64,000 bases of DNA from a virus. Its lineage: Duplodnaviria; Heunggongvirae; Uroviricota; Caudoviricetes. The stretch is from the IMG/VR virus record IMGVR_UViG_2851955134_000009. One strand, written 5' to 3'. The position numbers and the translations under genes were made by a program. Below, piece by piece: positions 1 through 64,000 of this stretch. Positions within the stretch are counted from its first letter, which is position 1, and the number at the start of each line of letters is the position of its first letter. The notes below the pieces were generated by a model, which was not told where the DNA came from, searched no databases, and saw nothing but the letters and a program-made list of their open reading frames with translations.

Positions 1-1374
1 CTTACCCGTGAGACGGTAGGTGGATACTTATGTGGTGTTTATAATGATGAGTTGTACAATGCACAACTTTCTTTAAGAGATGTTGAGACCGAACTAACAA
101 AGAAAGTTACTGAATTAAAAAGTATCTTTACTGTATTAGGTAGATCTGGACAGGCTCCAGATTTACAAGGTATTGATGAGAAAATAAAGCATCTAAATAA
201 ATTGAGAGCTATTGAGAATGTAAAACTAACAAATAGAGCTATTATAACTAATGAAGAAGGGGCTGATTCTGAAAAACGAATGGGTACTATCAGGGAGGAA
301 CTCAATGAAGCTAAAAGGAAATTATCTTCCCTAAAAGATAAAATCCAATCTTTGGATTTTGAAATTTCAGATTCTGATATGTTTATATCAGAATTAAATG
401 AGCGGCTAAAAAACTTAGAACAGTCTCGAGAAACGCGTGCTATATTTGATAGTATGAATTTTGATTTTTGCCCTAGTTGTCTTTCCAAAATAGATAAGGC
501 TCATAATGATCATGTTTGTCATCTATGTAAAGTGGAACAATTAGATGATAAAGCTGAAAATCAGTTATTAAGAATGAAAAATGAATTAACTCTTCAAATC
601 AAAGAATCTCTTCAATTAATGGATAGAAGAAAAGAAGAGTTGGTAAGATTAAAGCGAGATGTTCCTTTAGCTGAGAGTGAATTAAAAAGGCTTGAACAGG
701 ATTATTTCAAAGAGTCACACTATTGGTCTTCACCGCAAGAGTTAGCTGTAGGTAAAATATATAGGGAAATTGGACGGCTTGATGAAGAAATAAAAAGAGC
801 TTATGAAGATAAGAAGCTTATTGTTGTTATTAATGAACTTCAAGAGCGTCGCGATGAACTTCAGGCGGAAAAAAATAGACTTGATGATCTTATTGAACTT
901 TATGAAGAAAAAGAGGAAGTTCTTAAAGATAAAATTTATGCTTCAGTGAGCTCAATAGCACAAGAGCTTTTACAAGAAGATTTGCCTTTGCAAAAAGAGT
1001 TTATGTCTCCTGAAAGTGTGGAGTTTAGTTTTACTGATAATAGCGTTTATGTGAATGGTAGTAAGAACTTTTCTGAAAGTTCAGCTGTAGTATTAAGGCA
1101 TATATTCCATTTGGCACTACTTTCAGCAAGTATAGAGAACCACTCAATGCGACTTCCAAGATTTATGATGTTAGATGGGATCGACGATGGTGGAATGGAA
1201 AAAGAACGGAGTCACAATTTACAGGAAATAATAATTGATGAGTGCTCACGTTATGAACATGATTATCAGTTGATATTTGCAACATCTGAAATAAATCCCA
1301 AATACAGTGAGAGTGAATATATTGTTGGTGAGTATTATTCGCCAGATAATTATTCATTGAAAATAATTGAGTAA
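1..1374 (+). CDS. SMC/Rad50-like ABC ATPase, C-terminal part (5' end outside window); candidate defence cargo
   Basis: Frame 1 is open from base 1 with no stop before the listed ATG at 52. Long coiled-coil region, CxxC...CxxC pair (FCPSC...CHLC), then ABC C-lobe-like motifs (FSESS, RFMMLDGIDD, QLIFATSE). Strongly AT-rich compared with adjacent phage genes. Confidence 0.5.
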   Translation, partial: LTRETVGGYLCGVYNDELYNAQLSLRDVETELTKKVTELKSIFTVLGRSGQAPDLQGIDEKIKHLNKLRAIENVKLTNRAIITNEEGADSEKRMGTIREELNEAKRKLSSLKDKIQSLDFEISDSDMFISELNERLKNLEQSRETRAIFDSMNFDFCPSCLSKIDKAHNDHVCHLCKVEQLDDKAENQLLRMKNELTLQIKESLQLMDRRKEELVRLKRDVPLAESELKRLEQDYFKESHYWSSPQELAVGKIYREIGRLDEEIKRAYEDKKLIVVINELQERRDELQAEKNRLDDLIELYEEKEEVLKDKIYASVSSIAQELLQEDLPLQKEFMSPESVEFSFTDNSVYVNGSKNFSESSAVVLRHIFHLALLSASIENHSMRLPRFMMLDGIDDGGMEKERSHNLQEIIIDECSRYEHDYQLIFATSEINPKYSESEYIVGEYYSPDNYSLKIIE

Positions 1375-1377
1375 TTG

Positions 1378-1411
1378 TATATGTGGCTGCTATTTTTGTA
1401 GCCACATATAA
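1378..1411. terminator. hairpin between convergent genes, possible bidirectional terminator
   Basis: Inverted repeat tatatgtggct...agccacatata with an 11-nt loop, lying between the ATPase stop and the portal stop. Confidence 0.35.
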
Positions 1412-1439
1412 ATTACTGTCTGAACTTTATTGTTTTTGT

Positions 1440-2468
1440 TCAAAGTACGTATGGTCTAAACCTAATTATTTCTATTTCAAGCCAGTCGTTTAATTGATCA
1501 AATCTTTTCTGCATGGGCACCAATTCATTGCGCATAAATACCTTACTAGCCTTCTCCACATCCCCAAACCCCCCAACATTATTCGGCAAAATTCCCATCA
1601 TCTGAGGCGGTACGCGGTGTGCAGCCATCATGTCGTCCCGGCTCACGTTCTTGATGTTCAGAAATTCATCTTTCGCTGCGACTTCTGACAACGGGATAAT
1701 CTGAAGTCCGTCCTTTTTGCCGTTAGGCGAGTACATAAACAGATTGCGGAAGTTGCCTGGACCTTTGGCGCTTTTCATCGCGTTGCGGAGGTTGTTCACA
1801 TCCTCCTGATTCTGCGCGGCGTCGGTCATGTACATGATGAAGCCTGCATGACTACCGTTGATGTAATACTTACGGCGGAACAGCGTGGCGGATTCGTTGA
1901 GCAGGGCGGATGGAATGGCAGAAAGATAGCCGGGCAGGCCGTAGATCTCCTGGTTGATGTCCGGTTCCATCAGATGAAAAATGCTGCCTTTCGTGAACTG
2001 ATACGGCTGGGTTGTCATACCGTATTGCACAAACCAGTAGGTATCCAGGTCTAACCCGCGTCGGGTGTATTTTGCCAGCGCAGGCTCAAGGGCGATAACT
2101 TCACCGAATCGGTTCGTGCGTTTCTCCAGGTAGGCGTTACCAAATACCAGATAGTCCTGCACAAAACGCGAAAAAGCCTGTTGGCTGAGCAGCGGATGAG
2201 GGATATAGGTACTGGTCAGAATGTTGCACTTTACTGCAATCGGGGAACTGTGATGCACGGCAGCGCGGAAGGTGCGCGCCAGTCCGTCAAAGCTGACGGG
2301 AGGCTCATACCAGCGATCTGTCTGAACACATTCCACATAGTCCAGCAGTTCGCGGCGGTCAAGTACTGGAACGGGATCACCGAAGCTGAATGCTTCGGCT
2401 GAAGTCTGGTTTTTATGCTGGATCTGATTCGTCGCCGCAGCGCGGTTTTTCTTACTCTTTCCCATCAA
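1440..2468 (-). CDS. Q: phage portal protein (P2 gpQ-like)
   Basis: 342 aa, size and position as P2 Q, divergent from the O-N-M operon and adjacent to terminase P. The last ~15 codons are AT-rich. Confidence 0.85.
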   Translation of the reverse strand: MMGKSKKNRAAATNQIQHKNQTSAEAFSFGDPVPVLDRRELLDYVECVQTDRWYEPPVSFDGLARTFRAAVHHSSPIAVKCNILTSTYIPHPLLSQQAFSRFVQDYLVFGNAYLEKRTNRFGEVIALEPALAKYTRRGLDLDTYWFVQYGMTTQPYQFTKGSIFHLMEPDINQEIYGLPGYLSAIPSALLNESATLFRRKYYINGSHAGFIMYMTDAAQNQEDVNNLRNAMKSAKGPGNFRNLFMYSPNGKKDGLQIIPLSEVAAKDEFLNIKNVSRDDMMAAHRVPPQMMGILPNNVGGFGDVEKASKVFMRNELVPMQKRFDQLNDWLEIEIIRFRPYVL

Positions 2469-4231
2469 AAAATCTCCACAATATTGCTGGTATTGGCGGA
2501 CTCGCCCTGCAGCGGTTCGTTAAACAGTGCGTGCATTGTTGCCCAGGCCAGATCGGCGTGGCTGGCTTCTTCGCTGCGGCTGGCTTCATAGGTTGGGCGG
2601 TTGCCACTGGCGGTGGTGGCACGACGGATTGCCATGAATGACTGCGCAATGTCGGTGTGCCCGGCGTCAAACTCCAGACGGCGGTGGCTGATAATGTCGT
2701 AGGCCTTGAGTACCAGGGCATTTTTAACGTTGGGGTTGTAGACAAACTCCCGGACGGCAGGAAAGAACGCTTTCACGTTCTCGTAAACTCCGTGACCGAC
2801 ACCTGTCGAGTCGATACCGATATAGGTCACGTTGTACTGTTCGGTCAGTTTTTTGATGGCGTCAGCCTGGGCGCGGAAGTCCATCCCGCGCCACTGGTGA
2901 CGCTCAAGAATGCGAAACTTACCGCCTGGCACGGCTGGCGGTGCCACCACCACGCATCCGGCGCTGTCGCCGTTCTGCGTACCTTTTGCCGGGTCATAAC
3001 CGATCCACACTTCTCGCCAGCCAAACGGGCGCAGGGCCAGTGCATGAAAGTCGGTCCAGACTTCCCAACTGTCCACCATGCATGCCTGCAGCTCGCTGAG
3101 CGGAAATACGGACGCGAGATCGTCCACGAATTCACACATCAGCAGGTTCTGGTATTCGTCCGGGCTGTATTCCATGCGCAACTGGTCAAGGTCGAACAGG
3201 TTACAGCCGCCGCGCACCGCATCTTCCACGGTGACTATCTGGCGGTATTGCCCGTCTGCACACAGCAGGCCTGGAGCCAGATTGCTGTGGGACAGGTCGA
3301 TGTCCACCTTGTCGGCTTTATTGCGCCCACGGTTGAATAGCGCACCGGACCAGAACGGATAAGCACTGTGTGTCAGGCTGGATGGCGTGGAAAAATAGGT
3401 TTGTCGCCATTTTTTGTGAATAGCCATACCGGAAGCCACTTTGCGCAGCTCCTGGAATTTCGGTATCCAGAAATATTCATCCAGATACAGGTTGCCGTGG
3501 TAACTCTGGGCCGTGCGGGCATTGGTGCCGAGGAAATACAGTGTGGCCCCGTTGGGAAGCACCATCGGATCGCCTTTCAGCTCCACTTCCACTTCTTTGG
3601 CGAAGTCGATGATGTACTGCTTAAAGACGTGGGCCTGTGCCTTGCTGGCGGAAAGGAAAATCTGGTTACGTCCGGTAAGCAGAGCGTCAATCAGGGCTTC
3701 ACGGGCAAAGTAAAAGGTCGCGCCGATCTGGCGTGACTTCAGCAGGTTGCGGATGCGGTTGGTTTTTCCGGCTTCCCACCAGTGGCGCTGGTAGTTGAAC
3801 ATGGAGGAATGGAAAATTTCTTCCAGCTTCTCAATCTGTTCATCGGTGAAAACATTCTTTTCAGGCTGACGGCGTGGGCCTTTGTTGCGGTTGGCGACGT
3901 TAGGGTTTAAGTCGGCTTCGTTGCCGCCATTGTTAAACTTGCCGATCCGCGCGTGGCGCTCCGACTGGCGCGCCAGCAGGTCAATTTCTTTAAAGTCTTT
4001 CCCTTCTTTGTGCTCCTTCATAATGAGCTGGCAGTAGCGTGCGGCGGTAGTGAGCTGCATCTGATCCAGCGGCCCATAGTCACCCCACTTGTCGCGTTTT
4101 TTCCAGCTGTGAACGGTTGCAACTTTCTCGCCCAGCATTTCAGCAATGCGGGCGACGCGGTATCCCTGAAAGTACAGCAGCATGGCCTGCCGACGGGGAT
4201 CGAGATCTGCGGGTGTCAGTGTGGTGTTCAT
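2465..4231 (-). CDS. P: terminase large (ATPase) subunit (P2 gpP-like)
   Basis: 588 aa, overlaps the Q start by 4 nt, P2-type synteny. Confidence 0.85.
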   Translation of the reverse strand: MNTTLTPADLDPRRQAMLLYFQGYRVARIAEMLGEKVATVHSWKKRDKWGDYGPLDQMQLTTAARYCQLIMKEHKEGKDFKEIDLLARQSERHARIGKFNNGGNEADLNPNVANRNKGPRRQPEKNVFTDEQIEKLEEIFHSSMFNYQRHWWEAGKTNRIRNLLKSRQIGATFYFAREALIDALLTGRNQIFLSASKAQAHVFKQYIIDFAKEVEVELKGDPMVLPNGATLYFLGTNARTAQSYHGNLYLDEYFWIPKFQELRKVASGMAIHKKWRQTYFSTPSSLTHSAYPFWSGALFNRGRNKADKVDIDLSHSNLAPGLLCADGQYRQIVTVEDAVRGGCNLFDLDQLRMEYSPDEYQNLLMCEFVDDLASVFPLSELQACMVDSWEVWTDFHALALRPFGWREVWIGYDPAKGTQNGDSAGCVVVAPPAVPGGKFRILERHQWRGMDFRAQADAIKKLTEQYNVTYIGIDSTGVGHGVYENVKAFFPAVREFVYNPNVKNALVLKAYDIISHRRLEFDAGHTDIAQSFMAIRRATTASGNRPTYEASRSEEASHADLAWATMHALFNEPLQGESANTSNIVEIF

Positions 4232-4373
4232 GGCACAAACCTACAGCCTTGAATGACGGCTTTCCCCGCCTGCGGTTTGTGTGGTTGTCGGTACAAATAC
4301 CGCGCATTGTTTCACTGCCCCCATCACCGCAACCATAAGGCTCCAGTAAGTTTTTTCTAACGGAGCACGGCTC

Positions 4374-5207
4374 ATGACAGTGAAAGCAAAGCGTTTTCGC
4401 ATCGGGGTGGAAGGTGCCACCACCGACGGACGCGAAATCCAGCGTGAATGGCTGGAACAGATGGCAGCCAGCTACAACCCGGCGGTGTATACCGCGCTGA
4501 TTAACCTTGAGCACATCAAGTCTTATCTGCCGGACAGCACCTTTAACCGCTACGGCAAGGTGACGGCGCTGTTTGCTGAAGAAATCACGGAAGGCCCGCT
4601 GGCAGGCAAGATGGCGCTGTATGCCGATGTTGAGCCAACGGAGTCCCTGGTGGAACTGGTGAAAAAAGGCCAGAAATTATTCACCTCTATGGAAGTCAGC
4701 CCGAAGTTCGCTGATACGGGCAAAGCCTACCTGGTTGGCCTGGCTGCCACTGATGACCCTGCCAGTCTGGGTACGGAAATGCTGACATTCAGCGCCAGTG
4801 CAGCCCATAACCCGCTGGCAAACCGCAAGCAGAATCCTGCCAATCTTTTTACCGCTGCAGAGGAAACGGTGATCGAACTGGAAGAAATCCAGGAGGACAA
4901 GCCGTCCCTGTTTACCCGTGTCACGGCGCTGTTCACCAAAAAAGAGCAGTCCGACGATGCCCGGTTCTCTGATGTGCATAAGGCCGTGGAACTGGTCGCC
5001 ACTGAGCAGCAAAACCTGAGTGCGCGCACCGAAAAATCCCTGTCTGAACAGCAAGAACGCCTGTCTGAGCTGGAGACAGCCATGCAGGCACAGCTGACCG
5101 CCTTTAACGAACTGGTGGACAAGCTGAGCCATGAAGACAGCCGCCAGGACTACCGCCAGCGTGCAACAGGCGGTAACGCCCACGCTGACACTCTGACCAA
5201 TTGCTGA
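4374..5207 (+). CDS. O: capsid scaffolding protein (P2 gpO-like)
   Basis: 277 aa, first gene of the rightward head operon, followed by the major capsid gene. Confidence 0.8.
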   Translation: MTVKAKRFRIGVEGATTDGREIQREWLEQMAASYNPAVYTALINLEHIKSYLPDSTFNRYGKVTALFAEEITEGPLAGKMALYADVEPTESLVELVKKGQKLFTSMEVSPKFADTGKAYLVGLAATDDPASLGTEMLTFSASAAHNPLANRKQNPANLFTAAEETVIELEEIQEDKPSLFTRVTALFTKKEQSDDARFSDVHKAVELVATEQQNLSARTEKSLSEQQERLSELETAMQAQLTAFNELVDKLSHEDSRQDYRQRATGGNAHADTLTNC

Positions 5208-5223
5208 TGGAGCACAAAACCTG

Positions 5224-6282
5224 ATGAAGAAGAATACCCGCTTTGCTTTTAACGCTTACCTGCAGCAGCTGGCGCGTCTGAACGGTGTGGCAGTTGAAGA
5301 ACTGTCCAGCAAGTTCACCGTGGAGCCGTCCGTGCAGCAGACGCTGGAAGACCAGATCCAGCAGTCCGCCGCTTTCCTGACGCTGATTAATGTCACCCCG
5401 GTGACTGAACAGTCCGGTCAACTGCTGGGGCTGGGTGTTGGTAGTACCATTGCCGGAACCACTGATACCACCGCGAAAGAGCGTGAACCCGTCGATCCGA
5501 CGCTGATGGTCGATGTGGAATACAAATGCGAGCAGACCAACTTTGACACGGTGCTGACCTACGCGAAGCTGGATCTGTGGGCGAAGTTTCAGGATTTCCA
5601 GGTGCGTATCCGTGACGCCATCGTGAAACGTCAGGCACTGGACCGCATCATGATCGGCTTTAACGGCGTGAAGCGTGCGAAAACCTCCAACCGTAGCGAA
5701 AACCCGCTGCTGCAGGATGTGAATAAAGGTTGGCTGCAGAAAATCCGTGAGGATGCACCGGATCACGTCATGGGCAGCACCACCACGGGCGGTGAAACCA
5801 CACCGGGCGCGGTGAAAGTCGGTAAAGGTGGCGAATATGCCAACCTGGACGCCGTGGTGATGGATGCCGTTAATGAGCTTATCGACGTGGTCTACCAGGA
5901 CGATGACGATCTGGTGGTGATTTGCGGTCGTGAACTGTTGTCTGATAAGTATTTCCCGCTGGTCAACAAAGAGCAGGAAAACAGTGAAAAACTGGCTGCC
6001 GATATGATCATCAGCCAGAAACGCATGGGTGGCCTGCAGGCCGTGCGTGCGCCGTTCTTCCCGCCGAATGCGCTGCTGATCACCCGTCTGGATAACCTGT
6101 CCATCTACTGGCAGGAAGACACCCGCCGCCGTTCAGTTATCGACAACCCGAAACGTGATCGGATTGAAAACTTTGAATCCGTTAACGAAGCCTATGTGGT
6201 TGAGGACTACCGCTGCGCCGCACTGGTGGAAAACATCCAGATTGGCGACTTCAGCGCCGCCGCAGCAGAAGCCGGAGCGTAA
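5224..6282 (+). CDS. N: major capsid protein (P2 gpN-like)
   Basis: 352 aa, position and size as P2 N. Confidence 0.85.
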   Translation: MKKNTRFAFNAYLQQLARLNGVAVEELSSKFTVEPSVQQTLEDQIQQSAAFLTLINVTPVTEQSGQLLGLGVGSTIAGTTDTTAKEREPVDPTLMVDVEYKCEQTNFDTVLTYAKLDLWAKFQDFQVRIRDAIVKRQALDRIMIGFNGVKRAKTSNRSENPLLQDVNKGWLQKIREDAPDHVMGSTTTGGETTPGAVKVGKGGEYANLDAVVMDAVNELIDVVYQDDDDLVVICGRELLSDKYFPLVNKEQENSEKLAADMIISQKRMGGLQAVRAPFFPPNALLITRLDNLSIYWQEDTRRRSVIDNPKRDRIENFESVNEAYVVEDYRCAALVENIQIGDFSAAAAEAGA

Positions 6283-6285
6283 CCT

Positions 6286-6936
6286 ATGAACCTGAGTCCC
6301 GCACGGCAGCATCGCCTGCGCGTTCAGGCTGAACAGGCCGCCCGCGAGGGCGGCAGTGTTCGCCACGCGTCGGGCTATGACCTGATGTTGCTGCAACTGG
6401 CGGAAGATCGCCGCCGTCTCAAGGGCGTTCAGTCCACGGTCAAAAAAGCGGAAATCAAAGTGGAGCTGCTGCCGAAGTACGCCGCCTGGGCGGAGGGTGT
6501 CCTGGCTGCCGGAGGCACTCAACAGGATGACGTGCTGATGTACGTGATGCTGTGGCGCATTGATGCCGGAGATTATGCCGGGGCGCTGGAGATCGGGCGT
6601 CATGCCCTGCGTCATGGCTGGGTGATGCCGCTGGGTAACCGCAACGTGCAGACCGTGCTGGCAGAGGAAATGGCAGACGCAGCGCAGAGCGCAATGCTTG
6701 CCGCCACCGGCTTTGATGCCGATCTGTTACTGCAGACACTGGAACTAACAGACGGTCTGGATATGCCGGACCAGTCACGGGCGCGTCTGCATAAAGCGAT
6801 TGGCGCTGTCCTGAGTGAAAGCAATCCGGCTTCCGCCCTTAATCATCTCAACCATGCGTTACAGCTCGATCCCCGCTGTGGCGTGAAAAAAGACAAACAG
6901 CAGCTGGAGCGCAGACTGCGCAATGACAGCCGCTGA
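6286..6936 (+). CDS. M: terminase small/endonuclease subunit (P2 gpM-like)
   Basis: 216 aa, immediately after N as in P2. Confidence 0.7.
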   Translation: MNLSPARQHRLRVQAEQAAREGGSVRHASGYDLMLLQLAEDRRRLKGVQSTVKKAEIKVELLPKYAAWAEGVLAAGGTQQDDVLMYVMLWRIDAGDYAGALEIGRHALRHGWVMPLGNRNVQTVLAEEMADAAQSAMLAATGFDADLLLQTLELTDGLDMPDQSRARLHKAIGAVLSESNPASALNHLNHALQLDPRCGVKKDKQQLERRLRNDSR

Positions 6937-7031
6937 CAGAACGTGCCCCCGCGCACGGGCGGCACGGGGTGGCGAAAGGCACTGCCACATCAAAACCCCG
7001 TCCACCGCCCTTTATTTCAGGAGAAAGCAGC

Positions 7032-7496
7032 ATGAAGTTTGTTGCGCCAGAACAGGCACCGGAACAGGCGGAAATCATCAGAAATACGCCGTTCTGGCCT
7101 GATGTGGACCTGTCGGAGTTTCGCAGTGTCATGCGCACTGACGGTACGGTGACGCCGCCGCGTTTAAAGCAGGTTGCGCTGTCGGCAATTTCGGAGGTCA
7201 ACGCAGAGCTGTATGAGTTTCGCAGACGTCAGCAGATGCTGGGGTATGTGTCGCTGGCTGAGGTTCCGGCGGAACAGTTGGACGGCAAAAGTGAGCGCAT
7301 TCAGCACTATTTCAACGCGGTTTACTGCTGGGCACGCGCCATGCTCAACGAACGATACCAGGACTATGACGCTACGGCATCCGGTGTGAAGCGAGGCGAG
7401 GAACTGGCGGAATCCTGCGGTGATTTGTGGCGTGACGCCCGCTGGGCCATCAGCCGGGTGCAGGATGCGCCGCACTGCACAGTGGAGCTTATCTGA
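7032..7496 (+). CDS. L: head completion/stabilisation protein (P2 gpL-like)
   Basis: Start moved to ATG 7032 (MKFVAPEQ...), which has a GGAG-type RBS upstream; the longer track ORF from 6969 begins inside the M gene. Confidence 0.7.
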   Translation: MKFVAPEQAPEQAEIIRNTPFWPDVDLSEFRSVMRTDGTVTPPRLKQVALSAISEVNAELYEFRRRQQMLGYVSLAEVPAEQLDGKSERIQHYFNAVYCWARAMLNERYQDYDATASGVKRGEELAESCGDLWRDARWAISRVQDAPHCTVELI

Positions 7497-7699
7497 TGAA
7501 AGTGCGTGCGCATCAGTATGACACGGTGGACGCGCTTTGCTGGCGTCATTACGGGCGCACGCAGGGTGTCACGGAGCAGGTACTGAAGGCAAATCCGGGG
7601 CTTGCCGAATATGGCCCCTTTTTACCTCACGGGCTGCAGGTGGAGCTGCCGGACATTCCGACCACCACCACCGTGCAGACCGTCCAGCTATGGGACTGA
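7496..7699 (+). CDS. X: tail protein X (P2 gpX-like)
   Basis: 67 aa, same size as P2 X, start overlaps the L stop. Confidence 0.7.
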   Translation: MKVRAHQYDTVDALCWRHYGRTQGVTEQVLKANPGLAEYGPFLPHGLQVELPDIPTTTTVQTVQLWD

Positions 7700-7702
7700 A
7701 TT

Positions 7703-7918
7703 ATGACGCTTGAGCGAATCAGCGCCTTTATCACGTATTGCATCGCCGTTGTGCTGGCCTGGCTGGGGGATTTGTCCATCAAGGATGCTTCAACGCTGGG
7801 CGGCCTGATGATCGGTGTGCTGATGCTGGCTATCAACTGGTACTACAAACACAAAGCCTACCAGCTTCTGCGCGACGGGCAGATCTCGCGGGAGGACTAT
7901 GAATCCATCAATCGTTAA
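7703..7918 (+). CDS. putative holin
   Basis: 71-aa protein with two hydrophobic segments, directly upstream of the endolysin. Confidence 0.5.
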   Translation: MTLERISAFITYCIAVVLAWLGDLSIKDASTLGGLMIGVLMLAINWYYKHKAYQLLRDGQISREDYESINR

Positions 7919-8414
7919 ACGCTGCCTTGTCGGGGCTGTGCTGGCTATTGCTGCCACGCTGCCGGGTTTTCAGCAGCTTCACACCTCCGTGGAGGGACTG
8001 AAACTGATCGCCGATTACGAAGGCTGTCGTCTGCAGCCGTATCAGTGCAGCGCGGGTGTCTGGACCGACGGCATTGGTAATACATCGGGCGTCATTCCCG
8101 GCAAAACAATCACGGAACGACAGGCAGCAGAAGGGCTGATCTCCAACGTGCTGCGTGTGGAGCGGGCGCTGGAAAGGTGTGTGAAGCAACAGCCACCGCA
8201 GAAGGTGTATGACGCTACGGTGTCGTTTGCCTTCAACGTGGGGACGGGCAATGCCTGTAGTTCCACGCTGGTGAAATTGCTCAATCAGCGGCGCTGGGCG
8301 GATGCGTGCCGACAGTTGCCGCGCTGGGTGTATGTAAAAGGTGTGTTTAATCAGGGGCTAGATAACCGCCGAGCGCGGGAGATGGCCTGGTGCCTTAAAG
8401 GAGCTGGACTATGA
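7899..8414 (+). CDS. endolysin, lysozyme-like with N-terminal signal-anchor (SAR-type)
   Basis: 171 aa; hydrophobic N-terminus (LVGAVLAIAATL) followed by a lysozyme-like domain; sits inside the lysis cassette. Confidence 0.7.
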   Translation: MNPSIVKRCLVGAVLAIAATLPGFQQLHTSVEGLKLIADYEGCRLQPYQCSAGVWTDGIGNTSGVIPGKTITERQAAEGLISNVLRVERALERCVKQQPPQKVYDATVSFAFNVGTGNACSSTLVKLLNQRRWADACRQLPRWVYVKGVFNQGLDNRRAREMAWCLKGAGL

Positions 8415-8839
8415 TACGTGCGCTGGCGGTAGTGGCGGCGCTGGCACTCGTTGCGCTGGGCTGGCAGTCGTGGCGGCTTAACAGCGCCAGCCATACCATC
8501 GAAACGCAGCGCGCGGCGCTGAAAAGTAAAGCGCACGAACTAACGAAGAAAAATAGCCAGCTGATCAGTCTGTCCATTCTGGCTGAAACCAACAACCGGG
8601 AGCAGGCGCGGCTCTACGCCGAAGCAGAACAGACCAGCGCACAGCTGAGACAACGACAACGCCGGATCGAGGAACTGAAACGTGAGAACGAGGATTTACG
8701 CCACTGGGCTGATACTCCTTTGCCTGCTGACATTATCCGGCTGCGGGAACGTCCGGCACTCACCGGAGGTGCAGCTTACCGTCAGTGGTTGTCCGCGAGT
8801 GACGCCGTGTCGGCTGGAGCAGGCAGCACCGCGCACTAA
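8411..8839 (+). CDS. lysB: i-spanin (Rz/LysB-like)
   Basis: N-terminal TM segment and coiled-coil-rich periplasmic part; a lipoprotein ORF is embedded in the +1 frame. Confidence 0.65.
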   Translation: MIRALAVVAALALVALGWQSWRLNSASHTIETQRAALKSKAHELTKKNSQLISLSILAETNNREQARLYAEAEQTSAQLRQRQRRIEELKRENEDLRHWADTPLPADIIRLRERPALTGGAAYRQWLSASDAVSAGAGSTAH

Positions 8840-8918
8840 CGGTGATCTGAATGCGTTGCTGGATGAAACGGAGGCCGCCTGGGCGGTCTGTGCAGACAAA
8901 GTGGACATGATTATTTGA
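8682..8918 (+). CDS. lysC: o-spanin (Rz1/LysC-like), 3' end truncated by the Mu-like insertion
   Basis: Lipoprotein-like N-terminus (LLTLSGCG). The ORF stops at the TGA supplied by the first three bases of the inserted element. Joining the flanks restores 18 more codons (96 aa total) that overlap the R start. Confidence 0.65.
   Translation: MRTRIYATGLILLCLLTLSGCGNVRHSPEVQLTVSGCPRVTPCRLEQAAPRTNGDLNALLDETEAAWAVCADKVDMII
8910..8915. repeat. ATTATT direct repeat, left copy (putative target-site duplication)
   Basis: Identical hexamer directly abuts both termini of the Mu-like element (8910-8915 and 46511-46516). Confidence 0.6.
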
Positions 8919-8959
8919 TGCGCCGCGCGATAAATGCGCTCTATCTTGTGCGATAAATG
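8916..8959. repeat. Mu-like element terminal repeat, left-hand copy in window coordinates (putative transposase-binding sites)
   Basis: TGATGCGCCGCGCGATAAATG...GTGCGATAAATGG; matches the reverse complement of 46467-46510 at positions 1-4, 7, 9, 12, 14-21, 33-35 and 37-43. Confidence 0.55.
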
Positions 8960-8993
8960 GCATCCACGCGGCGTTTCATTATTTGAAAAAGAA

Positions 8994-9566
8994 TTACATT
9001 TCAGGTTCCGTTATGACAGTCCCAACAGGGTGATAGCGGTAGATCGTTGACAGTCCAATATCATAGATAATTGCCAGCCGCTTTCTGTCATACCCTTTCT
9101 GGAGCAATCTTGCGATCTGCTCATGCTGCTCCTTCGTCAGTTTCGGGCGACGTCCTCCAACTCTCCCTTGTGCTCGCGCAGCAGCCAGTCCTGCCAGCGT
9201 GCGCTCAACTATCAGTTCACGCTCCATTTCTGCCAGTGCACCCATCATATGAAAAAAGAACCTTCCCATCGGAGTGCTGGTATCGATTGAATCCGTCAGA
9301 CTGCGAAAATTGACACCTTTTGCGCGTAGCTCTTCTGTGAGAGCAATGAGGTGTTTCATTCTTCTACCCAACCGATCCAGCTTCCAGACCACCAATGTAT
9401 CCCCTCTTTTAAGGCACTTTAAAGCGCGTTTCAGGCCTGGTCGTTCCGACTTGGTTCCGCTCATTTTGTCCTCAAAAATCTGTTCACATCCTGCGCACAT
9501 TAATGCATTGCGTTGCAAATCTGTGTTTTGGTCATTTGTTGACACACGTATGTAGCCAATCAGCAT
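8994..9566 (-). CDS. serine DNA invertase (Gin/Pin/Hin family)
   Basis: 190 aa from MLIGYIRVSTNDQ...; catalytic-serine N-terminal domain and C-terminal HTH typical of invertases. Start placed at the internal Met because the longer track ORF overlaps the fibre segment. Confidence 0.85.
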   Translation of the reverse strand: MLIGYIRVSTNDQNTDLQRNALMCAGCEQIFEDKMSGTKSERPGLKRALKCLKRGDTLVVWKLDRLGRRMKHLIALTEELRAKGVNFRSLTDSIDTSTPMGRFFFHMMGALAEMERELIVERTLAGLAAARAQGRVGGRRPKLTKEQHEQIARLLQKGYDRKRLAIIYDIGLSTIYRYHPVGTVITEPEM

Positions 9567-9622
9567 TAAAAATACTCCCTTTTGAGTGGTTAAAGTACTG
9601 AGATAATGTGAGGAGGATTTGA

Positions 9623-9648
9623 GAGATAAACGTTGGTTTGGGGGAAGG
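9623..9648. other. invertase crossover site (hix/gix-like), Mu-like cassette, invertase-proximal
   Basis: gagataaacgttggtttgggggaagg; core AAACCAACGTTT is shared with the sites at 11224, 50937 and 52762, and is inverted relative to 11224. Confidence 0.5.
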
Positions 9649-10099
9649 CTCTGCATTGCCTGTTGGTGTACCGGTTCCATGGCCCACCGCCACACCGCCA
9701 GCAGGCTGGTTACAGTGCAACGGAGCTACGTTCACCAAAGAACAATATCCTGTTCTGGCCAGAGTCTACCCGACCCTCCGTCTTCCCGATTTGCGCGGTG
9801 AGTTTATCCGTGGATGGGACGGTGGTCGCAAGGTTGATACCGGGCGTGCGCTACTTTCATTTCAGGAAGGGACTATCGTATCCGGTTTTGATGATAATGA
9901 TACCGGAGATATCAGTTCGCTCGGCTCTACACAATACGGATTTGGTGACGCTTTAACCTCTAATCAACTGGGGGTCATAAATGGCAAAAAGTGGATATTT
10001 GATGCATCCTCTAAAGGTGCACAAAGATATGACTGGTGGGCTTATGTATCAGCTCGCCCCCGCAATATCGCATTTAACTATATCGTGAGGGCGGCGTGA
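9638..10099 (+). CDS. alternative tail-fibre C-terminal (tip) segment, promoterless inverted cassette
   Basis: Begins with GEGSALPVGVPVPWPTATPPAGW, the same junction peptide found inside the fibre gene at 10720-12489; opposite orientation; ends NIAFNYIVRAA. Confidence 0.6.
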   Translation: MGEGSALPVGVPVPWPTATPPAGWLQCNGATFTKEQYPVLARVYPTLRLPDLRGEFIRGWDGGRKVDTGRALLSFQEGTIVSGFDDNDTGDISSLGSTQYGFGDALTSNQLGVINGKKWIFDASSKGAQRYDWWAYVSARPRNIAFNYIVRAA

Positions 10100-10105
10100 T
10101 ACCGT

Positions 10106-10720
10106 TCAGCCGGCAAGCGCCAGTGGCGCTTCCGGCCAGCTGATTTCAGGTGCCTTGCTGATATCCAGTGCGTTCAGCTCGTCGATATAATCCAGCACGG
10201 CGTTCAGTTTTGCCGTTTCTTCTGGTTTCAGACTGCGACCTGCCCGCAGTTTGAGGTTGATGAGGTCGATGGACTTCATCGCCTGATCCACCCGTTCCTG
10301 GCGTTGCAGTCTGGCAACCTCCAGCTCTGCGGCTCGCTGCCGTTCAGTATCGGTTACCCACGCCTCACCGTTCCAGGTATCCCATGGCGTGGCCGGCTGT
10401 TTTGTGGTGGTGTCCGCCGGGTAATCACCCGGCTGGGTAATCTGAACGGGAGTACCGTTCTCCGTGCTGTATACCGTCTCGCCGCGGTGATCAGGCACAT
10501 GTTCCCACCCGTTCAGCGTGGCAGTCCGGCAAACCACGTAACCCGAAATTGCCTCCGGCGGTGCATCGGCGCACGAATGTGCCGGAGTACCCACCCCAAG
10601 GGCGAGATACTCCACAGAGGATGAGGTGTATTCCCGGGTTTCCTCGTCATAGTGATATACAGTGATATCGCCCGCTACAGTGGCGATACCGTTTTCATCC
10701 AGAACTGCAGTGTTACTCAT
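10106..10720 (-). CDS. tail fibre assembly protein (chaperone)
   Basis: 204 aa immediately downstream of the fibre gene; homologous to the 200-aa protein at 51671-52273. Confidence 0.75.
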   Translation of the reverse strand: MSNTAVLDENGIATVAGDITVYHYDEETREYTSSSVEYLALGVGTPAHSCADAPPEAISGYVVCRTATLNGWEHVPDHRGETVYSTENGTPVQITQPGDYPADTTTKQPATPWDTWNGEAWVTDTERQRAAELEVARLQRQERVDQAMKSIDLINLKLRAGRSLKPEETAKLNAVLDYIDELNALDISKAPEISWPEAPLALAG

Positions 10721-12489
10721 TAAACTGCCCTCACAATGTAATTAAGTGCAATGCTACGGGGTCTGACAGTGATACCCTTCGCATACCCGCTTCTGATAGA
10801 GGTCAGAATAGTAGCCTGCATACCATTGTCTGACATTGCCACGACAGGATCGCTGAATGTTGTCCCGTCCGGCATTTTAAAGCTGCCCTCACGAAGGTCT
10901 GTAATGGAATCTTCATTGTTGAATCCCATGCCGACTATCCCCGAGGTTCCCGTAGTGTCCTGGTTATAATAATCCAGCATTGCTGTTCTTAACAGCGTTG
11001 CCCCTTGTGCGGACAGCAACTTACGTCCTGTATCAACTTTGCGCCCGTCGTCCCATCCACGGATAAACTCACCGCGCAAATCGGGAAGACGGAGGGTCGG
11101 GTAGGCTCTGGCCAGAACAGGATATTGTTCTTTTGTAAAGGCGCGCCCGTCGCACTTTAACCAGCCTGCTGGCGGTGTGGCGGTGGGCCACGGAACAGGC
11201 ACACCAACGGGTAGCGCCGAGCCTTCTCCTAAACCAAGGTAATTGAGGACATCTTTTATACTGCCCTTAGCGATAATAGCGCGACCAATAGCTGTAAGGG
11301 TTGCCAGCGCTGCGCGGTCTGCTCCGGTAAAATAAGGCAACCGATCTGCTGCAGTGGCAAGTCCTGCCAGAGCAGTGAGCGTGGCATCTGCCGGTTGTTT
11401 TCCGTTTGCCAGATCGTATGCAGCCTTGACCGCTTTCGGTGTGGCGGCCAGTATTTCAGACGTGCTGTTGATGGCACTGCTCAGTTGTACGGTGCCTTTT
11501 GCCGTCAGCGAGGCCGCAGGCACTCCCGTTATCTGACTCCACGGGTGAGTGTGGCTGGCAGGCGCCTTGCCGGCTGCCAGGTCGTATGCAGCCTTGACCG
11601 CTTTCGGTGTGGCGGCCAGCGTTTCAGACGTGCTGTTGATGGCACTGCTCAGTTGTACGATCCCTTTACGGGTCGTTGTTGCATCCTGGGCTGTGTATTT
11701 TCCCCGGGCCAGATCATACGCGATTTTCACAGCCTTCGGCGTGGCAGCCTCAGTTTCTGATTGACTGTCCGTGGCGCTGCTCAGTTGTACGGTGCCTTTT
11801 GCCGTCAGTGAAGCCGCAGGCACTCCCGTTATCTGACTCCACGGGTGAGTGTGGCTGGCAGGCGCCTTGCCGGCTGCCAGGTCGTATGCAGCCTTGACCG
11901 CTTTCGGTGTGGCGGCCAGCGTTTCAGACGTGCTGTTGATGGCACTGCTCAGTTGTACGATCCCTTTACGGGTCGTTGTTGCATCCTGGGCTGTGTATTT
12001 TCCCCGGGCCAGATCATACGCGATTTTCACAGCCTTCGGCGTGGCAGCCTCAGTTTCTGATTGACTGTCCGTGGCGCTGCTCAGTTGTACGGTGCCTTTT
12101 GCCGTCAGTGAAGCCGCAGGCACTCCCGTTATCTGACTCCACGGGTGAGTGTGGCTGGCAGGCGCCTTGCCGGCTGCCAGGTCGTATGCAGCCTTGACCG
12201 CTTTTGGTGTGGCGGCCAGCGTTTCAGAGGTGCTGTTGGTGGCACTGCTCAGTTGGGTGAACCCCTTAGCTGTCAGTGTCGCGTCCGGGTGGTTACGGGA
12301 ACGTACGTGTTCAGCCAGTGACTGTGCGGCTTCCTCCGTTTTCTTCTTCAGCCATTTCGTCCTGTTTGCCAGTTGCCGGGGGGCTCGATTTGATATCCCG
12401 TCTGCACCACCCAGAACCGGATCTGATGTCTCCAGTTGATAGATATTTTCTTCCCACTTTTCTGTTTCATTCAGGTTTCCCATAATCAA
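10720..12489 (-). CDS. tail fibre protein with internal tandem repeats
   Basis: 589 aa; Ala/Thr-rich repeats of about 100 aa; C-terminal tip segment begins at the crossover junction (LGLGEGSALPVGVPVPWP). Confidence 0.8.
   Translation of the reverse strand: MIMGNLNETEKWEENIYQLETSDPVLGGADGISNRAPRQLANRTKWLKKKTEEAAQSLAEHVRSRNHPDATLTAKGFTQLSSATNSTSETLAATPKAVKAAYDLAAGKAPASHTHPWSQITGVPAASLTAKGTVQLSSATDSQSETEAATPKAVKIAYDLARGKYTAQDATTTRKGIVQLSSAINSTSETLAATPKAVKAAYDLAAGKAPASHTHPWSQITGVPAASLTAKGTVQLSSATDSQSETEAATPKAVKIAYDLARGKYTAQDATTTRKGIVQLSSAINSTSETLAATPKAVKAAYDLAAGKAPASHTHPWSQITGVPAASLTAKGTVQLSSAINSTSEILAATPKAVKAAYDLANGKQPADATLTALAGLATAADRLPYFTGADRAALATLTAIGRAIIAKGSIKDVLNYLGLGEGSALPVGVPVPWPTATPPAGWLKCDGRAFTKEQYPVLARAYPTLRLPDLRGEFIRGWDDGRKVDTGRKLLSAQGATLLRTAMLDYYNQDTTGTSGIVGMGFNNEDSITDLREGSFKMPDGTTFSDPVVAMSDNGMQATILTSIRSGYAKGITVRPRSIALNYIVRAV
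11224..11249. other. invertase crossover site (hix/gix-like) inside the Mu-like fibre gene
   Basis: ttctcctaaaccaaggtaattgagga, at the constant/variable junction of the fibre protein. Confidence 0.5.
11521..12120. repeat. two identical 300-bp tandem copies within the tail-fibre gene (diverged partial copies flank)
   Basis: Sequence from 11521 onward is identical to that from 11821 onward; a third, diverged copy starts at 12121; in frame (100 aa per unit). Confidence 0.8.
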
Positions 12490-13076
12490 CTGCTCCCGTG
12501 GTTATAACTGCCATCATGGATGGCGGTATTGTTATAGCGAATGGCCACAGACTGATACTCCAGGCTGGCCAGATGGCAGCGGGCCGGTGCAAATGCAGCC
12601 AGCGTCTGACGCAGCATCGCGGCCTGATCGTTAGTAATGGGCTGTTTCAGAATAACGCGATAAACTGCCCAGGCGGCTGCATCTCCATGAACAAACAGTC
12701 CGTTATAGCTGCGATTGCCGTCGTAACTGAGACGACCTGTGCCTTCAATCAGATCCACTTCACCAAAGCCAAAACGGCGGATAACTTCCCGGATTGACCA
12801 CGGCGTCCCTTTATACCGGTGCAGTTCGATGGCTGCTTTTATAAGCATGCGGCGAACATCGTCCGATTCCGCCAGCTCCCAGCCATCGCCAGACAGTGAG
12901 AACTGCTCGCCCAGCCATGGCAGCGCGGAACTGTCGACGATATCGACGAGAAAGACCATCAGTACGCTCAGGTCGATGTTATCCAGCCGTCCTGCCAGTC
13001 TTCCCAGCGTCCTGAGACTGATATCACCCTCAAGCGGTGGCGGGAGTTGTAATGGCTCAGTCATCAGACACTCCAC
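12486..13076 (-). CDS. baseplate protein (P2 gpI-like)
   Basis: 196 aa between baseplate J and the tail fibre gene, as in P2-type baseplate modules. Confidence 0.65.
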   Translation of the reverse strand: MECLMTEPLQLPPPLEGDISLRTLGRLAGRLDNIDLSVLMVFLVDIVDSSALPWLGEQFSLSGDGWELAESDDVRRMLIKAAIELHRYKGTPWSIREVIRRFGFGEVDLIEGTGRLSYDGNRSYNGLFVHGDAAAWAVYRVILKQPITNDQAAMLRQTLAAFAPARCHLASLEYQSVAIRYNNTAIHDGSYNHGSS

Positions 13077-14160
13077 TCATGTTAAGAGTGATTGCCGTAC
13101 AGTTTGCCCATTCGTTTTCTGCCACCACCCGCAGTGCCGGTGTCACCAGTTCAACCTGGTACACCCCGGAAACGGACAATGCACTGATAATCTGGCTGGG
13201 GACAATATCACGCCCCAGCGTGGCGGCACGTGATGCCACCCAGTTCTGTATGGCGCTGTTAGCGGCATCTTTTACAGACCTGGCATCCTGATCACGATAG
13301 ATCGTAATCCTGGCTTCAATGGTGTAATCCACCTTCACTGGTGTTTTAGCCCGCACTGTATCAGTGAGTGGCCTGACTTTCTCATCAGAGCAGAAACTCT
13401 CTACCAGCGTGAGAACACCGCCGTCCGGCAGACCGGTACTGAGCAGCGGATACAGATCTACGGTCCCGGGAACCGGGGAAAGCACAGCAACATCGACAAT
13501 GTTGGGATGGGCCTGCATGGCATGAAAGCGGTATGCGCCACGGCTTCCGGCATTGGTGAATGACTCCGGGGCCAGCCTGATACGCTCCCGGAGCCTGTCA
13601 TCGTCTTCCTGTTCTGAACCGCCGGAACTGGCCGTCAGATTGCTCACCAGCAGGTCGACGTTATCAATCTCATCGAGTAACTGACTGACCTGCGCAGGTT
13701 GCCAGCCGTTACCAGCGGTACCGGGTTCGGTACAGGTGGACGTGACATTGACCAGCAGCAATCCGGCCTTCAGTACCACATCTGTATCGGTGGCAAAAAT
13801 AACGCTGTCGGAAGCGCTGACGCGGGTGCCTGCCGGGATCAGCACATCAATGGCCAGTGCCTCATCTACGGAGAACTGGAGCGTGGTGGTGGCAGGCTGC
13901 GCGGCAAGACGGTATACACCGACCAGTTCACCGAGGTAATCAATCATCGGCTCACGGGCAAAGGCGACCAGATTCTGCTTTGCTGCCTCCTGTACCGCAA
14001 CCCTGACCAGCATTTCGCGATAGGCCCACAGATCAATCAGCAGACGTTCTGCCTGTGCCGGGTACAGCGTTTTGCCGGTATCCGCTTCATACTTCGCAAT
14101 CATTTCTGCCGTGATTTTGTCGGCATCGCGTTCAATAAAATCGGGTTCTGTCAGCGCCAT
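13057..14160 (-). CDS. baseplate protein J-like
   Basis: 367 aa, position between gpW-like and gpI-like genes. Confidence 0.75.
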   Translation of the reverse strand: MALTEPDFIERDADKITAEMIAKYEADTGKTLYPAQAERLLIDLWAYREMLVRVAVQEAAKQNLVAFAREPMIDYLGELVGVYRLAAQPATTTLQFSVDEALAIDVLIPAGTRVSASDSVIFATDTDVVLKAGLLLVNVTSTCTEPGTAGNGWQPAQVSQLLDEIDNVDLLVSNLTASSGGSEQEDDDRLRERIRLAPESFTNAGSRGAYRFHAMQAHPNIVDVAVLSPVPGTVDLYPLLSTGLPDGGVLTLVESFCSDEKVRPLTDTVRAKTPVKVDYTIEARITIYRDQDARSVKDAANSAIQNWVASRAATLGRDIVPSQIISALSVSGVYQVELVTPALRVVAENEWANCTAITLNMSGVSDD

Positions 14161-14498
14161 AGCAGCTCCTGAGTCCGGGTCTGTCCGTCTGAGCCTTTCC
14201 AGCTCACCCGGAGCGTAAGATGTTCGCCGTCGACGGCGGGTTTAACTGACATAAGCTGGCAGCGGGGCTCCCAGCGCCGGATGGCATCGACGGATTCGCG
14301 CACCACATGCGGAATGGCCCGGTCTACAGGCCAGTCGATATAAAGATGCAGATTGCTGCCGAACTCCGGGCGATGCGGGTCGCTGCCGCGGGGAGTCCGC
14401 AGGATAATTTGAATCGCCTGCCGGATATCATCCAGCCCCCGGACAATTTCGCCGGGAGCCTGCAGGGCTGGTTGCCAGAATACTGAGGTCGTTTTCAT
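14151..14498 (-). CDS. baseplate wedge protein (gpW/gp25-like)
   Basis: 115 aa, conserved position before J. Confidence 0.7.
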   Translation of the reverse strand: MKTTSVFWQPALQAPGEIVRGLDDIRQAIQIILRTPRGSDPHRPEFGSNLHLYIDWPVDRAIPHVVRESVDAIRRWEPRCQLMSVKPAVDGEHLTLRVSWKGSDGQTRTQELLWR

Positions 14499-14552
14499 GG
14501 GGGCAGTATTGCCCCCGTGCGGGAACGCTGATATTAAAGGCGTTTAAGAAGC

Positions 14553-15149
14553 TCAGTGGGAGTGGTGGCTGGAGTTTTCGCCATCAGACAGCATACTGCC
14601 CGTGGCATGGGCATTCCCTTTAATCTCGATATTGCCATGGATGGTCGCGGTAACACCTTTACCACCAGAACCCGCCATGCCTCCTTCGTAAATCAGCTTT
14701 CCCCTGACACGCAGATCTCCGGTAAGTTCGGTTTCCGGTGCGTCAATCGTGGCTTTCTGTGTTTTCAATACCACATCAGCACCACACTCAATGACAATAT
14801 GCTCAATGCCGCCCCGGATGGTCAGAGTGTGCGTCTTCCGGTTGTAGCTGTACTCTGCACCATCAGCAAACCGGGTTCCCCGGATATTTTTGTCACTGAA
14901 CGGTGGTTTATCGACGTCTGAATACACCGCGCCCAGAATAACACCATCCTCGCCGTTGGCATCGAGCAGCACCTCAACCTGCTCCCCCACGTCAGGGAGC
15001 CAGTAATCTTTGTTATCCTGGGTATTGCGCTGCAGCACGTTAAGCCAGTTTGTGCGCAGGTTATCGCATTCAGGCAGACGAACGCGGGCCTGAACCCTGT
15101 CGGCATCAACGGCACTGACCGTACCGACCTGACGAGTGACACCAGTCAT
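14553..15149 (-). CDS. baseplate assembly/spike protein (gpV-like)
   Basis: 198 aa, position preceding gpW-like gene. Confidence 0.7.
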   Translation of the reverse strand: MTGVTRQVGTVSAVDADRVQARVRLPECDNLRTNWLNVLQRNTQDNKDYWLPDVGEQVEVLLDANGEDGVILGAVYSDVDKPPFSDKNIRGTRFADGAEYSYNRKTHTLTIRGGIEHIVIECGADVVLKTQKATIDAPETELTGDLRVRGKLIYEGGMAGSGGKGVTATIHGNIEIKGNAHATGSMLSDGENSSHHSH

Positions 15150-16300
15150 TTTTTCTTCTCCTTAATCACCGTCGATGTACTGCCATCCGGGTGATAAACC
15201 GTGAGTTTCTGAGTTTTTTGTTTTTTCCCTCTTGTGACTGGCCCCCGTGCCACTTCCAGCTCTGTGGTGTAGCCGCTGTTACGGTCAAACGCATGGCGGG
15301 CAGTGGTTATGAGCCATGGCCCGGATAACTGCCCAAAACCCACCAGTTCAATTTTGTTGCCTGCTGTCAGTTGAGGTGTTCCCGTCAGCGTCAGGGAGCC
15401 GTTCTGCTGGTATTCGTTATGTCTGGCCAGTGCTGAATCCGCTTTAATCCGGGCACTGTCCGGGTCGCTGACGCGGCTGTTAACTTTAAGTGAGTCAGCG
15501 CTGGTAACCTTACCACCTTTGAGCTTTTTGTCGCTTTCACGGGTACCACCATCAGCTTCGTAGACGATCAGTTTTTTACTGCTGCTTTTCTGGTGTTTTA
15601 CCTTTGCAGATTTATAGACCCGGTTGATGGTGTCACGCAGGGAAAAGCGGGCCACATCCTGCGGTTTTAACTGCCTGACCGGCTCCTGACTGCGCAGTGT
15701 GGCCAGATGAGAAAAAATCAGCTGGTCACTGACCACTTTCACTGCATAACCATACTCGCTGGCCAGCCGGCGCAGAAAACCCACGTCGGTTTCAGCATAC
15801 TGGGTCACCCGGTCGATTCTGATGGACTCAATGCTGCCCACCAGTTTCAGTCGGTGCTTTCTGGCAATCCGCCCCGCAACAGCTGCCAGCGTGGTGTTCT
15901 CAAAACCACGACTGGTTTTAGTCCGCAGAGCACTGTTAACCGAGGTGGCCACCCCACGGATAGAAACAACGGAAGCGGGCGAACTCACTTCGATCTCGTC
16001 TATAGAGAACGTACCGCAGGACAGCAGCTTCTCGCCCTGATAGCCCATTTTCAGCGTCAGCGTGTCACCCTTGCCCGGATACCACTTATCCAGCCAGCGG
16101 CCATCGGTGTCGTCCAGCTCCACCTCAATGGTATCGGACTCATTTTTGATGTTATCGCTCCAGGTCACACGGGTGACATAAGGCGCGATATCAGAGGTGA
16201 TGTTTTTCTGCAGATACCACAGAGTGAACACCGGTGTCAGCACATCGCTGACGCTGGTTAACGCTGATGTGACTTGCGCAGTGCTGTTTATCTCAGCCAT
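15146..16300 (-). CDS. tail protein D-like
   Basis: 384 aa following the X-like and U-like genes, as in P2 T-U-D order. Confidence 0.7.
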   Translation of the reverse strand: MAEINSTAQVTSALTSVSDVLTPVFTLWYLQKNITSDIAPYVTRVTWSDNIKNESDTIEVELDDTDGRWLDKWYPGKGDTLTLKMGYQGEKLLSCGTFSIDEIEVSSPASVVSIRGVATSVNSALRTKTSRGFENTTLAAVAGRIARKHRLKLVGSIESIRIDRVTQYAETDVGFLRRLASEYGYAVKVVSDQLIFSHLATLRSQEPVRQLKPQDVARFSLRDTINRVYKSAKVKHQKSSSKKLIVYEADGGTRESDKKLKGGKVTSADSLKVNSRVSDPDSARIKADSALARHNEYQQNGSLTLTGTPQLTAGNKIELVGFGQLSGPWLITTARHAFDRNSGYTTELEVARGPVTRGKKQKTQKLTVYHPDGSTSTVIKEKKK

Positions 16301-16503
16301 GGGGCAATATCCTCTTCTGTACGGGCTTCTTCAGCCTCAATCACCGGGATCAGTAACAACAGCCCGGAGGGCAGCACCGGCGTGATGGCCACGTGCGGAT
16401 TGGCGGCAATAATCCGGGGATAGCCCAGCGGGTCACCGTAGTACTGCCATGCCAGCGAATCCCAGCGCTCTCCGTCACGGGTAACATGTTCAAGAAACAT
16501 CAC
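16288..16503 (-). CDS. tail protein X-like (LysM-like small tail protein)
   Basis: 71 aa between the U-like and D-like genes. Confidence 0.55.
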   Translation of the reverse strand: MMFLEHVTRDGERWDSLAWQYYGDPLGYPRIIAANPHVAITPVLPSGLLLLIPVIEAEEARTEEDIAPWLR

Positions 16504-17384
16504 ACACTCCTCGTCAGTATTCTGGCGGCCATTGCACTTAATCCCGGAGACATGCGGTTGAATGCTGTGCTGGCGGCGTTAAGCTGCCCGGAAACGGTAT
16601 CCAGAGCACCTGCAATATTTCTTTTGTCCACACCACTCAGCGCAGACTGTGCCTGCTGTACATACGTGGCTGCTTCGCTGGCTGTTCTGGCCAGACTGAT
16701 GGCATCGGGCATGGATTCAGAGAGTGCGTTAAACGCCGGAACACTTTTCCCCAGAGCCCCGGAGATATTACCCAGTCCGCTCATCAGCCCCGGCACACGG
16801 GTCAGTGCGACAACGGGGTTATCCTTCATTTTCTGTGTCACCCGAACGGCGCTGATAGTGGTCTGGAGTACAGACTGCGCCTGTTTCGCATAGTTGACGC
16901 CGTTGCGGATGAACTGCGCCACCCCTGAAGGTGAAGGAATGGCACCGGAGACCGCCCCGACACCCGGGAGCTTCGTGCGTATTGCCGGTGGTTGCAGAGG
17001 ATTTTTCGGATCACCGGTGTATTCCCGGAGAGACACGGTGGCACTGACAGCCAGCACGTTACCGGTGCTGTCTGTCTGCTCGCTGGTTGCGGTCACATCG
17101 GTAATCACGAACCAGCCACGATAGTCACCGTTGCCGAAGACCAGCGCCAGTGCCTGATGGGCTTTCATGGTTGTTCGCAGTCTCGCCAGCTCCACATCGG
17201 GTGCACAATAATGCTGATGGAAGACCAGACTTATCTGGATTTCGTCCAGCCTGTCGCCGACGAACTGCAGGCCAGGCTTACCCCCGATGCGGGCATGCTC
17301 CGCATAATCGACGCCGAACGTGGCCTCGAAGCCGTCCCAGTAGGTAATCAGATCAAACTCAATATCACCCAGTACGGCAAACAT
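16500..17384 (-). CDS. tail protein with gpU-like N-terminal domain and Ala/Ser-rich extension
   Basis: N-terminus MFAVLGDIEFDL resembles the P2-like U protein in this window (MMMVLGLYVFML); follows the tape measure gene. Confidence 0.55.
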   Translation of the reverse strand: MFAVLGDIEFDLITYWDGFEATFGVDYAEHARIGGKPGLQFVGDRLDEIQISLVFHQHYCAPDVELARLRTTMKAHQALALVFGNGDYRGWFVITDVTATSEQTDSTGNVLAVSATVSLREYTGDPKNPLQPPAIRTKLPGVGAVSGAIPSPSGVAQFIRNGVNYAKQAQSVLQTTISAVRVTQKMKDNPVVALTRVPGLMSGLGNISGALGKSVPAFNALSESMPDAISLARTASEAATYVQQAQSALSGVDKRNIAGALDTVSGQLNAASTAFNRMSPGLSAMAARILTRSV

Positions 17385-20335
17385 CAGCGGTACTCCTTAC
17401 GTTGTTTCTGAGCCAGCAGACGCTCCAGCATTTTTTCCAGCTCATGCAGACTCATATTCAGGGCACCAGTCAGTCCTGCAGGCGCTGTGGTTTCCCTGCC
17501 ATTGAGGAAAAACTGAGGATTAAAGCTGACCTGGATACCACCAGACGTTCCACCGCCGGTTGCAGCTGCACCACGGCCTGAATATCCGGCAGCCAGGATT
17601 TCAGGCGAGGGGATACGGGGAACATCCGGTGTCATCTCATTTGCCAGACGTTGACCTGGTAAAGTCGATGCCCGGGTGGAGATCGGAATAGCGGGCATGG
17701 AAGACAAACTATTGATTACGGATCCGATCGCATTTTTAGCAGACGACATAAACCCGTTGATATCGGGCAACGGCATACTGAAGCGAACACCTGAAGTGTT
17801 ATCCCGTATTTCTGGCCCCTGAATGCTCACGGGCATTCTGGGGAGCAGTTCACTGGCCATTCGCTGCCCGGCCAGAGCTGCAATCGGAGTGCTCCGCTGC
17901 AGGCCAATGGCGGCCCCCTGCGCGATATTGTCACCAAAGCCCATAAACACGCGGCTCGGCGAATGAATACCCAGCTTTTCACTGAACCAGCCACTGATGC
18001 TGTCACCCATTCCGGTTACACTGGATTTGAGCGACTCCCATTTGTTTTTGATACCGTTAATCAGACCGTCGACAAGATGGCCACCGAAGTCGGTGAACTT
18101 TGCCGGCAGATCAACACCAAGATATTTCAGCGCAGCTGCAAAGGCTTTATAGAGCAGACCTGCCGGCGACCAGTTAATCAGCAGCTTACCAGTTCCCGCG
18201 ATACCGCCGTTAAAGGCCTCCTGAATGTCAGACCAGCACTGTTTAAACCAGCTACTGATGCTGTCACCCATTCCGGTTACACTGGATTTGAGCGACCCCC
18301 ATTTGTTTTTGATACCGTTAATCAGACCGTCGACAAGATGGCCACCGAAGTCGGTGAACTTTGCCGGCAGAGCAACGCCGAAATATTTCAGCGCAGCCGC
18401 AAAGGCTTTATAGAGCAGCCCTGCCGGCGACCAGTTAATCAGCAGCTTACCAGTTCCCGCGATACCGCCGTTAAAGGCTTCCTGAATGTCAGCCCAGCGC
18501 TGTTTAAACCAGCCACTGACTGTCCCCCAGTTGCGGTAGATAAGGTAAGCTGCTGCCGCGACAGCGGTGATAACGAGACCGATGGGATTCATCATCAGCG
18601 CTCGCCCAATCCAGAGAACGGCACGTGCAGCGCTCATAAAACCGCGAACGAGGCTGCCCGCCAGAACTTTGCTGAGTTTCAGTCCTCCGCTGGTCAGTCG
18701 GCTAAATCCAGTGACAAGCCAGCGTAATTTGCCACCTTCTCCTAGTGCGGTAGTCAGTCGATGCCAGTTGGTCCGGAGTAAAACAGCAGTTTTCCAGACG
18801 TTCACAAAGGGGGAAATAAGGAGATTCAGCCCCAGTTTGAGACCAACAGTCGCTATCTTAATCGCAAGGAGCGCACTGATGAGCTTAAAAGCCCCACTGA
18901 CAAATTGCGGGTGAGTCGCCACCCAGTGTTTTGCCCCCTGAATGAGTGGGATCAGCTCCTGAGTCAGAGAAATAAAAGAGGGGGCGAGCTGATCGCCCAG
19001 CGTAATAGCCAGATCGCGACTGCTGACCATAAGCGCTTTAGTGGCTTCAAGGGGAGATTTCAGCCGCTGATCGTAAGCACTGGCAAGCAAATCGTTATCC
19101 GCAGCCCTGAGAGCACCGGCACGGATCTCGCGATATCTGTCCATGTTGGCCAGCATCGGGCGGATAAATGCCATGACCTGCATATCCGCGAACATATCGC
19201 CCAGACCAAAGTTTTTCGCCAGAGCCTGAAGTGCCTCATCTCTTGCCGTATCATTCTTTATTTTCATGGCGGATTTGAAGCCGGCCAGCGCTTCGGGGCT
19301 TTTGGCATTGAGGTAACGTTCTATAACACTCAACATCCCTTCAATCGGAGAGATCCCCGCAGCCTTATAACTCGCAACAGAACCCTGCAAATCAATACCC
19401 AGATCAGCAAACTGTTTCTGAGTATCGCGGGCAAAAATTTTGGTAAGAAAGTTTTTAAAATTATTGGCTGCTTCGTCGGTGGAGCCCGCACCGATTTTTG
19501 CTATCTGGAGACTGGCCCCGATTTCAGCAACAGCCTCTTTTCCACTGGCAATACCCGCCATCATTGGGGCCAGGGACTGCATCCACTTGACCTGATCCGG
19601 GATTTCAAATGACCCCTGGTCACCGGCATAAGCCATAATATTCTGGACGGCACTAAAATCTCTGGCCGCACCTTTCAGGGAGTTTTGCCAGACTGCGGCC
19701 ACTTTTGCCCAGTCCTGAGATGACGTGCGTGTTGCCGTTGCCGCGCGGGCAATATCCGGCATCAGAAAACCGATATCTGACAAGTTATCAATATTGTCGC
19801 TGATGAGCGAACCCACCGCCTCCTGCAGTTCATCCTGATACTGATTGTATTTTTGCGCCCAGCCTTTTATCTGTCCGGCAAGTGCATCCCGCGTTTTATT
19901 GTCATATTTTGCGGTGATCGACATATCAATCATTTTGTCCTGAAAAGACATGGACTGCTGAACGGCAGGGGAAACCGTATGATAAACAGTCTGTGCCATG
20001 CCATACGCTTCAATCCCCTGACCATACAGCGCCATGCGGTTAGCTTTCAGCGCATCACTGGTGGCTGATGCCGCTGACAGACGGCGCTGCTGGCGCTCAA
20101 TTTGCTCCATGGTGCGGCTTACCCGCAGCAGCTCGCTGTTGAGATGCTGCATCCGGGAAGAGCCCAGTTGACCATAACGTTCTGTTGCACGGGTTAAAGC
20201 GTTCTGACGTTCCTGCAGGCGGCGTGAGGTATCGCTCAGGGAATCAAGCGCACGGCGGGTACCGCTCATTGCAGAACGGAATGTGCTGCCAATCATCCCG
20301 CCGATAACAACGCCGACTGAAAACTGTCCCGACAT
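17384..20335 (-). CDS. tail tape measure protein
   Basis: 983 aa, largest tail gene, located after the chaperone pair; contains an internal tandem duplication. Confidence 0.8.
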   Translation of the reverse strand: MSGQFSVGVVIGGMIGSTFRSAMSGTRRALDSLSDTSRRLQERQNALTRATERYGQLGSSRMQHLNSELLRVSRTMEQIERQQRRLSAASATSDALKANRMALYGQGIEAYGMAQTVYHTVSPAVQQSMSFQDKMIDMSITAKYDNKTRDALAGQIKGWAQKYNQYQDELQEAVGSLISDNIDNLSDIGFLMPDIARAATATRTSSQDWAKVAAVWQNSLKGAARDFSAVQNIMAYAGDQGSFEIPDQVKWMQSLAPMMAGIASGKEAVAEIGASLQIAKIGAGSTDEAANNFKNFLTKIFARDTQKQFADLGIDLQGSVASYKAAGISPIEGMLSVIERYLNAKSPEALAGFKSAMKIKNDTARDEALQALAKNFGLGDMFADMQVMAFIRPMLANMDRYREIRAGALRAADNDLLASAYDQRLKSPLEATKALMVSSRDLAITLGDQLAPSFISLTQELIPLIQGAKHWVATHPQFVSGAFKLISALLAIKIATVGLKLGLNLLISPFVNVWKTAVLLRTNWHRLTTALGEGGKLRWLVTGFSRLTSGGLKLSKVLAGSLVRGFMSAARAVLWIGRALMMNPIGLVITAVAAAAYLIYRNWGTVSGWFKQRWADIQEAFNGGIAGTGKLLINWSPAGLLYKAFAAALKYFGVALPAKFTDFGGHLVDGLINGIKNKWGSLKSSVTGMGDSISSWFKQCWSDIQEAFNGGIAGTGKLLINWSPAGLLYKAFAAALKYLGVDLPAKFTDFGGHLVDGLINGIKNKWESLKSSVTGMGDSISGWFSEKLGIHSPSRVFMGFGDNIAQGAAIGLQRSTPIAALAGQRMASELLPRMPVSIQGPEIRDNTSGVRFSMPLPDINGFMSSAKNAIGSVINSLSSMPAIPISTRASTLPGQRLANEMTPDVPRIPSPEILAAGYSGRGAAATGGGTSGGIQVSFNPQFFLNGRETTAPAGLTGALNMSLHELEKMLERLLAQKQRKEYR
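17985..18506. repeat. tandem duplication of about 261 bp inside the tape measure gene
   Basis: ctgatgctgtcacccattccggttacactggatttgagcga... occurs at 17994 and again at 18255; the encoded 87-aa units are near-identical. Confidence 0.6.
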
Positions 20336-20492
20336 AGTGGTTAACCTCCGGGGAAGGTGAAAAGACGTGAGGGGATAACGCAGAACAGCCGCTACTGGCG
20401 GCTGTCTGTACTATGATTTGTCGCCGTACTCGCTTTTTATTTGCTCTTCAGCCTGCTCCAGCCACATCTCCAGATCGTCAGTATCGAGGGCA

Positions 20493-20828
20493 TCAATCTC
20501 CCCCGGCTGAAACCGGAACCATCTCGCCAGCAGCCCCTGCGCCTGCGTCAGCGCCTTTGTCGCTCTCACCCATCCCCGTGATGAGCTGAAATCGTTTCTG
20601 TAACTGCAGGTAATCAGCCAGATCCATATTGTCGAGATCTTCCGGGAGAAGACCAGTACTGCGGGCAATCAGCGGTTCGTCCCAGTCTGCCGGGTTTTTG
20701 CTGATTTTGCGCACCTGCTTCAGGTCTTTTACCGTCAGGCGTTTCAGTTCAACCAGCTCAATTCTGGTGCCTGCAGCAGTGGTGAAGGGATAAGACAATT
20801 TAAAAGTATCGGATGGGGTCTGTGACAT
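20493..20828 (-). CDS. tail assembly chaperone (gpE-like)
   Basis: 111 aa directly upstream of the tape measure gene; an overlapping ORF (20411-20668) in another frame could be the frameshift extension. Confidence 0.55.
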   Translation of the reverse strand: MSQTPSDTFKLSYPFTTAAGTRIELVELKRLTVKDLKQVRKISKNPADWDEPLIARSTGLLPEDLDNMDLADYLQLQKRFQLITGMGESDKGADAGAGAAGEMVPVSAGGD

Positions 20829-20925
20829 GATTGTGCTCCTGTGTAAGTTCAGGGCAGTATGTCGGGAGAAGCGCGTGACGGATATTAAAGGAGATTAAGA
20901 AGAAGGGGCCGGAGCCCCTGTGATG

Positions 20926-21207
20926 TCAGCAAGTGCGAAACCCCTTGCAGTTACGCAGGAAAGCGATGAGAAGCGTCTTTCCCTCAGATTTGCCGGTGCC
21001 GGAGAACCAGTGGTCGGGAGGCTCCCATGCTTCAATCAAATCCGCCAGTCTGCGGGCCTTTGAACGTGTGCAGTCAATCGGGTCATTGGTTTTACGGGTA
21101 TTAAAAAGGGTTTCCACCCCCGGAATATCAAGGAGGGTAAACCACGTACCATTTGACATGCCCAGTGCCGCACATCGTCCTCCTTTATCCGTCAGTTCAA
21201 CACTCAC
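20926..21207 (-). CDS. hypothetical protein
   Basis: 93-aa ORF between tail tube and chaperone genes; no recognisable motif. Confidence 0.3.
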   Translation of the reverse strand: MSVELTDKGGRCAALGMSNGTWFTLLDIPGVETLFNTRKTNDPIDCTRSKARRLADLIEAWEPPDHWFSGTGKSEGKTLLIAFLRNCKGFRTC

Positions 21208-21209
21208 CG

Positions 21210-21731
21210 TCAGCCCCCGATATTGATACGGTAGTCAGTCAGTTGATCAACACCGCCGACCCGGAAGATGTTGGCCAGATAGTCCAGTTGCAGCAGCTCT
21301 TCACCATCCAGTACCTGTCTGATATACGTGCATGTGAAGCTACTGGAGAACTCGGCGTTCTCGTGCTGTTTGAACGTCCCCAGCGGGTTCTTCTTGAACA
21401 TAATCGTCAGGAAGGTGACCAGCGGGATTTCGTCAATCAGCCCCTGCGAGCTGTAGCGCTGGACGCTGGAACGACACTGCAGTGCCAGCGACCTGTACGG
21501 GTTCGCGGCAGACAGCATCGCATCGCGGTAAAAGCTGTTCCATTTGATTTCGCCTTCCAGTTTGTCAAAACCAGCCGGGAGTTCCACCTTACCCACCATC
21601 CCCAGCGCCTTGTGTTCCTGCATAATCATGGAGACATCGGGGAGTTTAACTTCCTCAGCCCGTCCCAGCAGGTTAGTACCATCCAGATAGATGTTGGCAT
21701 TCGTGATGCGGTTTATCTCAATCTTTGACAT
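21210..21731 (-). CDS. tail tube protein
   Basis: 173 aa immediately after the sheath gene. Confidence 0.8.
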   Translation of the reverse strand: MSKIEINRITNANIYLDGTNLLGRAEEVKLPDVSMIMQEHKALGMVGKVELPAGFDKLEGEIKWNSFYRDAMLSAANPYRSLALQCRSSVQRYSSQGLIDEIPLVTFLTIMFKKNPLGTFKQHENAEFSSSFTCTYIRQVLDGEELLQLDYLANIFRVGGVDQLTDYRINIGG

Positions 21732-23158
21732 CAGTTGCCCCCTTTCAGGGTTAACAGGTATTCCGAGGTGATCTCAGTCTCAAACGTCAGTCGCTCCAGC
21801 GGCGGTGGTGGCGTATATTTGTAGCTCAGCAACAGGTGCCCGGCGGCCAGCTCCGTCTCCGGATTGCGGGCCGGATCAAACCAGCAACGGAAGCCCAGTA
21901 CCGCACCATCACCAGTCATTTTGCGACCGTAGGCGTTGACCGACTCCGTCAGTGCATCAATCAGCGCCTGAGTAATCGGCATGTCGATGTACTGCTGGCT
22001 GAAATAACGAATGGACTCGTTGATCACATCACCGGTGCGGCGAACGTTCTCAAAGTTACGCATATGGGTGACCGTTGGCCATGCTGCCGTCCGGTTACCC
22101 CACAGACGAAGGCCGCTGCCGTAACTGCTGAATACCGTGGTGATCCCCTGTTCGTTAAGCAGGTTCACCTCACTCTGCGGGTCATCAATCATCGCGGACA
22201 GCTGGCGCTCCACGCCGGTGATCCCCAGAATCTCCTGATTGGAGGATGACCACCAGTAGCCCTTGTCCAGATCGACTCTGGCACGCAGACCTGCTGCACG
22301 CTGGCTGAGCGGCTCCAGACGCTCCGTGTTTGTCACCGGGTCATATACCTTCACATGCGGATAGCACAGACGGACGCGGTCGGAGCTGGTATTGAAGTTA
22401 ATGGTGCCTTCCGGGCCACGACCTGCCAGAGCCTGTGCAAAGGTGGTACCGACAGGCGCATCAATGTAGGTTACCGCGCCCAGCTTCTCTGTCATGGCGA
22501 TAAGCTCAACTGCTACACTCTTCTGGGTGCAGAACACCGGCGCAATCAGAATTTTGGCAAAATAGCCGTACAGGTTGAAGCTGTCGTTAAGCAGCTTCAT
22601 GCCGGTTCGGTTTCCGGCGCTGTTCACCCCGCCGATGATGTCCGCCGCAGTCACCTTCGACGGGTCCGCGTACTCATAGCTCACCTTCACGCTGCCACCG
22701 GCCTCAATAGCCTTGCCCAGGTTCGTGAGCACACCCGCCTGCGCATCAACACGGTAGTCCGTGTTCGCCGTGTGGGTGGTGCTGCCTTCACTGTTTTTCA
22801 CCACCACATTAGCGACAACCGGATGCGCAAGTCTGGCCTGCCCTGTCGATTTGTCAAAGGTAACCACTTCACCCTGGATCGCCGTTTTATGTTTCGCCGG
22901 GTCGAGGACGTTAATGACCAGAACGGTGCCTGCACCATGGTCATAAATCGCATCCAGCGCCTGCGGAATGGTAAAGCCGGTGAACTGGCTGCCAAATGCC
23001 GCTGCGTCTTTCTCAGACAGGCACTGTACCAGCGTATTGACGTCCCCCATCGGGGCGGTACCAATCAGGCCAATAACGGCAGATTTCACCGTTTTAACCG
23101 GGCGGGCACCGTTTTCCACCTCAATGGTTTCGGGACCATGCAGATAGTTAGCTGCCAT
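21731..23158 (-). CDS. contractile tail sheath protein
   Basis: 475 aa, followed by the tube gene; typical sheath size. Confidence 0.85.
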   Translation of the reverse strand: MAANYLHGPETIEVENGARPVKTVKSAVIGLIGTAPMGDVNTLVQCLSEKDAAAFGSQFTGFTIPQALDAIYDHGAGTVLVINVLDPAKHKTAIQGEVVTFDKSTGQARLAHPVVANVVVKNSEGSTTHTANTDYRVDAQAGVLTNLGKAIEAGGSVKVSYEYADPSKVTAADIIGGVNSAGNRTGMKLLNDSFNLYGYFAKILIAPVFCTQKSVAVELIAMTEKLGAVTYIDAPVGTTFAQALAGRGPEGTINFNTSSDRVRLCYPHVKVYDPVTNTERLEPLSQRAAGLRARVDLDKGYWWSSSNQEILGITGVERQLSAMIDDPQSEVNLLNEQGITTVFSSYGSGLRLWGNRTAAWPTVTHMRNFENVRRTGDVINESIRYFSQQYIDMPITQALIDALTESVNAYGRKMTGDGAVLGFRCWFDPARNPETELAAGHLLLSYKYTPPPPLERLTFETEITSEYLLTLKGGN

Positions 23159-23402
23159 GGGTGTCCTCCGTTTTCACTTCGCTGTCACTGCTGCTTCTGC
23201 GCTTTGGTGACTGCACAGCCGGTGTGCCGGCGAGTTTAGTCTCTTCAGGTACCGGCGTCAGATGTTTCAGCGCCACCAGTACCTTCACGTAGTCATGCTC
23301 CTCCGGCAGGGAAAACGTCTTCCCCGGCCAGAGCAGGATTTCGGTTCCGTCCGACAGCGTGACGCCGCTGGCCGGGCCGGAATAGCGGTATGCTTTCATC
23401 AC
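23148..23402 (-). CDS. hypothetical virion protein
   Basis: 84-aa ORF between head-completion genes and the sheath gene. Confidence 0.35.
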   Translation of the reverse strand: MMKAYRYSGPASGVTLSDGTEILLWPGKTFSLPEEHDYVKVLVALKHLTPVPEETKLAGTPAVQSPKRRSSSDSEVKTEDTHGS

Positions 23403-23863
23403 TCGCTTTCCTCATAGTTCACTTCGGTTAACAGCGGGCCGGACGGTAAATCGCTGTCTTCGATAAAGACGCTTTCAGTCGCGAAGTCGAGGGCGTATTG
23501 CCACAGCCCCCTGACTTCACCGATAAACACCTCGCGGGTCAGCCAGATACGACGGCGGCAGCCGGGCGGGGTGTAGCCACCGAGAATGCGGCGGACAGCA
23601 TCCAGGACATTAATCGCCCCTTTTTTACCGTTGAGCTGGCGGAAGACCACCGTGACGCAGAGCTGGATAGTCTGAGGCTGGATCACCGCACCGGTATCAT
23701 CCGGCCTGTCAAAGCGCGAACCGGCATAGCTCAGCAGCAACGCGCCAACCGGATGGTTCAGGCGATATTCAGCCGGTTTCTCCGGGAAGTACTCCACCTG
23801 CAGTTGCGGCAGGTTCTCGCGTAACCGGGCCAGTACCGCATCAAGGACGGGCAGAACGTTCAT
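23399..23863 (-). CDS. Mu-like virion morphogenesis/tail-completion protein
   Basis: 154 aa; position between head and tail modules. Confidence 0.4.
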   Translation of the reverse strand: MNVLPVLDAVLARLRENLPQLQVEYFPEKPAEYRLNHPVGALLLSYAGSRFDRPDDTGAVIQPQTIQLCVTVVFRQLNGKKGAINVLDAVRRILGGYTPPGCRRRIWLTREVFIGEVRGLWQYALDFATESVFIEDSDLPSGPLLTEVNYEESE

Positions 23864-24309
23864 CAGTATTTCTCCAGTAAACCGTCACGACCGCCGAAAG
23901 TGGCCGGGCGACTGCGTACACGAAACTCTCCTGGCTCAGGCACATCTTTCTGAGTGGACGGCAGCCCCAGCGTGAGCCTGTTATCACGTAACTCCCTGAG
24001 TTGCCGCAGCGCTTCTTTGTGGTCATCCTTCACCGTATCCGGGAGGTCACCTTCCGGGCGGCGGGCGTAGAGCCGGTAACGGACCAGCGTGATGGCAATG
24101 TCCCGCAGAACGGTCGGTATCTCCGCCAGCGGCAGGATATAGCGTCCGCGCAGATGGGCATCAATCAGCTCGTCGGCATAGCGGATACAGCTGTCCACCA
24201 CACGGGTATTCACTGTTGCAGGCGAGTCGAAGTCCATATCTTCACTGGTGAGCTCGATCAGCGTTCGTTCCGGCACCTGCGCAAGCAAATCCTCCAGGGT
24301 GCAGTACAT
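23863..24309 (-). CDS. Mu-like head-tail joining protein
   Basis: Start placed at the internal Met (MYCTLEDLL) to avoid a 160-bp overlap with the upstream gene. Confidence 0.4.
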   Translation of the reverse strand: MYCTLEDLLAQVPERTLIELTSEDMDFDSPATVNTRVVDSCIRYADELIDAHLRGRYILPLAEIPTVLRDIAITLVRYRLYARRPEGDLPDTVKDDHKEALRQLRELRDNRLTLGLPSTQKDVPEPGEFRVRSRPATFGGRDGLLEKY

Positions 24310-24310
24310 C

Positions 24311-24646
24311 TCACACCCCGCGCAGGATACGGATGATGTCGCCTTCGGCCTTTGCCTCATCCAGTGCAATGCCACAGGATTTACCACTGTCAGCCTGAGG
24401 AACAGCCCTTGATTTGGCATCAGACTGTACCAGTGCCCCTCTGGAAACTGCCGCTCCCGTTTCAACTGCAAGGATCCCGGTCACACTCACCGGGGTCAGA
24501 TCACCTGCACGGGCATCCACCTGGGCGACACCGACGGCAACGGCACCCTGCTTACATGCGCCGTTATCTGCTCCCACAAACCTCTGCTGAGTAAGTGCAG
24601 TACTGGCTGTGACTGTCATGGTCAGAGTGACCTGCTGTGTAGTCAT
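24311..24646 (-). CDS. small head-associated protein
   Basis: 111 aa, Ala/Val/Gly-rich, immediately after the major capsid gene. Confidence 0.4.
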   Translation of the reverse strand: MTTQQVTLTMTVTASTALTQQRFVGADNGACKQGAVAVGVAQVDARAGDLTPVSVTGILAVETGAAVSRGALVQSDAKSRAVPQADSGKSCGIALDEAKAEGDIIRILRGV

Positions 24647-24656
24647 AGACTTCTCC

Positions 24657-25610
24657 TTACTTCACTATATTTGTAACGAGATAACCGGCATCCCCGCCCA
24701 CGACCGCCACCTTATAGATGTCGGTATAACGGCAGTACTTCACCTTTCCGCCCACTCCATCGTATTTATCTGCCACCGGCATCCCCTTACGTCGCAGGGT
24801 ATACCCGAACGATGGTTCATTTTCGTCGGCACTTTCGGCACCTTCTCGCGGTGGAGTGACATAGAAGAGCATGAGATTATCTCCCCAGATGTCCACCGGA
24901 TATTTGTTCCGGTTGCCTGCATCAGTCATGGATGCCATGGAAACAGGCTCACCCACAATGACCTTGTCCAGACCAAAAAGCTCCCTGAGGATTTGCGGGG
25001 TGATCCGTTTTCTCTCATTAAGTCCCAGAGCAGTGGTGATGGCTGGATGATATCTCAGCAGGGGCATCACACTGGCTCCCATGACCATCAGATTGGGTCT
25101 GACCCCGATCTTACTTCGCACAGCTTCAATGCCTCCCTCAATGACCTCAACAGGATCACCATGGCCTCCTTCCCAGCGTTCAACAGACGTCATCGTCTTT
25201 ACCGAAGATGCCGGGTACACTTTTTTGTCCTGCGCAAGACGGGCAGCAATAAGCTCACGGCGAAGATGAATGCCATTTGTCACCCGCCGGATTGCCTTGG
25301 CCTCTTCGTTGAACATTGACTCCGTCTGTTCACGGTAGTCCACAGGTGCAGCAAGATCGTGCTCATGCAACACCAGATCCAGCGTACTGCTCTTTTCCCT
25401 GATCAGAACATTACTGTCTGCCCCCACAGCACGGACGGTATCAACTTCCACAAACGCTGATCTCCCGAAAACGGGGACCGTTACCGCTTCTCTGTCCGTA
25501 TACACAACCGGAAATATATGTTCTCCGATGAAGGCTGCATTCCTGTAGCCACGCGCGATGCTGGTCATAACAGGATCAACAACGCGTTTATTTTTTAAGT
25601 AATCAGACAT
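24657..25610 (-). CDS. major capsid protein (Mu gpT-like)
   Basis: 317 aa following the protease/scaffold gene, Mu-type head gene order. Confidence 0.7.
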   Translation of the reverse strand: MSDYLKNKRVVDPVMTSIARGYRNAAFIGEHIFPVVYTDREAVTVPVFGRSAFVEVDTVRAVGADSNVLIREKSSTLDLVLHEHDLAAPVDYREQTESMFNEEAKAIRRVTNGIHLRRELIAARLAQDKKVYPASSVKTMTSVERWEGGHGDPVEVIEGGIEAVRSKIGVRPNLMVMGASVMPLLRYHPAITTALGLNERKRITPQILRELFGLDKVIVGEPVSMASMTDAGNRNKYPVDIWGDNLMLFYVTPPREGAESADENEPSFGYTLRRKGMPVADKYDGVGGKVKYCRYTDIYKVAVVGGDAGYLVTNIVK

Positions 25611-25619
25611 GCTTTCTCC

Positions 25620-26735
25620 TTACAGGCAGCGTGTGACAGCAGCCTCATAGCTGATGCCTTCTTTTTTCGACAGTTCCACAGCCTTCTGGTGCAGTGCCAG
25701 ACGGTCAGGGTCGGCTTCTGCAAACTCCGTCACATCCACTTTCACCGTGTCGCCGACACGCTCCTTCGTGGCCTGTTCGGCGAAGTTCATCACCGGCTCC
25801 CCGTCGGAGAGCAGCGAACGGAAGGCGGTGGCCAGCGGTGTGCGGCTTTCCCCCTCAGCAAACTCCACCGGCTTGTCGCCACCGGCGACGGCATCCAGCA
25901 GGGCAACCACCACGGAGGAGGCGCGGGGAGCCAGACGGCCCTCTGCGACCAGTTTTTCTGCAAAGGCCACATTGTCCTTATGCAGTTGCTCCTGTCTGAC
26001 CTGTGCATCACGCGCATCGCGATCAGCAGCCTGCTGCTTCAGGCGGCGGTTCTCCGCCTGAAGGGCTTCAATCTCTTCTTTTGTCATCGATGATTCCTCG
26101 TTACTTGCGGAAGACGGCACCTGGCCTGTCTCACTGAATTGCGCACCTGCTGCATCCTGCGACGGTGTGTCGCGGTACGCCTCTTCGCGCAGACTGTTGA
26201 GCTGCCATTCCGGCAGAACTTTTTCTGCTTCGTCCAGACTGAAGCGGGCGATCAGAAAATCGCGCAGCTTTCCCCACAGTGAGGCATTCGTGATGGCCTG
26301 CCAGTCGGCGAACTCCACCACACCTTCTTCCTGCTCACTGAAGGACACCTGTTTCAGTCCTTTGACGGAAGGTGGCTGTGCCCCAAGAAAGCCCACATGG
26401 CGCAGGTAGAGCACGCCGGGCTTCGGATTGGACGGTGAATCCGGGAGGTAGAAAGAGGCAGACACTTTTTTGAATCGTCCGTCGGTGACCATCTCAGCAA
26501 ACTGCGGGTCCAGCTGGGCAGGCTCTGCCATCAGATCGACGCCGCTGAGCGACAGGGCTTTCACCCAGCCCCACGCCGGGTCTTCCGTTCTGGGATGACC
26601 AATCACGAGTGGTGCTTCATGGACGGACGGGTCATAGGCTTTCACGCAGGCGGCAAGATCGTCTGGCGTGAACGGCAGTTTTTTGCCGTGCATATCGGTA
26701 TGAGTACCGGCTTTAAAAATGTGAATGGCTGACAT
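25620..26735 (-). CDS. head maturation protease/scaffold (Mu gpI-like)
   Basis: 371 aa with an acidic, coiled C-terminal half; position before the capsid gene. Confidence 0.6.
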   Translation of the reverse strand: MSAIHIFKAGTHTDMHGKKLPFTPDDLAACVKAYDPSVHEAPLVIGHPRTEDPAWGWVKALSLSGVDLMAEPAQLDPQFAEMVTDGRFKKVSASFYLPDSPSNPKPGVLYLRHVGFLGAQPPSVKGLKQVSFSEQEEGVVEFADWQAITNASLWGKLRDFLIARFSLDEAEKVLPEWQLNSLREEAYRDTPSQDAAGAQFSETGQVPSSASNEESSMTKEEIEALQAENRRLKQQAADRDARDAQVRQEQLHKDNVAFAEKLVAEGRLAPRASSVVVALLDAVAGGDKPVEFAEGESRTPLATAFRSLLSDGEPVMNFAEQATKERVGDTVKVDVTEFAEADPDRLALHQKAVELSKKEGISYEAAVTRCL

Positions 26736-26949
26736 TTTGCTGTCCCGCGTTATGTTGTCGGAGACAGTTTGTGAGAAATGCGGGCCCGGCGATTTTAATC
26801 TGCTTTAGAAAACATCAGGGGAGAAGGACAGGGAAAGCAATGTGGTGAACCGGAGGCAGTTATAAAACAGAGGCTGTAAAGCCTTTATAAAGGTAATACA
26901 GCCCCTCATTCGCTGGCAATGATAAATCACCCGCCTGAAGAGAGAAAAC

Positions 26950-27408
26950 TCAGCGACGGGCCGCTGCTTCAAGATGGCGGACAATGGTATCGAGGATGGG
27001 GACTACCACTTCAGGCTGTAGCTCTCCATCCTCCGTCACCGGCAGGAACGGGCGGGCCGGAAGTTCAACAGACTCATTACGCCCCGTTTTACCCCCGAAC
27101 TGGTGAATGGCACCGTAAACAACGTTGGTCCCCACAACAGCCTGCCGGTCGTCATGCTCGGTTGATACTGACCCCATCAGACGCCCGGTATCCTGCAGTG
27201 TCTGTCCGTTACGTTCTTCCGCTGCCAGCGAGGGCATCCACCCCGGACGCCCCTCATCAAGAAAGTTAAACTGTGTTTCCGCCAGCAGGGTTCCGGCGAT
27301 TTTGCGCATCGCAGGCTCCATGTCTGTGGCAGCCAGATCCAGCGCACGGAGGCTCCGGCGCAGGGATTTATCATTAATGGTGACACTGACCAGGTTATCG
27401 GAAGCCAT
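26950..27408 (-). CDS. virion morphogenesis protein (Mu gpG-like)
   Basis: 152 aa after the F-like gene. Confidence 0.55.
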   Translation of the reverse strand: MASDNLVSVTINDKSLRRSLRALDLAATDMEPAMRKIAGTLLAETQFNFLDEGRPGWMPSLAAEERNGQTLQDTGRLMGSVSTEHDDRQAVVGTNVVYGAIHQFGGKTGRNESVELPARPFLPVTEDGELQPEVVVPILDTIVRHLEAAARR

Positions 27409-27410
27409 TG

Positions 27411-28259
27411 TTATCCTCTCAGTTCCTGTTGTGCCAGTGGCTGAAGCGTACCCTGATAGCGGGCCAGGTCGGGACGGTATGCTGCCCCCGGTGCATAAGA
27501 CCAGCCGACGTCGGTGGTCACCTTCGTGGTGCCGGTATTAAAGGTGGCCACGTTCCACATTTCGCCGGTTTTCTCTGAGACCAGTTTCAGTTCCTGGCCC
27601 ATGGCAGAGCCGGAGCTGATAACCTTCAGGCCACGGGCACGTACATCCGCCGCACTCAGGGCAATCACACTACAGCGGCAGCGCCAGCCGTTCGGCGGGT
27701 AAAATGCCTGCCAGAACGGGTCATCCCAGCGCAGCACCAGACCATGCAGCGCCAGATGGCTCCTGCGGGTATGGCTGTCGTTGATGCCGGTATACATCCA
27801 GTACGGCCTGTCGTCGACGTTTTCCATCTGCTCCGCCCAACGACCGGCGCTGTAGAGTACGGACATATTGGTGCGAAAGATGGTATCGAGCCGCCACGGA
27901 CTGCCCTGCTGAATGGTGACCGGCTCACCCGTTACCGGGTCAGTCGTGTCACGCGGTCCCCACCATCCCCTGCGCTTCAGCGCCGGCTCCAGCTCCTGCC
28001 GGAACCAGCGATCGGTTTTTCCTTCATCAACAGCCTGCTGCAGTGTCCCGCGAATATCTTCCAGAATATCCAGGCGGGTCACTTTAGCGACGGTAAAGGC
28101 GCGGGCATGGGCGTCCTGCCACATTTCTTCCTGGTCCCAGGTAATCTGATACCCTTTGGACTTCAGGTAGCTGACTGCCCGCTTCGGGGGAAGCGTCATG
28201 CAGTACGCCAGTTCAGCCGTTGTCACGCTCATGCAGCTGCCCCCAGATATTTGCCACAA
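27411..28259 (-). CDS. minor head protein (Mu gpF-like)
   Basis: 282 aa directly after the portal gene. Confidence 0.65.
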   Translation of the reverse strand: MWQISGGSCMSVTTAELAYCMTLPPKRAVSYLKSKGYQITWDQEEMWQDAHARAFTVAKVTRLDILEDIRGTLQQAVDEGKTDRWFRQELEPALKRRGWWGPRDTTDPVTGEPVTIQQGSPWRLDTIFRTNMSVLYSAGRWAEQMENVDDRPYWMYTGINDSHTRRSHLALHGLVLRWDDPFWQAFYPPNGWRCRCSVIALSAADVRARGLKVISSGSAMGQELKLVSEKTGEMWNVATFNTGTTKVTTDVGWSYAPGAAYRPDLARYQGTLQPLAQQELRG

Positions 28260-29709
28260 AGAGAATACGGGCCAGCCGCTCCTGCAGATCGTCCGTGTTC
28301 ATCTGAGGGTAGAGCTCCGCCAGTTCGCCCAGCAGCTCAGTCGGGTTAACCCCGTTTTCGACCCGTCTGAACAGAGGTGCCAGGACGGGTTCCAGCGTGC
28401 CATTTAACACACCTCCGTTCATCAGAATGTCCAGCGCGTCGTCAAGCTGCTGCTGAGCCTGAATATCGGCATCAATCGCCTCGGCAAATGACAGCGGCAG
28501 CATGTTCTTCTCGCATTCTGACGGTGGTGTCTCGTCAATATCGCCGTCCTGCAGCTGGTACTCACGCTTGAAGTATTGCGGGGTCAGACGCAGACCCGCC
28601 CGGGTGAGTTTTTCATCGCGGGTGGCACGGGTGTCATCAATGGCCTCCTGTTCCCACATGGCCCAGACCGGACACGGCACATCGCCGAAGTTCAGGGTGA
28701 CCACCGTTCTTATGACCTGATTCACTGCCGCCTGAATGATGTCCGCATCCGCATCGCGGATATCAGCCGTCACCTCCAGCCCGGCCTGTGCAGAGGCCTT
28801 GTTACTGTTCGCTTCCGTGGTCTGATTCTGACCGAGTAATGCAATGGAGATCTCACTGCGTGACAGTGTGATCAGCTCGCGGAATACCTCGCTGCTGTCC
28901 GCCTTGCCATCCGCTGCTTTGAGTTCGATGCTGCTGTCATCAGGGATGGCGGCCACCGCGTCCTCCACCATCTGCTCCATGGAGTCCAGCAGTTTTTCAA
29001 TCTCTGCATCATTTGCACCCCTCGGGTGCTTACCGATGACCCAGGGGGAGCCAAACTTTTCGGCAAAGCGGAGCCAGAATTTCATCCCGCCTTTCTTGAA
29101 GGCGACCGGCCAGAAGCACATGGACAGGTCCGGGAAACCGTAAGGATTGTCATACGAGGCATCCTGTGCCGGCACCACGAATTTTGACGGTGACAGCAGC
29201 TCACCCTCCACACCCGCATCACGAGCCCGGAAGCGCAGGCAGTTGTCCGTATCAAACTGAAACCACTCAGGCGGTTTGCCGACAATATCCGTCACCGCCC
29301 ACGCCCTGACCGAACGGCCCCACATGATTTCACAGGGCTGATACCCGTAGAGCACGGCATCGCTCATCTCACCGATGATGCGGGACAGATCCAGATCGTC
29401 GAGCATGTCGCGGATGAAACGGAAGACCCGGGCAGAAGCGTGACCGCGCTCCAGTCCACGTTCCAGCGATTTGACCGCTGCTTTACGTCTGCGGATACAG
29501 CCCCCGACCAGCGGGTCGGTGCGCAGTTCGCGGTAGATACGGATATCCCGTCCCTGAGCCTTGAGAATGGGATCAGGGTTGGGCAGGTACATTCCCAGAG
29601 CGTAAAAGTCGATGGCGCGGCTGCGGGAGGCAATCTGCGCGGTCAGTGACTTTTTGGGTTCGGCAAACGCCACGAACTCATCGGGTGAAACCCAGATACC
29701 TTTTGCCAT
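28213..29709 (-). CDS. portal protein (Mu gp29-like)
   Basis: 498 aa immediately after the terminase large subunit gene. Confidence 0.7.
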   Translation of the reverse strand: MAKGIWVSPDEFVAFAEPKKSLTAQIASRSRAIDFYALGMYLPNPDPILKAQGRDIRIYRELRTDPLVGGCIRRRKAAVKSLERGLERGHASARVFRFIRDMLDDLDLSRIIGEMSDAVLYGYQPCEIMWGRSVRAWAVTDIVGKPPEWFQFDTDNCLRFRARDAGVEGELLSPSKFVVPAQDASYDNPYGFPDLSMCFWPVAFKKGGMKFWLRFAEKFGSPWVIGKHPRGANDAEIEKLLDSMEQMVEDAVAAIPDDSSIELKAADGKADSSEVFRELITLSRSEISIALLGQNQTTEANSNKASAQAGLEVTADIRDADADIIQAAVNQVIRTVVTLNFGDVPCPVWAMWEQEAIDDTRATRDEKLTRAGLRLTPQYFKREYQLQDGDIDETPPSECEKNMLPLSFAEAIDADIQAQQQLDDALDILMNGGVLNGTLEPVLAPLFRRVENGVNPTELLGELAELYPQMNTDDLQERLARILFVANIWGQLHERDNG

Positions 29710-31232
29710 CAGAATCCCTCCAGCATACGGGCCGCCTGACGACGACGTCGTGAGCTTGCCTTCACCGGCCCTTTGTTAATTTCACGGCTGGCGAAATACG
29801 CCAGCGCCAGTGCGATGGCTGAATCCCCGTGGCGTTTACCACCATCAGCCTTTGCTTTTGAGCGTTGTTCCGGCACGCGGGGGACACCGTTCACCACCTG
29901 AACGGCCCGCAGGTCATCCAGTGTGTCTTCATCTTTTGGTAAGTCCAGCAGGTTACCGTCTTCCAGTGCAGCTTTGACCGGAGGCATATGCTCCCGGTAC
30001 CAGCCTTCGGTTGGCATCACCTGCTGAACCCGGCTGGAGCCGTAGCGCTGCATGGCGTATTCAGCCAGATAGGCACCATTACCACGGGCATCAAATGCTG
30101 CACCCAGCAGACCGGGCAGGCCATCCATCAGATACCAGGTGATTTGCTCCTGCTGTCTGAACGGCACGTTACGCAGCTCCAGTACGAATGGCACGCGTCG
30201 TACCAGGTTCTTCTCCTGCAGCAGGGGATAGTCCACCGACAAATCACCGCTGCGACCAAAGTCGCGCCCCAGGAAAGAGCGGGCATCAGTGGGGAGTGCC
30301 TCCAGCAAGGGTTTCAGATGCTCATCAAGCCAGTCCTGTGTCTCGTGGAAGCGAACCTCATCAGACAGCAGTTCATAACCTTCCTTGCAGGTCAGACGCA
30401 ATACTGGCGTATCAGCGGACATTCGGGACTCTATCAGGGCACGGGACAGCCAGGCACCGCCACCGTTGGCCGGAATACAGTCAAGCTCTTCGGATGCGCC
30501 GGCACCGTAGAATTTGTACACCGACGCCATCCAGGCCAGCTCGGATGCCTCCGACCATTCCTTCCCGGTGCGCAGACAAACGCGCTGGAACAGCCCCTCA
30601 GATACGGCTTCCCGGAAAGTGATGCGATGTACGCTGCCTCCCTGACGTCCGGCACGGATATCTCCGATAAGCGTACTGAATGGATTGTCGTCACCGTCAT
30701 GGGTGGAGATAACGCGTACCTTGCCCCCCCAGATAAGCATCGCCAGCGCCGCTTTCAGCAGTTCGTCCAGTTGCTCATGGAACGCCGCTTCGTCGATAAC
30801 AATAATACCCTGACGGCCACGCAGGTTAGACGGGCGGCTGGAGAGCGCGACAATGCGAAAGCCGGAGTCAGGAAATTTGATGGTGTAAGTCCTGATGTGT
30901 TTGTCGTCGTCGTCCTCTTCCCAGAATCCTTCTTCAATTTCACTGGCCGCATAGTTGAATGCCCGTGCCCACATCGCACACGCCTGAATGTATTCGACGG
31001 TCATGTCCTGGTTATAAGCGATGTAATACACATTCATCCCGCCTGCTGGCGCAGAAGAGGCGGCGGTCAGTACGTTATCGGATGCCTCAGCCCATGTAAT
31101 ACCGGTACGACGGCTCTTTTCTATCACCTTAAGCGGAGAGGCATCTGCCACCCAGCGCTGCTGGTAGGGCAACAGAACGGGAGGGGCATCATAACCGGAA
31201 GTGTCTGGTATTACCGGCGTGAACTGGCTCAT
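29709..31232 (-). CDS. terminase large subunit
   Basis: 507 aa; Walker A-like region near the N-terminus; followed by the portal gene. Confidence 0.75.
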   Translation of the reverse strand: MSQFTPVIPDTSGYDAPPVLLPYQQRWVADASPLKVIEKSRRTGITWAEASDNVLTAASSAPAGGMNVYYIAYNQDMTVEYIQACAMWARAFNYAASEIEEGFWEEDDDDKHIRTYTIKFPDSGFRIVALSSRPSNLRGRQGIIVIDEAAFHEQLDELLKAALAMLIWGGKVRVISTHDGDDNPFSTLIGDIRAGRQGGSVHRITFREAVSEGLFQRVCLRTGKEWSEASELAWMASVYKFYGAGASEELDCIPANGGGAWLSRALIESRMSADTPVLRLTCKEGYELLSDEVRFHETQDWLDEHLKPLLEALPTDARSFLGRDFGRSGDLSVDYPLLQEKNLVRRVPFVLELRNVPFRQQEQITWYLMDGLPGLLGAAFDARGNGAYLAEYAMQRYGSSRVQQVMPTEGWYREHMPPVKAALEDGNLLDLPKDEDTLDDLRAVQVVNGVPRVPEQRSKAKADGGKRHGDSAIALALAYFASREINKGPVKASSRRRRQAARMLEGF

Positions 31233-31777
31233 GTGGCAATCCCCAGAATCTCGCGACGAAGTGCCTGTACTGCGTCGCTTGACAATCCGCCCTTACGGGC
31301 AATTTTCTCGGCCGCATTCGCTGCAAGTTCTGCTTTTTCCTTGACCTCACTCTGAAAACGCTTGAGATTGACAGAGGCGCGGGTCAGGGTCGCAATATTG
31401 CGGGAAGCGGTGGCCAGCAATTTCGCCCGATCAGTCGGATCATTCTCGTCACTGACTTGTTGCAGACGCATCAGGATGTCGATCATCTCCGTCTGGATCA
31501 ACGTCATCAGTCCCGCAGAACGGTCATCCGCATCATCCCCCGCTTCACGAGCCATCAGCCTGGCTGCTTCAGTTGCCGCACGAACACGGGCCAGTTGCTG
31601 CTCCATTTTGTAGCCGAACCGCTGCAGGGAGGAGCGGGTTATCACATATCCCCTCTCTTTTAACAAACTTTCAAGTTCAGCATAGCCGGTGAAATTATTC
31701 TCCGTCAGCGCCCGCTCCAGCCAGCGGCGGACATCCGTCGGCAGAGAATCAATGCTGCTGCGACGTCCCATAATCAC
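31229..31777 (-). CDS. putative terminase small subunit
   Basis: 182 aa directly upstream of the large subunit with a 4-nt overlap. Confidence 0.5.
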   Translation of the reverse strand: MIMGRRSSIDSLPTDVRRWLERALTENNFTGYAELESLLKERGYVITRSSLQRFGYKMEQQLARVRAATEAARLMAREAGDDADDRSAGLMTLIQTEMIDILMRLQQVSDENDPTDRAKLLATASRNIATLTRASVNLKRFQSEVKEKAELAANAAEKIARKGGLSSDAVQALRREILGIAT

Positions 31778-32085
31778 TCACTCCAGTATTTTTCCGGTCG
31801 GGCAATACCCGGGCCGCATTCCACGGTGTATTCCACAATATCCACACCAAGGCGACTCAGATCGGCAAACCAGTCACCGGACGGTCTCTTCTCCAGCTCC
31901 ACCATTTTGCGATCTGCCAGATAATCAAGCTCCCGGCGCAGCTCCAGTTGCGTGGTGTCCGGGTAGATGGCGCGGGACACGTCCAGCAGCAGCGTCTCGC
32001 TGGCGGTGTAAGGGCGGGTTTTGTTCAGGGCAACCAGCAGACTCCAGCGCAGGGATTCACGGCGTACCCGGGTAATATCGACCAT
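31774..32085 (-). CDS. hypothetical protein
   Basis: 103-aa ORF in the late operon between lysis and terminase genes. Confidence 0.35.
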   Translation of the reverse strand: MVDITRVRRESLRWSLLVALNKTRPYTASETLLLDVSRAIYPDTTQLELRRELDYLADRKMVELEKRPSGDWFADLSRLGVDIVEYTVECGPGIARPEKYWSE

Positions 32086-32411
32086 TATTGACCTCCGGTA
32101 TTGCGGTACTGCTGTACCACTTCCAGTTTGTTGTAAAGCGCGTCCAGTTTGGCCTCGATGACTGTCTGGCCACGGATATAATCCTCGCGACGGACATAAT
32201 TCAGCGGTAAATCCGCTTTAAATCGCATAAATTCTTTTTCCAGCTCGCCCCAGTTGGATGCAGACTGTTGCAGGGCCTGTTCAAGAGAGGCGAATCGTGC
32301 CGCCTGGCGTTCTTCTGTTTTACTGAACAACCATTTGGCGAGCCCTCCCACAAACCCCATGAAGGTGAGCAAAAAACTCACCACCGTCCAGAATTCAACC
32401 TGCAGTGTCAT
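32085..32411 (-). CDS. small membrane protein
   Basis: 108 aa with an N-terminal TM segment (VVSFLLTFMGFVGGLA). Confidence 0.35.
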   Translation of the reverse strand: MTLQVEFWTVVSFLLTFMGFVGGLAKWLFSKTEERQAARFASLEQALQQSASNWGELEKEFMRFKADLPLNYVRREDYIRGQTVIEAKLDALYNKLEVVQQYRNTGGQ

Positions 32412-33058
32412 TTCTGTAATCCTTCCCGTTCATCCAGTAGCGCGTTTATCTGGTTCCGCCAGCGACGACATTGCCCTGCGTTGTCGATGATGTTGGCGAG
32501 AACGTCACGCTGGGAGACGCCTGAGTCGCGTAGCCAGGCGTCAGCGGTTTCAGGTTGCCCGGTCGCTGTGCCAGAGCGGGTGCCAGTGGCGGCAACTGAG
32601 TCTGAATGACCGCTGTCGACGGATGCGTTGTCATATCCGAGTGCGGCGTTGTACTGGCGCACGAAACCGCGAGTAAACACGCACTCAATGGGATGGCTCT
32701 TACCTTTTTCATCAATCCAGCGCTGTGTGACATCGTTAATTTGCCCCTGTAGTTGTTTATTCCGGCTCTCCAGTTGAGCAATCTGCTCAAGGTAACTGGC
32801 TTCAGCCTGCTGCCCGGCGGCCACCTGCTCCTGATACCGTTTTGCCCAGGCCCGCAACGCAGCGTTCTCAAGCGTTGCCTGCTCCGTTTTGTATTTGTCG
32901 AATGCTGACTGCAACTGACTGAGCGCGGTATTACCGTCACGCTTTGCAGAGTCATGACCACTGCTGTATCCCATGGCATACAGGCCGACCAGAAAGGCAT
33001 TGATAAGAATGGCCAGCAGAATGCCGCGCCACGGCAGCTTTTTAACCAGATGCCACAC
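32408..33058 (-). CDS. putative i-spanin
   Basis: Proposed GTG start at 33058 with a GAGG RBS; N-terminal TM segment followed by a coiled-coil-rich region; a lipoprotein ORF is embedded in another frame. Confidence 0.45.
   Translation of the reverse strand: MWHLVKKLPWRGILLAILINAFLVGLYAMGYSSGHDSAKRDGNTALSQLQSAFDKYKTEQATLENAALRAWAKRYQEQVAAGQQAEASYLEQIAQLESRNKQLQGQINDVTQRWIDEKGKSHPIECVFTRGFVRQYNAALGYDNASVDSGHSDSVAATGTRSGTATGQPETADAWLRDSGVSQRDVLANIIDNAGQCRRWRNQINALLDEREGLQK
32446..32712 (-). CDS. putative o-spanin (embedded lipoprotein)
   Basis: MKKVRAIPLSACLLAVSCAS signal/lipobox-like N-terminus, Pro-rich, fully embedded in the i-spanin gene. Confidence 0.4.
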   Translation of the reverse strand: MKKVRAIPLSACLLAVSCASTTPHSDMTTHPSTAVIQTQLPPLAPALAQRPGNLKPLTPGYATQASPSVTFSPTSSTTQGNVVAGGTR

Positions 33059-33782
33059 AACTGCTGCCTCCCCATGTGAGATATCGCGGTGCCAGCTCGC
33101 GCAGGATGCGTTGTGGATAATGGCGGTTCTCCCGCCAGCTGGCAGCATTGCGTCCGGCATTCACCGTGGCGACATGTCCGAACCAGCGCTGACTGTCCAG
33201 CCCCAGATATGCGGCGAGCCGCTGGTCACGGCGCACCCAGCCCGGGCCACCGTTATAGCCCGACAGTGTCATGGCCATACGCTCGCAGTCGCTGGCGGCA
33301 CTGATGCGCTGCCACAGCCAGCGGTCATAACTGACCAGCGCCCGGATAGCCCATGCCGGATTAAACGGCTCTCGACTGCTCAGCGCCGGCATCAACTGGC
33401 TTATCCAGTCGGCAGTGGCAGGCATAAACTGCGCCAGTCCCTGAGCCCCCACCGGCGAGATCGCATCAGGTCGCCAGCCGCTTTCCTGATGCAGTTGCGC
33501 AGCGAAATCAGCCACCGGCGCAGACAGTCCCCATTCAAGCCGGGCATTACGGATCACATCATCGCGATACTGCAGGGCAGCCCGCGGGGGCTGTGCTGCG
33601 GATGCCTGACTGAAAAAGCCACCACACCAGAGCAACATTGCGACAAAGAATACCCATGCCATATGAACCAGAAAGGTCCCGGCGCGGACTGACAGGCGTT
33701 CGGTTCTGATGAAGACCCGAAAGGCTTCGAAAGCCAGTTTCAGGGACATGCATACAATCCAGGTGATCTGCGGCCAGTTCAT
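33042..33782 (-). CDS. endolysin, lytic transglycosylase-like with N-terminal membrane anchor
   Basis: 246 aa with a hydrophobic N-terminus; sits between holin-like and spanin genes at the start of the late operon. Confidence 0.55.
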   Translation of the reverse strand: MNWPQITWIVCMSLKLAFEAFRVFIRTERLSVRAGTFLVHMAWVFFVAMLLWCGGFFSQASAAQPPRAALQYRDDVIRNARLEWGLSAPVADFAAQLHQESGWRPDAISPVGAQGLAQFMPATADWISQLMPALSSREPFNPAWAIRALVSYDRWLWQRISAASDCERMAMTLSGYNGGPGWVRRDQRLAAYLGLDSQRWFGHVATVNAGRNAASWRENRHYPQRILRELAPRYLTWGGSSCVASG

Positions 33783-33784
33783 GA

Positions 33785-34135
33785 TTAAAGCCCCATCGCA
33801 ACAGCCAGACAGACAGCTGCAACAATCAGTGCACGACGAAGCAGGGCGGCAGCAAACACCAGATGAAGCCCGGTCTGTACGGGCCAGCGCCCCTCAGCCA
33901 TGAGGCGCTCGTCATGCTTCAGGTACTGCCCCGGGCGGGCCTTCGGGAAGAGCGAGCGGTCCAGCCAGTAGCCGAGAACGGAGGCGAGGGAGATGAGAGA
34001 GAGCTTGTACACCACCACCGGCAGCTGCTGGGGCGAGACCAGCGCGATGATGAGGAGCAGCAGTACGGCGGCAACAAGCCAGCCACGCAGGCGGGTTTTT
34101 TGTACGTCTGCGATAAGGGAGGTGAGTTTTTTCAT
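33785..34135 (-). CDS. putative holin/membrane protein
   Basis: 116 aa with two to three TM segments; first gene of the leftward late operon. Confidence 0.45.
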   Translation of the reverse strand: MKKLTSLIADVQKTRLRGWLVAAVLLLLIIALVSPQQLPVVVYKLSLISLASVLGYWLDRSLFPKARPGQYLKHDERLMAEGRWPVQTGLHLVFAAALLRRALIVAAVCLAVAMGL

Positions 34136-34267
34136 AAAGATGTCTCCTTGTGTAGTGGAGACAGCATCACAAATACGGGGCGCGAAGGATTTTAAAGCGC
34201 GTTAAGAGAGCCGGGGATACGGGATGCGCAGAATAAACGATGAATTATTCACAGAGGAGAATACGAT

Positions 34268-35011
34268 ATGACGCACACACTGAATCCGGTCATCACTGTC
34301 ACTGTGTCCGGTCCTGTGGGCAGCGGTAAAAGTTACGTACTGGCGCGGATAGAAGAGATGGTGAAACAGGAACTCGGAAACAGCGTCATTGTCGATGCTG
34401 CTGACGTGGAGAATGAGCGCCGTATGAGTGGCGATGATCTGACGACCTGGCAGAAGCCACGGGCTGGCACAGTGATCAGGCTGGAGGAATACACGGGACA
34501 GGGCCTGTTGTCATACGGCGAGGAGCGTATCTGTCGGACGAATGAGCTGCTGGATGTTATATGCCCCGCGGGCCGGCAACCCTGGATACTGCCCGATGCA
34601 CTGCATGCCACCATTGCGGCACTGATGACAGTTTACGATCAGGAACTGCTCATGAAGGAGTTACGTAAACTCACCGGTCAGCCAACAGAATGTTTTTCGG
34701 CCCCGAAGTACGGGAAGCAGGAACACATCCCGGTGAACACAATCCCCGTTAACCAGCCTCCCCGGTTCTTCGACGAATACATTCTGACACCGGAAAATAA
34801 AGCTGAGCATGAAGAGATCAAAGAGGCGTTGTTCCGGGAAATCAGGAAGATTGCTGAAATGCAACTGGGGGGCGGGCTGGACAGAGTGATGGCGAGAGGA
34901 GAATGGGAGTCGCTGTTTGAAAGAGTTTCCCCGGAATTACTGCCCCTCGCACTGGCTATCGGGATTATGCAGACAGCAGATAAACCTCACTTACGTTCAT
35001 CAAACACGTAG
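34268..35011 (+). CDS. P-loop NTPase/kinase-like protein of unknown function
   Basis: Walker A motif GPVGSGKS near the N-terminus, followed by VIVDAAD; no further recognisable domain. Confidence 0.4.
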   Translation: MTHTLNPVITVTVSGPVGSGKSYVLARIEEMVKQELGNSVIVDAADVENERRMSGDDLTTWQKPRAGTVIRLEEYTGQGLLSYGEERICRTNELLDVICPAGRQPWILPDALHATIAALMTVYDQELLMKELRKLTGQPTECFSAPKYGKQEHIPVNTIPVNQPPRFFDEYILTPENKAEHEEIKEALFREIRKIAEMQLGGGLDRVMARGEWESLFERVSPELLPLALAIGIMQTADKPHLRSSNT

Positions 35012-35064
35012 CGCAGAATATTTTGCCGGTGAGTACATAAAAATCATCATTTAAGGAGTGCATC

Positions 35065-35280
35065 ATGAATCCCCGATTAACGTTAACAGAACATCAGCGC
35101 CGTGCTGAAGCAGTGAACAATGTTCTGGAAGATATTATCCGGTTACATCGCGGAGAACTGAGTGTCTGTCGTGCCGCTTTTCATTTTCAGGGAATACAAA
35201 AGCAGTTTGATACTTCTGTTTTTGCAGAAGGTATTACTTATGCCCTGGACCGGATAAGGTCAGAAAATCGCCCCGGATAA
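35065..35280 (+). CDS. hypothetical small protein
   Basis: 71-aa ORF with an RBS-like AAGGAG upstream, between the P-loop gene and the methyltransferase. Confidence 0.3.
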   Translation: MNPRLTLTEHQRRAEAVNNVLEDIIRLHRGELSVCRAAFHFQGIQKQFDTSVFAEGITYALDRIRSENRPG

Positions 35281-35471
35281 TCCCTAAACCACATTAACAG
35301 AAATCCCACTATCCCTGCCGCATCATGAAAGAACGACCAGCCCGGTGCTTCGGACCCACCGGGCTGGCCATCGTCCCACAGAAGTGGCTGTGAGCCGACC
35401 GAGGTTCAGTCAGTCTCGCGAGACCAGACTAGCCTGCCATATTTTTAATAATTGTAAAAGGCTTACAGATT

Positions 35472-36236
35472 ATGAAAATGCAGACATTACCCATCGTTCC
35501 ATGGATTGGTGGCAAACGCCGCCTTGCAAAACACATTCTGCCGCTGTTTCCGGCGCATGAATGTTATGTGGAGCCGTTTTGTGGGGCAGCAGCGCTCTAT
35601 TTTCTTAAGACACCCGGCAAGATCGAAGTCATCAATGATATCAACGGTGAACTGGTGAATCTGTACCGGGTGGTAAAGCATCACCTGGAAGAATTTGTCC
35701 GCCAGTTCAAATGGGCGCTGGTCAGCCGTCAGATCTACAAATGGCTGCAGATCACCCCGGAAGAAACACTGACGGATATCCAGCGTGCGGCACGGTTCTA
35801 CTACCTTCAGAAGCAGGCGTTTGGCGGCAAGGTGGCAGAGCACAGCTTCGGTACCTCCACCACATCCCCGCCACGCTTCAACCTGCTGCGTATTGAAGAA
35901 GAACTGTCAGCGGCACACCTGCGGCTTTCCAGAACAGTCATAGAACACATGGACTGGCAACAGTGCATTGAGCGTTATGATCGTCCGCACACGCTGTTCT
36001 ACTGCGACCCACCGTACCTGGGTACGGAAGGCTATGGTGTGGATTTTCCTGAAGGGAACTACTCGCGGCTGGCAGAGCTGGCCCGGTGCATCAGAGGAAA
36101 AATGATAATTTCGGTGAACGACATCCCGCAGATGCGCGAGGTGTTCACTGGACTGAACATACAGACAGTGAATATCAACTACAGTCTGGCGGGTAAATCC
36201 ACGCCGCGCCGTGAACTGCTAATCTGCAACTTCTGA
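35472..36236 (+). CDS. DNA N6-adenine methyltransferase (Dam/D12 class)
   Basis: AdoMet-binding motif EPFCGAAALYF near the N-terminus and catalytic DPPY motif; 254 aa. Confidence 0.8.
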   Translation: MKMQTLPIVPWIGGKRRLAKHILPLFPAHECYVEPFCGAAALYFLKTPGKIEVINDINGELVNLYRVVKHHLEEFVRQFKWALVSRQIYKWLQITPEETLTDIQRAARFYYLQKQAFGGKVAEHSFGTSTTSPPRFNLLRIEEELSAAHLRLSRTVIEHMDWQQCIERYDRPHTLFYCDPPYLGTEGYGVDFPEGNYSRLAELARCIRGKMIISVNDIPQMREVFTGLNIQTVNINYSLAGKSTPRRELLICNF

Positions 36237-36247
36237 AACAAAACCGG

Positions 36248-36270
36248 AAAGCACAATGCTTTCCGGTAAA
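36248..36270. terminator. hairpin downstream of the methyltransferase gene
   Basis: ccggaaagc/gctttccgg inverted repeat, located between convergent genes. Confidence 0.35.
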
Positions 36271-36352
36271 CCAAACAACTTCCACTATGTCACTGGCGAT
36301 GTTTTCTGAAATCATCCAGATCAACCACCTGTCTTTTGTGTCCGGGTCAGTA

Positions 36353-36700
36353 TCAGCCTGCGATTTTTCCTGGTTTTGGCTGAGTATAGAAGCGCCCAAC
36401 CTCAAGAAATGAGCGTCGTTGCTCCGGAGTCATTTCATCAAATGCGTCCATTAATTTCTGTTTGTCTGGTGACATTTTTGGGATAGCGTTGGTAGTTGCA
36501 TCCCCTCTCTGTCCCGTAACAACGTAAAGCACGTCAAGCCCCAAAGTAGCCCAAATTGCCAAAGCATCTGCTCCGGGAGCGGATTCATCCTTTTCCCACC
36601 GCAATTGGCTTTTATAGGATGCCCCCACCAATTCAGCAAACTCAGACTGACTAAATCCTAGGCGGTTTCGTTCTTCTTTTAATCGTGAACCAAGTGACAT
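36353..36700 (-). CDS. HTH (XRE-type) repressor, Mu c-like position
   Basis: N-terminal HTH (LKEERNRLGFSQSEFAELVG); divergently transcribed from the Ner-like gene. Confidence 0.6.
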   Translation of the reverse strand: MSLGSRLKEERNRLGFSQSEFAELVGASYKSQLRWEKDESAPGADALAIWATLGLDVLYVVTGQRGDATTNAIPKMSPDKQKLMDAFDEMTPEQRRSFLEVGRFYTQPKPGKIAG

Positions 36701-36793
36701 TTTTGTCCCAATATCTATTTACATATCCCATTATTGGGATAATAATCTAACAAATATAAAGCAAACATCATTGCACTAAACAAGGAGACAACA
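36701..36793. promoter_or_regulatory. divergent early control region with operator-like inverted repeat
   Basis: Intergenic region between repressor and Ner-like genes; contains atccca-ttat-tgggat (36725-36740) plus a related half-site upstream. Confidence 0.3.
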
Positions 36794-36982
36794 ATGACTG
36801 CAGACCAGGTCAAAGCTCATTTCCGTCGCAATGGGATCACTTTTACCCAGTGGGCAAAACAGAACAACTACACCAGAGCGGAGGTTTACCGCGTACTGAA
36901 TGGCCAGGTAAAAGCGAACTACGGCAAAGCCCATGAAATCGCTGTCAAGCTGGGATTAAAAACCATCACTGACGCCGCTTAA
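36794..36982 (+). CDS. Ner-like DNA-binding protein
   Basis: 62 aa; the segment GKAHEIAVKLGL resembles the Ner/Nlp family; first gene of the rightward early operon. Confidence 0.6.
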   Translation: MTADQVKAHFRRNGITFTQWAKQNNYTRAEVYRVLNGQVKANYGKAHEIAVKLGLKTITDAA

Positions 36983-37035
36983 AAAGATACAGCATACGAA
37001 AAAGATTATCACATATTGAAAAAAGAGGTGTGCAG

Positions 37036-37344
37036 ATGAGTAAGACGAATGTTTCAAGCTCCGGCAGTCGCATCCTCCGGGTACTAAAAGCGCTGCGTGG
37101 TCATGCTCTGAACGGTATTTCCAACGGTGAACTGGCAGCAGCACTGCACGAGTCACCGGCGAACATCAACCGGGCACTCAACACCCTCATTGAAGAAGGG
37201 CTGGCTCTGAAACTGGAGAACGGACGTTTCGCACCGGGCATTCAGTTGCTGCAGATCGCCATGGCCCACAGTAACGAGATGGCACGTGCACAGGATCGTA
37301 TTAACGAAATTAACCAACGTGTTATTTCAGGAAGTCGTTTGTAA
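37036..37344 (+). CDS. putative winged-helix transcriptional regulator
   Basis: About 100 aa; HTH-like segment (ISNGELAAALHESPANINRALNTLIEEGL). Confidence 0.35.
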   Translation: MSKTNVSSSGSRILRVLKALRGHALNGISNGELAAALHESPANINRALNTLIEEGLALKLENGRFAPGIQLLQIAMAHSNEMARAQDRINEINQRVISGSRL

Positions 37345-37354
37345 GGAGTAATCA

Positions 37355-38272
37355 ATGGGACGCACCAAATCACCGGTTAGCACTGAACTGAACGTCGAGG
37401 TACCGCTGTCGGATGATCTCAATGTCAGTCTGAACGCCATGACACAGCATCGCATGGAAATCATGCAACAGTTCGGCGATGGTCTGCCCTATGAGCGCGA
37501 TCGTGTTGTCCATGAGGCACGCTTTTATATGGCACAGAGCGCTGAGGCCATGCTGGAGGCAGGTAAACGGCTAATAATCCTTAAGGAAAATGAACCACAC
37601 GGGGAGTTTATAAAGATTCTTGAAAGTGAGTTGGGGCTGGCATACCGGACATCTGTGAGAATGATGCAGGCATCGACAAAATACTTATCCCCGGCGCTGA
37701 AACCAAATGTGCCAACGTTGGCACATTTGGGAAAAGCCAAACTTTTCGAATTAATGACAGAAGACGACGAAGAGCTTGCCGAACTGGCCGACGGCGGTAC
37801 GGTTGCCGGCCTGACGCTTGACGATGTTGATCGCATGTCAGTACGTGAACTTCGTCAGGCCCTGCGCGAAGCGCGCGAAACCAATGCAGCACAACAGCGT
37901 GTTCTAGCCGACAAAAATGAAAAAATCGACTCACTCTCCACCAGGCTGGAGAAAAAATCCCGTATTCAACCGCCTGAGCCTGATGAAGAGGTGAAGAAGC
38001 TGCGGGCGGAAGTGACCGCATTAGCGGTTGAGGCGGAATCTGCCATCGCCGTCCGGCTCTCCGGTGCCTTTGAAACCCTGTGTGAATACTGCAGTAAAAA
38101 CATGATTGATACCCCCAGAGATTTCATGGCCGGTCTGGTCTGCCAGATTGAACGCAGTGTTCATGCATTGCGTGAGACGTTCGACCTTGATGCCGCACCA
38201 TCGGGTAACGATGTCCCCGCATGGCTGACCGAACCGGAGCCTGAAATCAACCGACCGGAGGGCATGCGTTAA
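37355..38272 (+). CDS. hypothetical protein (early region)
   Basis: 305-aa ORF with a coiled-coil central region, between Ner-like and transposase genes. Confidence 0.35.
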   Translation: MGRTKSPVSTELNVEVPLSDDLNVSLNAMTQHRMEIMQQFGDGLPYERDRVVHEARFYMAQSAEAMLEAGKRLIILKENEPHGEFIKILESELGLAYRTSVRMMQASTKYLSPALKPNVPTLAHLGKAKLFELMTEDDEELAELADGGTVAGLTLDDVDRMSVRELRQALREARETNAAQQRVLADKNEKIDSLSTRLEKKSRIQPPEPDEEVKKLRAEVTALAVEAESAIAVRLSGAFETLCEYCSKNMIDTPRDFMAGLVCQIERSVHALRETFDLDAAPSGNDVPAWLTEPEPEINRPEGMR

Positions 38273-38589
38273 TGAACACGAATAATACACAAAATATCCT
38301 GATGGACAGCCCGGAAGCACTGGGGCACGCACTGTGTAATCTGCTGCCGGAGATGGTGCAGGGTTTCCGCGTGGTGACACCTTCCGGTGAAATCTGCGTA
38401 CCCGCACAGGAGGCGCATCCGTTTGTACTGACGATGGAAGTGATGCTGATGCAGCAGATAAGACGTCTGCAGCATCAGTCAGCATTGCGCCCGGCAGTTG
38501 CGCCGCAACCGGTAAATAACGTGGTGAAAACCTGCGATGGCGAAACCCTGCGCGACCGTGCCAGAAAAATTGCCGCCAGAATCGGATAA
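38272..38589 (+). CDS. hypothetical protein
   Basis: 105-aa ORF whose start overlaps the upstream stop. Confidence 0.3.
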   Translation: MNTNNTQNILMDSPEALGHALCNLLPEMVQGFRVVTPSGEICVPAQEAHPFVLTMEVMLMQQIRRLQHQSALRPAVAPQPVNNVVKTCDGETLRDRARKIAARIG

Positions 38590-38604
38590 CAGGGAAGACA
38601 AGCT

Positions 38605-40374
38605 ATGACCCCGGCACTGACTGAAAAACTTGTTGAAACAGCCCGCGCGGCACGTAATGCGGGGCATGGTAAACGCGGTGCAATATACGACGCTGCCTGT
38701 GCTGAACTTGGCATGTCCCGCGCCACTCTGCTGCGCAGGCTGAAGGAGGTCTCTGTGACTGATAAACGCAAAAAACGCGCCGATGCCGGACGCAGCACCC
38801 TGACCCGCGACGAAGCCGCGCTGATATCTGCCACACTACGTGAGGCCACCCGCAAGAACGGTAAGCGTCTCTATTCCATCGCGGATGCAGTGGAAACCCT
38901 GCGGGCTAACGGCTTTATCTCCGCAGGCAGAACAGATGAAACCACCGGTGAGTTTTTCCCGTTGTCCGAAGATGCCATCAGTCGTGCCCTGCGTAACTAT
39001 GGCCTGCACCCGGAACAACTGGATGCCCCTGCACCGCATACCGAAGTGGCCAGTCTGCACCCCAATCATGTCTGGCAGATTGACGCCTCACTCTGCACGC
39101 TTTACTACCTGAGCAATGGACATAAAGGGCTGCAGGTGATGGACAGCGCGAAATTCTACAAAAACAAGCCCGCTAACCTTGCCCGTATCGCCAGTGACCG
39201 CGTGTGGAGTTACGAGATTACCGACCATGCCAGCGGCTGGATTTACGTTGAGTATGTGACGGGTGCGGAATCCGGTGAGAACCTGTGTTCTGTGCTTATC
39301 AACGCCATGCAGGAGCGTGGCGGCGCAGACGTGCTGCACGGCGTGCCAAAAATACTCTATCTCGACCCCGGCTCGGCAAACACCGCGGGTATGACGAAAA
39401 ACATGTGCCGCTCACTGGGCATCGACCTGATAGCGCACAAGCCGCATAACGCCCGCGCCACCGGACAGGTGGAAAAGGCGCGTGACATTATCGAACGCAA
39501 GCTGGAGCCGGGTCTGAAGTTCCGGCCGGTTCACAGTCTGGAAGAACTCAACGCGCTGGCCGCGAAATGGCGCAGCCACTTTAACGCCACGGCTGTTCAC
39601 AGCCGCCACGGTAAAACCCGCACGGATATCTGGCTGAAGATTACTGCTGAGCAGCTGAAAAAAGCGCCTTCCGTTGAGGTATGTCGTGAACTGGCTGTGG
39701 CGGCACCAGAACTCCGCAAAGTCACGCCAAAACTTCGTGTCTCGTTCCGGGGCACTGAATTTGACGTATCAACGGTACCGGGCGTACTGGTCGGTGAAAA
39801 ACTGATGATTACCCGTAACCCGTGGCGCAGCGATGTGGCACAGGTGGTTCTGACCGGTGAGGACGGCCACGAGACGTTCTTCCTGGTCGAAGAGGTCAGA
39901 AAGAACGAGTTTGGCTTTGCTGAAGGCGCGGCGGTATTTGGCGAAAGTTACAAAGCCCTGCCGGAAACCCCGGCGCAGATGGCGGCAAAAGAAACCGAAG
40001 CGCTGGTCACCGGTACAGACAACGCCGCAGATGCAGCTGCCGCACGCAAGGCGAAGGCGCTGCCGTTCGGCGGGCGGCTTGACCCGTATAAACATATTGA
40101 TGACGCCACACTTCCGGCCTGTATACCGAAGCGTGGTCAGGCCTCTGACGTACGCGGACCGCGCACTGAACAGCGTCCCATGACTCATGTGGAGGCCGCG
40201 AAAGCCCTGCGCGGGAAGTTTAGCGCAAACGGCCTGACCTGGACGCCGGAACATTACCGCCAGTTAACAGCACAGTACCCGGACGGCGTACCGGAAGCCG
40301 CACTGGATGAAGTCATGGCCACGCTGACCACGCCGGCCCGCAGCAGCGTTATCAGCATTGTTAACGGCAACTGA
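38605..40374 (+). CDS. DDE transposase (MuA-like)
   Basis: 589 aa; rve-type catalytic core with candidate DDE residues (WQIDAS, YLDPGSANT, downstream E); followed by a MuB-like ATPase. Confidence 0.75.
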   Translation: MTPALTEKLVETARAARNAGHGKRGAIYDAACAELGMSRATLLRRLKEVSVTDKRKKRADAGRSTLTRDEAALISATLREATRKNGKRLYSIADAVETLRANGFISAGRTDETTGEFFPLSEDAISRALRNYGLHPEQLDAPAPHTEVASLHPNHVWQIDASLCTLYYLSNGHKGLQVMDSAKFYKNKPANLARIASDRVWSYEITDHASGWIYVEYVTGAESGENLCSVLINAMQERGGADVLHGVPKILYLDPGSANTAGMTKNMCRSLGIDLIAHKPHNARATGQVEKARDIIERKLEPGLKFRPVHSLEELNALAAKWRSHFNATAVHSRHGKTRTDIWLKITAEQLKKAPSVEVCRELAVAAPELRKVTPKLRVSFRGTEFDVSTVPGVLVGEKLMITRNPWRSDVAQVVLTGEDGHETFFLVEEVRKNEFGFAEGAAVFGESYKALPETPAQMAAKETEALVTGTDNAADAAAARKAKALPFGGRLDPYKHIDDATLPACIPKRGQASDVRGPRTEQRPMTHVEAAKALRGKFSANGLTWTPEHYRQLTAQYPDGVPEAALDEVMATLTTPARSSVISIVNGN

Positions 40375-40384
40375 GGAGGGAAAC

Positions 40385-41551
40385 ATGCTGGTACTGAAGC
40401 AGCAACTGAAAGAGGCCCGTATTCCACAGGCGGTGGCGGCGAGAGCTGTCGATGTTTCTGAGGCCACGCTGGCCCAGATTGTGAATCATAACGCGTGGCC
40501 CCGCACCAGCCCCGGAGAAGTGCGCCGGCGTCTTGCGTCCTGGCTGGAAAGTCAGGGGATTGATACAACGAAGAGTTTTGATGCTGTACAGGGCGCGGCC
40601 ACGCCCCGTACAGCGGGTACCACAGATAAAACGAGCCTCAGTGAGGAAGAGAATATGTTACTCAAAAAACAGGTGTTATTTCCAGCAACCAAAAAAGCGT
40701 TTGGTCTTTTCCGTGACCCGTTCGCCGATGAAGCCATGCAGGGTTCTGATGATGTGTTCACCACCCCGGACATTCGCTACGTGCGTGAGGCGCTGTACCA
40801 GACAGCCCGTCATGGTGGGTTTATGGCCGTCATCGGTGAGTCCGGTGCGGGTAAATCCACGCTGCGCCGCGACCTGACTGAACGTATTAACCGCGAGAAT
40901 GCGCCGGTAATTGTTATCGAGCCATACATCATCGCTATGGAAGACAACGATGTGAAAGGGAAAACCCTGAAGGCAGCAGCTATTGCCGAAGCCATTATCA
41001 GTACCATCGCACCACTGGAAAGCATCAGACGCAGTCAGGACGCCCGCTTTCGCCAGTTGCATCGCGTCCTGAAAGACAGCAGCCAGGCGGGGTTCAGCCA
41101 CGTTCTGGTGATTGAGGAGGCCCACAGTCTGCCCATTCCGACACTGAAACACCTCAAACGCTTTTTTGAGCTGGAGTCCGGTTTCAAAAAACTGCTGTCC
41201 ATCGTGCTGATTGGCCAGCCGGAACTGGCGACAAAACTGTCTGAACGCAATATGGAAGTCCGTGAAGTCGTTCAGCGCTGTGAGGTGGTCGAACTTCTGC
41301 CTCTGGACAATAACCTTGAAGAATTTCTGACGTTCAAACTGCAACGGGCCGGTAAACAACTGACGGACATTATGGACGCCAGCGCAGTGGATGCCATACG
41401 TGCCCGCCTGAGCAATCCGGGAAGTCATCGTAAAAATATGGTCAGCCTGCTGTATCCGCTGGCCGTCAGTAACCTGGTAATAGCCGCCATGAATCTGGCC
41501 GCTGAAATCGGGGTTCCACAGGTCAACGCTGACGTTGTCAAAGGAGTTTAA
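40385..41551 (+). CDS. transposition ATPase (MuB/TniB-like AAA+)
   Basis: Walker A GESGAGKST, Walker B-like HVLVIEEAH; immediately downstream of the transposase. Confidence 0.65.
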   Translation: MLVLKQQLKEARIPQAVAARAVDVSEATLAQIVNHNAWPRTSPGEVRRRLASWLESQGIDTTKSFDAVQGAATPRTAGTTDKTSLSEEENMLLKKQVLFPATKKAFGLFRDPFADEAMQGSDDVFTTPDIRYVREALYQTARHGGFMAVIGESGAGKSTLRRDLTERINRENAPVIVIEPYIIAMEDNDVKGKTLKAAAIAEAIISTIAPLESIRRSQDARFRQLHRVLKDSSQAGFSHVLVIEEAHSLPIPTLKHLKRFFELESGFKKLLSIVLIGQPELATKLSERNMEVREVVQRCEVVELLPLDNNLEEFLTFKLQRAGKQLTDIMDASAVDAIRARLSNPGSHRKNMVSLLYPLAVSNLVIAAMNLAAEIGVPQVNADVVKGV

Positions 41552-41553
41552 TA

Positions 41554-41823
41554 ATGAAATCCACCACAGGTATCAACCAGCAAATCAGCAAAGTGCAGTC
41601 AGCCATTATGGCGCTTAAGGCGACGAACACGGATGTACAAAGCATCACCATCAGGGGTAACAAACCTGTCATCCGCGTTTCCCGGAGTGCGCATTGCATG
41701 CGCATGCTTGAGCAGGGAAAGGCCTGTTATCTGTATACCGGACATGACCACAGGGGATATTTCCGTCAGGGCGTTTTCGAACTGCACGGCTGTCGCGTCG
41801 TGTGGCCGGAATCTTTGTGGTAA
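41554..41823 (+). CDS. hypothetical protein
   Basis: 89-aa ORF directly after the ATPase gene. Confidence 0.3.
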   Translation: MKSTTGINQQISKVQSAIMALKATNTDVQSITIRGNKPVIRVSRSAHCMRMLEQGKACYLYTGHDHRGYFRQGVFELHGCRVVWPESLW

Positions 41824-41850
41824 TCAGCACAACCGGAGAAATCATAAAAT

Positions 41851-42381
41851 ATGGCAAAAAGTACAAAAGGGGCAAAACGTATCAAGGCCGCAGCGGCACT
41901 CTGGGTACCAGGGACACGCGAAGAGGTCATTGAGGGAATCAGACTACTCGGTGACGCACAACGTGAACTGGTCAGGGCTGAAACAGAAATGAATGACGCC
42001 ATTGGCGATATCACCGCACGTTATGCCCCGCTCACCGAGAGCCTGAAAAAACGCATGGCCGAACTGCAGTCCGGTATCCAGACATGGTGTGAGGCGCACC
42101 GTGATGAACTGACCGGCAACGGGAAGGTGAAGTTCGCTAACCTTACCACCGGCGAGGTGCAGTGGCGAAACCGTCCGCCATCAGTCAGTATCCGTGGGGC
42201 GGATAATGTTATTGAATTACTGAGACGTCTGGGGCTTGAGCGCTTTATTCGTGTAAAAGAGGAAATAAATAAAGACGCTATCCTGAATGAAAAAGAGGCC
42301 GTGAAAAATATTCCCGGTATTTCCATTAAAAGCGACATTGAGGATTTTTCAATAATTCCTTTTGAGCAGGATGTGCAGTAA
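41851..42381 (+). CDS. Gam-like host-nuclease inhibitor protein
   Basis: 176 aa; position after the B-like gene as in Mu. Confidence 0.5.
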   Translation: MAKSTKGAKRIKAAAALWVPGTREEVIEGIRLLGDAQRELVRAETEMNDAIGDITARYAPLTESLKKRMAELQSGIQTWCEAHRDELTGNGKVKFANLTTGEVQWRNRPPSVSIRGADNVIELLRRLGLERFIRVKEEINKDAILNEKEAVKNIPGISIKSDIEDFSIIPFEQDVQ

Positions 42382-42478
42382 ACACACCACGTTAATTATT
42401 TAATAAAAACATTTTCTTTTTTATTCCGGCGTCAGCGCCGCGGGCTTCTGCACGCCGGAAACAGAGGAGAATTAAATC

Positions 42479-42673
42479 ATGATATTTAAATGTATTCAGT
42501 GCGAGAGGGATATAACAGCCCTGCGTTTTCACAGCGCCATCGCCGTGATGTCCGGTAAATACCACATCCCTGCGGTACGCGTCACCCTGGTCTGCCCGTA
42601 CTGCAGCCAGCATTTTTCGGCGGACGTGCCCGTCATGGAATTCTCCCGCCCTGACAGGGAGGACGCGCAATGA
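42479..42673 (+). CDS. zinc-ribbon small protein
   Basis: 64 aa with CIQC...CPYC. Confidence 0.3.
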   Translation: MIFKCIQCERDITALRFHSAIAVMSGKYHIPAVRVTLVCPYCSQHFSADVPVMEFSRPDREDAQ

Positions 42674-42942
42674 TTACCCCACAGGAAGCACGACAGCGCA
42701 CCCGAACCCTTGTTGAACACTATGTCAACGAGTGTGAATGCCGCAACCTCACCGATGTGAAGCACGTCCTGACGGCACTAATCAGTATGGCCGCTCAGGC
42801 CATTGTGGCAACCAACGGAAAGGCGGCTGCCCTGCAGGTACTGGTGAACACACTCACCCACACGGCAGAGCATGAGGTGCCGTACCGGATGGAAACCACT
42901 GCAGAAGGCGGCCTGCACATCACCGTCAGCCGGAAGCACTGA
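42670..42942 (+). CDS. hypothetical protein
   Basis: 90-aa ORF in an operon-like run with overlapping start/stop codons. Confidence 0.3.
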   Translation: MITPQEARQRTRTLVEHYVNECECRNLTDVKHVLTALISMAAQAIVATNGKAAALQVLVNTLTHTAEHEVPYRMETTAEGGLHITVSRKH

Positions 42943-42951
42943 GGGCGCGGC

Positions 42952-43248
42952 ATGACACGGAACACCATACTCACCCGCACCGCCCTCTACCGTCTGGCCC
43001 TGCAGCGTTTCGGGCCGGACGCACAGGCCCTGAAACTGACAGAAGAGGCCGCTGAACTGGCGGCCAGTGCTGCCCGCAATCTGAACGGACAGGGCAGCGA
43101 AAGTGACCTCGCGGCAGAGCTGGCAGACGTGGAAATCATGACAGAGCAATTGCGCCTTCAGGGAATGGACCGGCTGATTGACTTCCACAAACAGAAAAAA
43201 CTGGAACGTCTGGCTGCACGACTGGGCGTGATTTACACGAACGAGTAA
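42952..43248 (+). CDS. hypothetical protein
   Basis: 98-aa ORF, early region. Confidence 0.3.
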   Translation: MTRNTILTRTALYRLALQRFGPDAQALKLTEEAAELAASAARNLNGQGSESDLAAELADVEIMTEQLRLQGMDRLIDFHKQKKLERLAARLGVIYTNE

Positions 43249-43262
43249 CCGGGAGGCATTCA

Positions 43263-43478
43263 ATGGCTGACATACTCAGGGAAATCACCGCATGGACACT
43301 GATTCTTACTGGCCTGGCGACATGCCTCAGTGCGGGAGCAGCCCTGGCTGCCCTGCTGATGCACATAACAACACAGTGGTTATGGGAAAAGCTTAAAGCA
43401 GCATACAGCCTGAAAGAGCTGTCCGACGCTGTCCGGGCATGGAAACGGCAGAAAAATACCGGAGATACAGAACAATGA
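43263..43478 (+). CDS. small membrane protein
   Basis: 71 aa with one TM segment (ITAWTLILTGLATCLSAGAALAALLM). Confidence 0.3.
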   Translation: MADILREITAWTLILTGLATCLSAGAALAALLMHITTQWLWEKLKAAYSLKELSDAVRAWKRQKNTGDTEQ

Positions 43479-44158
43479 CAGACCAGAATAAACACATTGA
43501 GAAACTGAAAAAGTTGCTGGCGCTGGCCGCATCCGGCAACCCGCACGAGGCCGCTCTGGCACTGCGCCGAGCCCGTAAACTGATGGATGTTCACGGCATC
43601 ACACATTCCGACATTGCTATGAGTGATATTGATGAAACCATCAGTCATTACTGGCCGACAGGCAGTCTCCGTCCACCGCGCTACATGCTGGGCCTGATGA
43701 ACATCATCCGCGAGGCATTTGGTGTTAACTCCATCATTCACCCCGGCACGCATCCGTCTGTGGGGTTCTACGGTAACCGGGAACGAGCGGCACTGGCTGC
43801 GTACACCTGGGAAGTGCTGGTCCGCCAACTGAAAAAGGCGCGTCAGCAGTATATCAGCGCACAGAACAAAAGAATAAAAAACGCCACCCGTACCAGCCGT
43901 GGAGACCAGTTTGCTGAAGGCTGGGTACTGGCCGTTATCAGTGAAATACAGTCCTTTGCCCTGACCGATGATGAGCGTGAACTGATGCAACAGTGGCTGG
44001 AACATAAATACCCGCAAACGCAAACCACCAGGGCGCGTAAACCGGGAAGAAGCCGCAATGGCGACGTCTCGCGCTATGCGGGGTTTCGTGAAGGGCAGAA
44101 CGTCAGACTGCACCGCCCGGTCAGTGGGCAGGAACAGCAGAAACTGGAGGCCAGATGA
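43476..44158 (+). CDS. hypothetical protein
   Basis: Start placed at MTDQNKHIEKL; about 227 aa. Confidence 0.35.
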
Positions 44159-44375
44159 TTACGTTATCAGGTAACAGCCGGAAATTAAAAGCCTGCCGAA
44201 TATCTCCCAGATACCTTTTTGCCCGCGCCTTTTTTAAGAACGTCAGGCCGGGGATCACAATTGGTGTTATTGCCGGACGCGAACAGGTTGAAAAATACAT
44301 GTCAGGTGCATGGTGGAATAAAGACCCTGTCATTGCTGCCCGTAATATTCATATCAGTTGGGGGGATATTCAGAA

Positions 44376-44590
44376 TGACTGCTGAATCTGTTGTATGTGC
44401 CCTGTTCTGGTATTGTTTTGTCGGTTGGTGTACTGCTGAACTGCACCGCCGTTCAGGGTTTTATTCACGTTACAGTGGTGCCGGTTACTGGATTAGCTGG
44501 TCGGTGATGTTCCTGTGCTGGCCTGTGGCATTTCCTTTATATGTCTATTATATCAGTGATGCAGGCAGAAGGAGCAACGATGATGACTAA
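44376..44590 (+). CDS. small membrane protein
   Basis: About 70 aa with two hydrophobic segments; overlaps the longer track ORF 44219-44590. Confidence 0.3.
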
Positions 44591-45032
44591 ACAACGTCTT
44601 ATCCAGCTTATCCATATTGCCCGTAATGAACTGGGTATGGATGAAGACACCTACCGCCAGATGTTACAGGGGCTGACCGGTAAAGCCTCAACCAAAGGAA
44701 TGGATACCACACAACTAAACTGCGTGCTGGAATCCATGAAAAAGAAAGGCTTTCGCGTTAAACCAGCCAGAAAAGCCAGCTCCGGTTTACCGCTGGATAA
44801 CCATCCGCAGTCCAGGAAAATTCGTGCGCTATGGCTTGAAATGGCTGCTGCCGGCATTGTTCGTGACCGTTCAGAAAATGCATTAGCGAGGTGGATCAAG
44901 CGGGAAACGGGCATCAGCGCCCTGCGCTGGCTCAGTACTGAACAGGCAGGCAGTGTTATTGAGAAACTGAAGAAGTGGCAGCACAGAGCTGCGGGAGTAA
45001 AACATGAGCGACCTGAATCAGTTTCGAAGTAA
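44580..45032 (+). CDS. GemA-like regulatory protein
   Basis: Start placed at MMTKQRLIQLIHIARNELGMDEDTYRQ; position immediately upstream of the Mor-like gene as in Mu. Confidence 0.55.
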   Translation: MMTKQRLIQLIHIARNELGMDEDTYRQMLQGLTGKASTKGMDTTQLNCVLESMKKKGFRVKPARKASSGLPLDNHPQSRKIRALWLEMAAAGIVRDRSENALARWIKRETGISALRWLSTEQAGSVIEKLKKWQHRAAGVKHERPESVSK

Positions 45033-45402
45033 AGGGCCGGAACTCCTGGTGGAACTGGCACAGCATACCTCTGAGACCGTTCGCGAGATTATTGATATTG
45101 AGCCCGCAATTGCCGACCAGATTGGTCAGGCCGTCGCGAACCGCATGATGCAGGTCTGGGGCGGGCAAAACGTTTATTTCCCGATGGGCATGGTATGGAA
45201 GGTCAGTCAGCGCGACCGGGAAATCTTCAGGGAGTTTAACGGACGTAACCACCATGAACTGGCCCGCAAATTTGGTGTTTCGCTTCAGTGGGTCTACAGC
45301 GTGGTTAAGCGGGTAAGAAAAGAAGAACTGGATCGGATGCAGGGCAGGTTGTTTGATGAAGATCTGCCAGAGGAGACGAAAGACGTTAACAAATCCAGAT
45401 AA
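45004..45402 (+). CDS. Mor/C-family transcriptional activator
   Basis: 132 aa; C-terminal HTH (HELARKFGVSLQWVYSVVKR) typical of Mor/C. Confidence 0.65.
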   Translation: MSDLNQFRSKGPELLVELAQHTSETVREIIDIEPAIADQIGQAVANRMMQVWGGQNVYFPMGMVWKVSQRDREIFREFNGRNHHELARKFGVSLQWVYSVVKRVRKEELDRMQGRLFDEDLPEETKDVNKSR

Positions 45403-45447
45403 TTCCTGCTTGTTAAAGTCCTTTCAAAAATCTCCTTATTGTATAAA

Positions 45448-45479
45448 AGCACGGTAGACCCCTTACCGTGCTTTTTTTA
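45448..45479 (+). terminator. rho-independent terminator after the Mor-like gene
   Basis: Stem agcacggta/taccgtgct with a 7-nt loop followed by a T7 run. Confidence 0.6.
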
Positions 45480-45516
45480 TGCTCTCTCTTTAGTATTCAG
45501 GATGCAGGGAGAAAAT

Positions 45517-46149
45517 ATGTTTGACGTTTCGTTGTTAAATCTGCCATGGGCAACACTGGTGACCCTGACCAGTGGCTATATTGGGTATTTTATTGCGAAT
45601 GTGGGACTGAAGGATCACCACAAGCCCATTGAGGTGACTTTTTCTTCGCTGATTTTTGGCCTGACAGCAATGATGGCTTACCAGGCTGTTATGTGGGCAG
45701 GTCTGAATGCCTGGCTGGCAACACCACCAGCACTTCTGTGTGCCGTTACATGCGGTGCGTGGTGGCGCAGGTACGGTCGCAAATGGATGTACAGATTACT
45801 GTGGAATAATGATATTTCATGGTCTGACGATACCAGCTCAGCATGGCAGGCAATGTTTGATCAAACAGGCTTCAGCGTTACCGAGGTCAGAGTGATTCTT
45901 CGCGATGGTTCCGGTATGATGTCACGGCTGCCAGGGAACTTTGAAGAGTGGCCTAACGGTCCGTTTACCCTGGGGAATAAAGGCGATATGGTTCTTTACG
46001 TCACGCACAGCAGCCCTTCAGGCAGTAACGAATGGGAAGAGTATAAAGGCGTGGTTGATAAGTACTGGGGAGCTCTGGCAACCTATATTCCAGCAGATCA
46101 GATTGCCAGAGTGGAGATCAGGCGCGTTCGTGCAACGAACGATGAATGA
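45517..46149 (+). CDS. membrane protein of unknown function at the element terminus
   Basis: Start placed at MFDVSLLNL; three to four N-terminal TM segments and a C-terminal soluble domain; isolated between a terminator and the element end. Confidence 0.4.
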   Translation: MFDVSLLNLPWATLVTLTSGYIGYFIANVGLKDHHKPIEVTFSSLIFGLTAMMAYQAVMWAGLNAWLATPPALLCAVTCGAWWRRYGRKWMYRLLWNNDISWSDDTSSAWQAMFDQTGFSVTEVRVILRDGSGMMSRLPGNFEEWPNGPFTLGNKGDMVLYVTHSSPSGSNEWEEYKGVVDKYWGALATYIPADQIARVEIRRVRATNDE

Positions 46150-46466
46150 TGTTTATTTTTTCCCTGGGGCAGGGGCTGCCGGCATAGTGGTTTTATTGGC
46201 AGAGGAAGACGATTCTCCTTTTCTACCGGAATCGCGCTCGAACGTCACGATGTGCTTGCTTTTGGGCTTTTCTGAGTAATCCAGGCTATCATGCTTATTG
46301 TTTTGAGTAGTCATTGGAATCATCCTTTTTGTTGCGGGTCATGTTTCAGCAAACTCGATTCTAAGTTGCCAGGAAGGATGATTTCAATGCCCGACTTATC
46401 TATCGTATAGCGGAAAAGAATTTCAGTTCTGTTCACCAGAACCCATGTTAACCCACTCCAATTCGT

Positions 46467-46510
46467 TATTTATCTCACGGATCCCCCTTCATTTATCTCA
46501 TGTCTGATCA
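46467..46510. repeat. Mu-like element terminal repeat, right-hand copy in window coordinates (putative transposase-binding sites)
   Basis: Reverse complement reads TGATCAGACATGAGATAAATG...GTGAGATAAATAA, matching the end at 8916. Confidence 0.55.
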
Positions 46511-46516
46511 ATTATT
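46511..46516. repeat. ATTATT direct repeat, right copy (putative target-site duplication)
   Basis: Identical to 8910-8915. Confidence 0.6.
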
Positions 46517-46535
46517 GCGTGTCAGGAGCGAAACA

Positions 46536-46967
46536 GTGAACAAACCACAATCCCTGCGCCACGCCCTCAATAAAGCGGTGCCTTATGTCCGCAATAACCC
46601 GGACAAACTGCATCTGTTTGTGGATAACGGTTCGCTGGTTGCCACGGGGGCCAGCTCCATGTCATGGGAGTACCGCTACACCCTGAACGTGGTGATTGAG
46701 GATTTCAGCGGCGACCAGAATCTGCTGATGGCCCCGGTTTTGCTGTGGCTGCGTGATAACCAGCCCGATGCCATCAATAACCCGGCGTTACGGGAAAAGC
46801 TATTCACCTTTGAGGTGGATATTCTGCGCAACGATGTCTGTGATATCAGCCTCAACCTGCAACTGACGGAGCGTGTGCTGGTCAGCACTGACGGCAGTGT
46901 GTCGAGCGTTGAAGCTATAGCGGAACCTGATGAACCTGAAGAAATGTGGACGGTGAAACGTGGCTGA
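46536..46967 (+). CDS. R: tail completion protein (P2 gpR-like)
   Basis: GTG start at 46536 with an AGGAG RBS; the upstream ATG of the track ORF (46500) lies inside the Mu-like terminus. Confidence 0.65.
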   Translation: MNKPQSLRHALNKAVPYVRNNPDKLHLFVDNGSLVATGASSMSWEYRYTLNVVIEDFSGDQNLLMAPVLLWLRDNQPDAINNPALREKLFTFEVDILRNDVCDISLNLQLTERVLVSTDGSVSSVEAIAEPDEPEEMWTVKRG

Positions 46968-47406
46968 ACTGCAGAAAGTGGACGACTGGCTGAGTGCCTT
47001 GCTGGCGAATCTGGAGCCAGCCGCAAGAAGCCGCATGATGCGCCAGCTGGCGCAGGAACTACGCCGGACACAGCAGCAAAATATCAGAATGCAGCGCAAT
47101 CCAGATGGCAGCAGTTATGAACCGCGACGGGTAACAGCACGCAGTAAAAAAGGCCGTATCAAACGTCAGATGTTTGCAAAGCTGCGCACCACAAAATACC
47201 TGAAAACTTCCGCCAGCGCCGACTCTGCCAGCGTGCAGTTTGAAGGCAAGGTGCAGCGCATTGCCCGCGTTCACCATTACGGCCTGCGAGATCGCGTCAG
47301 TCGTAAGGGACCGGAGGTGCGTTACGCAGAGCGTCGCCTTCTGGGTGTAAATGATGATGTTGAGGCAATGACCCGCGACATGATTCTGCAATGGCTGGCG
47401 GGGTGA
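46960..47406 (+). CDS. S: tail completion protein (P2 gpS-like)
   Basis: 148 aa overlapping the R stop, as in P2. Confidence 0.7.
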   Translation: MAELQKVDDWLSALLANLEPAARSRMMRQLAQELRRTQQQNIRMQRNPDGSSYEPRRVTARSKKGRIKRQMFAKLRTTKYLKTSASADSASVQFEGKVQRIARVHHYGLRDRVSRKGPEVRYAERRLLGVNDDVEAMTRDMILQWLAG

Positions 47407-47474
47407 TCTTTGTATCAGCACTGATACAAGTTGCAGCACTGCCGCCTTTCTTCCCCTGATGGCAACCTTTCCCT

Positions 47475-48053
47475 ATGAACGCACAATTAACCGAAATCAT
47501 GCGCCTTATCACCAACCTGATCCGCACAGGGGTAGTCACCGAAGTGGACAGGGAAAACTGGCTTTGCCGGGTGAAAACGGGCGAGCTTGAAACCAACTGG
47601 ATCAGCTGGCTGACGCTGCGTGCCGGGAATGCCCGTACATGGTGGCGACCATCGGAAGGTGAGCAGGTGGTGCTGCTGAGTCTGGGCGGCAATCTGGAAA
47701 CCGCCTTTGCGCTGCCCGCTGTCTATTCGAATCAGTTCGCACCACCGTCGACGTCGGCGGACGCCTGCGTGACAGAACATCCTGACGGTGGCTGGTTTGA
47801 ATACGAACCCGCCACCGGGCGCTGGTATGTCAGGGGCATCAAATCAATGGTCATTGAGGCTGCTGACAACATCACCATGAAAACCAGTGAGTTTGTACTG
47901 GAGGCTGACCGCACGCGCATTAACAGCGAAGTGGTGATCAATGGTGGCGTTACCCAGGGCGGCGGAGCGATGAGTTCTAACGGGATCGTGGTTGATGCGC
48001 ATCAGCATACTGGCGTCCTGAAAGGCGGCGATACAACCGGAGGCCCGGTATGA
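47475..48053 (+). CDS. V: baseplate assembly/spike protein (P2 gpV-like)
   Basis: 192 aa, first gene of the V-W-J-I-H-G cluster. Confidence 0.8.
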   Translation: MNAQLTEIMRLITNLIRTGVVTEVDRENWLCRVKTGELETNWISWLTLRAGNARTWWRPSEGEQVVLLSLGGNLETAFALPAVYSNQFAPPSTSADACVTEHPDGGWFEYEPATGRWYVRGIKSMVIEAADNITMKTSEFVLEADRTRINSEVVINGGVTQGGGAMSSNGIVVDAHQHTGVLKGGDTTGGPV

Positions 48054-48409
48054 CGCTTTATAGCGGGATGAACAATACCAGCGGCAAAGTCATTACTGAT
48101 ATTGATCATCTGCGCCAGTCGGTGCGGGACATTCTGCTGACACCGCAGGGTAGCCGTATTGCCCGCCGGGAATATGGTTCCCTGCTGTCGGCACTGATAG
48201 ATCAGCCACAAAATCCGGCATTACGCCTGCAGGTCATGTCGGCAGTGTATGTGGCGCTGAGTCGCTGGGAGCCACGGTTGACGCTGGATTCCATCACCAT
48301 CAACAGCAATTTTGACGGTTCAATGGTGGTGGAGCTGACCGGGCGGCGGAATAACGGTGTGCCTGTGTCCCTTTCCGTATCAACAGGAGCAGAGAATGGC
48401 AGTGATTGA
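48050..48409 (+). CDS. W: baseplate wedge protein (P2 gpW-like)
   Basis: 119 aa. Confidence 0.8.
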   Translation: MTLYSGMNNTSGKVITDIDHLRQSVRDILLTPQGSRIARREYGSLLSALIDQPQNPALRLQVMSAVYVALSRWEPRLTLDSITINSNFDGSMVVELTGRRNNGVPVSLSVSTGAENGSD

Positions 48410-49304
48410 CCTTTCGCAGTTGCCTGCACCGCAGATTGTGGATGTGCCGGACTTTGAGACGCTGCTTGCCGAACGCAAGGCAGAATTTGTGGCGCTTCAT
48501 CCGAAAGATGAGCAGGAAGCAGTGATCCGCACGCTGGAACTGGAATCTGAACCCGCCACTAAATTGTTGCAGGAGAACGCTTACCGTGAGTTGCTTCTGC
48601 GCCAGCGCATTAACGAAGCCGCGCAGGCGGTGATGGTGGCTTACGCGATGGGCGGCGATCTTGACCAGCTCGCTGCCAACTACAACGTGACACGCCTGAC
48701 GGTGACGCCTGCTGATAATGATGCTGTGCCGCCCGTTGCAGCTGTGATGGAAAGCGATGAAGCGTTGCGCCTGCGTGTGCCTGCAGCCTTTGAAGGGCTT
48801 TCTGTTGCGGGGCCAACTGCAGCTTATGAATTTCATGCCCGAAGCGCCGACGGTCGGGTGGCGGATGCCAGTGCAACCAGCCCGGCACCTGCAGAGGTGG
48901 TGCTGACTGTCCTTAGCCGCGAAGGCGATGGAACTGCAGAAAAAGACCTGCTGGACGTGGTGGAAAAAGCTCTGAACAGTGAGAACGTCCGCCCGGTGGC
49001 TGACCGTCTTACGGTTCGCAGCGCAGAAATCATCCCGTATCGCGTGGAAGCCACCATTTTTCTCTATCCTGGACCGGAAGCAGAGCCGGTAATGGCAGCG
49101 GCAAAAGCCAGCCTGCAGAAGTACATCGCCAGTCAGACGCGTCTTGGTCGGGATATTCGCCGTAGCGCCATCTTTGCCGCCCTGCATGTTGAGGGGGTGC
49201 AGCGTGTGGAGCTGGCTTCTCCTCTGGCGGATGTGGTCCTGAACAAAACACAGGCGGCATCATGTACGCAGTGGAGCGTAACCAACGGAGGAACGGATGA
49301 ATAG
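48396..49304 (+). CDS. J: baseplate protein (P2 gpJ-like)
   Basis: Start at MAVIDL (48396), overlapping the W stop. Confidence 0.8.
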   Translation: MAVIDLSQLPAPQIVDVPDFETLLAERKAEFVALHPKDEQEAVIRTLELESEPATKLLQENAYRELLLRQRINEAAQAVMVAYAMGGDLDQLAANYNVTRLTVTPADNDAVPPVAAVMESDEALRLRVPAAFEGLSVAGPTAAYEFHARSADGRVADASATSPAPAEVVLTVLSREGDGTAEKDLLDVVEKALNSENVRPVADRLTVRSAEIIPYRVEATIFLYPGPEAEPVMAAAKASLQKYIASQTRLGRDIRRSAIFAALHVEGVQRVELASPLADVVLNKTQAASCTQWSVTNGGTDE

Positions 49305-49902
49305 TCTGCTGCCACCGGGTTCAACACCACTGGAGCGCCGACTGGCGCAAACCTGCAGCGGGATTTCTGATCTGCAGGTGCCGCTTCGTGATTTGTGGAA
49401 TCCGGCAACCTGTCCGGTCAGTTTCCTGCCTTATCTCGCCTGGGCGTTCTCTGTGGATCGCTGGGACGAGGGCTGGACAGAAAGCGTCAAGCGCCAGGTG
49501 GTGAAGGATGCTTTTTATATTCATCAGCATAAAGGGACCACCAGTGCCGTGCGGCGGGTGGTGGAGCCGTTCGGATTCCTGATCCGCATTATTGAGTGGT
49601 GGCAGACCGGAGAAACACCGGGCACGTTTCGCCTGGATATCGGCGTGCAGGACCAGGGCATCACTGAAGATACCTATCTGGAACTTGAGCGACTGATAAG
49701 CGATGCCAAACCATGTAGCCGCCACATGATCGGCATGTCCATCAATCTGCAGACCAGCGGCCCGCATTGGGTGGGAGCCGCCAGCTATCTTGGCGAAGAA
49801 ATCACGATCTATCCGTATATCAACGAAACGATTATTTCCGGTGGCACCGCGCATGAAGGCGGGGCGGTCCATGTTATTGACACAATGAGAGTGAATCCAT
49901 GA
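49297..49902 (+). CDS. I: baseplate protein (P2 gpI-like)
   Basis: 201 aa. Confidence 0.75.
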   Translation: MNSLLPPGSTPLERRLAQTCSGISDLQVPLRDLWNPATCPVSFLPYLAWAFSVDRWDEGWTESVKRQVVKDAFYIHQHKGTTSAVRRVVEPFGFLIRIIEWWQTGETPGTFRLDIGVQDQGITEDTYLELERLISDAKPCSRHMIGMSINLQTSGPHWVGAASYLGEEITIYPYINETIISGGTAHEGGAVHVIDTMRVNP

Positions 49903-51257
49903 GCACAAAATTTTATACCCTGCTGACGGATATTGGCGCGGCGAAACTTGCCAGCGCCGCCGCGCTCGGTGTGCCGCTAAAAATTACCCATATGGCGGTG
50001 GGCGATGGCGGTGGAGTATTGCCAACGCCGGACGCAAAGCAGACGGCACTGGTAAATGAGAAACGCCGGGCTGCGCTGAATATGCTTTATATCGACCCGC
50101 AGAACAGCAGCCAGATTATTGCCGAACAGGTGATCCCTGAAAACGAGGGCGGTTGGTGGATACGTGAAGTGGGCCTGTTTGATGAGTCAGGGGCATTGAT
50201 TGCCGTGGGCAACTGCCCGGAAAGCTATAAGCCGCAACTGGCTGAAGGTAGCGGGCGCACTCAGACCGTGCGCATGGTGCTGATTACCAGCAGCACGGAC
50301 AATATCACCCTGAAAATCGACCCTGCTGTAGTGCTGGCAACCCGCAAGTATGTGGATGACAAGGCACTGGAGCTGAAGGTGTACGCGGATGATCAGATGG
50401 CAAAACATCTTGCCGCACCGGACCCGCATTCACAGTACGCGCCAAAAGCCAGCCCGACATTTACCGGAACCCCCAAAGCGCCAACGCCAGCGGCGGGGAA
50501 TAATACCACGCAGGTTGCGACCACTGCGTTTGTACAGGCGGCACTGACGGCCCTTATTAATGGTGCGCCAGCCACGCTGGACACGCTGAAAGAAATAGCC
50601 GCAGCCATTAACAATGATCCGAATTTCAGTACCACCATTAACAATGCGCTGGCACTAAAAGCACCGTTGTCGAGTCCGGCACTCACCGGAACGCCAACAG
50701 CCCCCACGGCGGCGCAGTCGGTCAACAATACACAGATTGCCACTACGGCTTTTGTGAAATCGGCGATTGCAGGAATGGTGGGTTCTGCACCTGCTGCACT
50801 GGATACACTGAACGAACTGGCGGCGGCACTGGGGAATGATCCGAACTTTGCCACGACAATGCTTAATGCGCTGGCAGGTAAACAACCGCTGGACAATACG
50901 CTTACCAATTTGAGTGGAAAGGATGTAGCTGGTCTTCTCACATACCTTGGTTTAAGAGCAAGCGGGCAGTACACCGATAATTTGTTATTTACAGGTCCTG
51001 ATGGTCTTAAGATTCAGGTGTTTCGCCGGACGCTCGCAAATTTGACTACTGTCGGTGTAGTAAATTCTGTGCCAGTGACTTTCCCTGTCCCGTTCCCTGT
51101 TAATTGCTGGGGCGTTTTTTCTACCAAATTAACATGGGTTCAGATAACTAACTCATGCGAGTGGGTAAGCAATACAGGATTTACCGCTCAGGTCATGATG
51201 AATATTGCTGTAAATACAAACACCTCAGACGCTATGTTTTTAGCTATAGGATATTAA
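49899..51257 (+). CDS. H: tail fibre protein (P2 gpH-like)
   Basis: 452 aa; N-terminal part conserved with the Mu-like fibre, C-terminal tip differs beyond the junction peptide (LLTYLGL). Confidence 0.8.
   Translation: MSTKFYTLLTDIGAAKLASAAALGVPLKITHMAVGDGGGVLPTPDAKQTALVNEKRRAALNMLYIDPQNSSQIIAEQVIPENEGGWWIREVGLFDESGALIAVGNCPESYKPQLAEGSGRTQTVRMVLITSSTDNITLKIDPAVVLATRKYVDDKALELKVYADDQMAKHLAAPDPHSQYAPKASPTFTGTPKAPTPAAGNNTTQVATTAFVQAALTALINGAPATLDTLKEIAAAINNDPNFSTTINNALALKAPLSSPALTGTPTAPTAAQSVNNTQIATTAFVKSAIAGMVGSAPAALDTLNELAAALGNDPNFATTMLNALAGKQPLDNTLTNLSGKDVAGLLTYLGLRASGQYTDNLLFTGPDGLKIQVFRRTLANLTTVGVVNSVPVTFPVPFPVNCWGVFSTKLTWVQITNSCEWVSNTGFTAQVMMNIAVNTNTSDAMFLAIGY
50937..50962. other. candidate invertase crossover site inside P2-like H (diverged)
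   Basis: Reverse complement cttgctcttaaaccaaggtatgtgag shares the AAACCAAGG core with the other three sites but is less conserved. Confidence 0.35.
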
Positions 51258-51258
51258 T

Positions 51259-51699
51259 ATGAATCGTTTTGTGTTCAGTCCATCTGAGTCCCGTTTTTAT
51301 GCCATCGAGTGGCAGGCTGATTATGTTGATAATAATTGTTGGCCACATGATGCCATTAACGTTAGTGACAGCATTTATTATGAGTTTTCCGGCACTCCCC
51401 CTACAGGTAAGCAACTTATAACTTTAAATAACATGCCAGCATGGGGTGATATTCCTCCACCTACACGAGAAGAATTAATTGTCGCTGCTGATGTGGAGAA
51501 GCAAAAAAGAATAGATTTAGCCAATGATTACATGAACGGTAAGCAATGGCCTGGTAAAGCAGCTATTGGTCGTCTGAAAGGTGAGGAACTGGCACAATAT
51601 AATTTGTGGCTGGATTATCTGGACGCACTGGAGCTGGTCGATACCGCCAGTGCGCCAGATATTGAATGGCCTACGCCTCCGGCAGTTCAGGCCAGATGA
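51259..51699 (+). CDS. G: tail fibre assembly protein (P2 gpG-like)
   Basis: 146 aa immediately downstream of H. Confidence 0.7.
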   Translation: MNRFVFSPSESRFYAIEWQADYVDNNCWPHDAINVSDSIYYEFSGTPPTGKQLITLNNMPAWGDIPPPTREELIVAADVEKQKRIDLANDYMNGKQWPGKAAIGRLKGEELAQYNLWLDYLDALELVDTASAPDIEWPTPPAVQAR

Positions 51700-52273
51700 C
51701 ATCTGGCGCGGTGCTGGTATCAGTTGCCGTCACCGCGTCAATGTAATCCAGTACAGCGTTAAGGCTGGTTGTTTCTGCCTGCGTCAGTTTACGTCCGGCC
51801 TGCAATTTCAGCTGAATCAGACTGATTGAAGCCATTGCAGTATCAATCAGTGACTGGCGCTGTGCTTCTGCTGCATCTACTGCGGCGCTATGCTGTGCTT
51901 CGGTATCCGTCACCCATTTCTCACCATCCCATTTATCGTATGGCGTTAACGGGGCGATAGTGGTTGTATTATCAGGGTAATCACCCGGAGCTGTGATTTC
52001 TTTTGATTCTCCTGTTTCGGTGCTAAAGACGATTTCACCGCGATGGTCTGGCACATATTCCCATGAGTTAAAATCTACAGATCGGCAGATTGCATAACCA
52101 GCTTTGTATGTGCCAGGGGCATCTAAACAGGAATATGCAGGGATACCGACACCAACGGCAAGATATTCAGTTGATGTGGAAATATATTCCCGTGTTTCGC
52201 CATCATAGTTATAGACGGTAATATTCCCCGCCTTTGTAGCAATAAACTCGCTATTTAATACAGCGTTATCCAT
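51671..52273 (-). CDS. alternative tail fibre assembly protein (inverted cassette)
   Basis: 200 aa, convergent with G; roughly half of its residues match the Mu-like chaperone at 10106-10720 by visual alignment. Confidence 0.7.
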   Translation of the reverse strand: MDNAVLNSEFIATKAGNITVYNYDGETREYISTSTEYLAVGVGIPAYSCLDAPGTYKAGYAICRSVDFNSWEYVPDHRGEIVFSTETGESKEITAPGDYPDNTTTIAPLTPYDKWDGEKWVTDTEAQHSAAVDAAEAQRQSLIDTAMASISLIQLKLQAGRKLTQAETTSLNAVLDYIDAVTATDTSTAPDVIWPELPEA

Positions 52274-52815
52274 TATGCAGCCCTCACGATATAGTTAAAT
52301 GCAATATTCCGTGGACGGGTTTCATTTATCCCATATGCTGTTGTTCTCTGATTCCCGACAAAATATCCATTTGGATTAGAAGATACAGAATAATCATCAA
52401 AATCAAGTGGGCTATCAGCACCCGGCGTCAGGCTTGCAATATATCCTCTTCCCATAACTTCTGATGCTGGTATTTCTTTTGTACGATAATCACTAACTCT
52501 GAAGAGCTGCCCTTGGTGGGTGTGTGATTCCACTCCTCCATTCTGAAGACTTAGCAAGGCACGTACAGCATCAATACCACGCCCGTCATCCCAGCCACGA
52601 ATAAACTCACCACGTAAATCAGGCAATTTATTTGTCGGATAAGCCTTTGCCAGTTCCGGGTATTCTTCAGCAGAAAAAGCGGCACCGTTGCATTTCAGCC
52701 AGCCTGTTGGCGGAGTGGCTGAAGGCCACGGAACAGGCACCCCAACCGGTAATGCAGAGCCTTCTCCCAAACCAACGTTTATGAAAATGCAGAGATAACG
52801 GCTAACTGGCATCAT
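52273..52815 (-). CDS. alternative tail-fibre C-terminal (tip) segment, promoterless in current orientation
   Basis: Contains GLGEGSALPVGVPVPWPSATPPTGW junction peptide and NIAFNYIVRAA C-terminus; homologous to the Mu-like fibre tips. Confidence 0.6.
   Translation of the reverse strand: MMPVSRYLCIFINVGLGEGSALPVGVPVPWPSATPPTGWLKCNGAAFSAEEYPELAKAYPTNKLPDLRGEFIRGWDDGRGIDAVRALLSLQNGGVESHTHQGQLFRVSDYRTKEIPASEVMGRGYIASLTPGADSPLDFDDYSVSSNPNGYFVGNQRTTAYGINETRPRNIAFNYIVRAA
52762..52787. other. invertase crossover site (hix/gix-like) adjacent to the P2-like invertase
   Basis: ttctcccaaaccaacgtttatgaaaa, 26-bp imperfect dyad. Confidence 0.5.
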
Positions 52816-52836
52816 CCCCGGTTTTTATTCAGGGGA

Positions 52837-53409
52837 TTGATCATGCTTATTGGCTATGTACGCGTGTCAACAAATGACCAGAACACCGATTTGCAACGTA
52901 ATGCACTGAACTGCGCGGGATGTGAGCGGATTTTTGAGGACAAAATCAGTGGCACTAAGTCCGACAGACCGGGGCTGAAAAAACTACTCAGGACACTATC
53001 GGCAGGAGACACGCTGGTTGTCTGGAAGCTGGACAGGTTGGGGCGCAGTATGCGGCATCTTGTTACGCTGATAGAAGAGTTGCGCCAGCGTGGTGTGAAT
53101 TTCAGAAGCCTGACTGACAGTATTGATACCAGTACCCCAATGGGCCGTTTCTTTTTTCATGTCATGGGTGCCCTGGCTGAAATGGAACGCGAACTGATAG
53201 TTGAACGTACCAGGGCAGGGCTGGCTGCAGCTCGTGCCAAAGGCAGAGTAGGTGGACGCCGTCCTAAGTTGACCACCGAACAGTGGGCACAGATTGGGCG
53301 TTTACTCGAGGCCGGAGAATCAAGACAGCGTATTGCACTGATTTTTGATGTAGGCGTTTCTACCATTTATAGAAAATTTCCGGCAAATAAGATCAATGAA
53401 TCCCCCTGA
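52837..53409 (+). CDS. serine DNA invertase (Gin/Pin/Hin family)
   Basis: 190 aa, MIMLIGYVRVSTNDQ...; most residues match the Mu-like invertase at 8994-9566 by visual alignment. Confidence 0.85.
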   Translation: MIMLIGYVRVSTNDQNTDLQRNALNCAGCERIFEDKISGTKSDRPGLKKLLRTLSAGDTLVVWKLDRLGRSMRHLVTLIEELRQRGVNFRSLTDSIDTSTPMGRFFFHVMGALAEMERELIVERTRAGLAAARAKGRVGGRRPKLTTEQWAQIGRLLEAGESRQRIALIFDVGVSTIYRKFPANKINESP

Positions 53410-53551
53410 ATCAGCATTATGTTGATTATCCCTGCAAGCAGACAAATACCGTTATTTTGTGTGAATAACGACACAACTGCGCTTAGCTGTTTGTCAGGCA
53501 CAATCACTTCAACATAGGGCGAAGCCTAATCCAATCAGGAGGTTCGCCACT

Positions 53552-54724
53552 ATGGCTCAGGATTACCACCACGGGGTGCGCGTTGTTGAAGTCAACGAAG
53601 GCACCCGATCTATTACCACGGTGAGCACCGCCATCGTGGGTATGGTCTGCACGGGCGATGATGCCGATGCAAAAATGTTTCCTCTTAATAAACCCGTGCT
53701 GATCACTGATGTGCTGACTGCCAGCGGTAAAGCGGGTGAGTCAGGTACTCTGGCCCGTTCGCTGGATGCCATCGCTGACCAGGCAAAACCCGTGACCATT
53801 GTTGTGCGTGTGCCGCAGGGTGAAACGGAAGACGAAACCACGACCAATATCATCGGCGCAGTGACCGCTGAAGGTAAAAAAACAGGTATGAAAGCCCTGT
53901 TATCTGCCCAGTCACAGCTCGGCGTTAAACCGCGCATTCTCGGCGTGCCAGGCCACGACACCAAGGCGGTAGCTACTGAGTTGCTGAGCGTGGCGCAAAG
54001 CCTGCGTGGATTTGCTTACCTGTCAGCGTATGGCTGCAAGACAGTGCAGGAGGCGATCACTTACCGCGAAAACTTCAGCCAGCGCGAAGGGATGCTGATC
54101 TGGCCTGACTTTACTGGCTGGGACACGGTGCTGAATGCCGAAGCAACGGCATATGCCACCGCCCGTGCGCTTGGTCTGCGCGCCAAAATTGACGAGCAGA
54201 CCGGATGGCACAAAAGCCTGTCCAACGTGGGCGTGAACGGTGTCACCGGAATTTCTGCAGATGTGTTCTGGGATCTGCAGGACCCGGCAACCGATGCAGG
54301 TCTGCTGAACCAGAACGACGTCACCACGCTTGTGCGTAAAGACGGTTTCCGCTTCTGGGGTTCCCGCTGCCTGAGTGATGACCCGCTCTTTGCCTTCGAA
54401 AACTACACCCGCACGGCGCAGGTGCTGATGGACACGATGGCAGAAGCACACATGTGGGCGGTGGATAAACCGCTTAACCCGTCGCTGGCCCGCGACATTA
54501 TCGAAGGTATCCGCGCCAAAATGCGCAGCCTGGTCAGTCAGGGCTATCTCATTGGTGGTGATTGCTGGCTGGATGAGTCGGTGAACGACAAAGACACGCT
54601 GAAAGCCGGAAAACTCACCATCGACTACGACTACACGCCAGTGCCGCCACTTGAAAACCTGATGCTGCGTCAGCGCATCACCGATCAGTACCTGGTGAAT
54701 TTCGCCAGCCAGGTCAGCGCGTAA
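53552..54724 (+). CDS. FI: contractile tail sheath protein (P2 gpFI-like)
   Basis: 390 aa followed by the tube gene. Confidence 0.85.
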
Positions 54725-54733
54725 GGGGACAAC

Positions 54734-55249
54734 ATGGCTTTACCACGCAAATTAAAACACCTGAACCTGTTTAACGACGGGAACAACTGGCAGGGGATCG
54801 TTGAGTCGCTGACGCTGCCGAAATTTACCCGCAAATATGAGAAGTATCGCGGCGGCGGAATGCCGGGTGCGGTGGATGTGGATCTGGGGCTTGATGACAG
54901 TGCGCTGGACACAGAATTTTCCATTGGTGGTACTGAATTGCTGCTGTTTAAACAGATGGGTAAAGCCACGGTGGATGGCATCCAGCTGCGCTTTACCGGC
55001 TCTATTCAGCGTGACGATACCGGGGAAGTGCAGGCCGTGGAGCTTGTCGTGCGTGGACGTCACAAAGAAGTGGATTCCGGCGAGTGGAAGACGGGCGAAA
55101 GCAACACGACCAAAGTGACCAGTACCAACAGCTACGCGAAGCTGACCATCAATGGTGAGGTGCTCTATGAAGTGGACCTTATCAACATGGTGGAAATTGT
55201 GGACGGTGTGGACCTGATGGAAGCGCACCGCAACGCCCTCGGCCTCTGA
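54734..55249 (+). CDS. FII: tail tube protein (P2 gpFII-like)
   Basis: 171 aa. Confidence 0.85.
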   Translation: MALPRKLKHLNLFNDGNNWQGIVESLTLPKFTRKYEKYRGGGMPGAVDVDLGLDDSALDTEFSIGGTELLLFKQMGKATVDGIQLRFTGSIQRDDTGEVQAVELVVRGRHKEVDSGEWKTGESNTTKVTSTNSYAKLTINGEVLYEVDLINMVEIVDGVDLMEAHRNALGL

Positions 55250-55303
55250 TATATCTGAACGGCGCGGGATACCGCGCCAGAACCCAATTGACAGGACAGT
55301 AAA

Positions 55304-55606
55304 ATGAGCGATAAGCAGACTGAAAAGACCATTCAACTGGATACCCCCATCAAGCGCGGTAAAACAGAAATCACCGAAATTGTGCTGCGTAAACCGCAGT
55401 CTGGTGCGCTACGCGGTACACGCCTGCAGGCCATTATGGATATGGATGTGAACGCGATGATGACCGTGATCCCCCGCATCTCCAGCCCGGCACTGACTGC
55501 ACAGGAAATTGCAGAGATGGACCCGGCAGATCTCACTGCCATGTCGGTTGAGGTTGTCACTTTTTTGTTGAAGAAGTCGGTGCTTGCCGGTTTACCGACA
55601 GCCTGA
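55304..55606 (+). CDS. E: tail assembly chaperone (P2 gpE-like)
   Basis: 100 aa; contains the slippery heptamer TTTTTTG at 55561-55567. Confidence 0.7.
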   Translation: MSDKQTEKTIQLDTPIKRGKTEITEIVLRKPQSGALRGTRLQAIMDMDVNAMMTVIPRISSPALTAQEIAEMDPADLTAMSVEVVTFLLKKSVLAGLPTA

Positions 55607-55741
55607 CGGTTGACGATCTGGTGGCAGATATCGCCACCATTTTTCACTGGCCGCCATCCGTTACTGACGTTATGCCGCTGACCGAAGTGCTGGAATGGCG
55701 GTATAAAGCGATTCAGAGAAGCGGGGCCAACGATGAGTGAT
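55304..55741 (+). CDS. tail assembly chaperone E+E' (predicted -1 frameshift product)
   Basis: A -1 shift at TTTTTTG (55561-55567) extends translation to the TGA at 55739-55741, overlapping the tape measure start, as in P2. Confidence 0.55.
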
Positions 55742-58700
55742 AACAACCTGCGTCTGCAGGTCATTCTTAATGCGGTTGACAAACTCACCCGCCCATTCCG
55801 TGCTGCACAGGCCAGTTCGAAAGAGCTGGCTGGCGCAATTCAGAATACCAGAAACAGCCTCAAAGAACTGAATAAGCAGGCTGGCAGAATTGATGAGTTT
55901 CGCAAGACGCGCTCGCAACTAGCCATAACAGCCAACAACCTGAACGCAGCCCGCGAAGAGGCGGCAAAACTCGCCACACAATTTGCTGCCACTAACAGGC
56001 CAACCGCCGCGCAGGCAAAGTTATTCAGTCAGGCCAAAACACGAGTACAGGAACTTCAGCAGACCTATAACGGCTTGGTGGGGGCGGTCCAGAGACAACG
56101 TCAGGCACTTAAAGAATCAGGGATTGATACCAGGCAACTCAGTAGTGCCCAGCGAGAACTTAAGAAAAATGCTGAAGAAACAAGGCAGGCACTGGAGGGC
56201 CAGCAAAAAGCACTTAAACGTCTGGGTGAGCAACAGGCACGGATGAACGCTGCCAGAGAACAATACTCAAGACGGCTTGAAGTGCGCGATCGCATCGCAG
56301 GAGCCGGAGCCACTACCACGGCTGCAGGGCTGGCAATGGGTGCGCCAGTGATGGCGGCAGTAAAAAGCTATACCAGCATGGAAGATGCCATGAAAGGTGT
56401 GGCAAAGCAGGTCAATGGTCTGCGTGACGATAATGGCAACCGCACTGCACGTTTTTATGAAATGCAGGATGCCATCAAGGCTGCCAGCGAACAGTTGCCG
56501 ATGGAAAACGGTGCGGTGGACTTCGCTGCACTGGTTGAAGGTGGTGCGCGCATGAACGTCGCAAACCCTGACGACAGCTGGGAAGACCAGAAACGTGACC
56601 TGCTGGCCTTCGCCAGTACGGCAGCAAAGGCGGCAACAGCCTTTGAGCTGCCAGCGGATGAACTGTCAGAAAGTCTGGGGAAAATCGCCCAGCTCTACAA
56701 AATACCTACCCGCAATATTGAACAGCTCGGCGATGCGCTGAACTATCTGGATGATAACGCCATGTCGAAAGGGGCGGACATCATTGATGTGATGCAACGT
56801 CTGGGCGGTGTGGCTGACCGTCTGGATTATCGTAAAGCGGCGGCACTGGGTTCCACCTTTCTGACACTGGGTGCTGCGCCGGAGGTTGCAGCCAGTGCAG
56901 CAAACGCGATGGTGCGTGAATTGTCCATTGCCACCATGCAAAGCAAGAGTTTCTTTGAAGGGATGAATCTGCTGAAACTCAATCCTGAAGTGATTGAAAA
57001 GCAGATGACGAAGGATGCGATGGGAACTATCCAGCGTGTGCTGGAGAAGGTGAACGCACTGCCGCAGGACAAGCGTCTGTCTGCCATGACCATGTTGTTT
57101 GGTAAAGAGTTTGGTGATGATGCAGCGAAACTGGCAAACAACCTTCCGGAACTGCAGCGCCAGCTAAAACTGACAGCGGGCAATGATGCGCTCGGTTCCA
57201 TGCAGAAAGAATCCGACATCAACAAAGACTCACTTTCCGCTCAGTGGTTGCTGGTCAAAACCGGAGCGCAGAACACCTTCAGCAGCCTGGGCGAAACGCT
57301 GCGCCAGCCGCTGATGGATATTCTGTACACGGTGAAAAGCATTACGGGGGCGTTGCGCCGCTGGGTGGAAGCTAACCCGGAACTGACAGGCACACTGATG
57401 AAAGTAGCGGCTGTTGTGGCTGCGGTTACCGTAGGCCTCGGCACCTTAGCGGTGGCGCTGGCTGCAGTGCTGGGGCCGCTGGCAGTGATCCGTCTGGGAT
57501 TCTCTGTGCTGGGTATCAAAACGTTACCTTCCGTTACGGCAGCAGTAACTCGAACCAGCAACGCGTTGTCCTGGCTGGCTGGCGCTCCACTGGCACTGCT
57601 GCGACGCGGGCTTGCTTCATCGGGCAACGCCGCAGGTTTACTTACTGCGCCGTTGTCGTCTTTGCGCCGCACGGCATCACTGACGGGAAATGTCCTGAAA
57701 ACTGTAGCAGGTGCGCCAGTTGCACTTTTGCGGTCTGGATTATCCGGTTTACGTGCTGTTGCTGTGATGTTTATGAATCCTCTGGCGGTACTGCGCGGTG
57801 GACTGGCAGCCGCAGGTGCGGTGCTGCGAGTGCTTGCATCTGGTCCGCTGGCGATGCTGCGCGTTGCCCTGTATGCCATATCTGGTCTGTTAGGTGCTCT
57901 GCTCAGTCCGATAGGTCTTGTGGTTACTGCACTGGCGGGCGTGGCGCTGGTTGTCTGGAAATACTGGCAACCCATTACCGCATTTCTCGGTGGCGTGGTG
58001 GAAGGATTCAAAGCGGCGGCAGGTCCCATCAGTGCAGCGTTTGAACCACTTAAGCCCGTGTTCCAGTGGATTGGCGACAAAGTGCAGGCGCTGTGGGGCT
58101 GGTTTACTGATCTGCTGACGCCTGTTAAGTCGACCTCTGCCGAACTGCAGAGCGCAGCGGCAATGGGGCGACGATTCGGGGAGGCACTGGCGGAAGGGCT
58201 GAATATGGTCATGCATCCGCTGGACTCCCTGAAATCCGGTGTTTCCTGGTTGCTGGATAAACTCGGCATTGTCAGTAAAGAGGCTGCAAAGGCGAAACTG
58301 CCGGAAAGCGTGACGCGTCAGCAACCTGCGACGGTGAATGCAGACGGTAAAGTGATGATGCCATCGGGTGGTTTTCCGTCATGGGGATATGGCTTTGCGG
58401 GGATGTATGACAGCGGCGGCTATATCCCGCGCGGGCAGTTTGGCATCGTCGGTGAAAACGGGCCGGAAATTGTCAACGGCCCGGCAAACGTGACCAGCCG
58501 GAGAAATACCGCTGCACTGGCTGCGGTTGTTGCCGGAATGATGGGCGTTGCTGCCGCGCCTGCAGAGCTTCCACCGTTACATCCTTTGGCACTTCCCGCG
58601 AAAGGCGGCGAAGCGATGGTGAGTCGTGCAGCCACTGTGCCGCCCGTTCAACAGCTTGAGGCACCGACGCAGATCATCATTCAGACGCAGCCAGGACAAA

Positions 58701-58810
58701 GTGCGCAGGATATTGCGCGGGAGGTTGCACGCCAGCTTGATGAACGTGAACGCAGGCTGAAGGCAAAAGCCAGGAGTAACTACAGCGATCAGGGGGGATA
58801 CGAAGCATGA
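55733..58810 (+). CDS. T: tail tape measure protein (P2 gpT-like)
   Basis: 1025 aa, coiled-coil-rich N-terminal half and hydrophobic segments. Confidence 0.85.
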   Translation: MSDNNLRLQVILNAVDKLTRPFRAAQASSKELAGAIQNTRNSLKELNKQAGRIDEFRKTRSQLAITANNLNAAREEAAKLATQFAATNRPTAAQAKLFSQAKTRVQELQQTYNGLVGAVQRQRQALKESGIDTRQLSSAQRELKKNAEETRQALEGQQKALKRLGEQQARMNAAREQYSRRLEVRDRIAGAGATTTAAGLAMGAPVMAAVKSYTSMEDAMKGVAKQVNGLRDDNGNRTARFYEMQDAIKAASEQLPMENGAVDFAALVEGGARMNVANPDDSWEDQKRDLLAFASTAAKAATAFELPADELSESLGKIAQLYKIPTRNIEQLGDALNYLDDNAMSKGADIIDVMQRLGGVADRLDYRKAAALGSTFLTLGAAPEVAASAANAMVRELSIATMQSKSFFEGMNLLKLNPEVIEKQMTKDAMGTIQRVLEKVNALPQDKRLSAMTMLFGKEFGDDAAKLANNLPELQRQLKLTAGNDALGSMQKESDINKDSLSAQWLLVKTGAQNTFSSLGETLRQPLMDILYTVKSITGALRRWVEANPELTGTLMKVAAVVAAVTVGLGTLAVALAAVLGPLAVIRLGFSVLGIKTLPSVTAAVTRTSNALSWLAGAPLALLRRGLASSGNAAGLLTAPLSSLRRTASLTGNVLKTVAGAPVALLRSGLSGLRAVAVMFMNPLAVLRGGLAAAGAVLRVLASGPLAMLRVALYAISGLLGALLSPIGLVVTALAGVALVVWKYWQPITAFLGGVVEGFKAAAGPISAAFEPLKPVFQWIGDKVQALWGWFTDLLTPVKSTSAELQSAAAMGRRFGEALAEGLNMVMHPLDSLKSGVSWLLDKLGIVSKEAAKAKLPESVTRQQPATVNADGKVMMPSGGFPSWGYGFAGMYDSGGYIPRGQFGIVGENGPEIVNGPANVTSRRNTAALAAVVAGMMGVAAAPAELPPLHPLALPAKGGEAMVSRAATVPPVQQLEAPTQIIIQTQPGQSAQDIAREVARQLDERERRLKAKARSNYSDQGGYEA

Positions 58811-59292
58811 TGATGGTGCTGGGATTGTACGTGTTTATGCTGCGCACCGTGCCGTATCAGGAGCTGCAGTATCAACGCAGCTGGCGACATGCGGCAAACA
58901 GCCGGGTAAACCGACGTCCGTCCACGCAGTTTCTGGGACCGGACAACGACATGCTGACGCTTTCCGGTGTTCTTATGCCGGAGATAACAGGTGGCAGGCT
59001 GTCGTTGCTGGCACTGGAGCAGATGGCAGAACAGGGGAAAGCATGGCCCCTGATTGAAGGCAGCGGCACGATTTATGGCATGTATGTGATTGAGGGACTG
59101 AATCAGACTAAAACGGAGTTTTTCCGCGACGGTATGCCGCGCCGGATTGAGTTCACCCTGTCGCTCAAAAGGGTGGATGAATCATTGTCCGATATGTTCG
59201 GTGATCTCAGTGCGCAACTGAATAATCTGCAGGACACGGCAACGTCTGCCTTAAGCGATATCAGTAAAACGGTGGGAGGGCTGCTGTCGTGA
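58807..59292 (+). CDS. U: tail protein (P2 gpU-like)
   Basis: 161 aa. Confidence 0.8.
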   Translation: MMMVLGLYVFMLRTVPYQELQYQRSWRHAANSRVNRRPSTQFLGPDNDMLTLSGVLMPEITGGRLSLLALEQMAEQGKAWPLIEGSGTIYGMYVIEGLNQTKTEFFRDGMPRRIEFTLSLKRVDESLSDMFGDLSAQLNNLQDTATSALSDISKTVGGLLS

Positions 59293-60389
59293 ATTTCAGC
59301 TCTGAACTGCTTAACAAAGGCAACAAAACTCCCGCATTCAGCATCAGTATTGAGGGCAGGGATATCACCACTGTGCTGGATAACCGCCTGATGAGTCTGA
59401 CGCTGACGGATAACCGGGGCTTTGAAGCGGACCAGCTTGATCTGGAGCTGGACGACGCCGATGGAAAAATAGCGCTGCCGCGCCGTGGTGCGGTCATTAC
59501 GCTGGCGCTGGGCTGGAAGGGGCAGCCGCTTTTCCCGAAAGGGGCATTCACGGTGGACGAGATTGAACACACTGGCGCACCGGACCGCCTGACTATCCGG
59601 GCGCGAAGTGCTGATTTTCGGGAAACGCTGAATACCCGCCGTGAAAAGTCGTGGCACAAGACCACTGTCGGGGAAGTGGTGAAGGAAATAGCTGTGCGGC
59701 ACAAACTGAAGATGGCACTGGGTAAAGACCTGTCAGATAAACCCGTGGAACATATAGACCAGACTAATGAGAGTGACGGCAGTTTTCTGATGCGGCTGGC
59801 GCGCCAGTACGGTGCTATTGCGTCGGTGAAAAATGGCAATCTGTTATTCATCCGGCAGGGACAGGGTAAAAGCGCCAGCGGTAAACCACTACCGGTTATC
59901 ACTATCACACGTAAGGACGGCGACAGTCACCGCTTTACCCTGGCAGATCGCGGAGCCTACACGGGCGTAATTGCCAGCTGGTTGCATACCCGCGAACCCG
60001 CGAAGAAAGAAAGCACCACGGTGAAGCGTAAGCGCAGGACTAAGAAGCAGAAGAAAGAGCCGGAAGCGAAGCAGGGCGATTACCTGGTGGGTTCAGATGA
60101 AAACGTGCTGGTACTTAATCGCACTTATGCCAACCGGAGCAACGCTGAACGGGCTGCGAAAATGCAGTGGGAACGCCTGCAACGCGGCGTTGCGTCATTC
60201 TCGCTACAACTGGCGGAAGGGCGGGCAGAACTCTATACGGAAATGCCAGTGAAAGTCAGTGGCTTTAAACAGCCGATAGATGATGCGGAATGGACCATTA
60301 CGACTCTGACACATACCGTCAGCCCGGATAATGGTTTTACGACCAGTCTGGAGCTTGAAGTGAGGATTGATGATTTCAAAATGGAATGA
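59289..60389 (+). CDS. D: tail protein (P2 gpD-like)
   Basis: 366 aa. Confidence 0.85.
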   Translation: MNFSSELLNKGNKTPAFSISIEGRDITTVLDNRLMSLTLTDNRGFEADQLDLELDDADGKIALPRRGAVITLALGWKGQPLFPKGAFTVDEIEHTGAPDRLTIRARSADFRETLNTRREKSWHKTTVGEVVKEIAVRHKLKMALGKDLSDKPVEHIDQTNESDGSFLMRLARQYGAIASVKNGNLLFIRQGQGKSASGKPLPVITITRKDGDSHRFTLADRGAYTGVIASWLHTREPAKKESTTVKRKRRTKKQKKEPEAKQGDYLVGSDENVLVLNRTYANRSNAERAAKMQWERLQRGVASFSLQLAEGRAELYTEMPVKVSGFKQPIDDAEWTITTLTHTVSPDNGFTTSLELEVRIDDFKME

Positions 60390-60479
60390 TTCTTCGCAAT
60401 GGAGAACTTTTAAGTTTGCAAAATGGAATAATGCGGTATCATTATTGTGAATTTAGCAAAAATGGGGAGAACTCGAAAA

Positions 60480-60698
60480 ATGATGATTTGCCCACTGTGT
60501 GGAAGTGCCGCCCATACTCGCAGCAGTTTTCAGGTATCTTCATTGACCAAAGAGCGTTACAACCAGTGCCAGAACATTAACTGCAGCCATACTTTTGTTA
60601 CCCATGAAACTTTTGTTCGTTCGATTGCAACGCCAAAAGAGTCAAATCCGGTTCAGCCGCATCCAATGAAATCAGGACAGGTGGCGCTCTCTCTTTGA
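60480..60698 (+). CDS. ogr: Ogr/Delta-type zinc-finger late-gene activator
   Basis: Start at MMICPLCG; CxxC...C...C zinc-finger pattern (CPLCGSAAH...CQNINCSH); last phage gene before the host flank. Confidence 0.8.
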   Translation: MMICPLCGSAAHTRSSFQVSSLTKERYNQCQNINCSHTFVTHETFVRSIATPKESNPVQPHPMKSGQVALSL

Positions 60699-60774
60699 CT
60701 CTGCCGCCAATTTGTCGCCATCGTTAAAAAGCACTGCTTCTAACATCATGATTTTAAAAGGCATAAATTTTAGG

Positions 60775-60811
60775 CAACAAAAAACCCATCAACCTTGAAC
60801 CGAAATGGCGG
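60775..60811 (-). terminator. hairpin with T-run on the minus strand, probable ybjL terminator
   Basis: cccatcaacc...ggttgatggg stem; the A-run upstream on the plus strand is a T-run after the stem on the minus strand; the loop is long (17 nt). Confidence 0.35.
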
Positions 60812-60933
60812 GGTTGATGGGCTCCACAAAATGGGGACATCAAAGAAAAGCAGTGGCACTAATTAAGACTGATGCCCTGCGGAAAAGTTCTGCGGTTGTG
60901 CAAAAAAATTTCATTTTCAGGGCAACTTCAGTT

Positions 60934-62619
60934 TTATCCTAATCCTGGCCATACCATGACGATGATTGTCCCTGCCAGCGTCAGCAGGACGTTGGCGATT
61001 GCATAGGTGCCCGCATAGCCCAGCGCCGGGATGTTACTGCGAGCTGTATCACTGATGATCTCCATTGCCGGCGCGCAGGTACGTGCGCCCATCATTGCGC
61101 CGAACAACAGCGCGCGGTTCATTCGCAATACATAAGCACCGAACAAGAAACAGATAACCACGGGCACCAGACTGACAATCAATCCGGCAATCAACATCTG
61201 ACCGCCAATCGCGCCCAGGCCGTTATTAATACCGCTACCGGCGCTCAGACCAACGCCTGCCATAAACACCATCAAGCCGAACTCTTTCACCATGCTTAAT
61301 GCACCCTGCGGAATGTAACCGAAGGTCGGGTGGTTAGCACGCATAAAGCCCAGCATAATTCCGGCGAATAACAACCCGGCAGCGTTCCCCATGCCGAAAC
61401 TGAATGTGCTGAACTGGAAGGTGATCATCCCGATCATCAGCCCAATAACAAAGAAGGCGCAGAATGCCAGCAGGTCAGTGACCTGGCTGTGAATCGAGAT
61501 AAAGCCGATGCGATCGGCGATGGTTTTTACGCGGCGGGCATCGCCGCTGACTTGTAAAACGTCACCTTTGTTAAGCACGACGTTGTCATCTATCGGCATC
61601 TCAATCTGGCTACGAATGACGCGGTTAAGGAAGCAACCGTGATCGGTCAACTTCAGTTGTGCGAGACGTTTACCTACAGCGTTATGGTTTTTAACGACCA
61701 CTTCTTCAGTGACGATACGCATGTCGAGAAGGTCACGATCGAAAACTTCTTTACCGTTACGGAAGCTGGGATCGAGTCGGGCATGGGCGTCGGGATAGCC
61801 TACCAACGCTATTTCATCGCCCATTTGTAGCACGGCATCACCGTCTGGATTTGCCAGAATCCCGTTACGTCGAATACGTTCAATGTAGCAGCCGGTTTGT
61901 CGATAAATACCCAGTTCACGCAGATTTTTGCCGTCGGTCCAGGCCACCAGTTCCGGGCCGACGCGATAGGCGCGGATCACCGGTAAATAAACCTTACGGT
62001 TGGCATCAGTGTCCAGGCCACGTTCGCGGGCGATTTGCTGGGCGCTGGTCTGTAAGTCCTGATGCTGCAATTTCGGCAAGTAACGCGCACCAACAATCAA
62101 ACTCACCAGACCGATTAAATAGGTTAAGGCATACCCGAGGCTCAGATTATCCAGTGCCAGTGAGAGCTGCCTGCTTTCCATGCCGGAATGACGCAGTGTA
62201 TCGCCAGCACCGACCAGAACCGGTGTCGACGTCATAGAGCCTGCTAACATACCGGCCGTCAGGCCAATATCCCAGCCAAACAGCTTACCTAACCCTAAGG
62301 CGATCACCAGCGCACTGCCAACCATCACCAGTGCTAACATTAGGTAATTTTTCCCATCGCGAAAAAAAATGGAAAAAAAGTTCGGTCCGGCTTCGACCCC
62401 GACGCAGAAAATAAACAGCATAAAGCCAAGATTAAGCGCATCGGTGTTAATGCTGAAATGTTGTTGGCCTAATAACAGCGATACGACTAAAACGCCAATG
62501 GAATTACCCAGTTGGATCGAACCAAGTCGTAACTTTCCGAGACATAGCCCAAGCGCGAGGACCACAAATAATAACAGAATGTAATTCCCATTTAACAATT
62601 CGGCGACGTTTATATTCAC
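60934..62619 (-). CDS. ybjL: putative transport protein YbjL (AAE-family transporter)
   Basis: 561 aa polytopic membrane protein; recognised as E. coli YbjL from sequence and from the ybjL-ybjM-grxA-ybjC gene order. Confidence 0.85.
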
Positions 62620-62888
62620 GGAGGCTAACTTCTTGTTTACTAGTAAGCTGTTGAAAGAAATGGTAATTTACGATAATGTTTTTTACCAGAATTCAGGGCG
62701 CAGATTCATTCAGCGCACCTAAACGATAGTAAAGTAACAATATATTTTACTAGTGTAATCACATTAGGTATCAACGGCTATATGAATTGCGTTGGCCTAT
62801 ATTAGCATGGAATGCGAAGCGGCTTTATCTTACTGAACGCCACACTGGCGAAAAATGTGTTCGATAGACGCAGTGTCAGGAGGAACGA

Positions 62889-63266
62889 GTGAAACATAAA
62901 CAACGTTGGGCGGGGGCAATCTGCTGTTTTGTCCTCTTCATTGTGGTGTGCCTTTTTCTGGCGACGCACATGAAAGGCGCTTTTCGGGCTGCCGGGCATC
63001 CTGAAATCGGCTTGCTATTTTTCATTCTTCCTGGAGCAGTCGCCAGCTTCTTTTCACAGCGTAGAGAAGTCCTGAAACCTCTGTTTGGCGCAATGCTGGC
63101 GGCACCCTGTTCGATGCTCATTATGCGGCTGTTTTTTTCACCGACGCGCTCATTCTGGCAAGAGCTGGCATGGTTACTAAGCGCGGTGTTCTGGTGTGCG
63201 CTGGGGGCACTGTGTTTCTTATTTATCAGTAGTTTGTTTAAACCACAGCACAGAAAAAATCAGTAA
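62889..63266 (+). CDS. ybjM: inner membrane protein YbjM
   Basis: 125-aa hydrophobic protein at the expected position between ybjL and grxA. Confidence 0.7.
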   Translation: MKHKQRWAGAICCFVLFIVVCLFLATHMKGAFRAAGHPEIGLLFFILPGAVASFFSQRREVLKPLFGAMLAAPCSMLIMRLFFSPTRSFWQELAWLLSAVFWCALGALCFLFISSLFKPQHRKNQ

Positions 63267-63295
63267 AGCCCTCAACGCGAGGGCTTGTCAGACGA

Positions 63296-63553
63296 TCAGG
63301 CGTCCAGATTTTCTTTCACCCATGCAGCAAAATCGGTATAGCCGCCGATATGTTGCTGATCGACAAAAATCTGCGGCACGGTTTCTACGGGTTTACCTGC
63401 CTTTTGTTGTAGATCTTCTTTAGTGATCCCTTCCGCACGAATATCTACATACTGATACTGAAAATCATCGCGTTCATTGCTCAATTTCTCAGCCAGATCT
63501 TTTGCACGCACACAGTAAGGGCAACCCGAACGACCAAAAATAACGGTTTGCAT
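63296..63553 (-). CDS. grxA: glutaredoxin 1
   Basis: Start at MQTVIFGRSGCPYC (CPYC active site), 85 aa; the track ORF has a short upstream extension. Confidence 0.9.
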   Translation of the reverse strand: MQTVIFGRSGCPYCVRAKDLAEKLSNERDDFQYQYVDIRAEGITKEDLQQKAGKPVETVPQIFVDQQHIGGYTDFAAWVKENLDA

Positions 63554-63712
63554 TATTTCTCTCCTCATAGATTTATGCCTGTAATGATCACGCTAAAATG
63601 TATTCGCTGAAAGTAGGTTTAACCTGTTGCATTAATTGCTAAAAGCTATAACTGTTAAACACAATACAGTGAAAAGTTTTAGACTGAAGGCTCACTTTGC
63701 AGAGGGAAGCGT

Positions 63713-64000
63713 ATGCGCGCGATCGGTAAATTGCCTAAAGGCGTGTTGATACTGGAATTTATCGGAATGATGCTACTGGCGGTGGCGCTGCTGTCGGTAA
63801 GCGACTCCCTGTCGCTGCCTGAGCCATTTTCTCGGCCAGAAGTGCAGATTCTGATGATTTTTCTCGGTGTTTTGCTCATGCTTCCCGCTGCGGTGGTGGT
63901 TATTCTTCAGGTGGCAAAACGTCTTGCCCCACAGCTGATGAACCGTCCACCGCAATATTCACGTTCAGAAAGAGAAAAAGATAATGACGCCAACCATTGA
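63713..64000 (+). CDS. ybjC: inner membrane protein YbjC
   Basis: 95 aa with the stop codon at the last three bases of the window; expected position after grxA. Confidence 0.7.
   Translation: MRAIGKLPKGVLILEFIGMMLLAVALLSVSDSLSLPEPFSRPEVQILMIFLGVLLMLPAAVVVILQVAKRLAPQLMNRPPQYSRSEREKDNDANH

Follow-up and report, generated by a model that had tools for sequence, protein, structure and literature searches.

Bacteriophages P2 and 186 and the prophage described here have a homologous cos core and a homologous order of genes around it (A ... cos ... Q-P / O-N-M-L); in P2 and 186, the portal gene Q is close to the packaging site. In the P2 record, cosL occupies positions 1-19 and the Q stop lies at 187, 168 bp away. 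The corresponding distance in the 186 record, between cos (1-19) and the portal stop (196), is 177 bp. The functional limits of the P2 site are given as a "55-bp core" in the passages of PMC5694545 and PMC9594776 that quote them. The two phages have ~80 bp of mutual similarity on the Q side of cos, a feature that is absent from the Elveevirus-type group discussed below. In P2, the terminator tQ (160-181) adjoins the Q stop, and its counterpart in 186, tW, is a terminator-type hairpin located just past the portal stop. The cargo genes old and tin of P2 are found on the opposite flank, the A side of cos.

Foreign DNA can be accommodated on the Q side as well. According to the passages of PMC5694545 concerned with the left arm, the interval between cosL and the gpQ homologue is a hotspot for foreign genes, as exemplified by ctx of phiCTX and by ORFs of phiRSY1 and phiRSX; for this hotspot, Nakayama 1999 and Dodd & Egan 1996 are cited there. 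The cos-adjacent region between gpA and gpQ of E. coli P2-like prophages is likewise presented as a defense hotspot in the relevant parts of Rousset 2022 (PMC9122126) and of PMC13586616. AT-rich foreign genes that vary among otherwise syntenic prophages, situated between cos and the portal gene, contributing anti-phage defense and leaving phage functions untouched, are features that this hotspot shares with the locus described here, and we see no essential difference between the two.

The closest phage records to this locus, at ~93% identity, are those of Klebsiella phage 4LV2017 and Escherichia phage Cartapus (Peduoviridae, Elveevirus), the latter a prophage of E. coli LF82. Both have the order cos-cargo-Q. 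Positions 1-59 of the Cartapus record are annotated as "putative cos site, homologous to the cos of P2" and are followed by a gene for a DUF4145 protein and then by the portal gene, such that cos and Q are 0.8 kb apart. In 4LV2017, the cargo consists of a hypothetical protein and a reverse transcriptase, and the distance is 2.1 kb. Encapsidated Cartapus DNA has been detected by virome sequencing and qPCR, with no virions seen in EM (PMC9928086), and the presence of this DNA indicates that the cos-cargo-Q layout is compatible with packaging.

The stretch of DNA analyzed here, referred to below as the window, is 64,000 nucleotides long and begins inside a cargo gene that ends with a TAA stop at 1372-1374 (plus strand, from the ORF list). 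Facing this gene on the minus strand is Q, the homologue of P2 gpQ (1440..2468; Pfam Phage_portal on an identical protein), with 93% DNA identity to the portal genes of 4LV2017 and Cartapus, and behind it P, the gene for the large terminase (2465..4231, minus strand; Terminase_5/6N/6C on an identical protein, together with the annotations in relatives). As a pair, Q and P are ~93% identical to the DNA of these two phages. The plus-strand late genes O, N, M, L, X, holin, and lysozyme lie beyond P. Of these, M (6286..6936), encoding the small terminase/endonuclease subunit, was recognized through Phage_term_smal in the related prophages L003 and L009-L018. Judged by these similarities, the products of M and P would be the enzyme that cuts cos. 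The other late genes of the P2-like prophage (R, S, V, W, J, I, H, sheath, tube, T, U, D, and ogr) occupy 46511..60698 on the plus strand, the last of them being ogr (60447-60698). Downstream of ogr are host genes that, from a comparison of their translations with E. coli K-12, we take to be ybjL (60934-62619, minus strand), ybjM, and grxA. A late region that ends with ogr beside these genes points to an intact right prophage end and to E. coli as the host.

An earlier note on this DNA had drawn attention to the lack of a recognizable P2/186-type cos at 1375-1500, between the cargo gene and the portal gene. This is correct, and it extends to the entire 64-kb window on both strands. The P2/186 consensus GGCGNGGCGGGGAAAGCA returned 0 matches in the whole window, on both strands, when up to three mismatches were allowed. 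Because the cos of the Elveevirus-type group differs from that consensus at exactly 3 positions, a site of this kind would have shown up in the search. Two group-specific cos patterns also gave 0 matches on either strand of the window, and so did the 48-nt cos core when as many as 10 substitutions were tolerated. If a P2/186-type cos is recognized by its GC-rich 19-nt cohesive-end sequence, GGCG(A/T)GGCGGGGA..., then none is present in the flagged interval or elsewhere in the window, and one is present in the sequence that adjoins it, as represented by the contig L025. The premise of the earlier note, that cos is to be expected within ~150 bp of the Q stop as in P2, is right for P2 and 186, but not for their Elveevirus-type relatives. 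A rule derived from P2 and 186, that cos lies within ~150-200 bp of Q, is unsuited to Elveevirus-type prophages because 0.8-3.5 kb of defense cargo sits between cos and Q there.

The sequence upstream of the window was reached by way of its ATPase fragment: this was searched, the members of the best cluster were listed, and the contigs of two identical members were fetched. L025, a 13,499-bp contig from the Logan assembly of SRR3996249, has 0 mismatches to window positions 1-9709. The identity extends across the junction between P2-like and Mu-like DNA at window 8915/8916, a junction absent from all 5,426 complete E. coli genomes searched. Position 3791 of L025 is the equivalent of window base 1, and the contig reaches 3,790 bp farther upstream. 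Within this additional sequence, at 1889-1936, is a perfect 48-nt cos core, AAAACCACTACATAAAGCGGGCAGGCGTGGCGGGGATACGAGCGCGCG, the end of which is 1,855 bp upstream of window base 1. Measured from window base 1, the 19-nt sequence GGCGTGGCGGGGATACGAG is 1,861-1,879 bp upstream, and its distance to the Q stop is 3,300 bp. A cos at the same offset is present in all eight of the other prophages with the same cassette (L003, L019, L020, L021, and L026-L029). We therefore predict that the cos of the window's prophage lies ~1.9 kb before the window start, with cohesive ends as given by this 19-nt sequence; the location is read on L025, a contig identical over 9.7 kb, rather than on the source record.

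The assignment of this core as cos was examined by aligning it with the P2 and 186 database records, a comparison that the earlier note had proposed for the interval beside Q and for the DNA upstream. The interval proved negative. The upstream core aligned with the annotated cohesive-end region, the ends of both phages having been defined by experiment, at 41/57 identities for P2 and 44/57 for 186; within the cohesive end itself, the values were 14/19 and 15/19, respectively. Cartapus has the 48-nt core without any change, and 4LV2017 departs from it at 2 positions. Promoter-like hexamers immediately after cos in L025 are no commoner than in shuffled sequences, and so no promoter is claimed at this position.

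Taken as a whole, the data are best explained by an intact cos situated across an acquired Lamassu/ABC-3C cassette that fills the cos-to-portal hotspot, a reading to which we assign a probability of about 93%. It agrees with one of three possibilities raised in the earlier note, that cos lies upstream of the cargo and outside the window, for L025, which shares 9,709 bp with the window without a mismatch, carries the perfect core in the adjacent upstream sequence, the outcome that the earlier note had named as overturning its finding. A second possibility was that acquisition of the cargo had removed cos and left the prophage unpackageable for want of a packaging site. The window, being wholly without cos, is as such a deletion would leave it, and inactivation of cos does occur in the lineage: in L012 (GCA_045583225.1), an IS10 at 2977-4360 lies within the 19-nt cohesive-end sequence, flanked by a 9-bp duplication, GGCGTGGCG. 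However, the perfect core of L025 is only 1.86 kb upstream of sequence identical to the window, cos is kept in 9 of the 9 same-cassette prophages that were fetched, and the order cos-cargo-Q is the norm in the Elveevirus-type group. We regard loss of cos with the arrival of the cargo as extremely improbable.

The third possibility, that the prophage is truncated at the cargo gene and survives as a remnant with late genes only, draws on the fact that the window starts inside that gene, with nothing upstream visible there. Comparison with the longer contigs speaks strongly against it. L025 goes on to a 141-aa ORF, DinI, and a 62-aa ORF and reaches the end of gene A. L026 and L027, which match the window up to base 8915 (with 0 mismatches and 3 differing positions, respectively), run on upstream into gene A, a methylase, Cox/CII-type genes, and the CI repressor. 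Truncation at this point can hardly be credited, and an intact cos beyond the cassette remains the reading followed below. The same arrangement is seen in L003 (contig LGNE01000150.1), a prophage with an identical portal protein and 9 differences from the window in the first 8.6 kb. Its order is A, a 62-aa ORF, DinI, a 141-aa ORF on the opposite strand, and cos; past cos come a 60-aa ORF, a 188-aa CTD9 protein, a 166-aa MC5 protein, a 634-aa ATPase, and Q.

In the Elveevirus-type group, then, the lack of a cos beside the portal gene does not signify a defective prophage, and what might have been taken as a warning sign is a false alarm. A missing cos near Q is the ordinary result of a hotspot architecture that was already known.

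The cargo gene with which the window opens (1..1374, plus strand) comprises the 3' 457 of the 634 codons of an SMC/Rad50-type ABC ATPase resembling LmuB, as identified with PADLOC and Pfam. The first 177 lmuB codons and two or three upstream cassette genes are outside the window. The fragment is 100% identical to the C terminus of the proteins P0132 and P0125. The full-length ATPase matches the PADLOC LmuB models over nearly the full length (E = 4e-43 to 5e-38), the Pfam families AAA_23, AAA_15, and SMC_N are found on the full-length sister protein, and the LmuB-like ATPase has a coiled coil and a CxxC...CxxC hook. The 166-aa protein belongs to Pfam MC5 (ABC-three component system middle component 5; E = 1.6e-57) and has a weak PADLOC match to LmuC (E = 8.7e-4). 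The 188-aa protein carries the CTD9 domain of ABC-3C systems at residues 74-185 (E = 2.1e-30); it has no PADLOC match, and no effector domain was recognizable in it with PADLOC and Pfam.

Both the SMC-like ABC ATPase and the LmuC/middle component that characterize Lamassu/ABC-3C are thus present. The similarity to Lamassu (LmuA/B/C) and ABC-3C resides in the SMC-like LmuB, the MC5/LmuC-like middle component, and a third protein bearing a CTD; the difference is that the CTD9 protein here is just 188 aa long and has no recognizable effector domain. The GC content of the cargo is 33%, as against ~55% in the phage genes. On the basis of its sequence, the cargo gene is the last gene, lmuB-like, of a horizontally acquired cassette of ~3.2 kb of the Lamassu/ABC-3C type, with a predicted function in defense. 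The proposed order within the cassette would be the 60-aa ORF, the CTD9 protein, the MC5/LmuC-like protein, and the LmuB-like ATPase. Ahead of the CTD9 gene (L025 2017-2779), the 60-aa ORF encodes a hydrophobic stretch and then NGNTVTNGSIVGRDQTN. The CTD9 protein begins in a similar way, with GNRVRNGSIVGGSQTN, and the pair may represent a split or duplicated N-terminal module.

An exact 35-mer of the cargo gene had no match among GTDB species-representative genomes, and a window-specific 35-mer had none in IMG/VR. Three complete E. coli strains contain the cassette at 99.7% identity; none of these copies is identical, and none is accompanied by the Mu-like junction.

To place the cassette among other occupants of the locus, a comparative set was assembled from an exact look-up of the capsid protein, yielding ten prophages with other cargo (L009-L018). 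The look-up also returned thousands of unrelated carriers, none with the window's cassette. The ten prophages with identical capsids have 10 different gene sets between DinI and Q, among them a methylase with a NotI-like enzyme, a reverse transcriptase with an ATPase, a 585-aa reverse transcriptase, a Cap4 nuclease, GmrSD, AAA_21, a Hypoth_Ymh protein (Pfam PF09509), and STM3845 with a reverse transcriptase. In nine of the ten, the cos core is 1.3-3.5 kb from the Q stop. The tenth is L012, in which an IS1 lies near the IS10; this prophage, distinct from that of the window, is a natural knock-out of cos. The locus is accordingly delimited by cos and by the portal gene, its content is variable, and the genes within it are of foreign GC content and defense type, as expected of a hotspot. 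Cargo differs between its named occupants also: a DUF4145 protein in Cartapus, a hypothetical protein and a reverse transcriptase in 4LV2017, and Lamassu/ABC-3C in the window. In comparison with P2, the window's prophage has its main cargo (3.3 kb) between cos and Q, and the A side of cos has a smaller variable gene.

The overall gene order that we propose for this prophage would be A, DinI, the small variable gene, cos, the cassette, a hairpin, Q (convergent with the cassette), and P. If cos is cut in the pattern known from P2 and 186, the cassette would come to lie right behind the left cohesive end of the mature linear genome.

The hotspot has sharp borders on both sides. On the left, the 19-nt cohesive-end sequence is followed in 14 of 14 loci by CGCGCG(C/T) and then by complete divergence, which puts the border 6-7 bp beyond the cohesive end in every locus of the comparison. 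On the right, DNA homology among 9 loci with different cargo starts at approximately window position 1547, inside Q, and megablast matches of the window to its relatives begin at 1464-1525, also inside Q. The last ~35 codons of Q (1440..1546, minus strand) are AT-rich and cassette-specific, with a GC content of 34.6%, as against 52.5% in the other part of Q. The encoded C terminus is homologous, yet its peptide is identical only among prophages with the same cassette. A border ~100 nt inside Q implies that each cassette brings its own last ~35 Q codons, and it is of note that the border falls within an essential gene. Neither a left border 6-7 bp past the cohesive end nor a right border inside Q appears in those parts of PMC5694545 and PMC9122126 on which we have drawn.

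One way in which cassettes might be exchanged, other than by ordinary site-independent recombination, is for the terminase-cut left end of linear phage DNA to prime end-initiated recombination with a relative already resident, the exchange being resolved inside Q. We put this forward as speculation, and consider it on balance unlikely to be the explanation. Were end-primed swapping to operate, the first kilobases behind the left cohesive end would constitute a dedicated exchange unit.

The A side of cos also varies among same-cassette prophages (L003 14690-15115, L021 6077-6949, and L019 6475-8367), where a 141-aa ORF, a DUF6236 protein, or a 630-aa KAP NTPase is encoded. With the A side variable as well, cos is flanked by two independent variable slots.

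Between the stops of the cargo gene and Q is a spacer of 65 bp (1375-1439) with a GC content of 29% and no cos; it is the right-hand end of the acquired cassette. The earlier note had described 66 AT-rich base pairs containing a hairpin, and both the AT richness and the hairpin are borne out, with the length to be amended to 65 bp. The hairpin is a strong stem-loop at 1372-1415, between the convergent lmuB and Q genes, with a core stem formed by 1378-1390 and 1398-1410. When folding energies were compared with those of shuffled sequences, the plus strand gave -23.5 kcal/mol against -8.6 +/- 2.4 in the shuffles (z = -6.3), with 0 of 200 shuffles folding as well, and the minus strand gave -18.0 kcal/mol (z = -5.5). 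The other cassettes each have a hairpin of their own between the last cassette gene and the Q stop, and the stem-loop of the window is in a position equivalent to that of tQ, adjoining the Q stop of P2 at 187.

A simple terminator scan did not call the hairpin at 1372-1415 because there is no U-tract directly 3' of the stem, and an Rfam search of 1250-1600 identified no family for it. In view of these two results, the term canonical intrinsic terminator is not claimed for this structure. Its position and stability nonetheless suggest that it ends or stabilizes the lmuB and P-Q transcripts, and it is probably either a two-way terminator or a stabilizer of the 3' ends of these convergent transcripts.

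The P2-like late region is interrupted by a transposable Mu-like prophage of 37,595 bp (8916..46510), inserted between lysC and R, which are contiguous in sister prophages. The insert has TG...CA ends and is bordered by a 6-bp target duplication, ATTATT, at 8910-8915 and 46511-46516. Pfam matches within it include Portal_Mu, Mu Gp27, Mu Gam, GemA, an rve transposase, and an AAA_22 MuB-like ATPase, and it further encodes sheath, baseplate, and tail fiber genes and a Gin-like invertase. This element, likewise with TG...CA ends, is also located in tnaB of E. coli LH10-b-1, where the duplicated bases are GTTATC, and in other strains its neighbors are other genes. The Mu-type genes, the TG...CA ends, the duplications, and the differing sites identify the insert as a transposable Mu-like prophage. 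L026 represents the same P2-like prophage, with 0 mismatches to base 8915, without the insertion.

The consequences for the P2-like prophage are considerable. The o-spanin gene lysC (8724-8918) is cut from 82 to 64 aa, the TGA that ends it coming from the first bases of the insert. The likely start codon of R, a GTG at 46536, follows the insertion by ~20 bp, and R, S, and the genes downstream of them are parted from the upstream portion of the operon. With the insert, the distance from cos to cos would be roughly 70 kb or more. A P2-type capsid holds ~33 kb, and the P2 record is 33,593 bp long.

It is therefore likely that the prophage possesses cos and yet is non-packageable because of a 37.6-kb insertion, a situation compatible with the intact cos favored above. 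The insert at 8916-46510 with its target duplication, the shortened LysC and split late operon, and a cos-to-cos length of ~70 kb or more, set against a capsid for ~33 kb, all point this way; on the other side, the Mu-like element could, in principle, be lost through recombination with an intact copy. As far as the sequence allows it to be judged, it is probably the insertion, and not cos, that makes this prophage non-packageable. An assessment of whether the window's prophage can produce virions should accordingly examine the Mu-like insertion in the late operon rather than cos. Both the nested prophage and the sharp borders of the hotspot are side observations, and the verdict on cos is unchanged by either.

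Two serine-invertase genes are present in the window, one in the Mu-like element (8994-9695, minus strand) and the other in the P2-like prophage (52837-53409, plus strand), and both adjoin genes for tail fibers and tail-fiber assembly. The similarity between these two loci probably explains why the short-read contig L025 breaks at window position 9709.

The Mu-like element itself is organized differently from Mu, in which nearly all genes run in one direction. Here, the late genes, from terminase to the tail fibers and gin-like invertase, are on the minus strand and extend from 31.2 kb down to 9.0 kb, and the early genes are on the plus strand (transposase, 38605-40374; MuB-like, 40358-41551; gam; and gemA). 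The two blocks diverge from ~34 kb, each reading towards one end of the element, a layout that presumably resembles that of phage B3.

Follow-up and report, generated by a model that had tools for sequence, protein, structure and literature searches.

Phage Mu inserts with almost no target preference and leaves a duplication of a few target bases; the gene that it hits is disrupted, the downstream genes of the operon are cut off from their promoter, and induction does not excise the phage. Polar Mu insertions, known from the classical mutagenesis of operons and from other prophages, show the same pattern as the locus described below, in which a transposable phage disconnects downstream genes. 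In P2, LysB and LysC form a two-component spanin of the Rz/Rz1 type with an overlapped architecture: the lysC start lies within lysB, in the +1 frame, and LysC has a lipobox; in intact relatives, lysC ends inside R. Ziermann and co-workers are said to have found, in 1994, that P2 lysB is non-essential in the laboratory. The P2 late operon has the structure ONML..KRS (PMC3931495).

The window, which is the whole 64,000-nt stretch of DNA analysed, contains two nested prophages: an intact BcepMu-like phage lies within a P2/186-like prophage that appears to have been inactivated only just now. We favor, with a probability of roughly 85%, a reading whereby a complete BcepMu-type phage transposed into an otherwise intact P2/186-like prophage as a recent chance event, cutting LysC, stranding R and S, and abolishing self-packaging. 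Polar insertion by a transposable phage is a known phenomenon, and this case is real, ordinary and one-off.

A BcepMu-like prophage inside lysC

We read the ends of the insert to the base. It occupies positions 8916-46510 (37,595 bp) and has the ends TGAT...ATCA. The left junction (8910-8918) reads GTGGACATG ATTATT up to the boundary and TGATGCGCC after it, while the right junction (46503-46529) reads TCTGATCA up to the boundary and ATTATT GCGTGTCAGGAGCG after it, which places the two copies of the target-site duplication at 8910-8915 and 46511-46516. A sequence-only reading had proposed an insertion inside the P2-like late operon, and the boundaries and the 6-bp ATTATT repeat agree with this proposal to the base. 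When the insert and one ATTATT copy were deleted in silico, lysB, lysC, R and S became contiguous again. Joining 8915 to 46517 yields ...VDMIIACQERNSEQTTIPAPRPQ followed by a stop codon, a LysC of 96 aa, and the flanks rejoin with no base lost or gained. The insertion point is located between lysC codons 78 and 79, and the start codon of R originally lay 20 bp beyond it.

The contiguous, empty-site sequence is present in 1012 of 5426 complete E. coli genomes, with genes annotated as lysB, lysC, phage tail protein and virion morphogenesis protein, and the rejoined lysC-R region is 100% identical to Escherichia phage 500465-1 over 482 bp without gaps. The resident prophage is a P2/186-like prophage of E. 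coli at the rcdA-ybjL site.

The insert is apparently intact. Its late genes are on the minus strand (8994 to about 34135) and its immunity and early genes are on the plus strand (about 36750 to 45402), a divergent layout that agrees with the PGAP-annotated copy in E. coli PK8275; all 55 genes annotated in that copy are full length in the insert. Judged from its sequence, the insert is a BcepMu-like transposable phage and not Mu proper. The DDE transposase (38605-40374, plus strand), a homologue of BcepMu TnpA, is 68% identical to those of BcepMu (NC_005882.1; 68.0% over 98% of the protein) and phiE255, and 98.5% identical to that of phage PhiKM. It is followed directly by an ExeA/MuB-like ATPase of the ExeA family (40385-41551), completing a plus-strand block at 38605-41551; in the BcepMu record, the transposase gene likewise lies near one end (4725-6467 of 36,748 bp). 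The phage records that match the transposase are BcepMu, phiE255 and B3-type phages, and Mu is absent among them.

Within the BcepMu/phiE255 group, the isolates most similar to the insert are Escherichia phage PhiKM and Klebsiella phage KP12. The insert shares with this group its P2-like contractile tail genes, Mor, GemA, an SLT endolysin and scattered insertion sites; it differs by belonging to an enterobacterial lineage, which is common in E. coli genomes, and by carrying a Gin-type invertible tail-fibre segment. Compared to Mu, its early and late blocks diverge from the middle of the element, its target is the late operon of another prophage, and its target duplication is 6 bp rather than 5 bp. 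The duplication is 6 bp at both independent sites, ATTATT here and GGATAT in PK8275, where the copy sits in the phosphopentomutase gene. In other E. coli strains, near-identical element ends adjoin genes for an aromatic amino acid transporter and a glycosyltransferase, csiE, lptF, cirA, dcuC and other genes; therefore, insertion sites are scattered over the chromosome.

We compared both ends of the element in one orientation. The end next to the invertase (8916-8960, TGATGCGCCGCGCGATAAATGCGCTCTATCTTGTGCGATAAATGG) has two GATAAATG motifs, at offsets equal to those of GATAAATG and GATAAATA in the other, inverted end (46467-46510), and these terminal motifs are presumed to be transposase-binding repeats. 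The invertase itself is a 190-aa serine recombinase of the Gin/Cin type (8994-9566, minus strand; Pfam Resolvase and HTH_7). The invertible tail-fibre segment after it (about 9633-11240) is flipped compared to the PK8275 copy, at 99.9% identity. A lysis cassette on the minus strand (32088-34135) encodes a holin (33788-34135), an SLT transglycosylase (33054-33782), an Rz-like i-spanin (32411-33061) and, as the probable o-spanin of the insert, a lipoprotein (32088-32414), with matches to phrog_1403 (E 3.4e-91), phrog_462 and Holin_2-3. The BcepMu-like prophage is probably still active.

Truncation of LysC

According to the preferred reading, the phage would have lysogenised E. coli by transposing into lysC of the resident prophage and making the 6-bp duplication. 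LysC now stops at residue 78, having lost a near-invariant C80-Q-E segment and a variable tail. The lysC reading frame (8682-8918, plus strand) ends in VDMII and the TGA at 8916-8918, the first three bases of the insert. It had been claimed that the insert's TGA removes 18 C-terminal codons from the o-spanin, and this is correct: the product is shortened from 96 to 78 aa, and the rejoined ORF is the sequence that was given with the claim. The orphaned 3′ end, 18 codons (ACQERNSEQTTIPAPRPQ) and a TAA, is located at 46517-46573 and overlaps the R start. LysC residues 79-96 are thus coded 37.6 kb away (46517-46570); residues 63-82 of LysC from the intact relative L002 align at 100% to 46511-46570.

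The truncated protein keeps the features of its family. As in P2 and in the L002 annotation, lysC starts at 8682 in the +1 frame within lysB and runs past the lysB end. lysB itself (8411-8839, plus strand) encodes an intact Rz-like i-spanin of 142 aa, equal in length to the annotated LysB of L002, to which residues 17-142 align at 94%. The lipobox (LSGC) is present as LTLSG followed by Cys21, and L18, S19 and C21 are invariant in the homologue alignment; 137 homologues were found, most of them named LysC. The match to PF23793 is significant (51.3 bits compared to a cut-off of 27, E 1.1e-13) and covers profile positions 1-62 of 69, the missing part being the last 7 positions and the variable tail. 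That complete C-terminal part (profile positions 63-69, a conserved A/S-C-Q-E...E-Q, ending inside R) is absent from the truncated LysC, unlike in P2, and its Cys (C80) and Q-E pair are conserved in nearly all of 20 aligned homologues.

Whether lysis suffers is uncertain. The sequence-only reading had called the prophage defective for lysis; the shortening of LysC stands, but the case for a lysis defect is weak, as the holin, endolysin and LysB are intact and only the last 7 of 69 profile positions and a variable tail are lost. A Klebsiella prophage has a natural nonsense codon at the position equivalent to Cys80, with all its visible neighbouring genes called, which could mean that such alleles are tolerated. 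Among characterised truncations, those of lambda Rz1 come closest: its last 6 residues are dispensable, and a 15-residue truncation is not tolerated (PMC5295617); Rz1 is much shorter and proline-rich, and its comparison with LysC is only indicative.

R and S beyond the insert

Both tail completion genes are intact. R (46536-46967, plus strand) encodes a tail completion protein of 143 aa (PF06891, E 5.7e-48) that is 97.9% identical to R of L002 over 143/143 residues, and S (46960-47406, plus strand) encodes a tail completion/virion morphogenesis protein of 148 aa (PF05069, E 2.3e-42), of which 146/148 residues align to S of L002. The true R start, GTG 46536, and its own Shine-Dalgarno sequence (AGGAG, 46524-46528) both lie past the right end of the insert. 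The ATG at 46500, listed as the start of the open reading frame, falls within the end of the insert. The 37,595-bp insert breaks the physical continuity of R and S with the head and lysis genes, and the lysC stop (8918) is now 37.6 kb from the R start.

We scanned for the P2-type late promoter motif, TGT-N12-ACA. It is present in the divergent P_P/P_O region (4220-4295) at 4220-4237 and 4278-4295, where P_O normally serves O...lysC-R-S. It is also present on the plus strand at 47411-47428 (P_V), just upstream of V and immediately after S, marking the end of the P_O unit, and upstream of FI at 53458-53475. Within the P2-like DNA, the motif occurs only at P/O, V and FI, and there is none before R. 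R and S therefore relied on P_O near 4280. The earlier claim that R and S are cut off from their operon is borne out, as 37.6 kb now separates them from P_O and no late motif precedes R; a loss of their expression is a well-founded expectation.

R and S keep their own Shine-Dalgarno sequence and start codon, yet lie 37.6 kb from P_O, the sole late promoter able to serve them. In the mechanism that we favor, transcripts from P_O would run for about 25 kb antisense through the late genes of the insert and then through its early operon, whose last gene encodes a Mor-family activator (45004-45402, plus strand; by annotation and PK8275 comparison), and into a strong terminator. R and S would therefore be effectively silent in P2-like late transcription. 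The terminator (45445-45485, plus strand; hairpin 45445-45475) has a 13-bp stem, a 5-nt loop and a 7-T run, and is the only strong plus-strand one found in the insert. The two genes had been described as lying behind terminators, which holds for this one; between 45476 and R, the last 1 kb, we detected no intrinsic terminator.

The last plus-strand gene before the junction encodes a 210-aa predicted membrane protein (45517-46149; profile match to phrog_12870) and is oriented as R and S are. With no intrinsic terminator after 45475, some of its transcripts could extend into R and S, and such weak read-through would be the only possible exception to their silence. Next to it, a 53-aa ORF (46153-46314, minus strand; phrog_15726) has a promoter-like site at 46387-46358 that reads inward.

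The best-surviving alternative, though an unlikely one, builds on this exception. The P2-like prophage would still be competent for gene expression, with a working 78-aa LysC and with R and S expressed either from a cryptic outward promoter or by transcription running on from the 210-aa gene; complete tails and heads would be made without self-packaging, for example as a helper of P4-type satellites or as a source of tail-like particles. The retained Shine-Dalgarno sequence and GTG of R, the orientation of the insert's last 1 kb and the lack of a detected terminator in it are consistent with this, as are the dispensable extreme C-terminus of lambda Rz1 and the Klebsiella C80-stop allele. However, we found no plus-strand sigma-70 promoter consensus between the 45445-45475 terminator and R, the 390-nt untranslated gap is a likely Rho substrate, such transcription would be uncoordinated with Ogr-dependent late expression, and the part missing from LysC carries the conserved Cys and Q-E pair.

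A narrower version, in which R and S have been rewired and owe all their transcription to read-through out of the insert's terminal cassette (the 210-aa gene), is more doubtful still. If true, the P2-like prophage would complete tails, and act as any helper for P4-type satellites or tailocin-like particles, only as transcription of the BcepMu-like prophage allows, an accidental regulatory coupling of two prophages.

Packaging, age and relation to other prophages

The T=7 capsid of P2 takes up 33 kb, and a cos site must be present once the head has filled (PMC6893505). The composite genome of the preferred reading would be about 72 kb on excision (~35 kb, taken from the relative L002, and 37.6 kb of insert), too large for a T=7 P2 head and more than twice its capacity. 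The P2-like prophage would therefore be unable to package itself, whatever R and S do, and judging from capsid size, infectious particles carrying its own genome are not expected. This packaging limit, which the sequence-only reading lacked, is the strongest argument for inactivation.

A prediction of prophage intactness from gene content alone would misjudge this element, whose visible genes are all intact but one and whose self-packaging is predicted to be impossible. Compared to L002, LysC alone is split, and every other P2-like gene in view, Q through ogr, has its full length; the integrase, repressor and replication genes and cos, which make up the left third of the prophage, are outside the window. 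In E. coli O157 Sakai, defective prophages were likewise inactivated, by IS elements or by deletions (Asadulghani et al. 2009, PMC2669165), and as there, interaction with other prophages of the same host cell could conceivably bring about rescue. Unlike in the Sakai case, the inactivating element is itself a phage, complete at 37.6 kb and probably active, and the prophage that it hit shows no other decay.

The sequence-only reading had also suggested a stable domesticated remnant. The left junction is spanned in none of the 5426 complete E. coli genomes (the junction searched there), neither junction has an exact match in GTDB species-representative genomes or JGI metagenome contigs, and the junction-specific ORF products of both are absent from the protein collection. 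These results, together with the lack of visible gene decay and the 482-bp identity to a phage record, indicate a very recent event. It looks like a single, strain-specific one, the chance result of near-random transposition and not domestication. A long-standing remnant, stabilised by the insertion and kept by selection, would gain some appeal from an LmuB (Lamassu) defence gene next to the P2-like prophage (52-1374), likely a host-beneficial cargo that could favor keeping a dead prophage, but the junctions, found nowhere else among the sequences searched, the undecayed visible genes and the identical empty-site region make this reading very improbable. An assembly artefact joining reads of a replicating transposable phage to prophage DNA is equally hard to credit: such phages do form many transient junctions in lytic growth, but one shared target position, a perfect 6-bp duplication and exactly rejoining flanks are the signature of a single real transposition and not of a chimera.

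A dependence of the P2-like prophage on the Mu-like phage, raised earlier as well, is speculative. The insert carries its own holin, SLT endolysin, Rz-like spanin and lipoprotein, and its S-family protein has no detectable pairwise similarity to the P2-like S.

The case opens no new mechanism or long-standing question and is of use mainly in annotation and strain biology. For the enterobacterial BcepMu-like lineage, it defines the ends to the base, together with the terminal repeat motifs and a target duplication of 6 bp. The insert and the PK8275 copy differ in their immunity region, where the two repressors are 49.6% identical.

Insertion of a BcepMu-group prophage into lysC

A 37,595-bp prophage (8916–46510) is inserted within lysC, the o-spanin gene of a P2/186-like prophage, and is flanked by the direct 6-bp repeat ATTATT (8910–8915 and 46511–46516). 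The left boundary reads GTGGACATG-ATTATT-TGATGCGCCGCGCGATAAATG and the right boundary CATGTCTGATCA-ATTATT-GCGTGTCAGGAGCGAAACAGTG. The interrupted LysC open reading frame (8682–8918) encodes 78 aa ending in VDMII, followed by a TGA that is made of insert bases 1–3. When position 8915 is joined to 46517, a 96-aa LysC with the C-terminus VDMIIACQERNSEQTTIPAPRPQ is restored, which agrees with the original and truncated lengths proposed in the sequence-only reading. The joined 1.2-kb sequence is uninterrupted in 1012 of 5426 complete E. coli genomes, where it is annotated as lysB, lysC, phage tail protein and virion morphogenesis protein, and over 482 bp the joined sequence aligns gap-free with Escherichia phage 500465-1 at 100% identity. 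The perfect rejoining and this match together indicate a clean insertion with a 6-bp duplication and no loss of bases.

The genes on either side make up the late region of a P2/186-like (Peduoviridae) prophage, in the order Q, P, O, N, M, L, X, holin, lysozyme, lysB and lysC to the left of the insert, then R, S, V, W, J, I, H, G and an invertible fibre segment with its invertase to the right, and finally FI, FII, E, E+E', T, U, D and ogr. Beyond ogr lie chromosomal ybjL, ybjM and grxA, 99–100% identical to E. coli. An intact relative in strain STEC17-183 (L002) occupies the same rcdA-ybjL site and is classed as 186-like because CI, CII and Fil are present. Compared to L002, all the P2-like genes visible in the window, which begins past the left third of the prophage, are full length and LysC alone is split. 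The start codon of R is GTG at 46536, with AGGAG at 46524–46528, both downstream of the insert; an ATG at 46500, taken from an ORF listing, was rejected as the R start, since it sits within the insert's end.

At the left edge of the window, a low-GC gene (33–42%; 52–1374, + strand) sits directly beyond portal gene Q, on its 3′ side, in a P2-type variable hotspot. Its product, of which the C-terminal ~440 aa are present, resembles LmuB, the SMC ATPase from the Lamassu anti-phage system (PADLOC LmuB, E = 3.6e-23, matching positions 220–597 of the 611 in the profile); the gene extends beyond the window start. The last ~80 bp of Q diverge from L002.

E. coli PK8275 has a 97–98% identical element within a phosphopentomutase gene, between two copies of another 6-bp sequence, GGATAT, and near-identical copies of the invertase-side end adjoin many unrelated chromosomal genes in other E. 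coli strains. Such differing repeats and scattered sites are, at the sequence level, the marks of a transposable phage. Both ends of the insert start with TGAT and share two motif offsets, the first occupied by GATAAATG in each end and the second by GATAAATG or GATAAATA. For the transposase, identity is 98.5% with Escherichia phage PhiKM, 68% with BcepMu and phiE255 and 56% with Pseudomonas B3; phage Mu was absent among the transposase matches, and only two Escherichia records were matched (PhiKM and Phi06_2974 B). These comparisons place the insert in the BcepMu group, so that its earlier description as Mu-like is apt in the broad sense but does not extend to Mu proper.

We obtained the gene order of the insert by mapping the PGAP annotation of PK8275 onto the window, where 55 of the 55 annotated genes are full length. 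The − strand carries a Gin-type invertase, an invertible tail-fibre segment and P2-like baseplate, tail and sheath genes, followed by head genes, terminase, a lipoprotein, an Rz-like spanin, an SLT transglycosylase and a holin. The + strand starts with a DNA methylase; an HTH repressor (− strand) comes next, and then a Ner-like protein, a DDE transposase, an ExeA/MuB-like ATPase, Gam, GemA and Mor, after which a strong terminator, a 210-aa membrane protein and a 53-aa ORF (− strand) lead to the element's end.

The immunity region of the insert (36356–36979) is swapped relative to the PK8275 copy, to which the element is otherwise 97–100% identical; the repressors share 49.6% identity and the Ner-like proteins 72.6%, and the two copies are therefore probably heteroimmune. 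In the long tail-fibre gene (10720–12489, − strand), internal repeats of ~300 bp stand in tandem and the motif ATPKAVKAAYDLAAGKAPASHTHPWSQITGVPAASLTAKGTVQLSS occurs three times; the PK8275 counterpart is without one ~300-bp repeat copy and is annotated as a 250-aa tail protein plus a partial pseudogene.

Transcription of R and S

P2 has four Ogr-dependent late promoters with the motif TGT-N12-ACA and the late units PQ, ONML..KRS, VWJIHG and FI-FII-E-T-U-D (PMC3931495). This motif matches the window at 20 places, where chance would give ~17; the matches in the P2-like DNA sit exactly at the expected late-promoter places, which are the P/O divergent region (4220–4237 and 4278–4295), the region directly after S and upstream of V (47411–47428) and the region upstream of FI (53458–53475). 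The motif scan of the window found none ahead of R, and R and S, the tail completion genes, therefore depended on P_O, the late promoter ahead of O.

To arrive at R, a transcript from P_O would first run for ~25 kb through the insert's late genes, in antisense and without translation, then through the insert's early operon, and finally past the terminator at 45445–45475 (13-bp stem, T7), the one strong intrinsic terminator detected on the insert's + strand. We infer that the transcript would be lost before reaching R and S, in line with the strong polarity that is classical for Mu insertions. The earlier proposal that R and S are cut off from their late operon is sound, as the operon is interrupted by the insert and the two genes have no late-promoter motif of their own.

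Low-level read-through from the insert's end into R and S may nevertheless occur. Past the terminator, the gene for the 210-aa protein (45517–46149) is oriented toward R, and no terminator was found between it and R. No + strand promoter consensus was found between the 45445–45475 terminator and R, and consensus scanning and RNA folding of 46150–46536 revealed no convincing outward promoter or terminator; a 20-bp hairpin at ~46310–46390 is without a U-tail.

The terminal cassette (45445–46510) may be a moron expressed in the lysogen. Its 210-aa predicted membrane protein belongs to phrog_12870 and has no Pfam or PADLOC match, and the convergent 53-aa ORF (phrog_15726) has a good promoter-like site at 46387–46358, and its 5′ region is spanned by the 20-bp hairpin. 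The PK8275 copy encodes the same two proteins at 100% identity.

Truncation of LysC and lysis

The 78-aa LysC matches only profile positions 1–62 of 69 in Pfam LysC (51.3 bits). In an alignment of 20 homologues, the lost part opens with A/S-C-Q-E-(R/K)-x-x-E-Q, where nearly every sequence has Cys80 and conservation is at least 90% at the Q and E-Q; this conserved segment is followed by a variable tail of ~9 residues. In lambda Rz1, nonsense codons are harmless in the last six positions, whereas lysis is defective with W46X, a truncation by 15 residues (PMC5295617). A Klebsiella pneumoniae P2-like prophage locus (L004; GCA_041204265.1, 4001–4300) has a natural TGA at the Cys80 equivalent, VDTIIS*QERNSEQASILTPRPE*, reading IIS*QERNSEQ around the stop, which is almost the same truncation point; its visible neighbours, from capsid genes through a 142-aa lysB ORF, R and S to baseplate genes, are all called. 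The function of the 78-aa LysC is thus doubtful because a conserved C-terminus is lost, yet the extreme end of lambda Rz1 is dispensable and the L004 allele exists. Another 78-aa LysC homologue, P0076, was rejected as a truncated allele, as its N-terminus differs and its full C-terminus is present.

The P2-like holin, endolysin and LysB (the i-spanin) are intact, and work by Ziermann and colleagues in 1994 is said to have found that P2 lysB amber mutants merely delay lysis. Consequently, a lysis defect is the weakest part of the sequence-only reading.

A complete lysis cassette is present in the insert as well, with an Rz-like spanin (phrog_1403, E = 3.4e-91) next to a lipoprotein; for this cassette to work in trans, the two prophages would have to be induced at the same time. 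The insert also encodes an S-family protein (PF05069; 26953–27408) and a Gp37 tail-terminator-like protein. Pairwise comparison of the S-family protein with the P2-like S detected no similarity (BLASTP E = 0.76), and its substitution for S is therefore unlikely.

Packaging limit and age of the insertion

P2 packages 33 kb in a 60-nm T=7 head and, as a cos packager, must have a cos site in place at the terminase once the head has been filled; even three P4 genomes (~35 kb) package poorly (PMC6893505). The L002 prophage measures ~35 kb from integrase to ogr, and on this basis an excised P2-like unit with its insert would be ~72 kb. Compared to the 33-kb T=7 head, we infer that such a unit cannot be encapsidated, regardless of R, S and LysC, a point absent from the sequence-only reading. 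Transposable phages such as Mu do not excise on induction, and the packaging block would therefore be essentially permanent. The P2-like prophage is almost certainly dead, chiefly through size.

The sequence that we take to be P2 cos, GGCGAGGCGGGGAAAGCAC, had no match in the window at up to 3 mismatches, nor in L002 or L003 at up to 4, and the cos of the P2-like prophage probably lies left of the window. The 13-nt AGGCGGGGAAAGC at 4258–4270 (− strand), in the P/O intergenic region, is identical to the core of what is presumably the P2 cohesive-end sequence; the full 19-mer occurs nowhere in the window, and the match may be due to chance.

The left junction is spanned by none of the 5426 complete E. 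coli genomes, exact 35–39-mers of both junctions are absent from GTDB representative genomes and JGI metagenome contigs, and the protein collection contains neither the 78-aa LysC nor the 155-aa product of the extended R ORF. Together with the lack of other visible decay in the P2-like genes and the perfect rejoining of the flanks, this indicates an accident that is recent and specific to the strain, not a domesticated remnant that has been retained. The observed interruption and the uncoupling of R and S are upheld, while the lysis defect is uncertain and the suggestion of stable domestication is not supported. Polar insertion by a transposable phage is a known phenomenon, of which this is a new instance with another prophage as its target.

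The two prophages encode Gin/Cin-family invertases that are 75.5% identical (8994–9566, − strand, in the insert; 52843–53409, + strand, in the P2-like prophage), each adjoining an invertible tail-fibre segment (regions 8994–11240 and 51259–53409). An identical 17-bp sequence, ATAAACGTTGGTTTGGG, is present at 9626–9642 (+ strand) and 52782–52766 (− strand); if these copies are crossover sites, recombination between the prophages could produce a ~43 kb inversion. The insert's invertible segment is in the opposite orientation to that of the PK8275 copy.

Follow-up and report, generated by a model that had tools for sequence, protein, structure and literature searches.

The window considered here, i.e. 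the whole stretch of 64,000 nucleotides that was analysed, derives from the closed chromosome of Escherichia coli AR_0085 (NZ_CP029741.1); the RefSeq annotation of this record was used and junctions were read from its assembled sequence. It displays a P2-like prophage, located between rcdA and ybjL, which is interrupted by a second phage of 37,595 bp beginning with TGATG and ending with GATCA (Table 1). The left arm of the P2-like prophage comprises genes for portal Q, terminase P, scaffold O, capsid N, terminase M, L, X, holin, endolysin, LysB and a truncated LysC, while the right arm carries R, S, V, W, J, I, H, G, an invertible fibre cassette with its recombinase, FI, FII, E, T, U, D and ogr. 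With int, cI and replication gene A lying upstream, this arrangement matches the P2-like (Peduoviridae) gene order. The presence of P2-like genes on both sides of the insert, proposed in an earlier sequence-only reading, was thus confirmed by annotation and by the identity to Escherichia phage Cartapus. LysB was flagged as a partial pseudogene by RefSeq, yet its ORF is whole.

Table 1. Features of the interrupted P2-like prophage and of the inserted phage (positions in the window)
Feature	Position	Strand	Basis or remark
P2-like (Peduoviridae) left arm	1440-8915	+	RefSeq annotation; 96.9% identity to Escherichia phage Cartapus
LysB (i-spanin), intact, 142 aa	8411-8839	+	96% identical, gapless, to Cartapus LysB
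LysC (o-spanin), truncated, 78 aa	8682-8918	+	stop TGA made by the first bases of the insert
Target-site duplication, left copy ATTATT	8910-8915		single copy in uninterrupted phages
Complete BcepMu-type transposable prophage, 37,595 bp, TG...CA ends	8916-46510	-	collinear with BcepMu on minus strand
Terminus equivalent to BcepMu right end	8916-8958	+	TGATG, then GCGATAAAT repeats at 8927-8935 and 8950-8958
Hin/Gin-type serine invertase	8994-9566	-	Pfam Resolvase 8e-51 and HTH_7
G-segment-like invertible tail-fibre cassette	9630-11240		229-nt inverted repeats at 9630-9858 and 11012-11240
P2-type contractile tail module, tail fibre to sheath	10720-23158	-	annotation; 46-76% identity to BcepMu gp39-gp52
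Mu-type head module	23148-31771	-	Portal_Mu 1e-90; collinear with BcepMu gp27-gp38
Insert lysis cassette: holin, SLT transglycosylase, spanin-like protein	32408-34135	-	annotation; homologous to BcepMu gp21-gp23
Dam-type N6-adenine methylase	35472-36236	+	Pfam MethyltransfD12 6e-29
cI-type repressor	36353-36700	-	HTH_3; 37% identity to BcepMu gp17 repressor; PHROG repressor families
Cro/Ner-positioned HTH protein, first early gene, 62 aa	36794-36982	+	49% identity to BcepMu gp16; phrog_925
DDE transposase TnpA, rve core, Tn552/BcepMu type, 589 aa	38605-40374	+	Pfam rve; phrog_310 8e-147
AAA+ transposition ATPase TnpB, ExeA-like	40385-41551	+	Pfam AAA_22 4e-20; phrog_296 'DNA transposition protein'
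Gam host-nuclease inhibitor	41851-42381	+	Pfam Phage_Mu_Gam 1e-40
GemA	44583-45032	+	Pfam GemA 2e-40
Mor late activator	45004-45402	+	Pfam Mor 1e-43
Terminator-like hairpin, 13 pairs then T run, directly 3' of mor	45445-45475	+	sequence
Terminus equivalent to BcepMu left end	46468-46510	-	GAGATAAAT repeats at 46491-46499 and 46468-46476, closing ...GATCA
Target-site duplication, right copy ATTATT	46511-46516		read from sequence
P2-like right arm	46517-60698	+	annotation, PHROG; contiguous with left arm in Cartapus
R	46536-46967	+	PHROG families (R and S: tail terminator, tail completion)
S	46960-47406	+	PHROG families (R and S: tail terminator, tail completion)

The head module of the insert includes small and large terminase, a Mu-type portal, F and G proteins, protease/scaffold and capsid, and its cI-type repressor is divergent from the early operon. 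Neither pseudogene flags nor a tyrosine integrase were present among the insert genes in the RefSeq annotation. The inserted phage appears to be intact and autonomous.

Both termini are directly flanked by the hexamer ATTATT, as had been noticed before. Removal of the insert and one ATTATT copy in silico yielded the exact sequence of uninterrupted P2-like phages; in Cartapus, the empty site reads ...GTGGACATGATTATTGCGTGTCAGG... with one ATTATT, the match being base-exact. At least 12 E. coli genomes matched the reconstituted site (450 bp) with 100% identity, and the uninterrupted site was encountered (coverage of at least 80%) in 1016 of the 5426 complete E. coli genomes. The junction between lysC and the insert was found in a single one of these 5426, namely the source genome. 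Deletion of 8916-46516 also reproduced the predicted 96-aa o-spanin ORF, as against 78 aa in the interrupted state, with a restored stop at 46571-46573 that overlaps R (GTG start at 46536). This junction pattern is far beyond chance.

The left terminus, at 8916, reads TGATGCGCCGCGCGATAAATG, and the reverse complement of the other one, from 46510, reads TGATCAGACATGAGATAAATG. GATAAAT lies at offsets 14-20 and 37-43 from each end, and the paired GCGATAAAT repeats of the 8916 end are 23 bp apart. The longer motif GMGATAAAT occurred only four times in the 64 kb window (mean of 0.84 in shuffled sequence), always at insert-end positions, which bears out the second GATAAAT reported about 23 bp inward at both ends. 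The paired end repeats are presumed to be transposase-binding sites.

Phage Mu duplicates five bp of its target, and Mu proper carries its repressor at the left end with an inward-directed early operon (ner, A, B). In the insert, the early operon pointed outward to the 46510 end and the repressor was internal (36353-36700). The transposase was 68% identical to BcepMu gp09 over 98% of its length; by group, identities amounted to 68% for BcepMu/phiE255, 56% for B3-like phages and 98.5% for phage PhiKM. It yielded only rve above the Pfam cut-off and, used as query, matched no MuA chain among PDB sequences at E<=0.01; MuA or MuB domains were not found. TnpB displayed 59% identity to BcepMu gp08, and 36 of the 55 insert proteins were collinear with BcepMu. 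The size of 37,595 bp falls within the 36-39 kb of BcepMu/B3-type phages, whose inverted early region, with Mor and GemA adjoining one end, was also encountered, as were the rve transposase with adjacent ExeA-like ATPase, the TG...CA ends with subterminal repeats, the 6-bp duplication, the many unrelated insertion sites and the collinearity with BcepMu. Phage Mu proper (Muvirus) was rejected on the basis of the rve-only transposase, the 6-bp duplication and the outward early operon.

On the evidence of its predicted proteins, among them an rve transposase related to that of Tn552 and an ATPase resembling ExeA, the insert is of the BcepMu/B3 type, and TnpB is the functional analogue of MuB. Its duplication is six and not five bp long because its transposase is of this type and not MuA. 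Duplications of six bp and TG-CA ends are known from B3/Tn552-family transposable phages (PMC8705779), and 5'-TG...CA-3' termini with repeated subterminal sites from BcepMu/B3-type phages (PMC2628397, PMC8705779). The element had been called Mu-like, which holds as far as a transposable phage is meant but not for the MuA/MuB type, given the rve-only transposase and the ExeA-like ATPase. The assignment of a Ner protein had to be abandoned: the 62-aa product of 36794-36982 is homologous to BcepMu gp16 and gave no Ner-family Pfam match, only sub-threshold HTH ones.

Near-full-length relatives were present in 584 of the 5426 complete E. coli genomes. All eight copies examined displayed the same termini at different insertion sites, each with its own 6-bp duplication. 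Termini identical to those of the insert were located at other sites in seven other genomes, including tnaB, yeiB, yecR, kefF and a P2-like D/ogr region, with GTTATC, CTTTAT, ATTAGC, GTTATG, ACAGGA, ATCATA and ATTCCA as duplications; terminal repeats and duplication were hence both reproduced outside the present locus. In IMG/VR, 35 distinct flanks were found beside the insert termini, and the target hexamers across these flanks displayed no strong consensus. The suggestion that the element was recently mobile is plausible and was inferred from the perfect duplication, the lack of internal pseudogenes and a junction unique among 5426 genomes. Sibling elements 99.7% identical at other sites provide a further basis: a 25-kb piece of the insert matched the copy of strain FDN-4, at another site, at this identity in a single ungapped match.

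It is very likely that a BcepMu-type phage entered the 3' part of lysC of the resident P2-like prophage by DDE transposition, in agreement with the sequence-only reading, whose statements on the sequence were all reproduced; no sequence evidence against insertion by transposition was found. The phage would have infected, or transposed within, an ancestor of AR_0085 already carrying the P2-like prophage. By analogy with Mu and B3/Tn552-type transposases, the rve transposase would bind the repeat pairs of the two ends and cleave 3' of the terminal CA, the ExeA-like AAA+ ATPase would pick the target, the ends would be joined to target strands staggered by six bp, and gap filling by host repair would generate the ATTATT duplication.

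Other origins of this arrangement were weighed against the same data. The tail genes of the insert are P2-type, and its Hin-type invertible fibre cassette is 71-75% identical (DNA) to that of the host prophage and superficially resembles a duplicated module, so that the segment might be regarded as a native or anciently acquired module of the P2-like lineage. The probability of this is practically nil: the segment was absent from Cartapus and from the uninterrupted E. coli sites (the 1016 mentioned above), which are up to 100% identical, the junction exists in one genome only, and the same segment with the same ends resides in many unrelated host genes. The two related invertase cassettes of the region could also evoke site-specific or homologous recombination, mediated by the invertase or an integrase or occurring between related tail or invertase genes of the two prophages, and a preprint describes invertase-associated exchange involving P88-like/phiE255-like prophages in ST131 (10.1101/2022.05.07.487787). 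Such an origin is most improbable, as both junctions fall exactly at the TG and CA termini, distant from shared sequences, target DNA was duplicated over six bp, the insert has no tyrosine integrase, and insertion sites differ in eight out of eight copies. An assembly artefact joining two separate prophages, conceivable insofar as related tail genes can mislead assemblers, has an equally slight probability. A misjoin would not land exactly on the two ends of a transposon, nor would it leave a direct repeat of six bp that, once removed, gives back an ORF and base-for-base agreement with reference phages; moreover, the source record is a closed chromosome, and the independent genome of E. coli B771 displays a like nesting with its own duplication.

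Transposition into lysC would have deprived the o-spanin of its last 18 residues. Tail genes R and S were split from their operon, and the intervening 37.6 kb of DNA, which end in a small ORF on the opposite strand and include a terminator after mor, would disconnect them from the late operon upstream. The P2-like genome would have grown from ~35 kb to ~73 kb, above the capacity of a P2-type capsid, so that the host prophage is, from capsid capacity and gene order, very probably dead as a phage.

The insertion of one phage into another had been considered uncommon, but for this element it is not rare. In E. coli B771, a BcepMu-type copy lies beside P2-like gene D, in the same prophage type and at the same chromosomal site as in AR_0085; one further copy adjoins a lambdoid J gene; and three of the 35 distinct IMG/VR flanks are P2-like, and nested insertion occurs in three IMG/VR contigs. 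The same cases could be read as a sign that BcepMu-type phages prefer silent prophage DNA as target, or that the knock-out of a competitor was selected for, in which case the P2-like insertion would be no random hit. This is unlikely, since the IMG/VR sample over-represents viral flanks, the ranking of the E. coli matches followed the similarity of their flanks to the query, ordinary host genes make up most flanks and target hexamers lack a strong consensus; tolerance of insertions in dispensable prophage DNA suffices for a modest excess. The broader proposition, that BcepMu-type phages land in resident P2-like prophages above chance, through target preference or through a benefit of disabling a competitor, seemed slightly more doubtful still. 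In its first variant, silent, AT-rich or H-NS-bound prophage DNA would be favoured; in the second, lysis and tail genes would be lost while immunity and defence cargo are kept, to the benefit of the incoming phage or the host. If true, the AR_0085 and B771 insertions would be examples of phage-versus-phage insertional warfare.

Such an insertion is the normal behaviour of a common and already known phage family, and the present locus is a clean textbook example without novelty. A new biological question would arise only if the slight indication that P2-like prophages are hit repeatedly is borne out. The locus offers a clean natural case in which the transposition of a temperate phage has very probably inactivated another one, and for which ends, duplication and empty site are all documented. 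It also shows that the abundant E. coli 'phiE255-like' prophage (about a tenth of complete genomes) behaves as a BcepMu-type transposon duplicating six bp, with defined termini, which helps in delimiting such prophages. Prophage-calling software would report one 'intact' prophage of ~73 kb where there are actually two nested ones, the outer probably dead.

BcepMu and phiE255 are Burkholderia phages of genus Bcepmuvirus, and the reference for BcepMu is reportedly Summer et al. 2004 (J Mol Biol 340:49). The insert shares with both an inverted early region with mor and gemA adjoining one end, a Mu-type head and a P2-type tail and, with BcepMu, TG...CA ends that each carry two copies of G(A/C)GATA(A/T)(A/T)T at matching offsets, 23 bp apart. 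It differs from BcepMu by its enterobacterial host, its Gam and Dam methylase, ~1 kb of additional accessory genes that separate mor from the terminus and, where BcepMu has an acyltransferase at one end, an invertible fibre cassette of the Hin type. Escherichia phage PhiKM (PQ738613.1, filed under Bcepmuvirus) has 51 of the 55 proteins in common with the insert, mostly at 95-100% identity; it differs in the repressor (46% identity), small terminase, capsid and fibre tip, and its record is partial, without the ends. Neither PhiKM nor the E. coli 'phiE255-like' prophage records were located in lysC. Mu follows the same lifestyle as the insert in its general logic, with Gam, GemA, Mor, the Mu-type portal, proteins F and G, a fibre segment inverted by a Gin/Hin invertase, and insertion that is nearly random and leaves a short duplication, but differs in its MuA/MuB domains, 5-bp duplication, opposite early-operon orientation and Ner-family protein, which was not detected in the insert. 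Pseudomonas phage B3 and its relatives share the 6-bp duplication and TG-CA ends (PMC8705779) as well as the inverted early operon (PMC5977238), but are siphoviruses whereas the insert has a contractile P2-type tail; Tn552-related transposable phages including B3 are treated, according to its citation in PMC8705779, by Toussaint & Van Gijsegem 2018. Cartapus (Elveevirus, Peduoviridae), finally, is the uninterrupted counterpart of the host prophage: it has an intact lysC and no insert, and its 96.9% identity extends across L, X, holin, endolysin, lysB and lysC, running directly into R.

The window corresponds to positions 4175441-4239440 of chromosome NZ_CP029741.1 from Escherichia coli strain AR_0085, and all sequence features claimed by the sequence-only reading for a Mu-like prophage lodged in the lysis cassette of a P2-like prophage were reproduced there. 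The insert begins with TGATGCGCC... and finishes with ...GTCTGATCA, a GATAAAT motif occupying offsets 14-20 and 37-43 from each terminus. The 64 kb window held four instances of the longer motif GMGATAAAT, all at the four subterminal sites of the insert, against a mean of 0.84 in shuffled sequences. The left flank displayed 96.9 % identity to Escherichia phage Cartapus (Peduoviridae), in which lysC is continuous into gene R (...GTGGACATGATTATTGCGTGTCAGGAGCG...) with a single ATTATT. An empty site of 450 bp was rebuilt by joining the two flanks through a single ATTATT. At least 12 complete E. coli genomes match it end to end at 100 % identity, and at least 80 % of it is covered in 1016 out of 5426 genomes; interrupted junctions were encountered by the genome search in AR_0085 alone. 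As the segment is absent from the uninterrupted P2-like relatives compared at this site (Cartapus and the 1016 genomes), which display one ATTATT, and as the junction is unique to AR_0085, these 37,595 bp were inserted here, duplicating the target hexamer.

Features of the insert and of its junction with gene R (window coordinates)
Feature	Position	Remark
ATTATT direct repeat	8910-8915 and 46511-46516	copies on both sides of insert
Insert, start	8916	reads TGATGCGCCGCGCGATAAATG
Insert, other end	46510	reverse complement reads TGATCAGACATGAGATAAATG
Inverted repeats of insert cassette, 229 nt	9630-9858 and 11012-11240	
DDE transposase, 589 aa	38605-40374	rve core only; RefSeq annotation and Pfam
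ExeA-like AAA_22 ATPase	40385-41551	RefSeq annotation and Pfam
Gene R, GTG start	46536	preceded by AGGAG; start and ribosome-binding site kept

Both ends were examined for seven more copies, six taken from different E. coli genomes and one from strain B771. Their termini were identical in all seven and lay beside different flanks. Each copy interrupted a different locus (tnaB, yeiB, yecR, kefF and others), and the 6-bp direct repeats around it were specific to that copy (GTTATC, CTTTAT, ATTAGC, GTTATG, ACAGGA, ATCATA and ATTCCA). Two papers describe a 6-bp scar and TG-CA ends for phages with B3/Tn552-family transposases, against 5 bp for Mu (PMC8705779; PMC2628397). The top BLAST hits gave the impression of a preference for TTAT-like hexamers; this proved to be a ranking artefact, since flanks resembling the query rank higher in BLAST, and a scan of IMG/VR with the 22-bp left terminus uncovered 40 loci, whose flanks comprised 35 different sequences without a strong consensus at the target.

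The element was rather widespread, a 25-kb piece of it being covered to at least 80 % in 584 of the 5426 complete E. coli genomes. Over this piece, identity reached 99.7 % (FDN-4), 99.6 % (VTB96937v) and 99.2 % in the closest siblings, and the copies of FDN-4 and LR-31 occupied chromosomal sites other than that of AR_0085. RefSeq annotation placed no pseudogene flags inside the element. Taken together, the close siblings, the absence of flagged pseudogenes, the perfect duplication and a junction unique to AR_0085 support the view that an apparently intact phage inserted here fairly recently. The right-end and 25-kb queries each placed two matches in the AR_0085 record, as a second full copy would; the left-end query placed only one, and the extra right-end place is probably a remnant, 144 bp long, left by a related right end. 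This 144-bp stretch, which includes both transposase-site repeats (window 46357-46501; 3001-3144 in L062, a stretch with its own numbering), was encountered elsewhere at 89.7 % identity, being carried by many ColV-type APEC plasmids of ~190 kb and by some chromosomes. There it lay beside IS remnants and ended in a variant terminus (...CATTTATCTCATTGATGCA), which has the look of an isolated remnant from a related element.

Nesting of one phage in another, initially considered uncommon, turned out to be less unusual. Strain B771 harbored a member of the element family in a P2-like prophage of the same kind, itself at the same chromosomal site as in AR_0085; the insertion lay close to where gene D ends and had duplicated ATTCCA, and the reconstituted empty site aligned without gaps to window 60088-60681. 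Another copy was located directly beside a lambdoid J gene. Among the 35 different IMG/VR flanks, three had P2-like genes, from the portal, capsid and sheath regions, no further than about 0.1-0.5 kb from the junction. Because both samples are biased, IMG/VR retaining viral flanks and BLAST ranking favouring similar ones, these cases are read as recurrence, not preference. Insertions in dispensable prophage DNA should be better tolerated than those in host genes. A literature search for the nested arrangement or for 'nested prophage' returned nothing relevant.

The outer prophage is typical of Peduoviridae, extending from an integrase adjoining rcdA to ogr adjoining ybjL (~72.9 kb with the insert and ~35.3 kb without it). 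Disruption of lysC was confirmed, LysC being shortened from 96 to 78 residues with its terminal TGA contributed by the insert. Genes R and S were parted from the upstream late genes by the entire insert, within which a strong terminator-like hairpin follows mor. P2-type capsids have a capacity of roughly 33 kb. From this limit and the known structure of P2 operons, we infer that the outer prophage would no longer be able to make viable particles. RefSeq flagged lysB as an incomplete pseudogene (window 8411-8758); this was rejected, as the 142-aa ORF at 8411-8839 is whole and displays 96 % ungapped identity to Cartapus LysB. The flagging seems to be a by-product of how the interrupted overlap between lysB and lysC was annotated. 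An ATG at 46500, in the insert terminus, is in frame with R, and the longest mechanical ORF (46500-46967) is a transposon-end hybrid.

A variable hotspot of the P2-like prophage, by portal gene Q (window 1-1374, reaching upstream to 15864-18815 of L020, another separately numbered stretch) contained a low-GC (37 %) cluster of three genes, annotated in RefSeq as 'ABC-three component system' genes and a 634-aa ATPase; the latter matched Lamassu LmuB models (1e-42). Between the P2-like integrase and the cI repressor, outside the window (L020 6341-8017), lay a DUF4041 protein matching the PD-Lambda-1 defence model (2e-120), a second defence cargo of this prophage. Both nested phages carried Hin-type invertible tail-fibre cassettes (window 9630-11240 and 51259-53509); the two invertase/fibre regions shared 71-75 % DNA identity while lying ~40 kb apart on one chromosome, with oppositely oriented invertase segments. 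At or beyond the right edge of the window, the nitroreductase gene nfsA was annotated as frameshifted in AR_0085 (14084-14805 in stretch L019, record 4239424-4240145). Bacteria are known to become resistant to nitrofurans by losing nfsA.

According to RefSeq and Pfam, the insert also encodes Gam, GemA, Mor, a Mu-type portal, a Dam methylase and a Hin-type invertase, together with a complete head module and modules for a contractile tail and for lysis. The designation 'Mu-like' holds for a transposable phage and fails for Mu proper, three defining features of which differ: Pfam detected neither MuA nor MuB domains in the insert, the duplication is 6 bp long, and mor and gemA adjoin one terminus with the early operon directed outward, an 'inverted left end' that Mu lacks and that sets the group of the insert apart. 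PDB sequence searches with transposase and ATPase gave no informative relatives, and retrieved no MuA chain. Two accessory genes were located between the post-mor terminator and the terminus (window 45517-46314), where BcepMu has none. One encodes a 210-aa protein assigned to phrog_12870, a family of unknown function; the other, a 53-aa ORF, lies on the opposite strand. Neither matched Pfam or PADLOC.

All sequence-testable characters of BcepMu/B3-type transposable phages were found in the insert, and 'phiE255-like' or Bcepmuvirus prophages have already been reported routinely in E. coli (10.1101/2022.05.07.487787; PMC12629997); the nested insertion, although real and well resolved, is therefore one more case of biology already known, and its chief value is as a clear-cut example and as a warning to those who annotate prophages. 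The transposase of Escherichia phage PhiKM (filed under Bcepmuvirus) shared 98.5 % identity with that of the insert; the corresponding values were 92 % for a Klebsiella phage, 68 % for BcepMu and phiE255, and 56 % for Pseudomonas B3-like phages. BcepMu matched 36 of the 55 insert proteins with their order kept, and its termini (TGAAGCGCGGCGCGATATTTC...GCGCGATAAATTC) display the same layout of two repeats at equal offsets.

Follow-up and report, generated by a model that had tools for sequence, protein, structure and literature searches.

The exchange of tail-fibre tips by an invertase is a textbook case of host-range bet-hedging in phages. The Min system of p15B reportedly carries out multiple inversion between serial collar-domain tips with one tail-fibre assembly chaperone (tfa) gene, and fibre inversion is said to occur in the tailocin carotovoricin as well. 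Goldberg et al. (2014, PMC4272514) studied a pathogenic E. coli strain whose P2-like prophage has a tail-fibre inversion involving three repeats. PacBio reads of E. coli EC958 (ST131) captured a fibre segment of its prophage Phi2 in both orientations (Forde et al., 2014, PLoS One, PMC4134206); such loci were described there generically as a mirror-image tip together with its cognate minor fibre gene, and the single chaperone went unremarked (PMC4134206). More tips than chaperones were noted in xenorhabdicin loci, for which a "common chaperone" was suggested (PMC13280938).

Here, we analyse a fibre cassette in a stretch of 64,000 nucleotides from a tailed virus (IMG/VR record IMGVR_UViG_2851955134_000009), which in its full length is called the window. 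An earlier, sequence-only reading had placed an invertible tip cassette with a Gin-like invertase and only one chaperone gene at the end of a Mu-like element. The features of the locus are as follows.

8916-8960, no strand: left prophage terminus, starting with TGATGCG and holding two GCGATAAATG repeats
8994-9566, minus strand: gene for a Gin-family serine DNA invertase of 190 aa (Pfam Resolvase, PF00239, 8e-51; HTH_7, PF02796, 1e-12)
9567-9620, no strand: spacer between the invertase start and the proximal crossover site, read from the sequence
9621-9646, no strand: proximal 26-bp hix/gix-like crossover site, GAGAGATAAACGTTGGTTTGGGGGAA on the plus strand, central dinucleotide at 9633-9634
9633-11237, no strand: invertible segment of 1,605 bp, defined by an exact inversion between two assemblies of strain 83972
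9638-10099, plus strand: tip B, an alternative fibre 3' end of 153 aa, unexpressed in the window orientation (Pfam Collar, 9e-16)
10106-10720, minus strand: tfa, tail-fibre assembly chaperone of 204 aa (Pfam Caudo_TAP, 3e-26)
10720-11236, minus strand: tip A, the variable 3' end expressed in the window orientation, a collar-domain tip (Pfam Collar)
11224-11249, no strand: distal 26-bp crossover site inside the fibre gene, TTCTCCTAAACCAAGGTAATTGAGGA, central dinucleotide at 11236-11237
11237-12483, minus strand: constant 5' part of the fibre gene, its start at 12483 taken from the RefSeq annotation of an identical locus
10720-12483/12489, minus strand: whole tail-fibre gene

The cassette of the window holds these two crossover sites, which are inverted relative to each other and have the common central dinucleotide AA/TT; the proximal one adjoins the invertase gene. 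The distal site had been located exactly before, while the proximal one had been set at 9623-9648, out of register by 2 nt. The invertase shares 77% identity with Gin of Mu and begins with MLIGYIRVSTNDQ, the catalytic serine being at position 9; the annotation of identical loci calls it a "recombinase family protein". Across 44 invertase genes, synonymous-site variation in codons 1-30 was 0.18-0.26 compared to 0.33 overall, with no sharp dip that could be assigned to a Fis enhancer. The constant fibre part contains three 300-nt tandem repeats (11398-12297), which encode Phage_fiber_2 repeats, and a 229-nt inverted repeat with 86% complementarity has its arms at 9630-9858 and 11012-11240. According to the alignment, tip A and tip B have in common a collar domain of approximately 75 aa and the last 14 residues with the C-terminal motif RPRNIAFNYIVRA, and differ in the central insert, presumed to be the receptor-binding part. 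The cassette contains one Caudo_TAP gene only, as had been noticed earlier. This tfa is translationally coupled to tip A through a TAATG overlap, whereas tip B runs towards it from the other side, leaving 6 nt and no crossover site between the two stop codons. This gap was inspected for traces of a second tfa; it has these 6 nt only, and hence no such remnant exists there. A sequence search of Tfa against the PDB gave no match.

The element carrying the cassette is indeed Mu-like and, more precisely, a BcepMu-like transposable prophage (8916-46510) that is inserted into a P2-like prophage. Its Pfam set includes rve (the DDE transposase), AAA_22 (a MuB-like ATPase), Phage_Mu_Gam and Portal_Mu, and the transposase shares 98.5% identity with its counterpart in Escherichia phage PhiKM, which is classified in Bcepmuvirus, and 68% with the one of BcepMu. 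PhiKM is the closest named phage; its partial record ends inside the fibre gene and was uninformative for comparing the cassette. The inverted left terminus as BLAST query did not find the right prophage end, which was read from the sequence as ...GATCA at 46510; ATTATT is present on both flanks, in keeping with a short duplication of the target. Matching cassettes in other genomes of E. coli start at window position 8916 and are flanked by unrelated DNA, for example kbl, rstB and aroA. Hundreds of genomes contain the same cassette, inserted at many places, and it also occurs on plasmids; given these many different sites, the element spreads as an active transposable phage.

The DNA switch is real, inverts in nature and has already been described. 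When the segment is inverted in silico, the constant fibre part joins tip B in frame. Of the two assemblies of E. coli 83972, one has the homologous 1,605 bp exactly inverted relative to the other; there are 0 mismatches, and the flanks are identical. The sister-strain pairs MS1737/MS1494 and PKF11/PKF4 are likewise in opposite states. Among 5,426 complete E. coli genomes, a junction of the invertase with tip B is present in 179 and one with tip A in 225. The proximal site is identical in sequence to "Phi2_3prime" and the reverse complement of the distal site to "Phi2_5prime" of EC958 (Table 3, PMC4134206). Hence, both orientations, which the sequence-only reading had proposed to look for, are on record in the 83972 assemblies, in sister strains, in complete genomes and in the published EC958 reads, and, given the 83972 and EC958 data, an invertase unable to recombine the two sites seems excluded. 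Nevertheless, annotations of ST131 strains list the constant fibre part as a pseudogene, and yet the segment still inverts; therefore, inversion alone is no proof of function.

We surveyed 54 Gin-like invertase loci from viral contigs (IMG/VR), which are not independent of each other since they belong to few phage lineages. Exactly one long Tfa was found in 11 of 12 cassettes composed of collar tips only (2-8 tips), while a long and a short Tfa were present in 21 of the 26 cassettes in which a collar tip is combined with a tip of another class. In five mixed cassettes, the non-collar tip has no own Tfa; it is Gp53-like_C in L042, L062, L084 and L090 and an unclassified tip of 210 aa in L074. 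On P1-like plasmids, a single Tfa accompanies 3-4 collar tips. Where relatives share both invertase and Tfa with the window, 3-4 tips are present, and close relatives show three or four crossover sites; a second invertase lineage (approximately 84-86% identical) goes up to 8 tips and uses a different Tfa. Thus, both invertase lineages show the single-Tfa layout, which occurs on Mu-like, P1-like and still other backbones. A separate contig scan with the invertase protein yielded 5 loci only. One of these, the Samsonia locus L018, was set aside as an example, as an IS element disrupts it and it holds no Tfa. The Klebsiella locus KP12_2 was considered as a parallel as well; it is not a true one because its alternative tip is non-collar and is followed by a small unknown ORF.

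From these comparisons a rule emerges, according to which the count of Tfa genes follows how many tip classes a cassette holds and not how many tips; no statement of this rule was found in the literature examined. Judged from the surveyed sequences, one Tfa for two collar tips is the usual layout of this tip class and no oddity. The locus had been presented as a departure from the classical arrangement, which is correct with respect to Mu and P1 with their one chaperone per tip, but it does not depart from the norm, as the all-collar loci, the P1-like plasmids and EC958 Phi2 demonstrate. Moreover, when tip-Tfa pairs with Tfa N-terminal domains at least 85% identical were compared (n=65), the tip inserts were less than 40% identical in 44 of the 65 comparisons.

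We regard it as probable, at roughly 60%, that the cassette is a Gin/Pin/Min-type host-range switch of a BcepMu-like prophage, in which one collar-class Tfa serves both tips. The invertase (8994-9566) recombines the inverted sites 9621-9646 and 11224-11249 and flips the 1,605 bp, by which the constant fibre part is joined in frame either to tip A, the state of the window, or to tip B. The 204-aa Tfa would be specific to the collar class of the tip and not to its variable insert, so that one copy could serve both tips. The window represents the minimal two-tip version of an all-collar cassette. Such a shared, class-specific chaperone was one of three explanations offered before and is the best supported of them, to judge from the common collar and C-terminal motif, the pairing of similar Tfa proteins with different inserts and the all-collar survey. 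The P1-like plasmids count in its favour as well, as do the collar tips without an own Tfa, which are intact and under purifying selection. We infer that this Tfa folds tip B and is also made when tip B is on.

Another reading assumes that only tip A needs the single Tfa and that tip B can fold and form trimers with no Tfa at all. It has several points in its favour. The collar domain also occurs in T4 gp37, which is not known to have a Caudo_TAP partner. All 42 of the 42 collar tips without an own Tfa are intact, with a median pairwise dN/dS of 0.09 in the insert, and homologues of tip B without an own Tfa are likewise intact (dN/dS 0.11-0.15), i.e. these tips are under purifying selection though they are never co-oriented with Tfa. 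The non-collar tips without own Tfa in the five mixed cassettes can be understood in the same way, as can the 2026 study of xenorhabdicin, where a tail-fibre gene alone sufficed to set the target specificity and the authors suggested that there is either a common chaperone or none that is essential (PMC13280938). However, in other E. coli Mu-like prophages (L009-L011) a tip whose insert is 90% identical to that of tip B is directly followed by its own 200-aa Tfa of the same class, and in Enterobacter (L013) a tip with a 65%-identical insert also precedes a 200-aa same-class Tfa. The Tfa of the E. coli tip is, for its part, only 55% identical to the window Tfa, a point against the shared chaperone. 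The earlier suggestion of a chaperone-independent tip B is weakened because such a close counterpart has its own Tfa elsewhere. In addition, near-identical Tfa proteins that occur with unrelated inserts argue against a Tfa dedicated to tip A. We therefore consider chaperone independence of tip B rather unlikely.

The shared chaperone poses a question of supply. Tip B and tfa face each other and no crossover site separates them. With tip B on, tfa is therefore always antisense to the fibre operon, and its transcription would then need another promoter. The consensus sigma-70 scan of 8900-12600 detected no two-hexamer promoter. The spacer contains an extended -10-like motif, TGAGATAAT (9599-9607, plus strand), which faces into the segment and might serve here; it is a post-hoc lead, and its conservation does not extend to the other invertase lineage with a single Tfa. 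It is conceivable, albeit doubtful, that TGAGATAAT is a fixed spacer promoter that transcribes tfa only in the tip B-on state, that the switch hence reroutes the chaperone supply together with the choice of tip, and that collar cassettes generally rely on an orientation-independent universal Tfa. If true, such a Tfa would let collar-tip cassettes grow to 8 tips.

The antisense position of tfa and the missing promoter hit could also be taken to mean that the tip B-on state is a dead end, in which a second chaperone gene was deleted and the segment still flips, giving phage without working fibres; the continued inversion next to the annotated fibre pseudogene of ST131 would agree with that. The intact state of the 42 collar tips without own Tfa, with a dN/dS of about 0.09, speaks against it, as does the same layout in two invertase lineages, several backbones and cassettes of up to 8 tips. 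The presence of the element at many insertion sites, and thus its spread as an active transposable phage, is a further point against it. We regard a dead end as quite improbable.

A chaperone could also be provided in trans by another prophage, in the window by the Tfa of the P2-like prophage (51671-52273, 200 aa). It belongs to the same class as the window Tfa and is 59% identical to it over the full length, members of this class occur together with very different inserts, and plus-strand transcription from the P2-like lysis genes would enter the Mu-like end and the segment in this window. On the other hand, late genes of a co-resident prophage are not normally expressed during the lytic growth of another phage. 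The identical cassette lies beside kbl, rstB, aroA and further genes and on P1-like plasmids, so a P2-like neighbourhood is not a constant feature of its insertion site. The proposed reliance on the P2-like chaperone is thus unnecessary, given the many insertion sites and the plasmids at which the same cassette occurs, and we consider it very improbable.

Returning to one Tfa for all collar tips, the rule raises the question how the one chaperone is made, or dispensed with, when tfa is antisense to the fibre operon. The practical stake is the design of phage or tailocin host ranges by means of collar-type tips: should one chaperone be enough, new tips could be introduced without an own helper gene.

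Compared to the described systems, EC958 Phi2 has identical 26-bp crossover sequences and the same Tfa family, tip A, tip B and BcepMu-like backbone, and its invertase (WP_000904922.1) falls into the same group of approximately 99% identity as the window invertase. It differs in having tip X besides the other two, with three sites and a 2,067-bp segment, and in a constant fibre part annotated as broken. The G segment of Mu and the C segment of P1, inverted by Gin and Cin, respectively, resemble the window in that the invertase gene follows the fibre operon in the same orientation, immediately beyond the segment, and in that the 26-bp sites are inside the fibre gene. In contrast, Mu has S-U and S'-U', i.e. 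a chaperone for each tip and another tip type, whereas the window has two collar tips and one Tfa. Tip choice among alternative fibre C-termini by DNA inversion is also common to the P2-like prophage of Goldberg et al. and to tailocins, which have different backbones, while the xenorhabdicin loci are without a local invertase. In the Min system of p15B, related P1-like phage-plasmids and the Pin system of e14, serial collar tips with a crossover site each are combined with one tfa per cassette as in the window, and plasmid pB2C_96 carries the invertase WP_000904922.1 and the Tfa WP_000072167.1, both of which are also annotated in the Mu-like prophage of 83972. The difference is one of number: the Min and Pin types have 3-6 tips and sites, and the window has the minimal two.

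The tail-fibre cassette at the end of the BcepMu-like prophage represents, with two tips, the minimal form of a known and widespread all-collar inversion cassette, and the family to which it belongs has already been reported to invert. It is built around an imperfect inverted repeat of 229 nt (arms 9630-9858 and 11012-11240, 86% complementarity), each arm of which has a 26-bp hix/gix-type crossover site at its outer end. The two sites are mutually inverted and have the central dinucleotide in common. The sequence-only reading had placed the second site exactly, but the first one (9623-9648) was two bases out of register; the invertase, the fibre tip, the one chaperone and the alternative tip that it had described are all supported by gene and domain annotation.

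Features of the BcepMu-like prophage and of its cassette
8916 (TGATGCG...) to 46510 (...GATCA): BcepMu-like prophage, about 37.6 kb, termini TGAT...ATCA
8994-9566, minus strand: serine recombinase/invertase, 190 aa, Resolvase and HTH_7 domains
9621-9646: proximal crossover site, 26 bp, GAGAGATAAACGTTGGTTTGGGGGAA on the plus strand
9638-10099, plus strand: alternative tip (tip B), a promoterless collar-domain tip
10106-10720, minus strand: tfa, the single Caudo_TAP (tail-fibre assembly chaperone, Tfa) gene
10720-12483: fibre gene, its last ~170 codons forming the expressed tip (tip A)
11224-11249: distal crossover site, 26 bp, TTCTCCTAAACCAAGGTAATTGAGGA on the plus strand

The stop codons of tip B and tfa are convergent and 6 nt apart, and inversion of 9633-11237 in silico fused tip B in frame to the constant fibre part. 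The latter contains three 300-nt tandem repeats (11398-12297; copies 90% and 82% identical to the first). Fibre gene length varies among otherwise near-identical loci (1,764, 1,785 or 1,836 nt), perhaps because these repeats have expanded or contracted.

The proposal that the segment inverts has been borne out, and both orientations were found. In two independent assemblies of E. coli 83972 the prophage sits in the same disrupted rstB gene, and the 1,605 bp between the central dinucleotides are exactly inverted in one relative to the other, with 0 mismatches and identical flanks. Opposite states were also found in the sister-strain pairs MS1737/MS1494 and PKF11/PKF4, and the invertase adjoins tip B in 179 and tip A in 225 of 5,426 complete E. 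coli genomes. Forde et al. 2014 (PMC4134206) give the same two 26-bp sequences for Phi2, a prophage of E. coli EC958 of which both orientations were assembled from PacBio reads; hence, the switch was already known. The RefSeq record of EC958 contains the invertase WP_000904922.1, which is also annotated in AR_0055, 83972 and pB2C_96, together with three tips (A, B and a third, tip X) and a Tfa from the same family. In ST131 strains the constant fibre part is annotated as fragments or pseudogene (EC958, locus L099, 3279-4412; AR_0055, locus L002, 3795-4877) and the tip segment still inverts (PMC4134206). Inversion alone is therefore no proof of a functional phage.

The carrier is a transposable prophage: it encodes an rve-type transposase along with a MuB-like ATPase, Gam and a Mu-type portal. 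Comparison of its transposase with those of Escherichia phage PhiKM, a phage assigned to Bcepmuvirus, and of BcepMu gave 98.5% and 68% identity, respectively. Given this gene content, these identities and the termini, the earlier label "Mu-like element" is acceptable and BcepMu-like is more precise. The prophage is flanked on both sides by ATTATT (8910-8915 and 46511-46516) and interrupts a P2-like prophage between its lysis and tail genes; in other E. coli genomes, the neighbours of the same prophage end include kbl, rstB and aroA. The insertion supplies the end of the last lysis-region ORF of the P2-like prophage (8682-8918), whose tail genes start near 46500.

How a single Tfa could serve both tips can be approached through the tips themselves. 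Collar tips without their own Tfa are, judging from their coding sequences, maintained as proteins: in our survey 42/42 read open from crossover site to stop and retain the N-Y/F-I-V-R motif at the C-terminus, and their variable inserts show a median pairwise dN/dS of 0.09 (<0.5 in 44/44 usable comparisons; 0.11-0.15 for tip B-type tips). Tip B matches the collar region of T4 gp37 and a solved short tail fibre. Tips A, B and X and the collar tip of the P2-like prophage share the first 75 or so residues and the last 14 and differ only in the middle. Moreover, when only pairs with Tfa directly after the tip were compared, Tfa N-terminal domains were at least 85% identical in 65 comparisons, in 44 of which the tip inserts were <40% identical (L038 versus L056: 99% and 17%). 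In other E. coli Mu-like prophages a tip with 90% insert identity to tip B has its own 200-aa Tfa after it, and in Enterobacter a tip with 65% insert identity is likewise followed by Tfa; tip B-type tips are thus normally accompanied by a Tfa of this class. Of the options that had been raised for the second tip, the shared tip ends, the Tfa comparisons and the Tfa after tip B-like tips speak for a shared chaperone, specific to the tip class, rather than for chaperone independence. A common chaperone or non-essential chaperone activity has similarly been suggested for xenorhabdicin fibres (PMC13280938). Supply in trans by the Tfa of the P2-like prophage, 59% identical to the cassette Tfa, is possible in this strain; it does not serve as a general answer, because the cassette occurs at many insertion sites and on plasmids.

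A shared chaperone would have to be expressed in both states. No crossover site separates tip B from its convergent neighbour tfa, so switching tip B on always leaves tfa antisense to the fibre operon. A consensus scan of 8900-12600 found no two-hexamer sigma-70 promoter. By eye, we spotted post hoc an extended -10-like motif, TGAGATAAT (9599-9607, plus strand), in the spacer that separates the invertase gene from the proximal site; it is directed into the invertible segment, is followed by GAGGAGG and is conserved only within the invertase lineage of the window, with no equivalent in the spacers of other invertase lineages. Were it a promoter, transcripts from it would cover the detached tip A fragment and tfa when tip B is on, and we regard it as a lead, a candidate promoter for tfa.

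The P2-like prophage has a classical invertible cassette of its own.

Features of the P2-like cassette
49899-53409: whole cassette, with a fibre with Gp53-like tip and 146-aa Tfa, and a convergent 200-aa Tfa and collar tip
50935-50960 and 52762-52787: crossover sites
52837-53409: invertase, 77% identical to that of the Mu-like prophage

Since its proximal site, TTCTCCCAAACCAACGTTTATGAAAA, also closely resembles the Mu-like one, either invertase may act on the sites of the other cassette. In a Klebsiella relative, phage KP12 clone KP12_2 (L101, 24-2851; transposase 92% identical), the layout is that of the BcepMu-like cassette, with a non-collar alternative tip; the ORF after this tip, small, unannotated and at least 71 aa long, has no Tfa similarity and may encode a helper of another kind. 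Some E. coli Mu-type prophages (L009-L011, 5001-7174) end in a two-tip, two-Tfa cassette with no invertase gene beside it and bacterial genes directly after.

The sequence-only reading had treated a cassette with one chaperone as exceptional, which did not hold. In close relatives that encode WP_000904922.1 or WP_001576683.1, invertases of the window's group, the tips are more numerous but Tfa remains single: AR_0055, EC958 and plasmid pB2C_96 have three tips and pCUVET20-PYO4.3 four. Furthermore, with a purpose-built HMM we mapped crossover sites, tips starting at them and Tfa genes in 80 Gin-like invertase loci from IMG/VR, 54 of which had enough upstream sequence to be counted. Exactly one long Tfa was present in 11 of the 12 collar-only cassettes, with 2, 3, 4, 5, 6 or 8 tips, whereas the 26 cassettes mixing collar and other tip classes had long and short Tfa in 21 cases and long alone in 5. 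Hence, chaperone gene number follows the number of tip classes, not of tips, among these loci, which come from a few phage lineages and are non-independent. Set against Mu, which has two chaperones, U and U', and against the P2-like cassette of the same window, with two Tfa (146 and 200 aa), the single chaperone of the BcepMu-like cassette is unusual, but not among cassettes of its own class.
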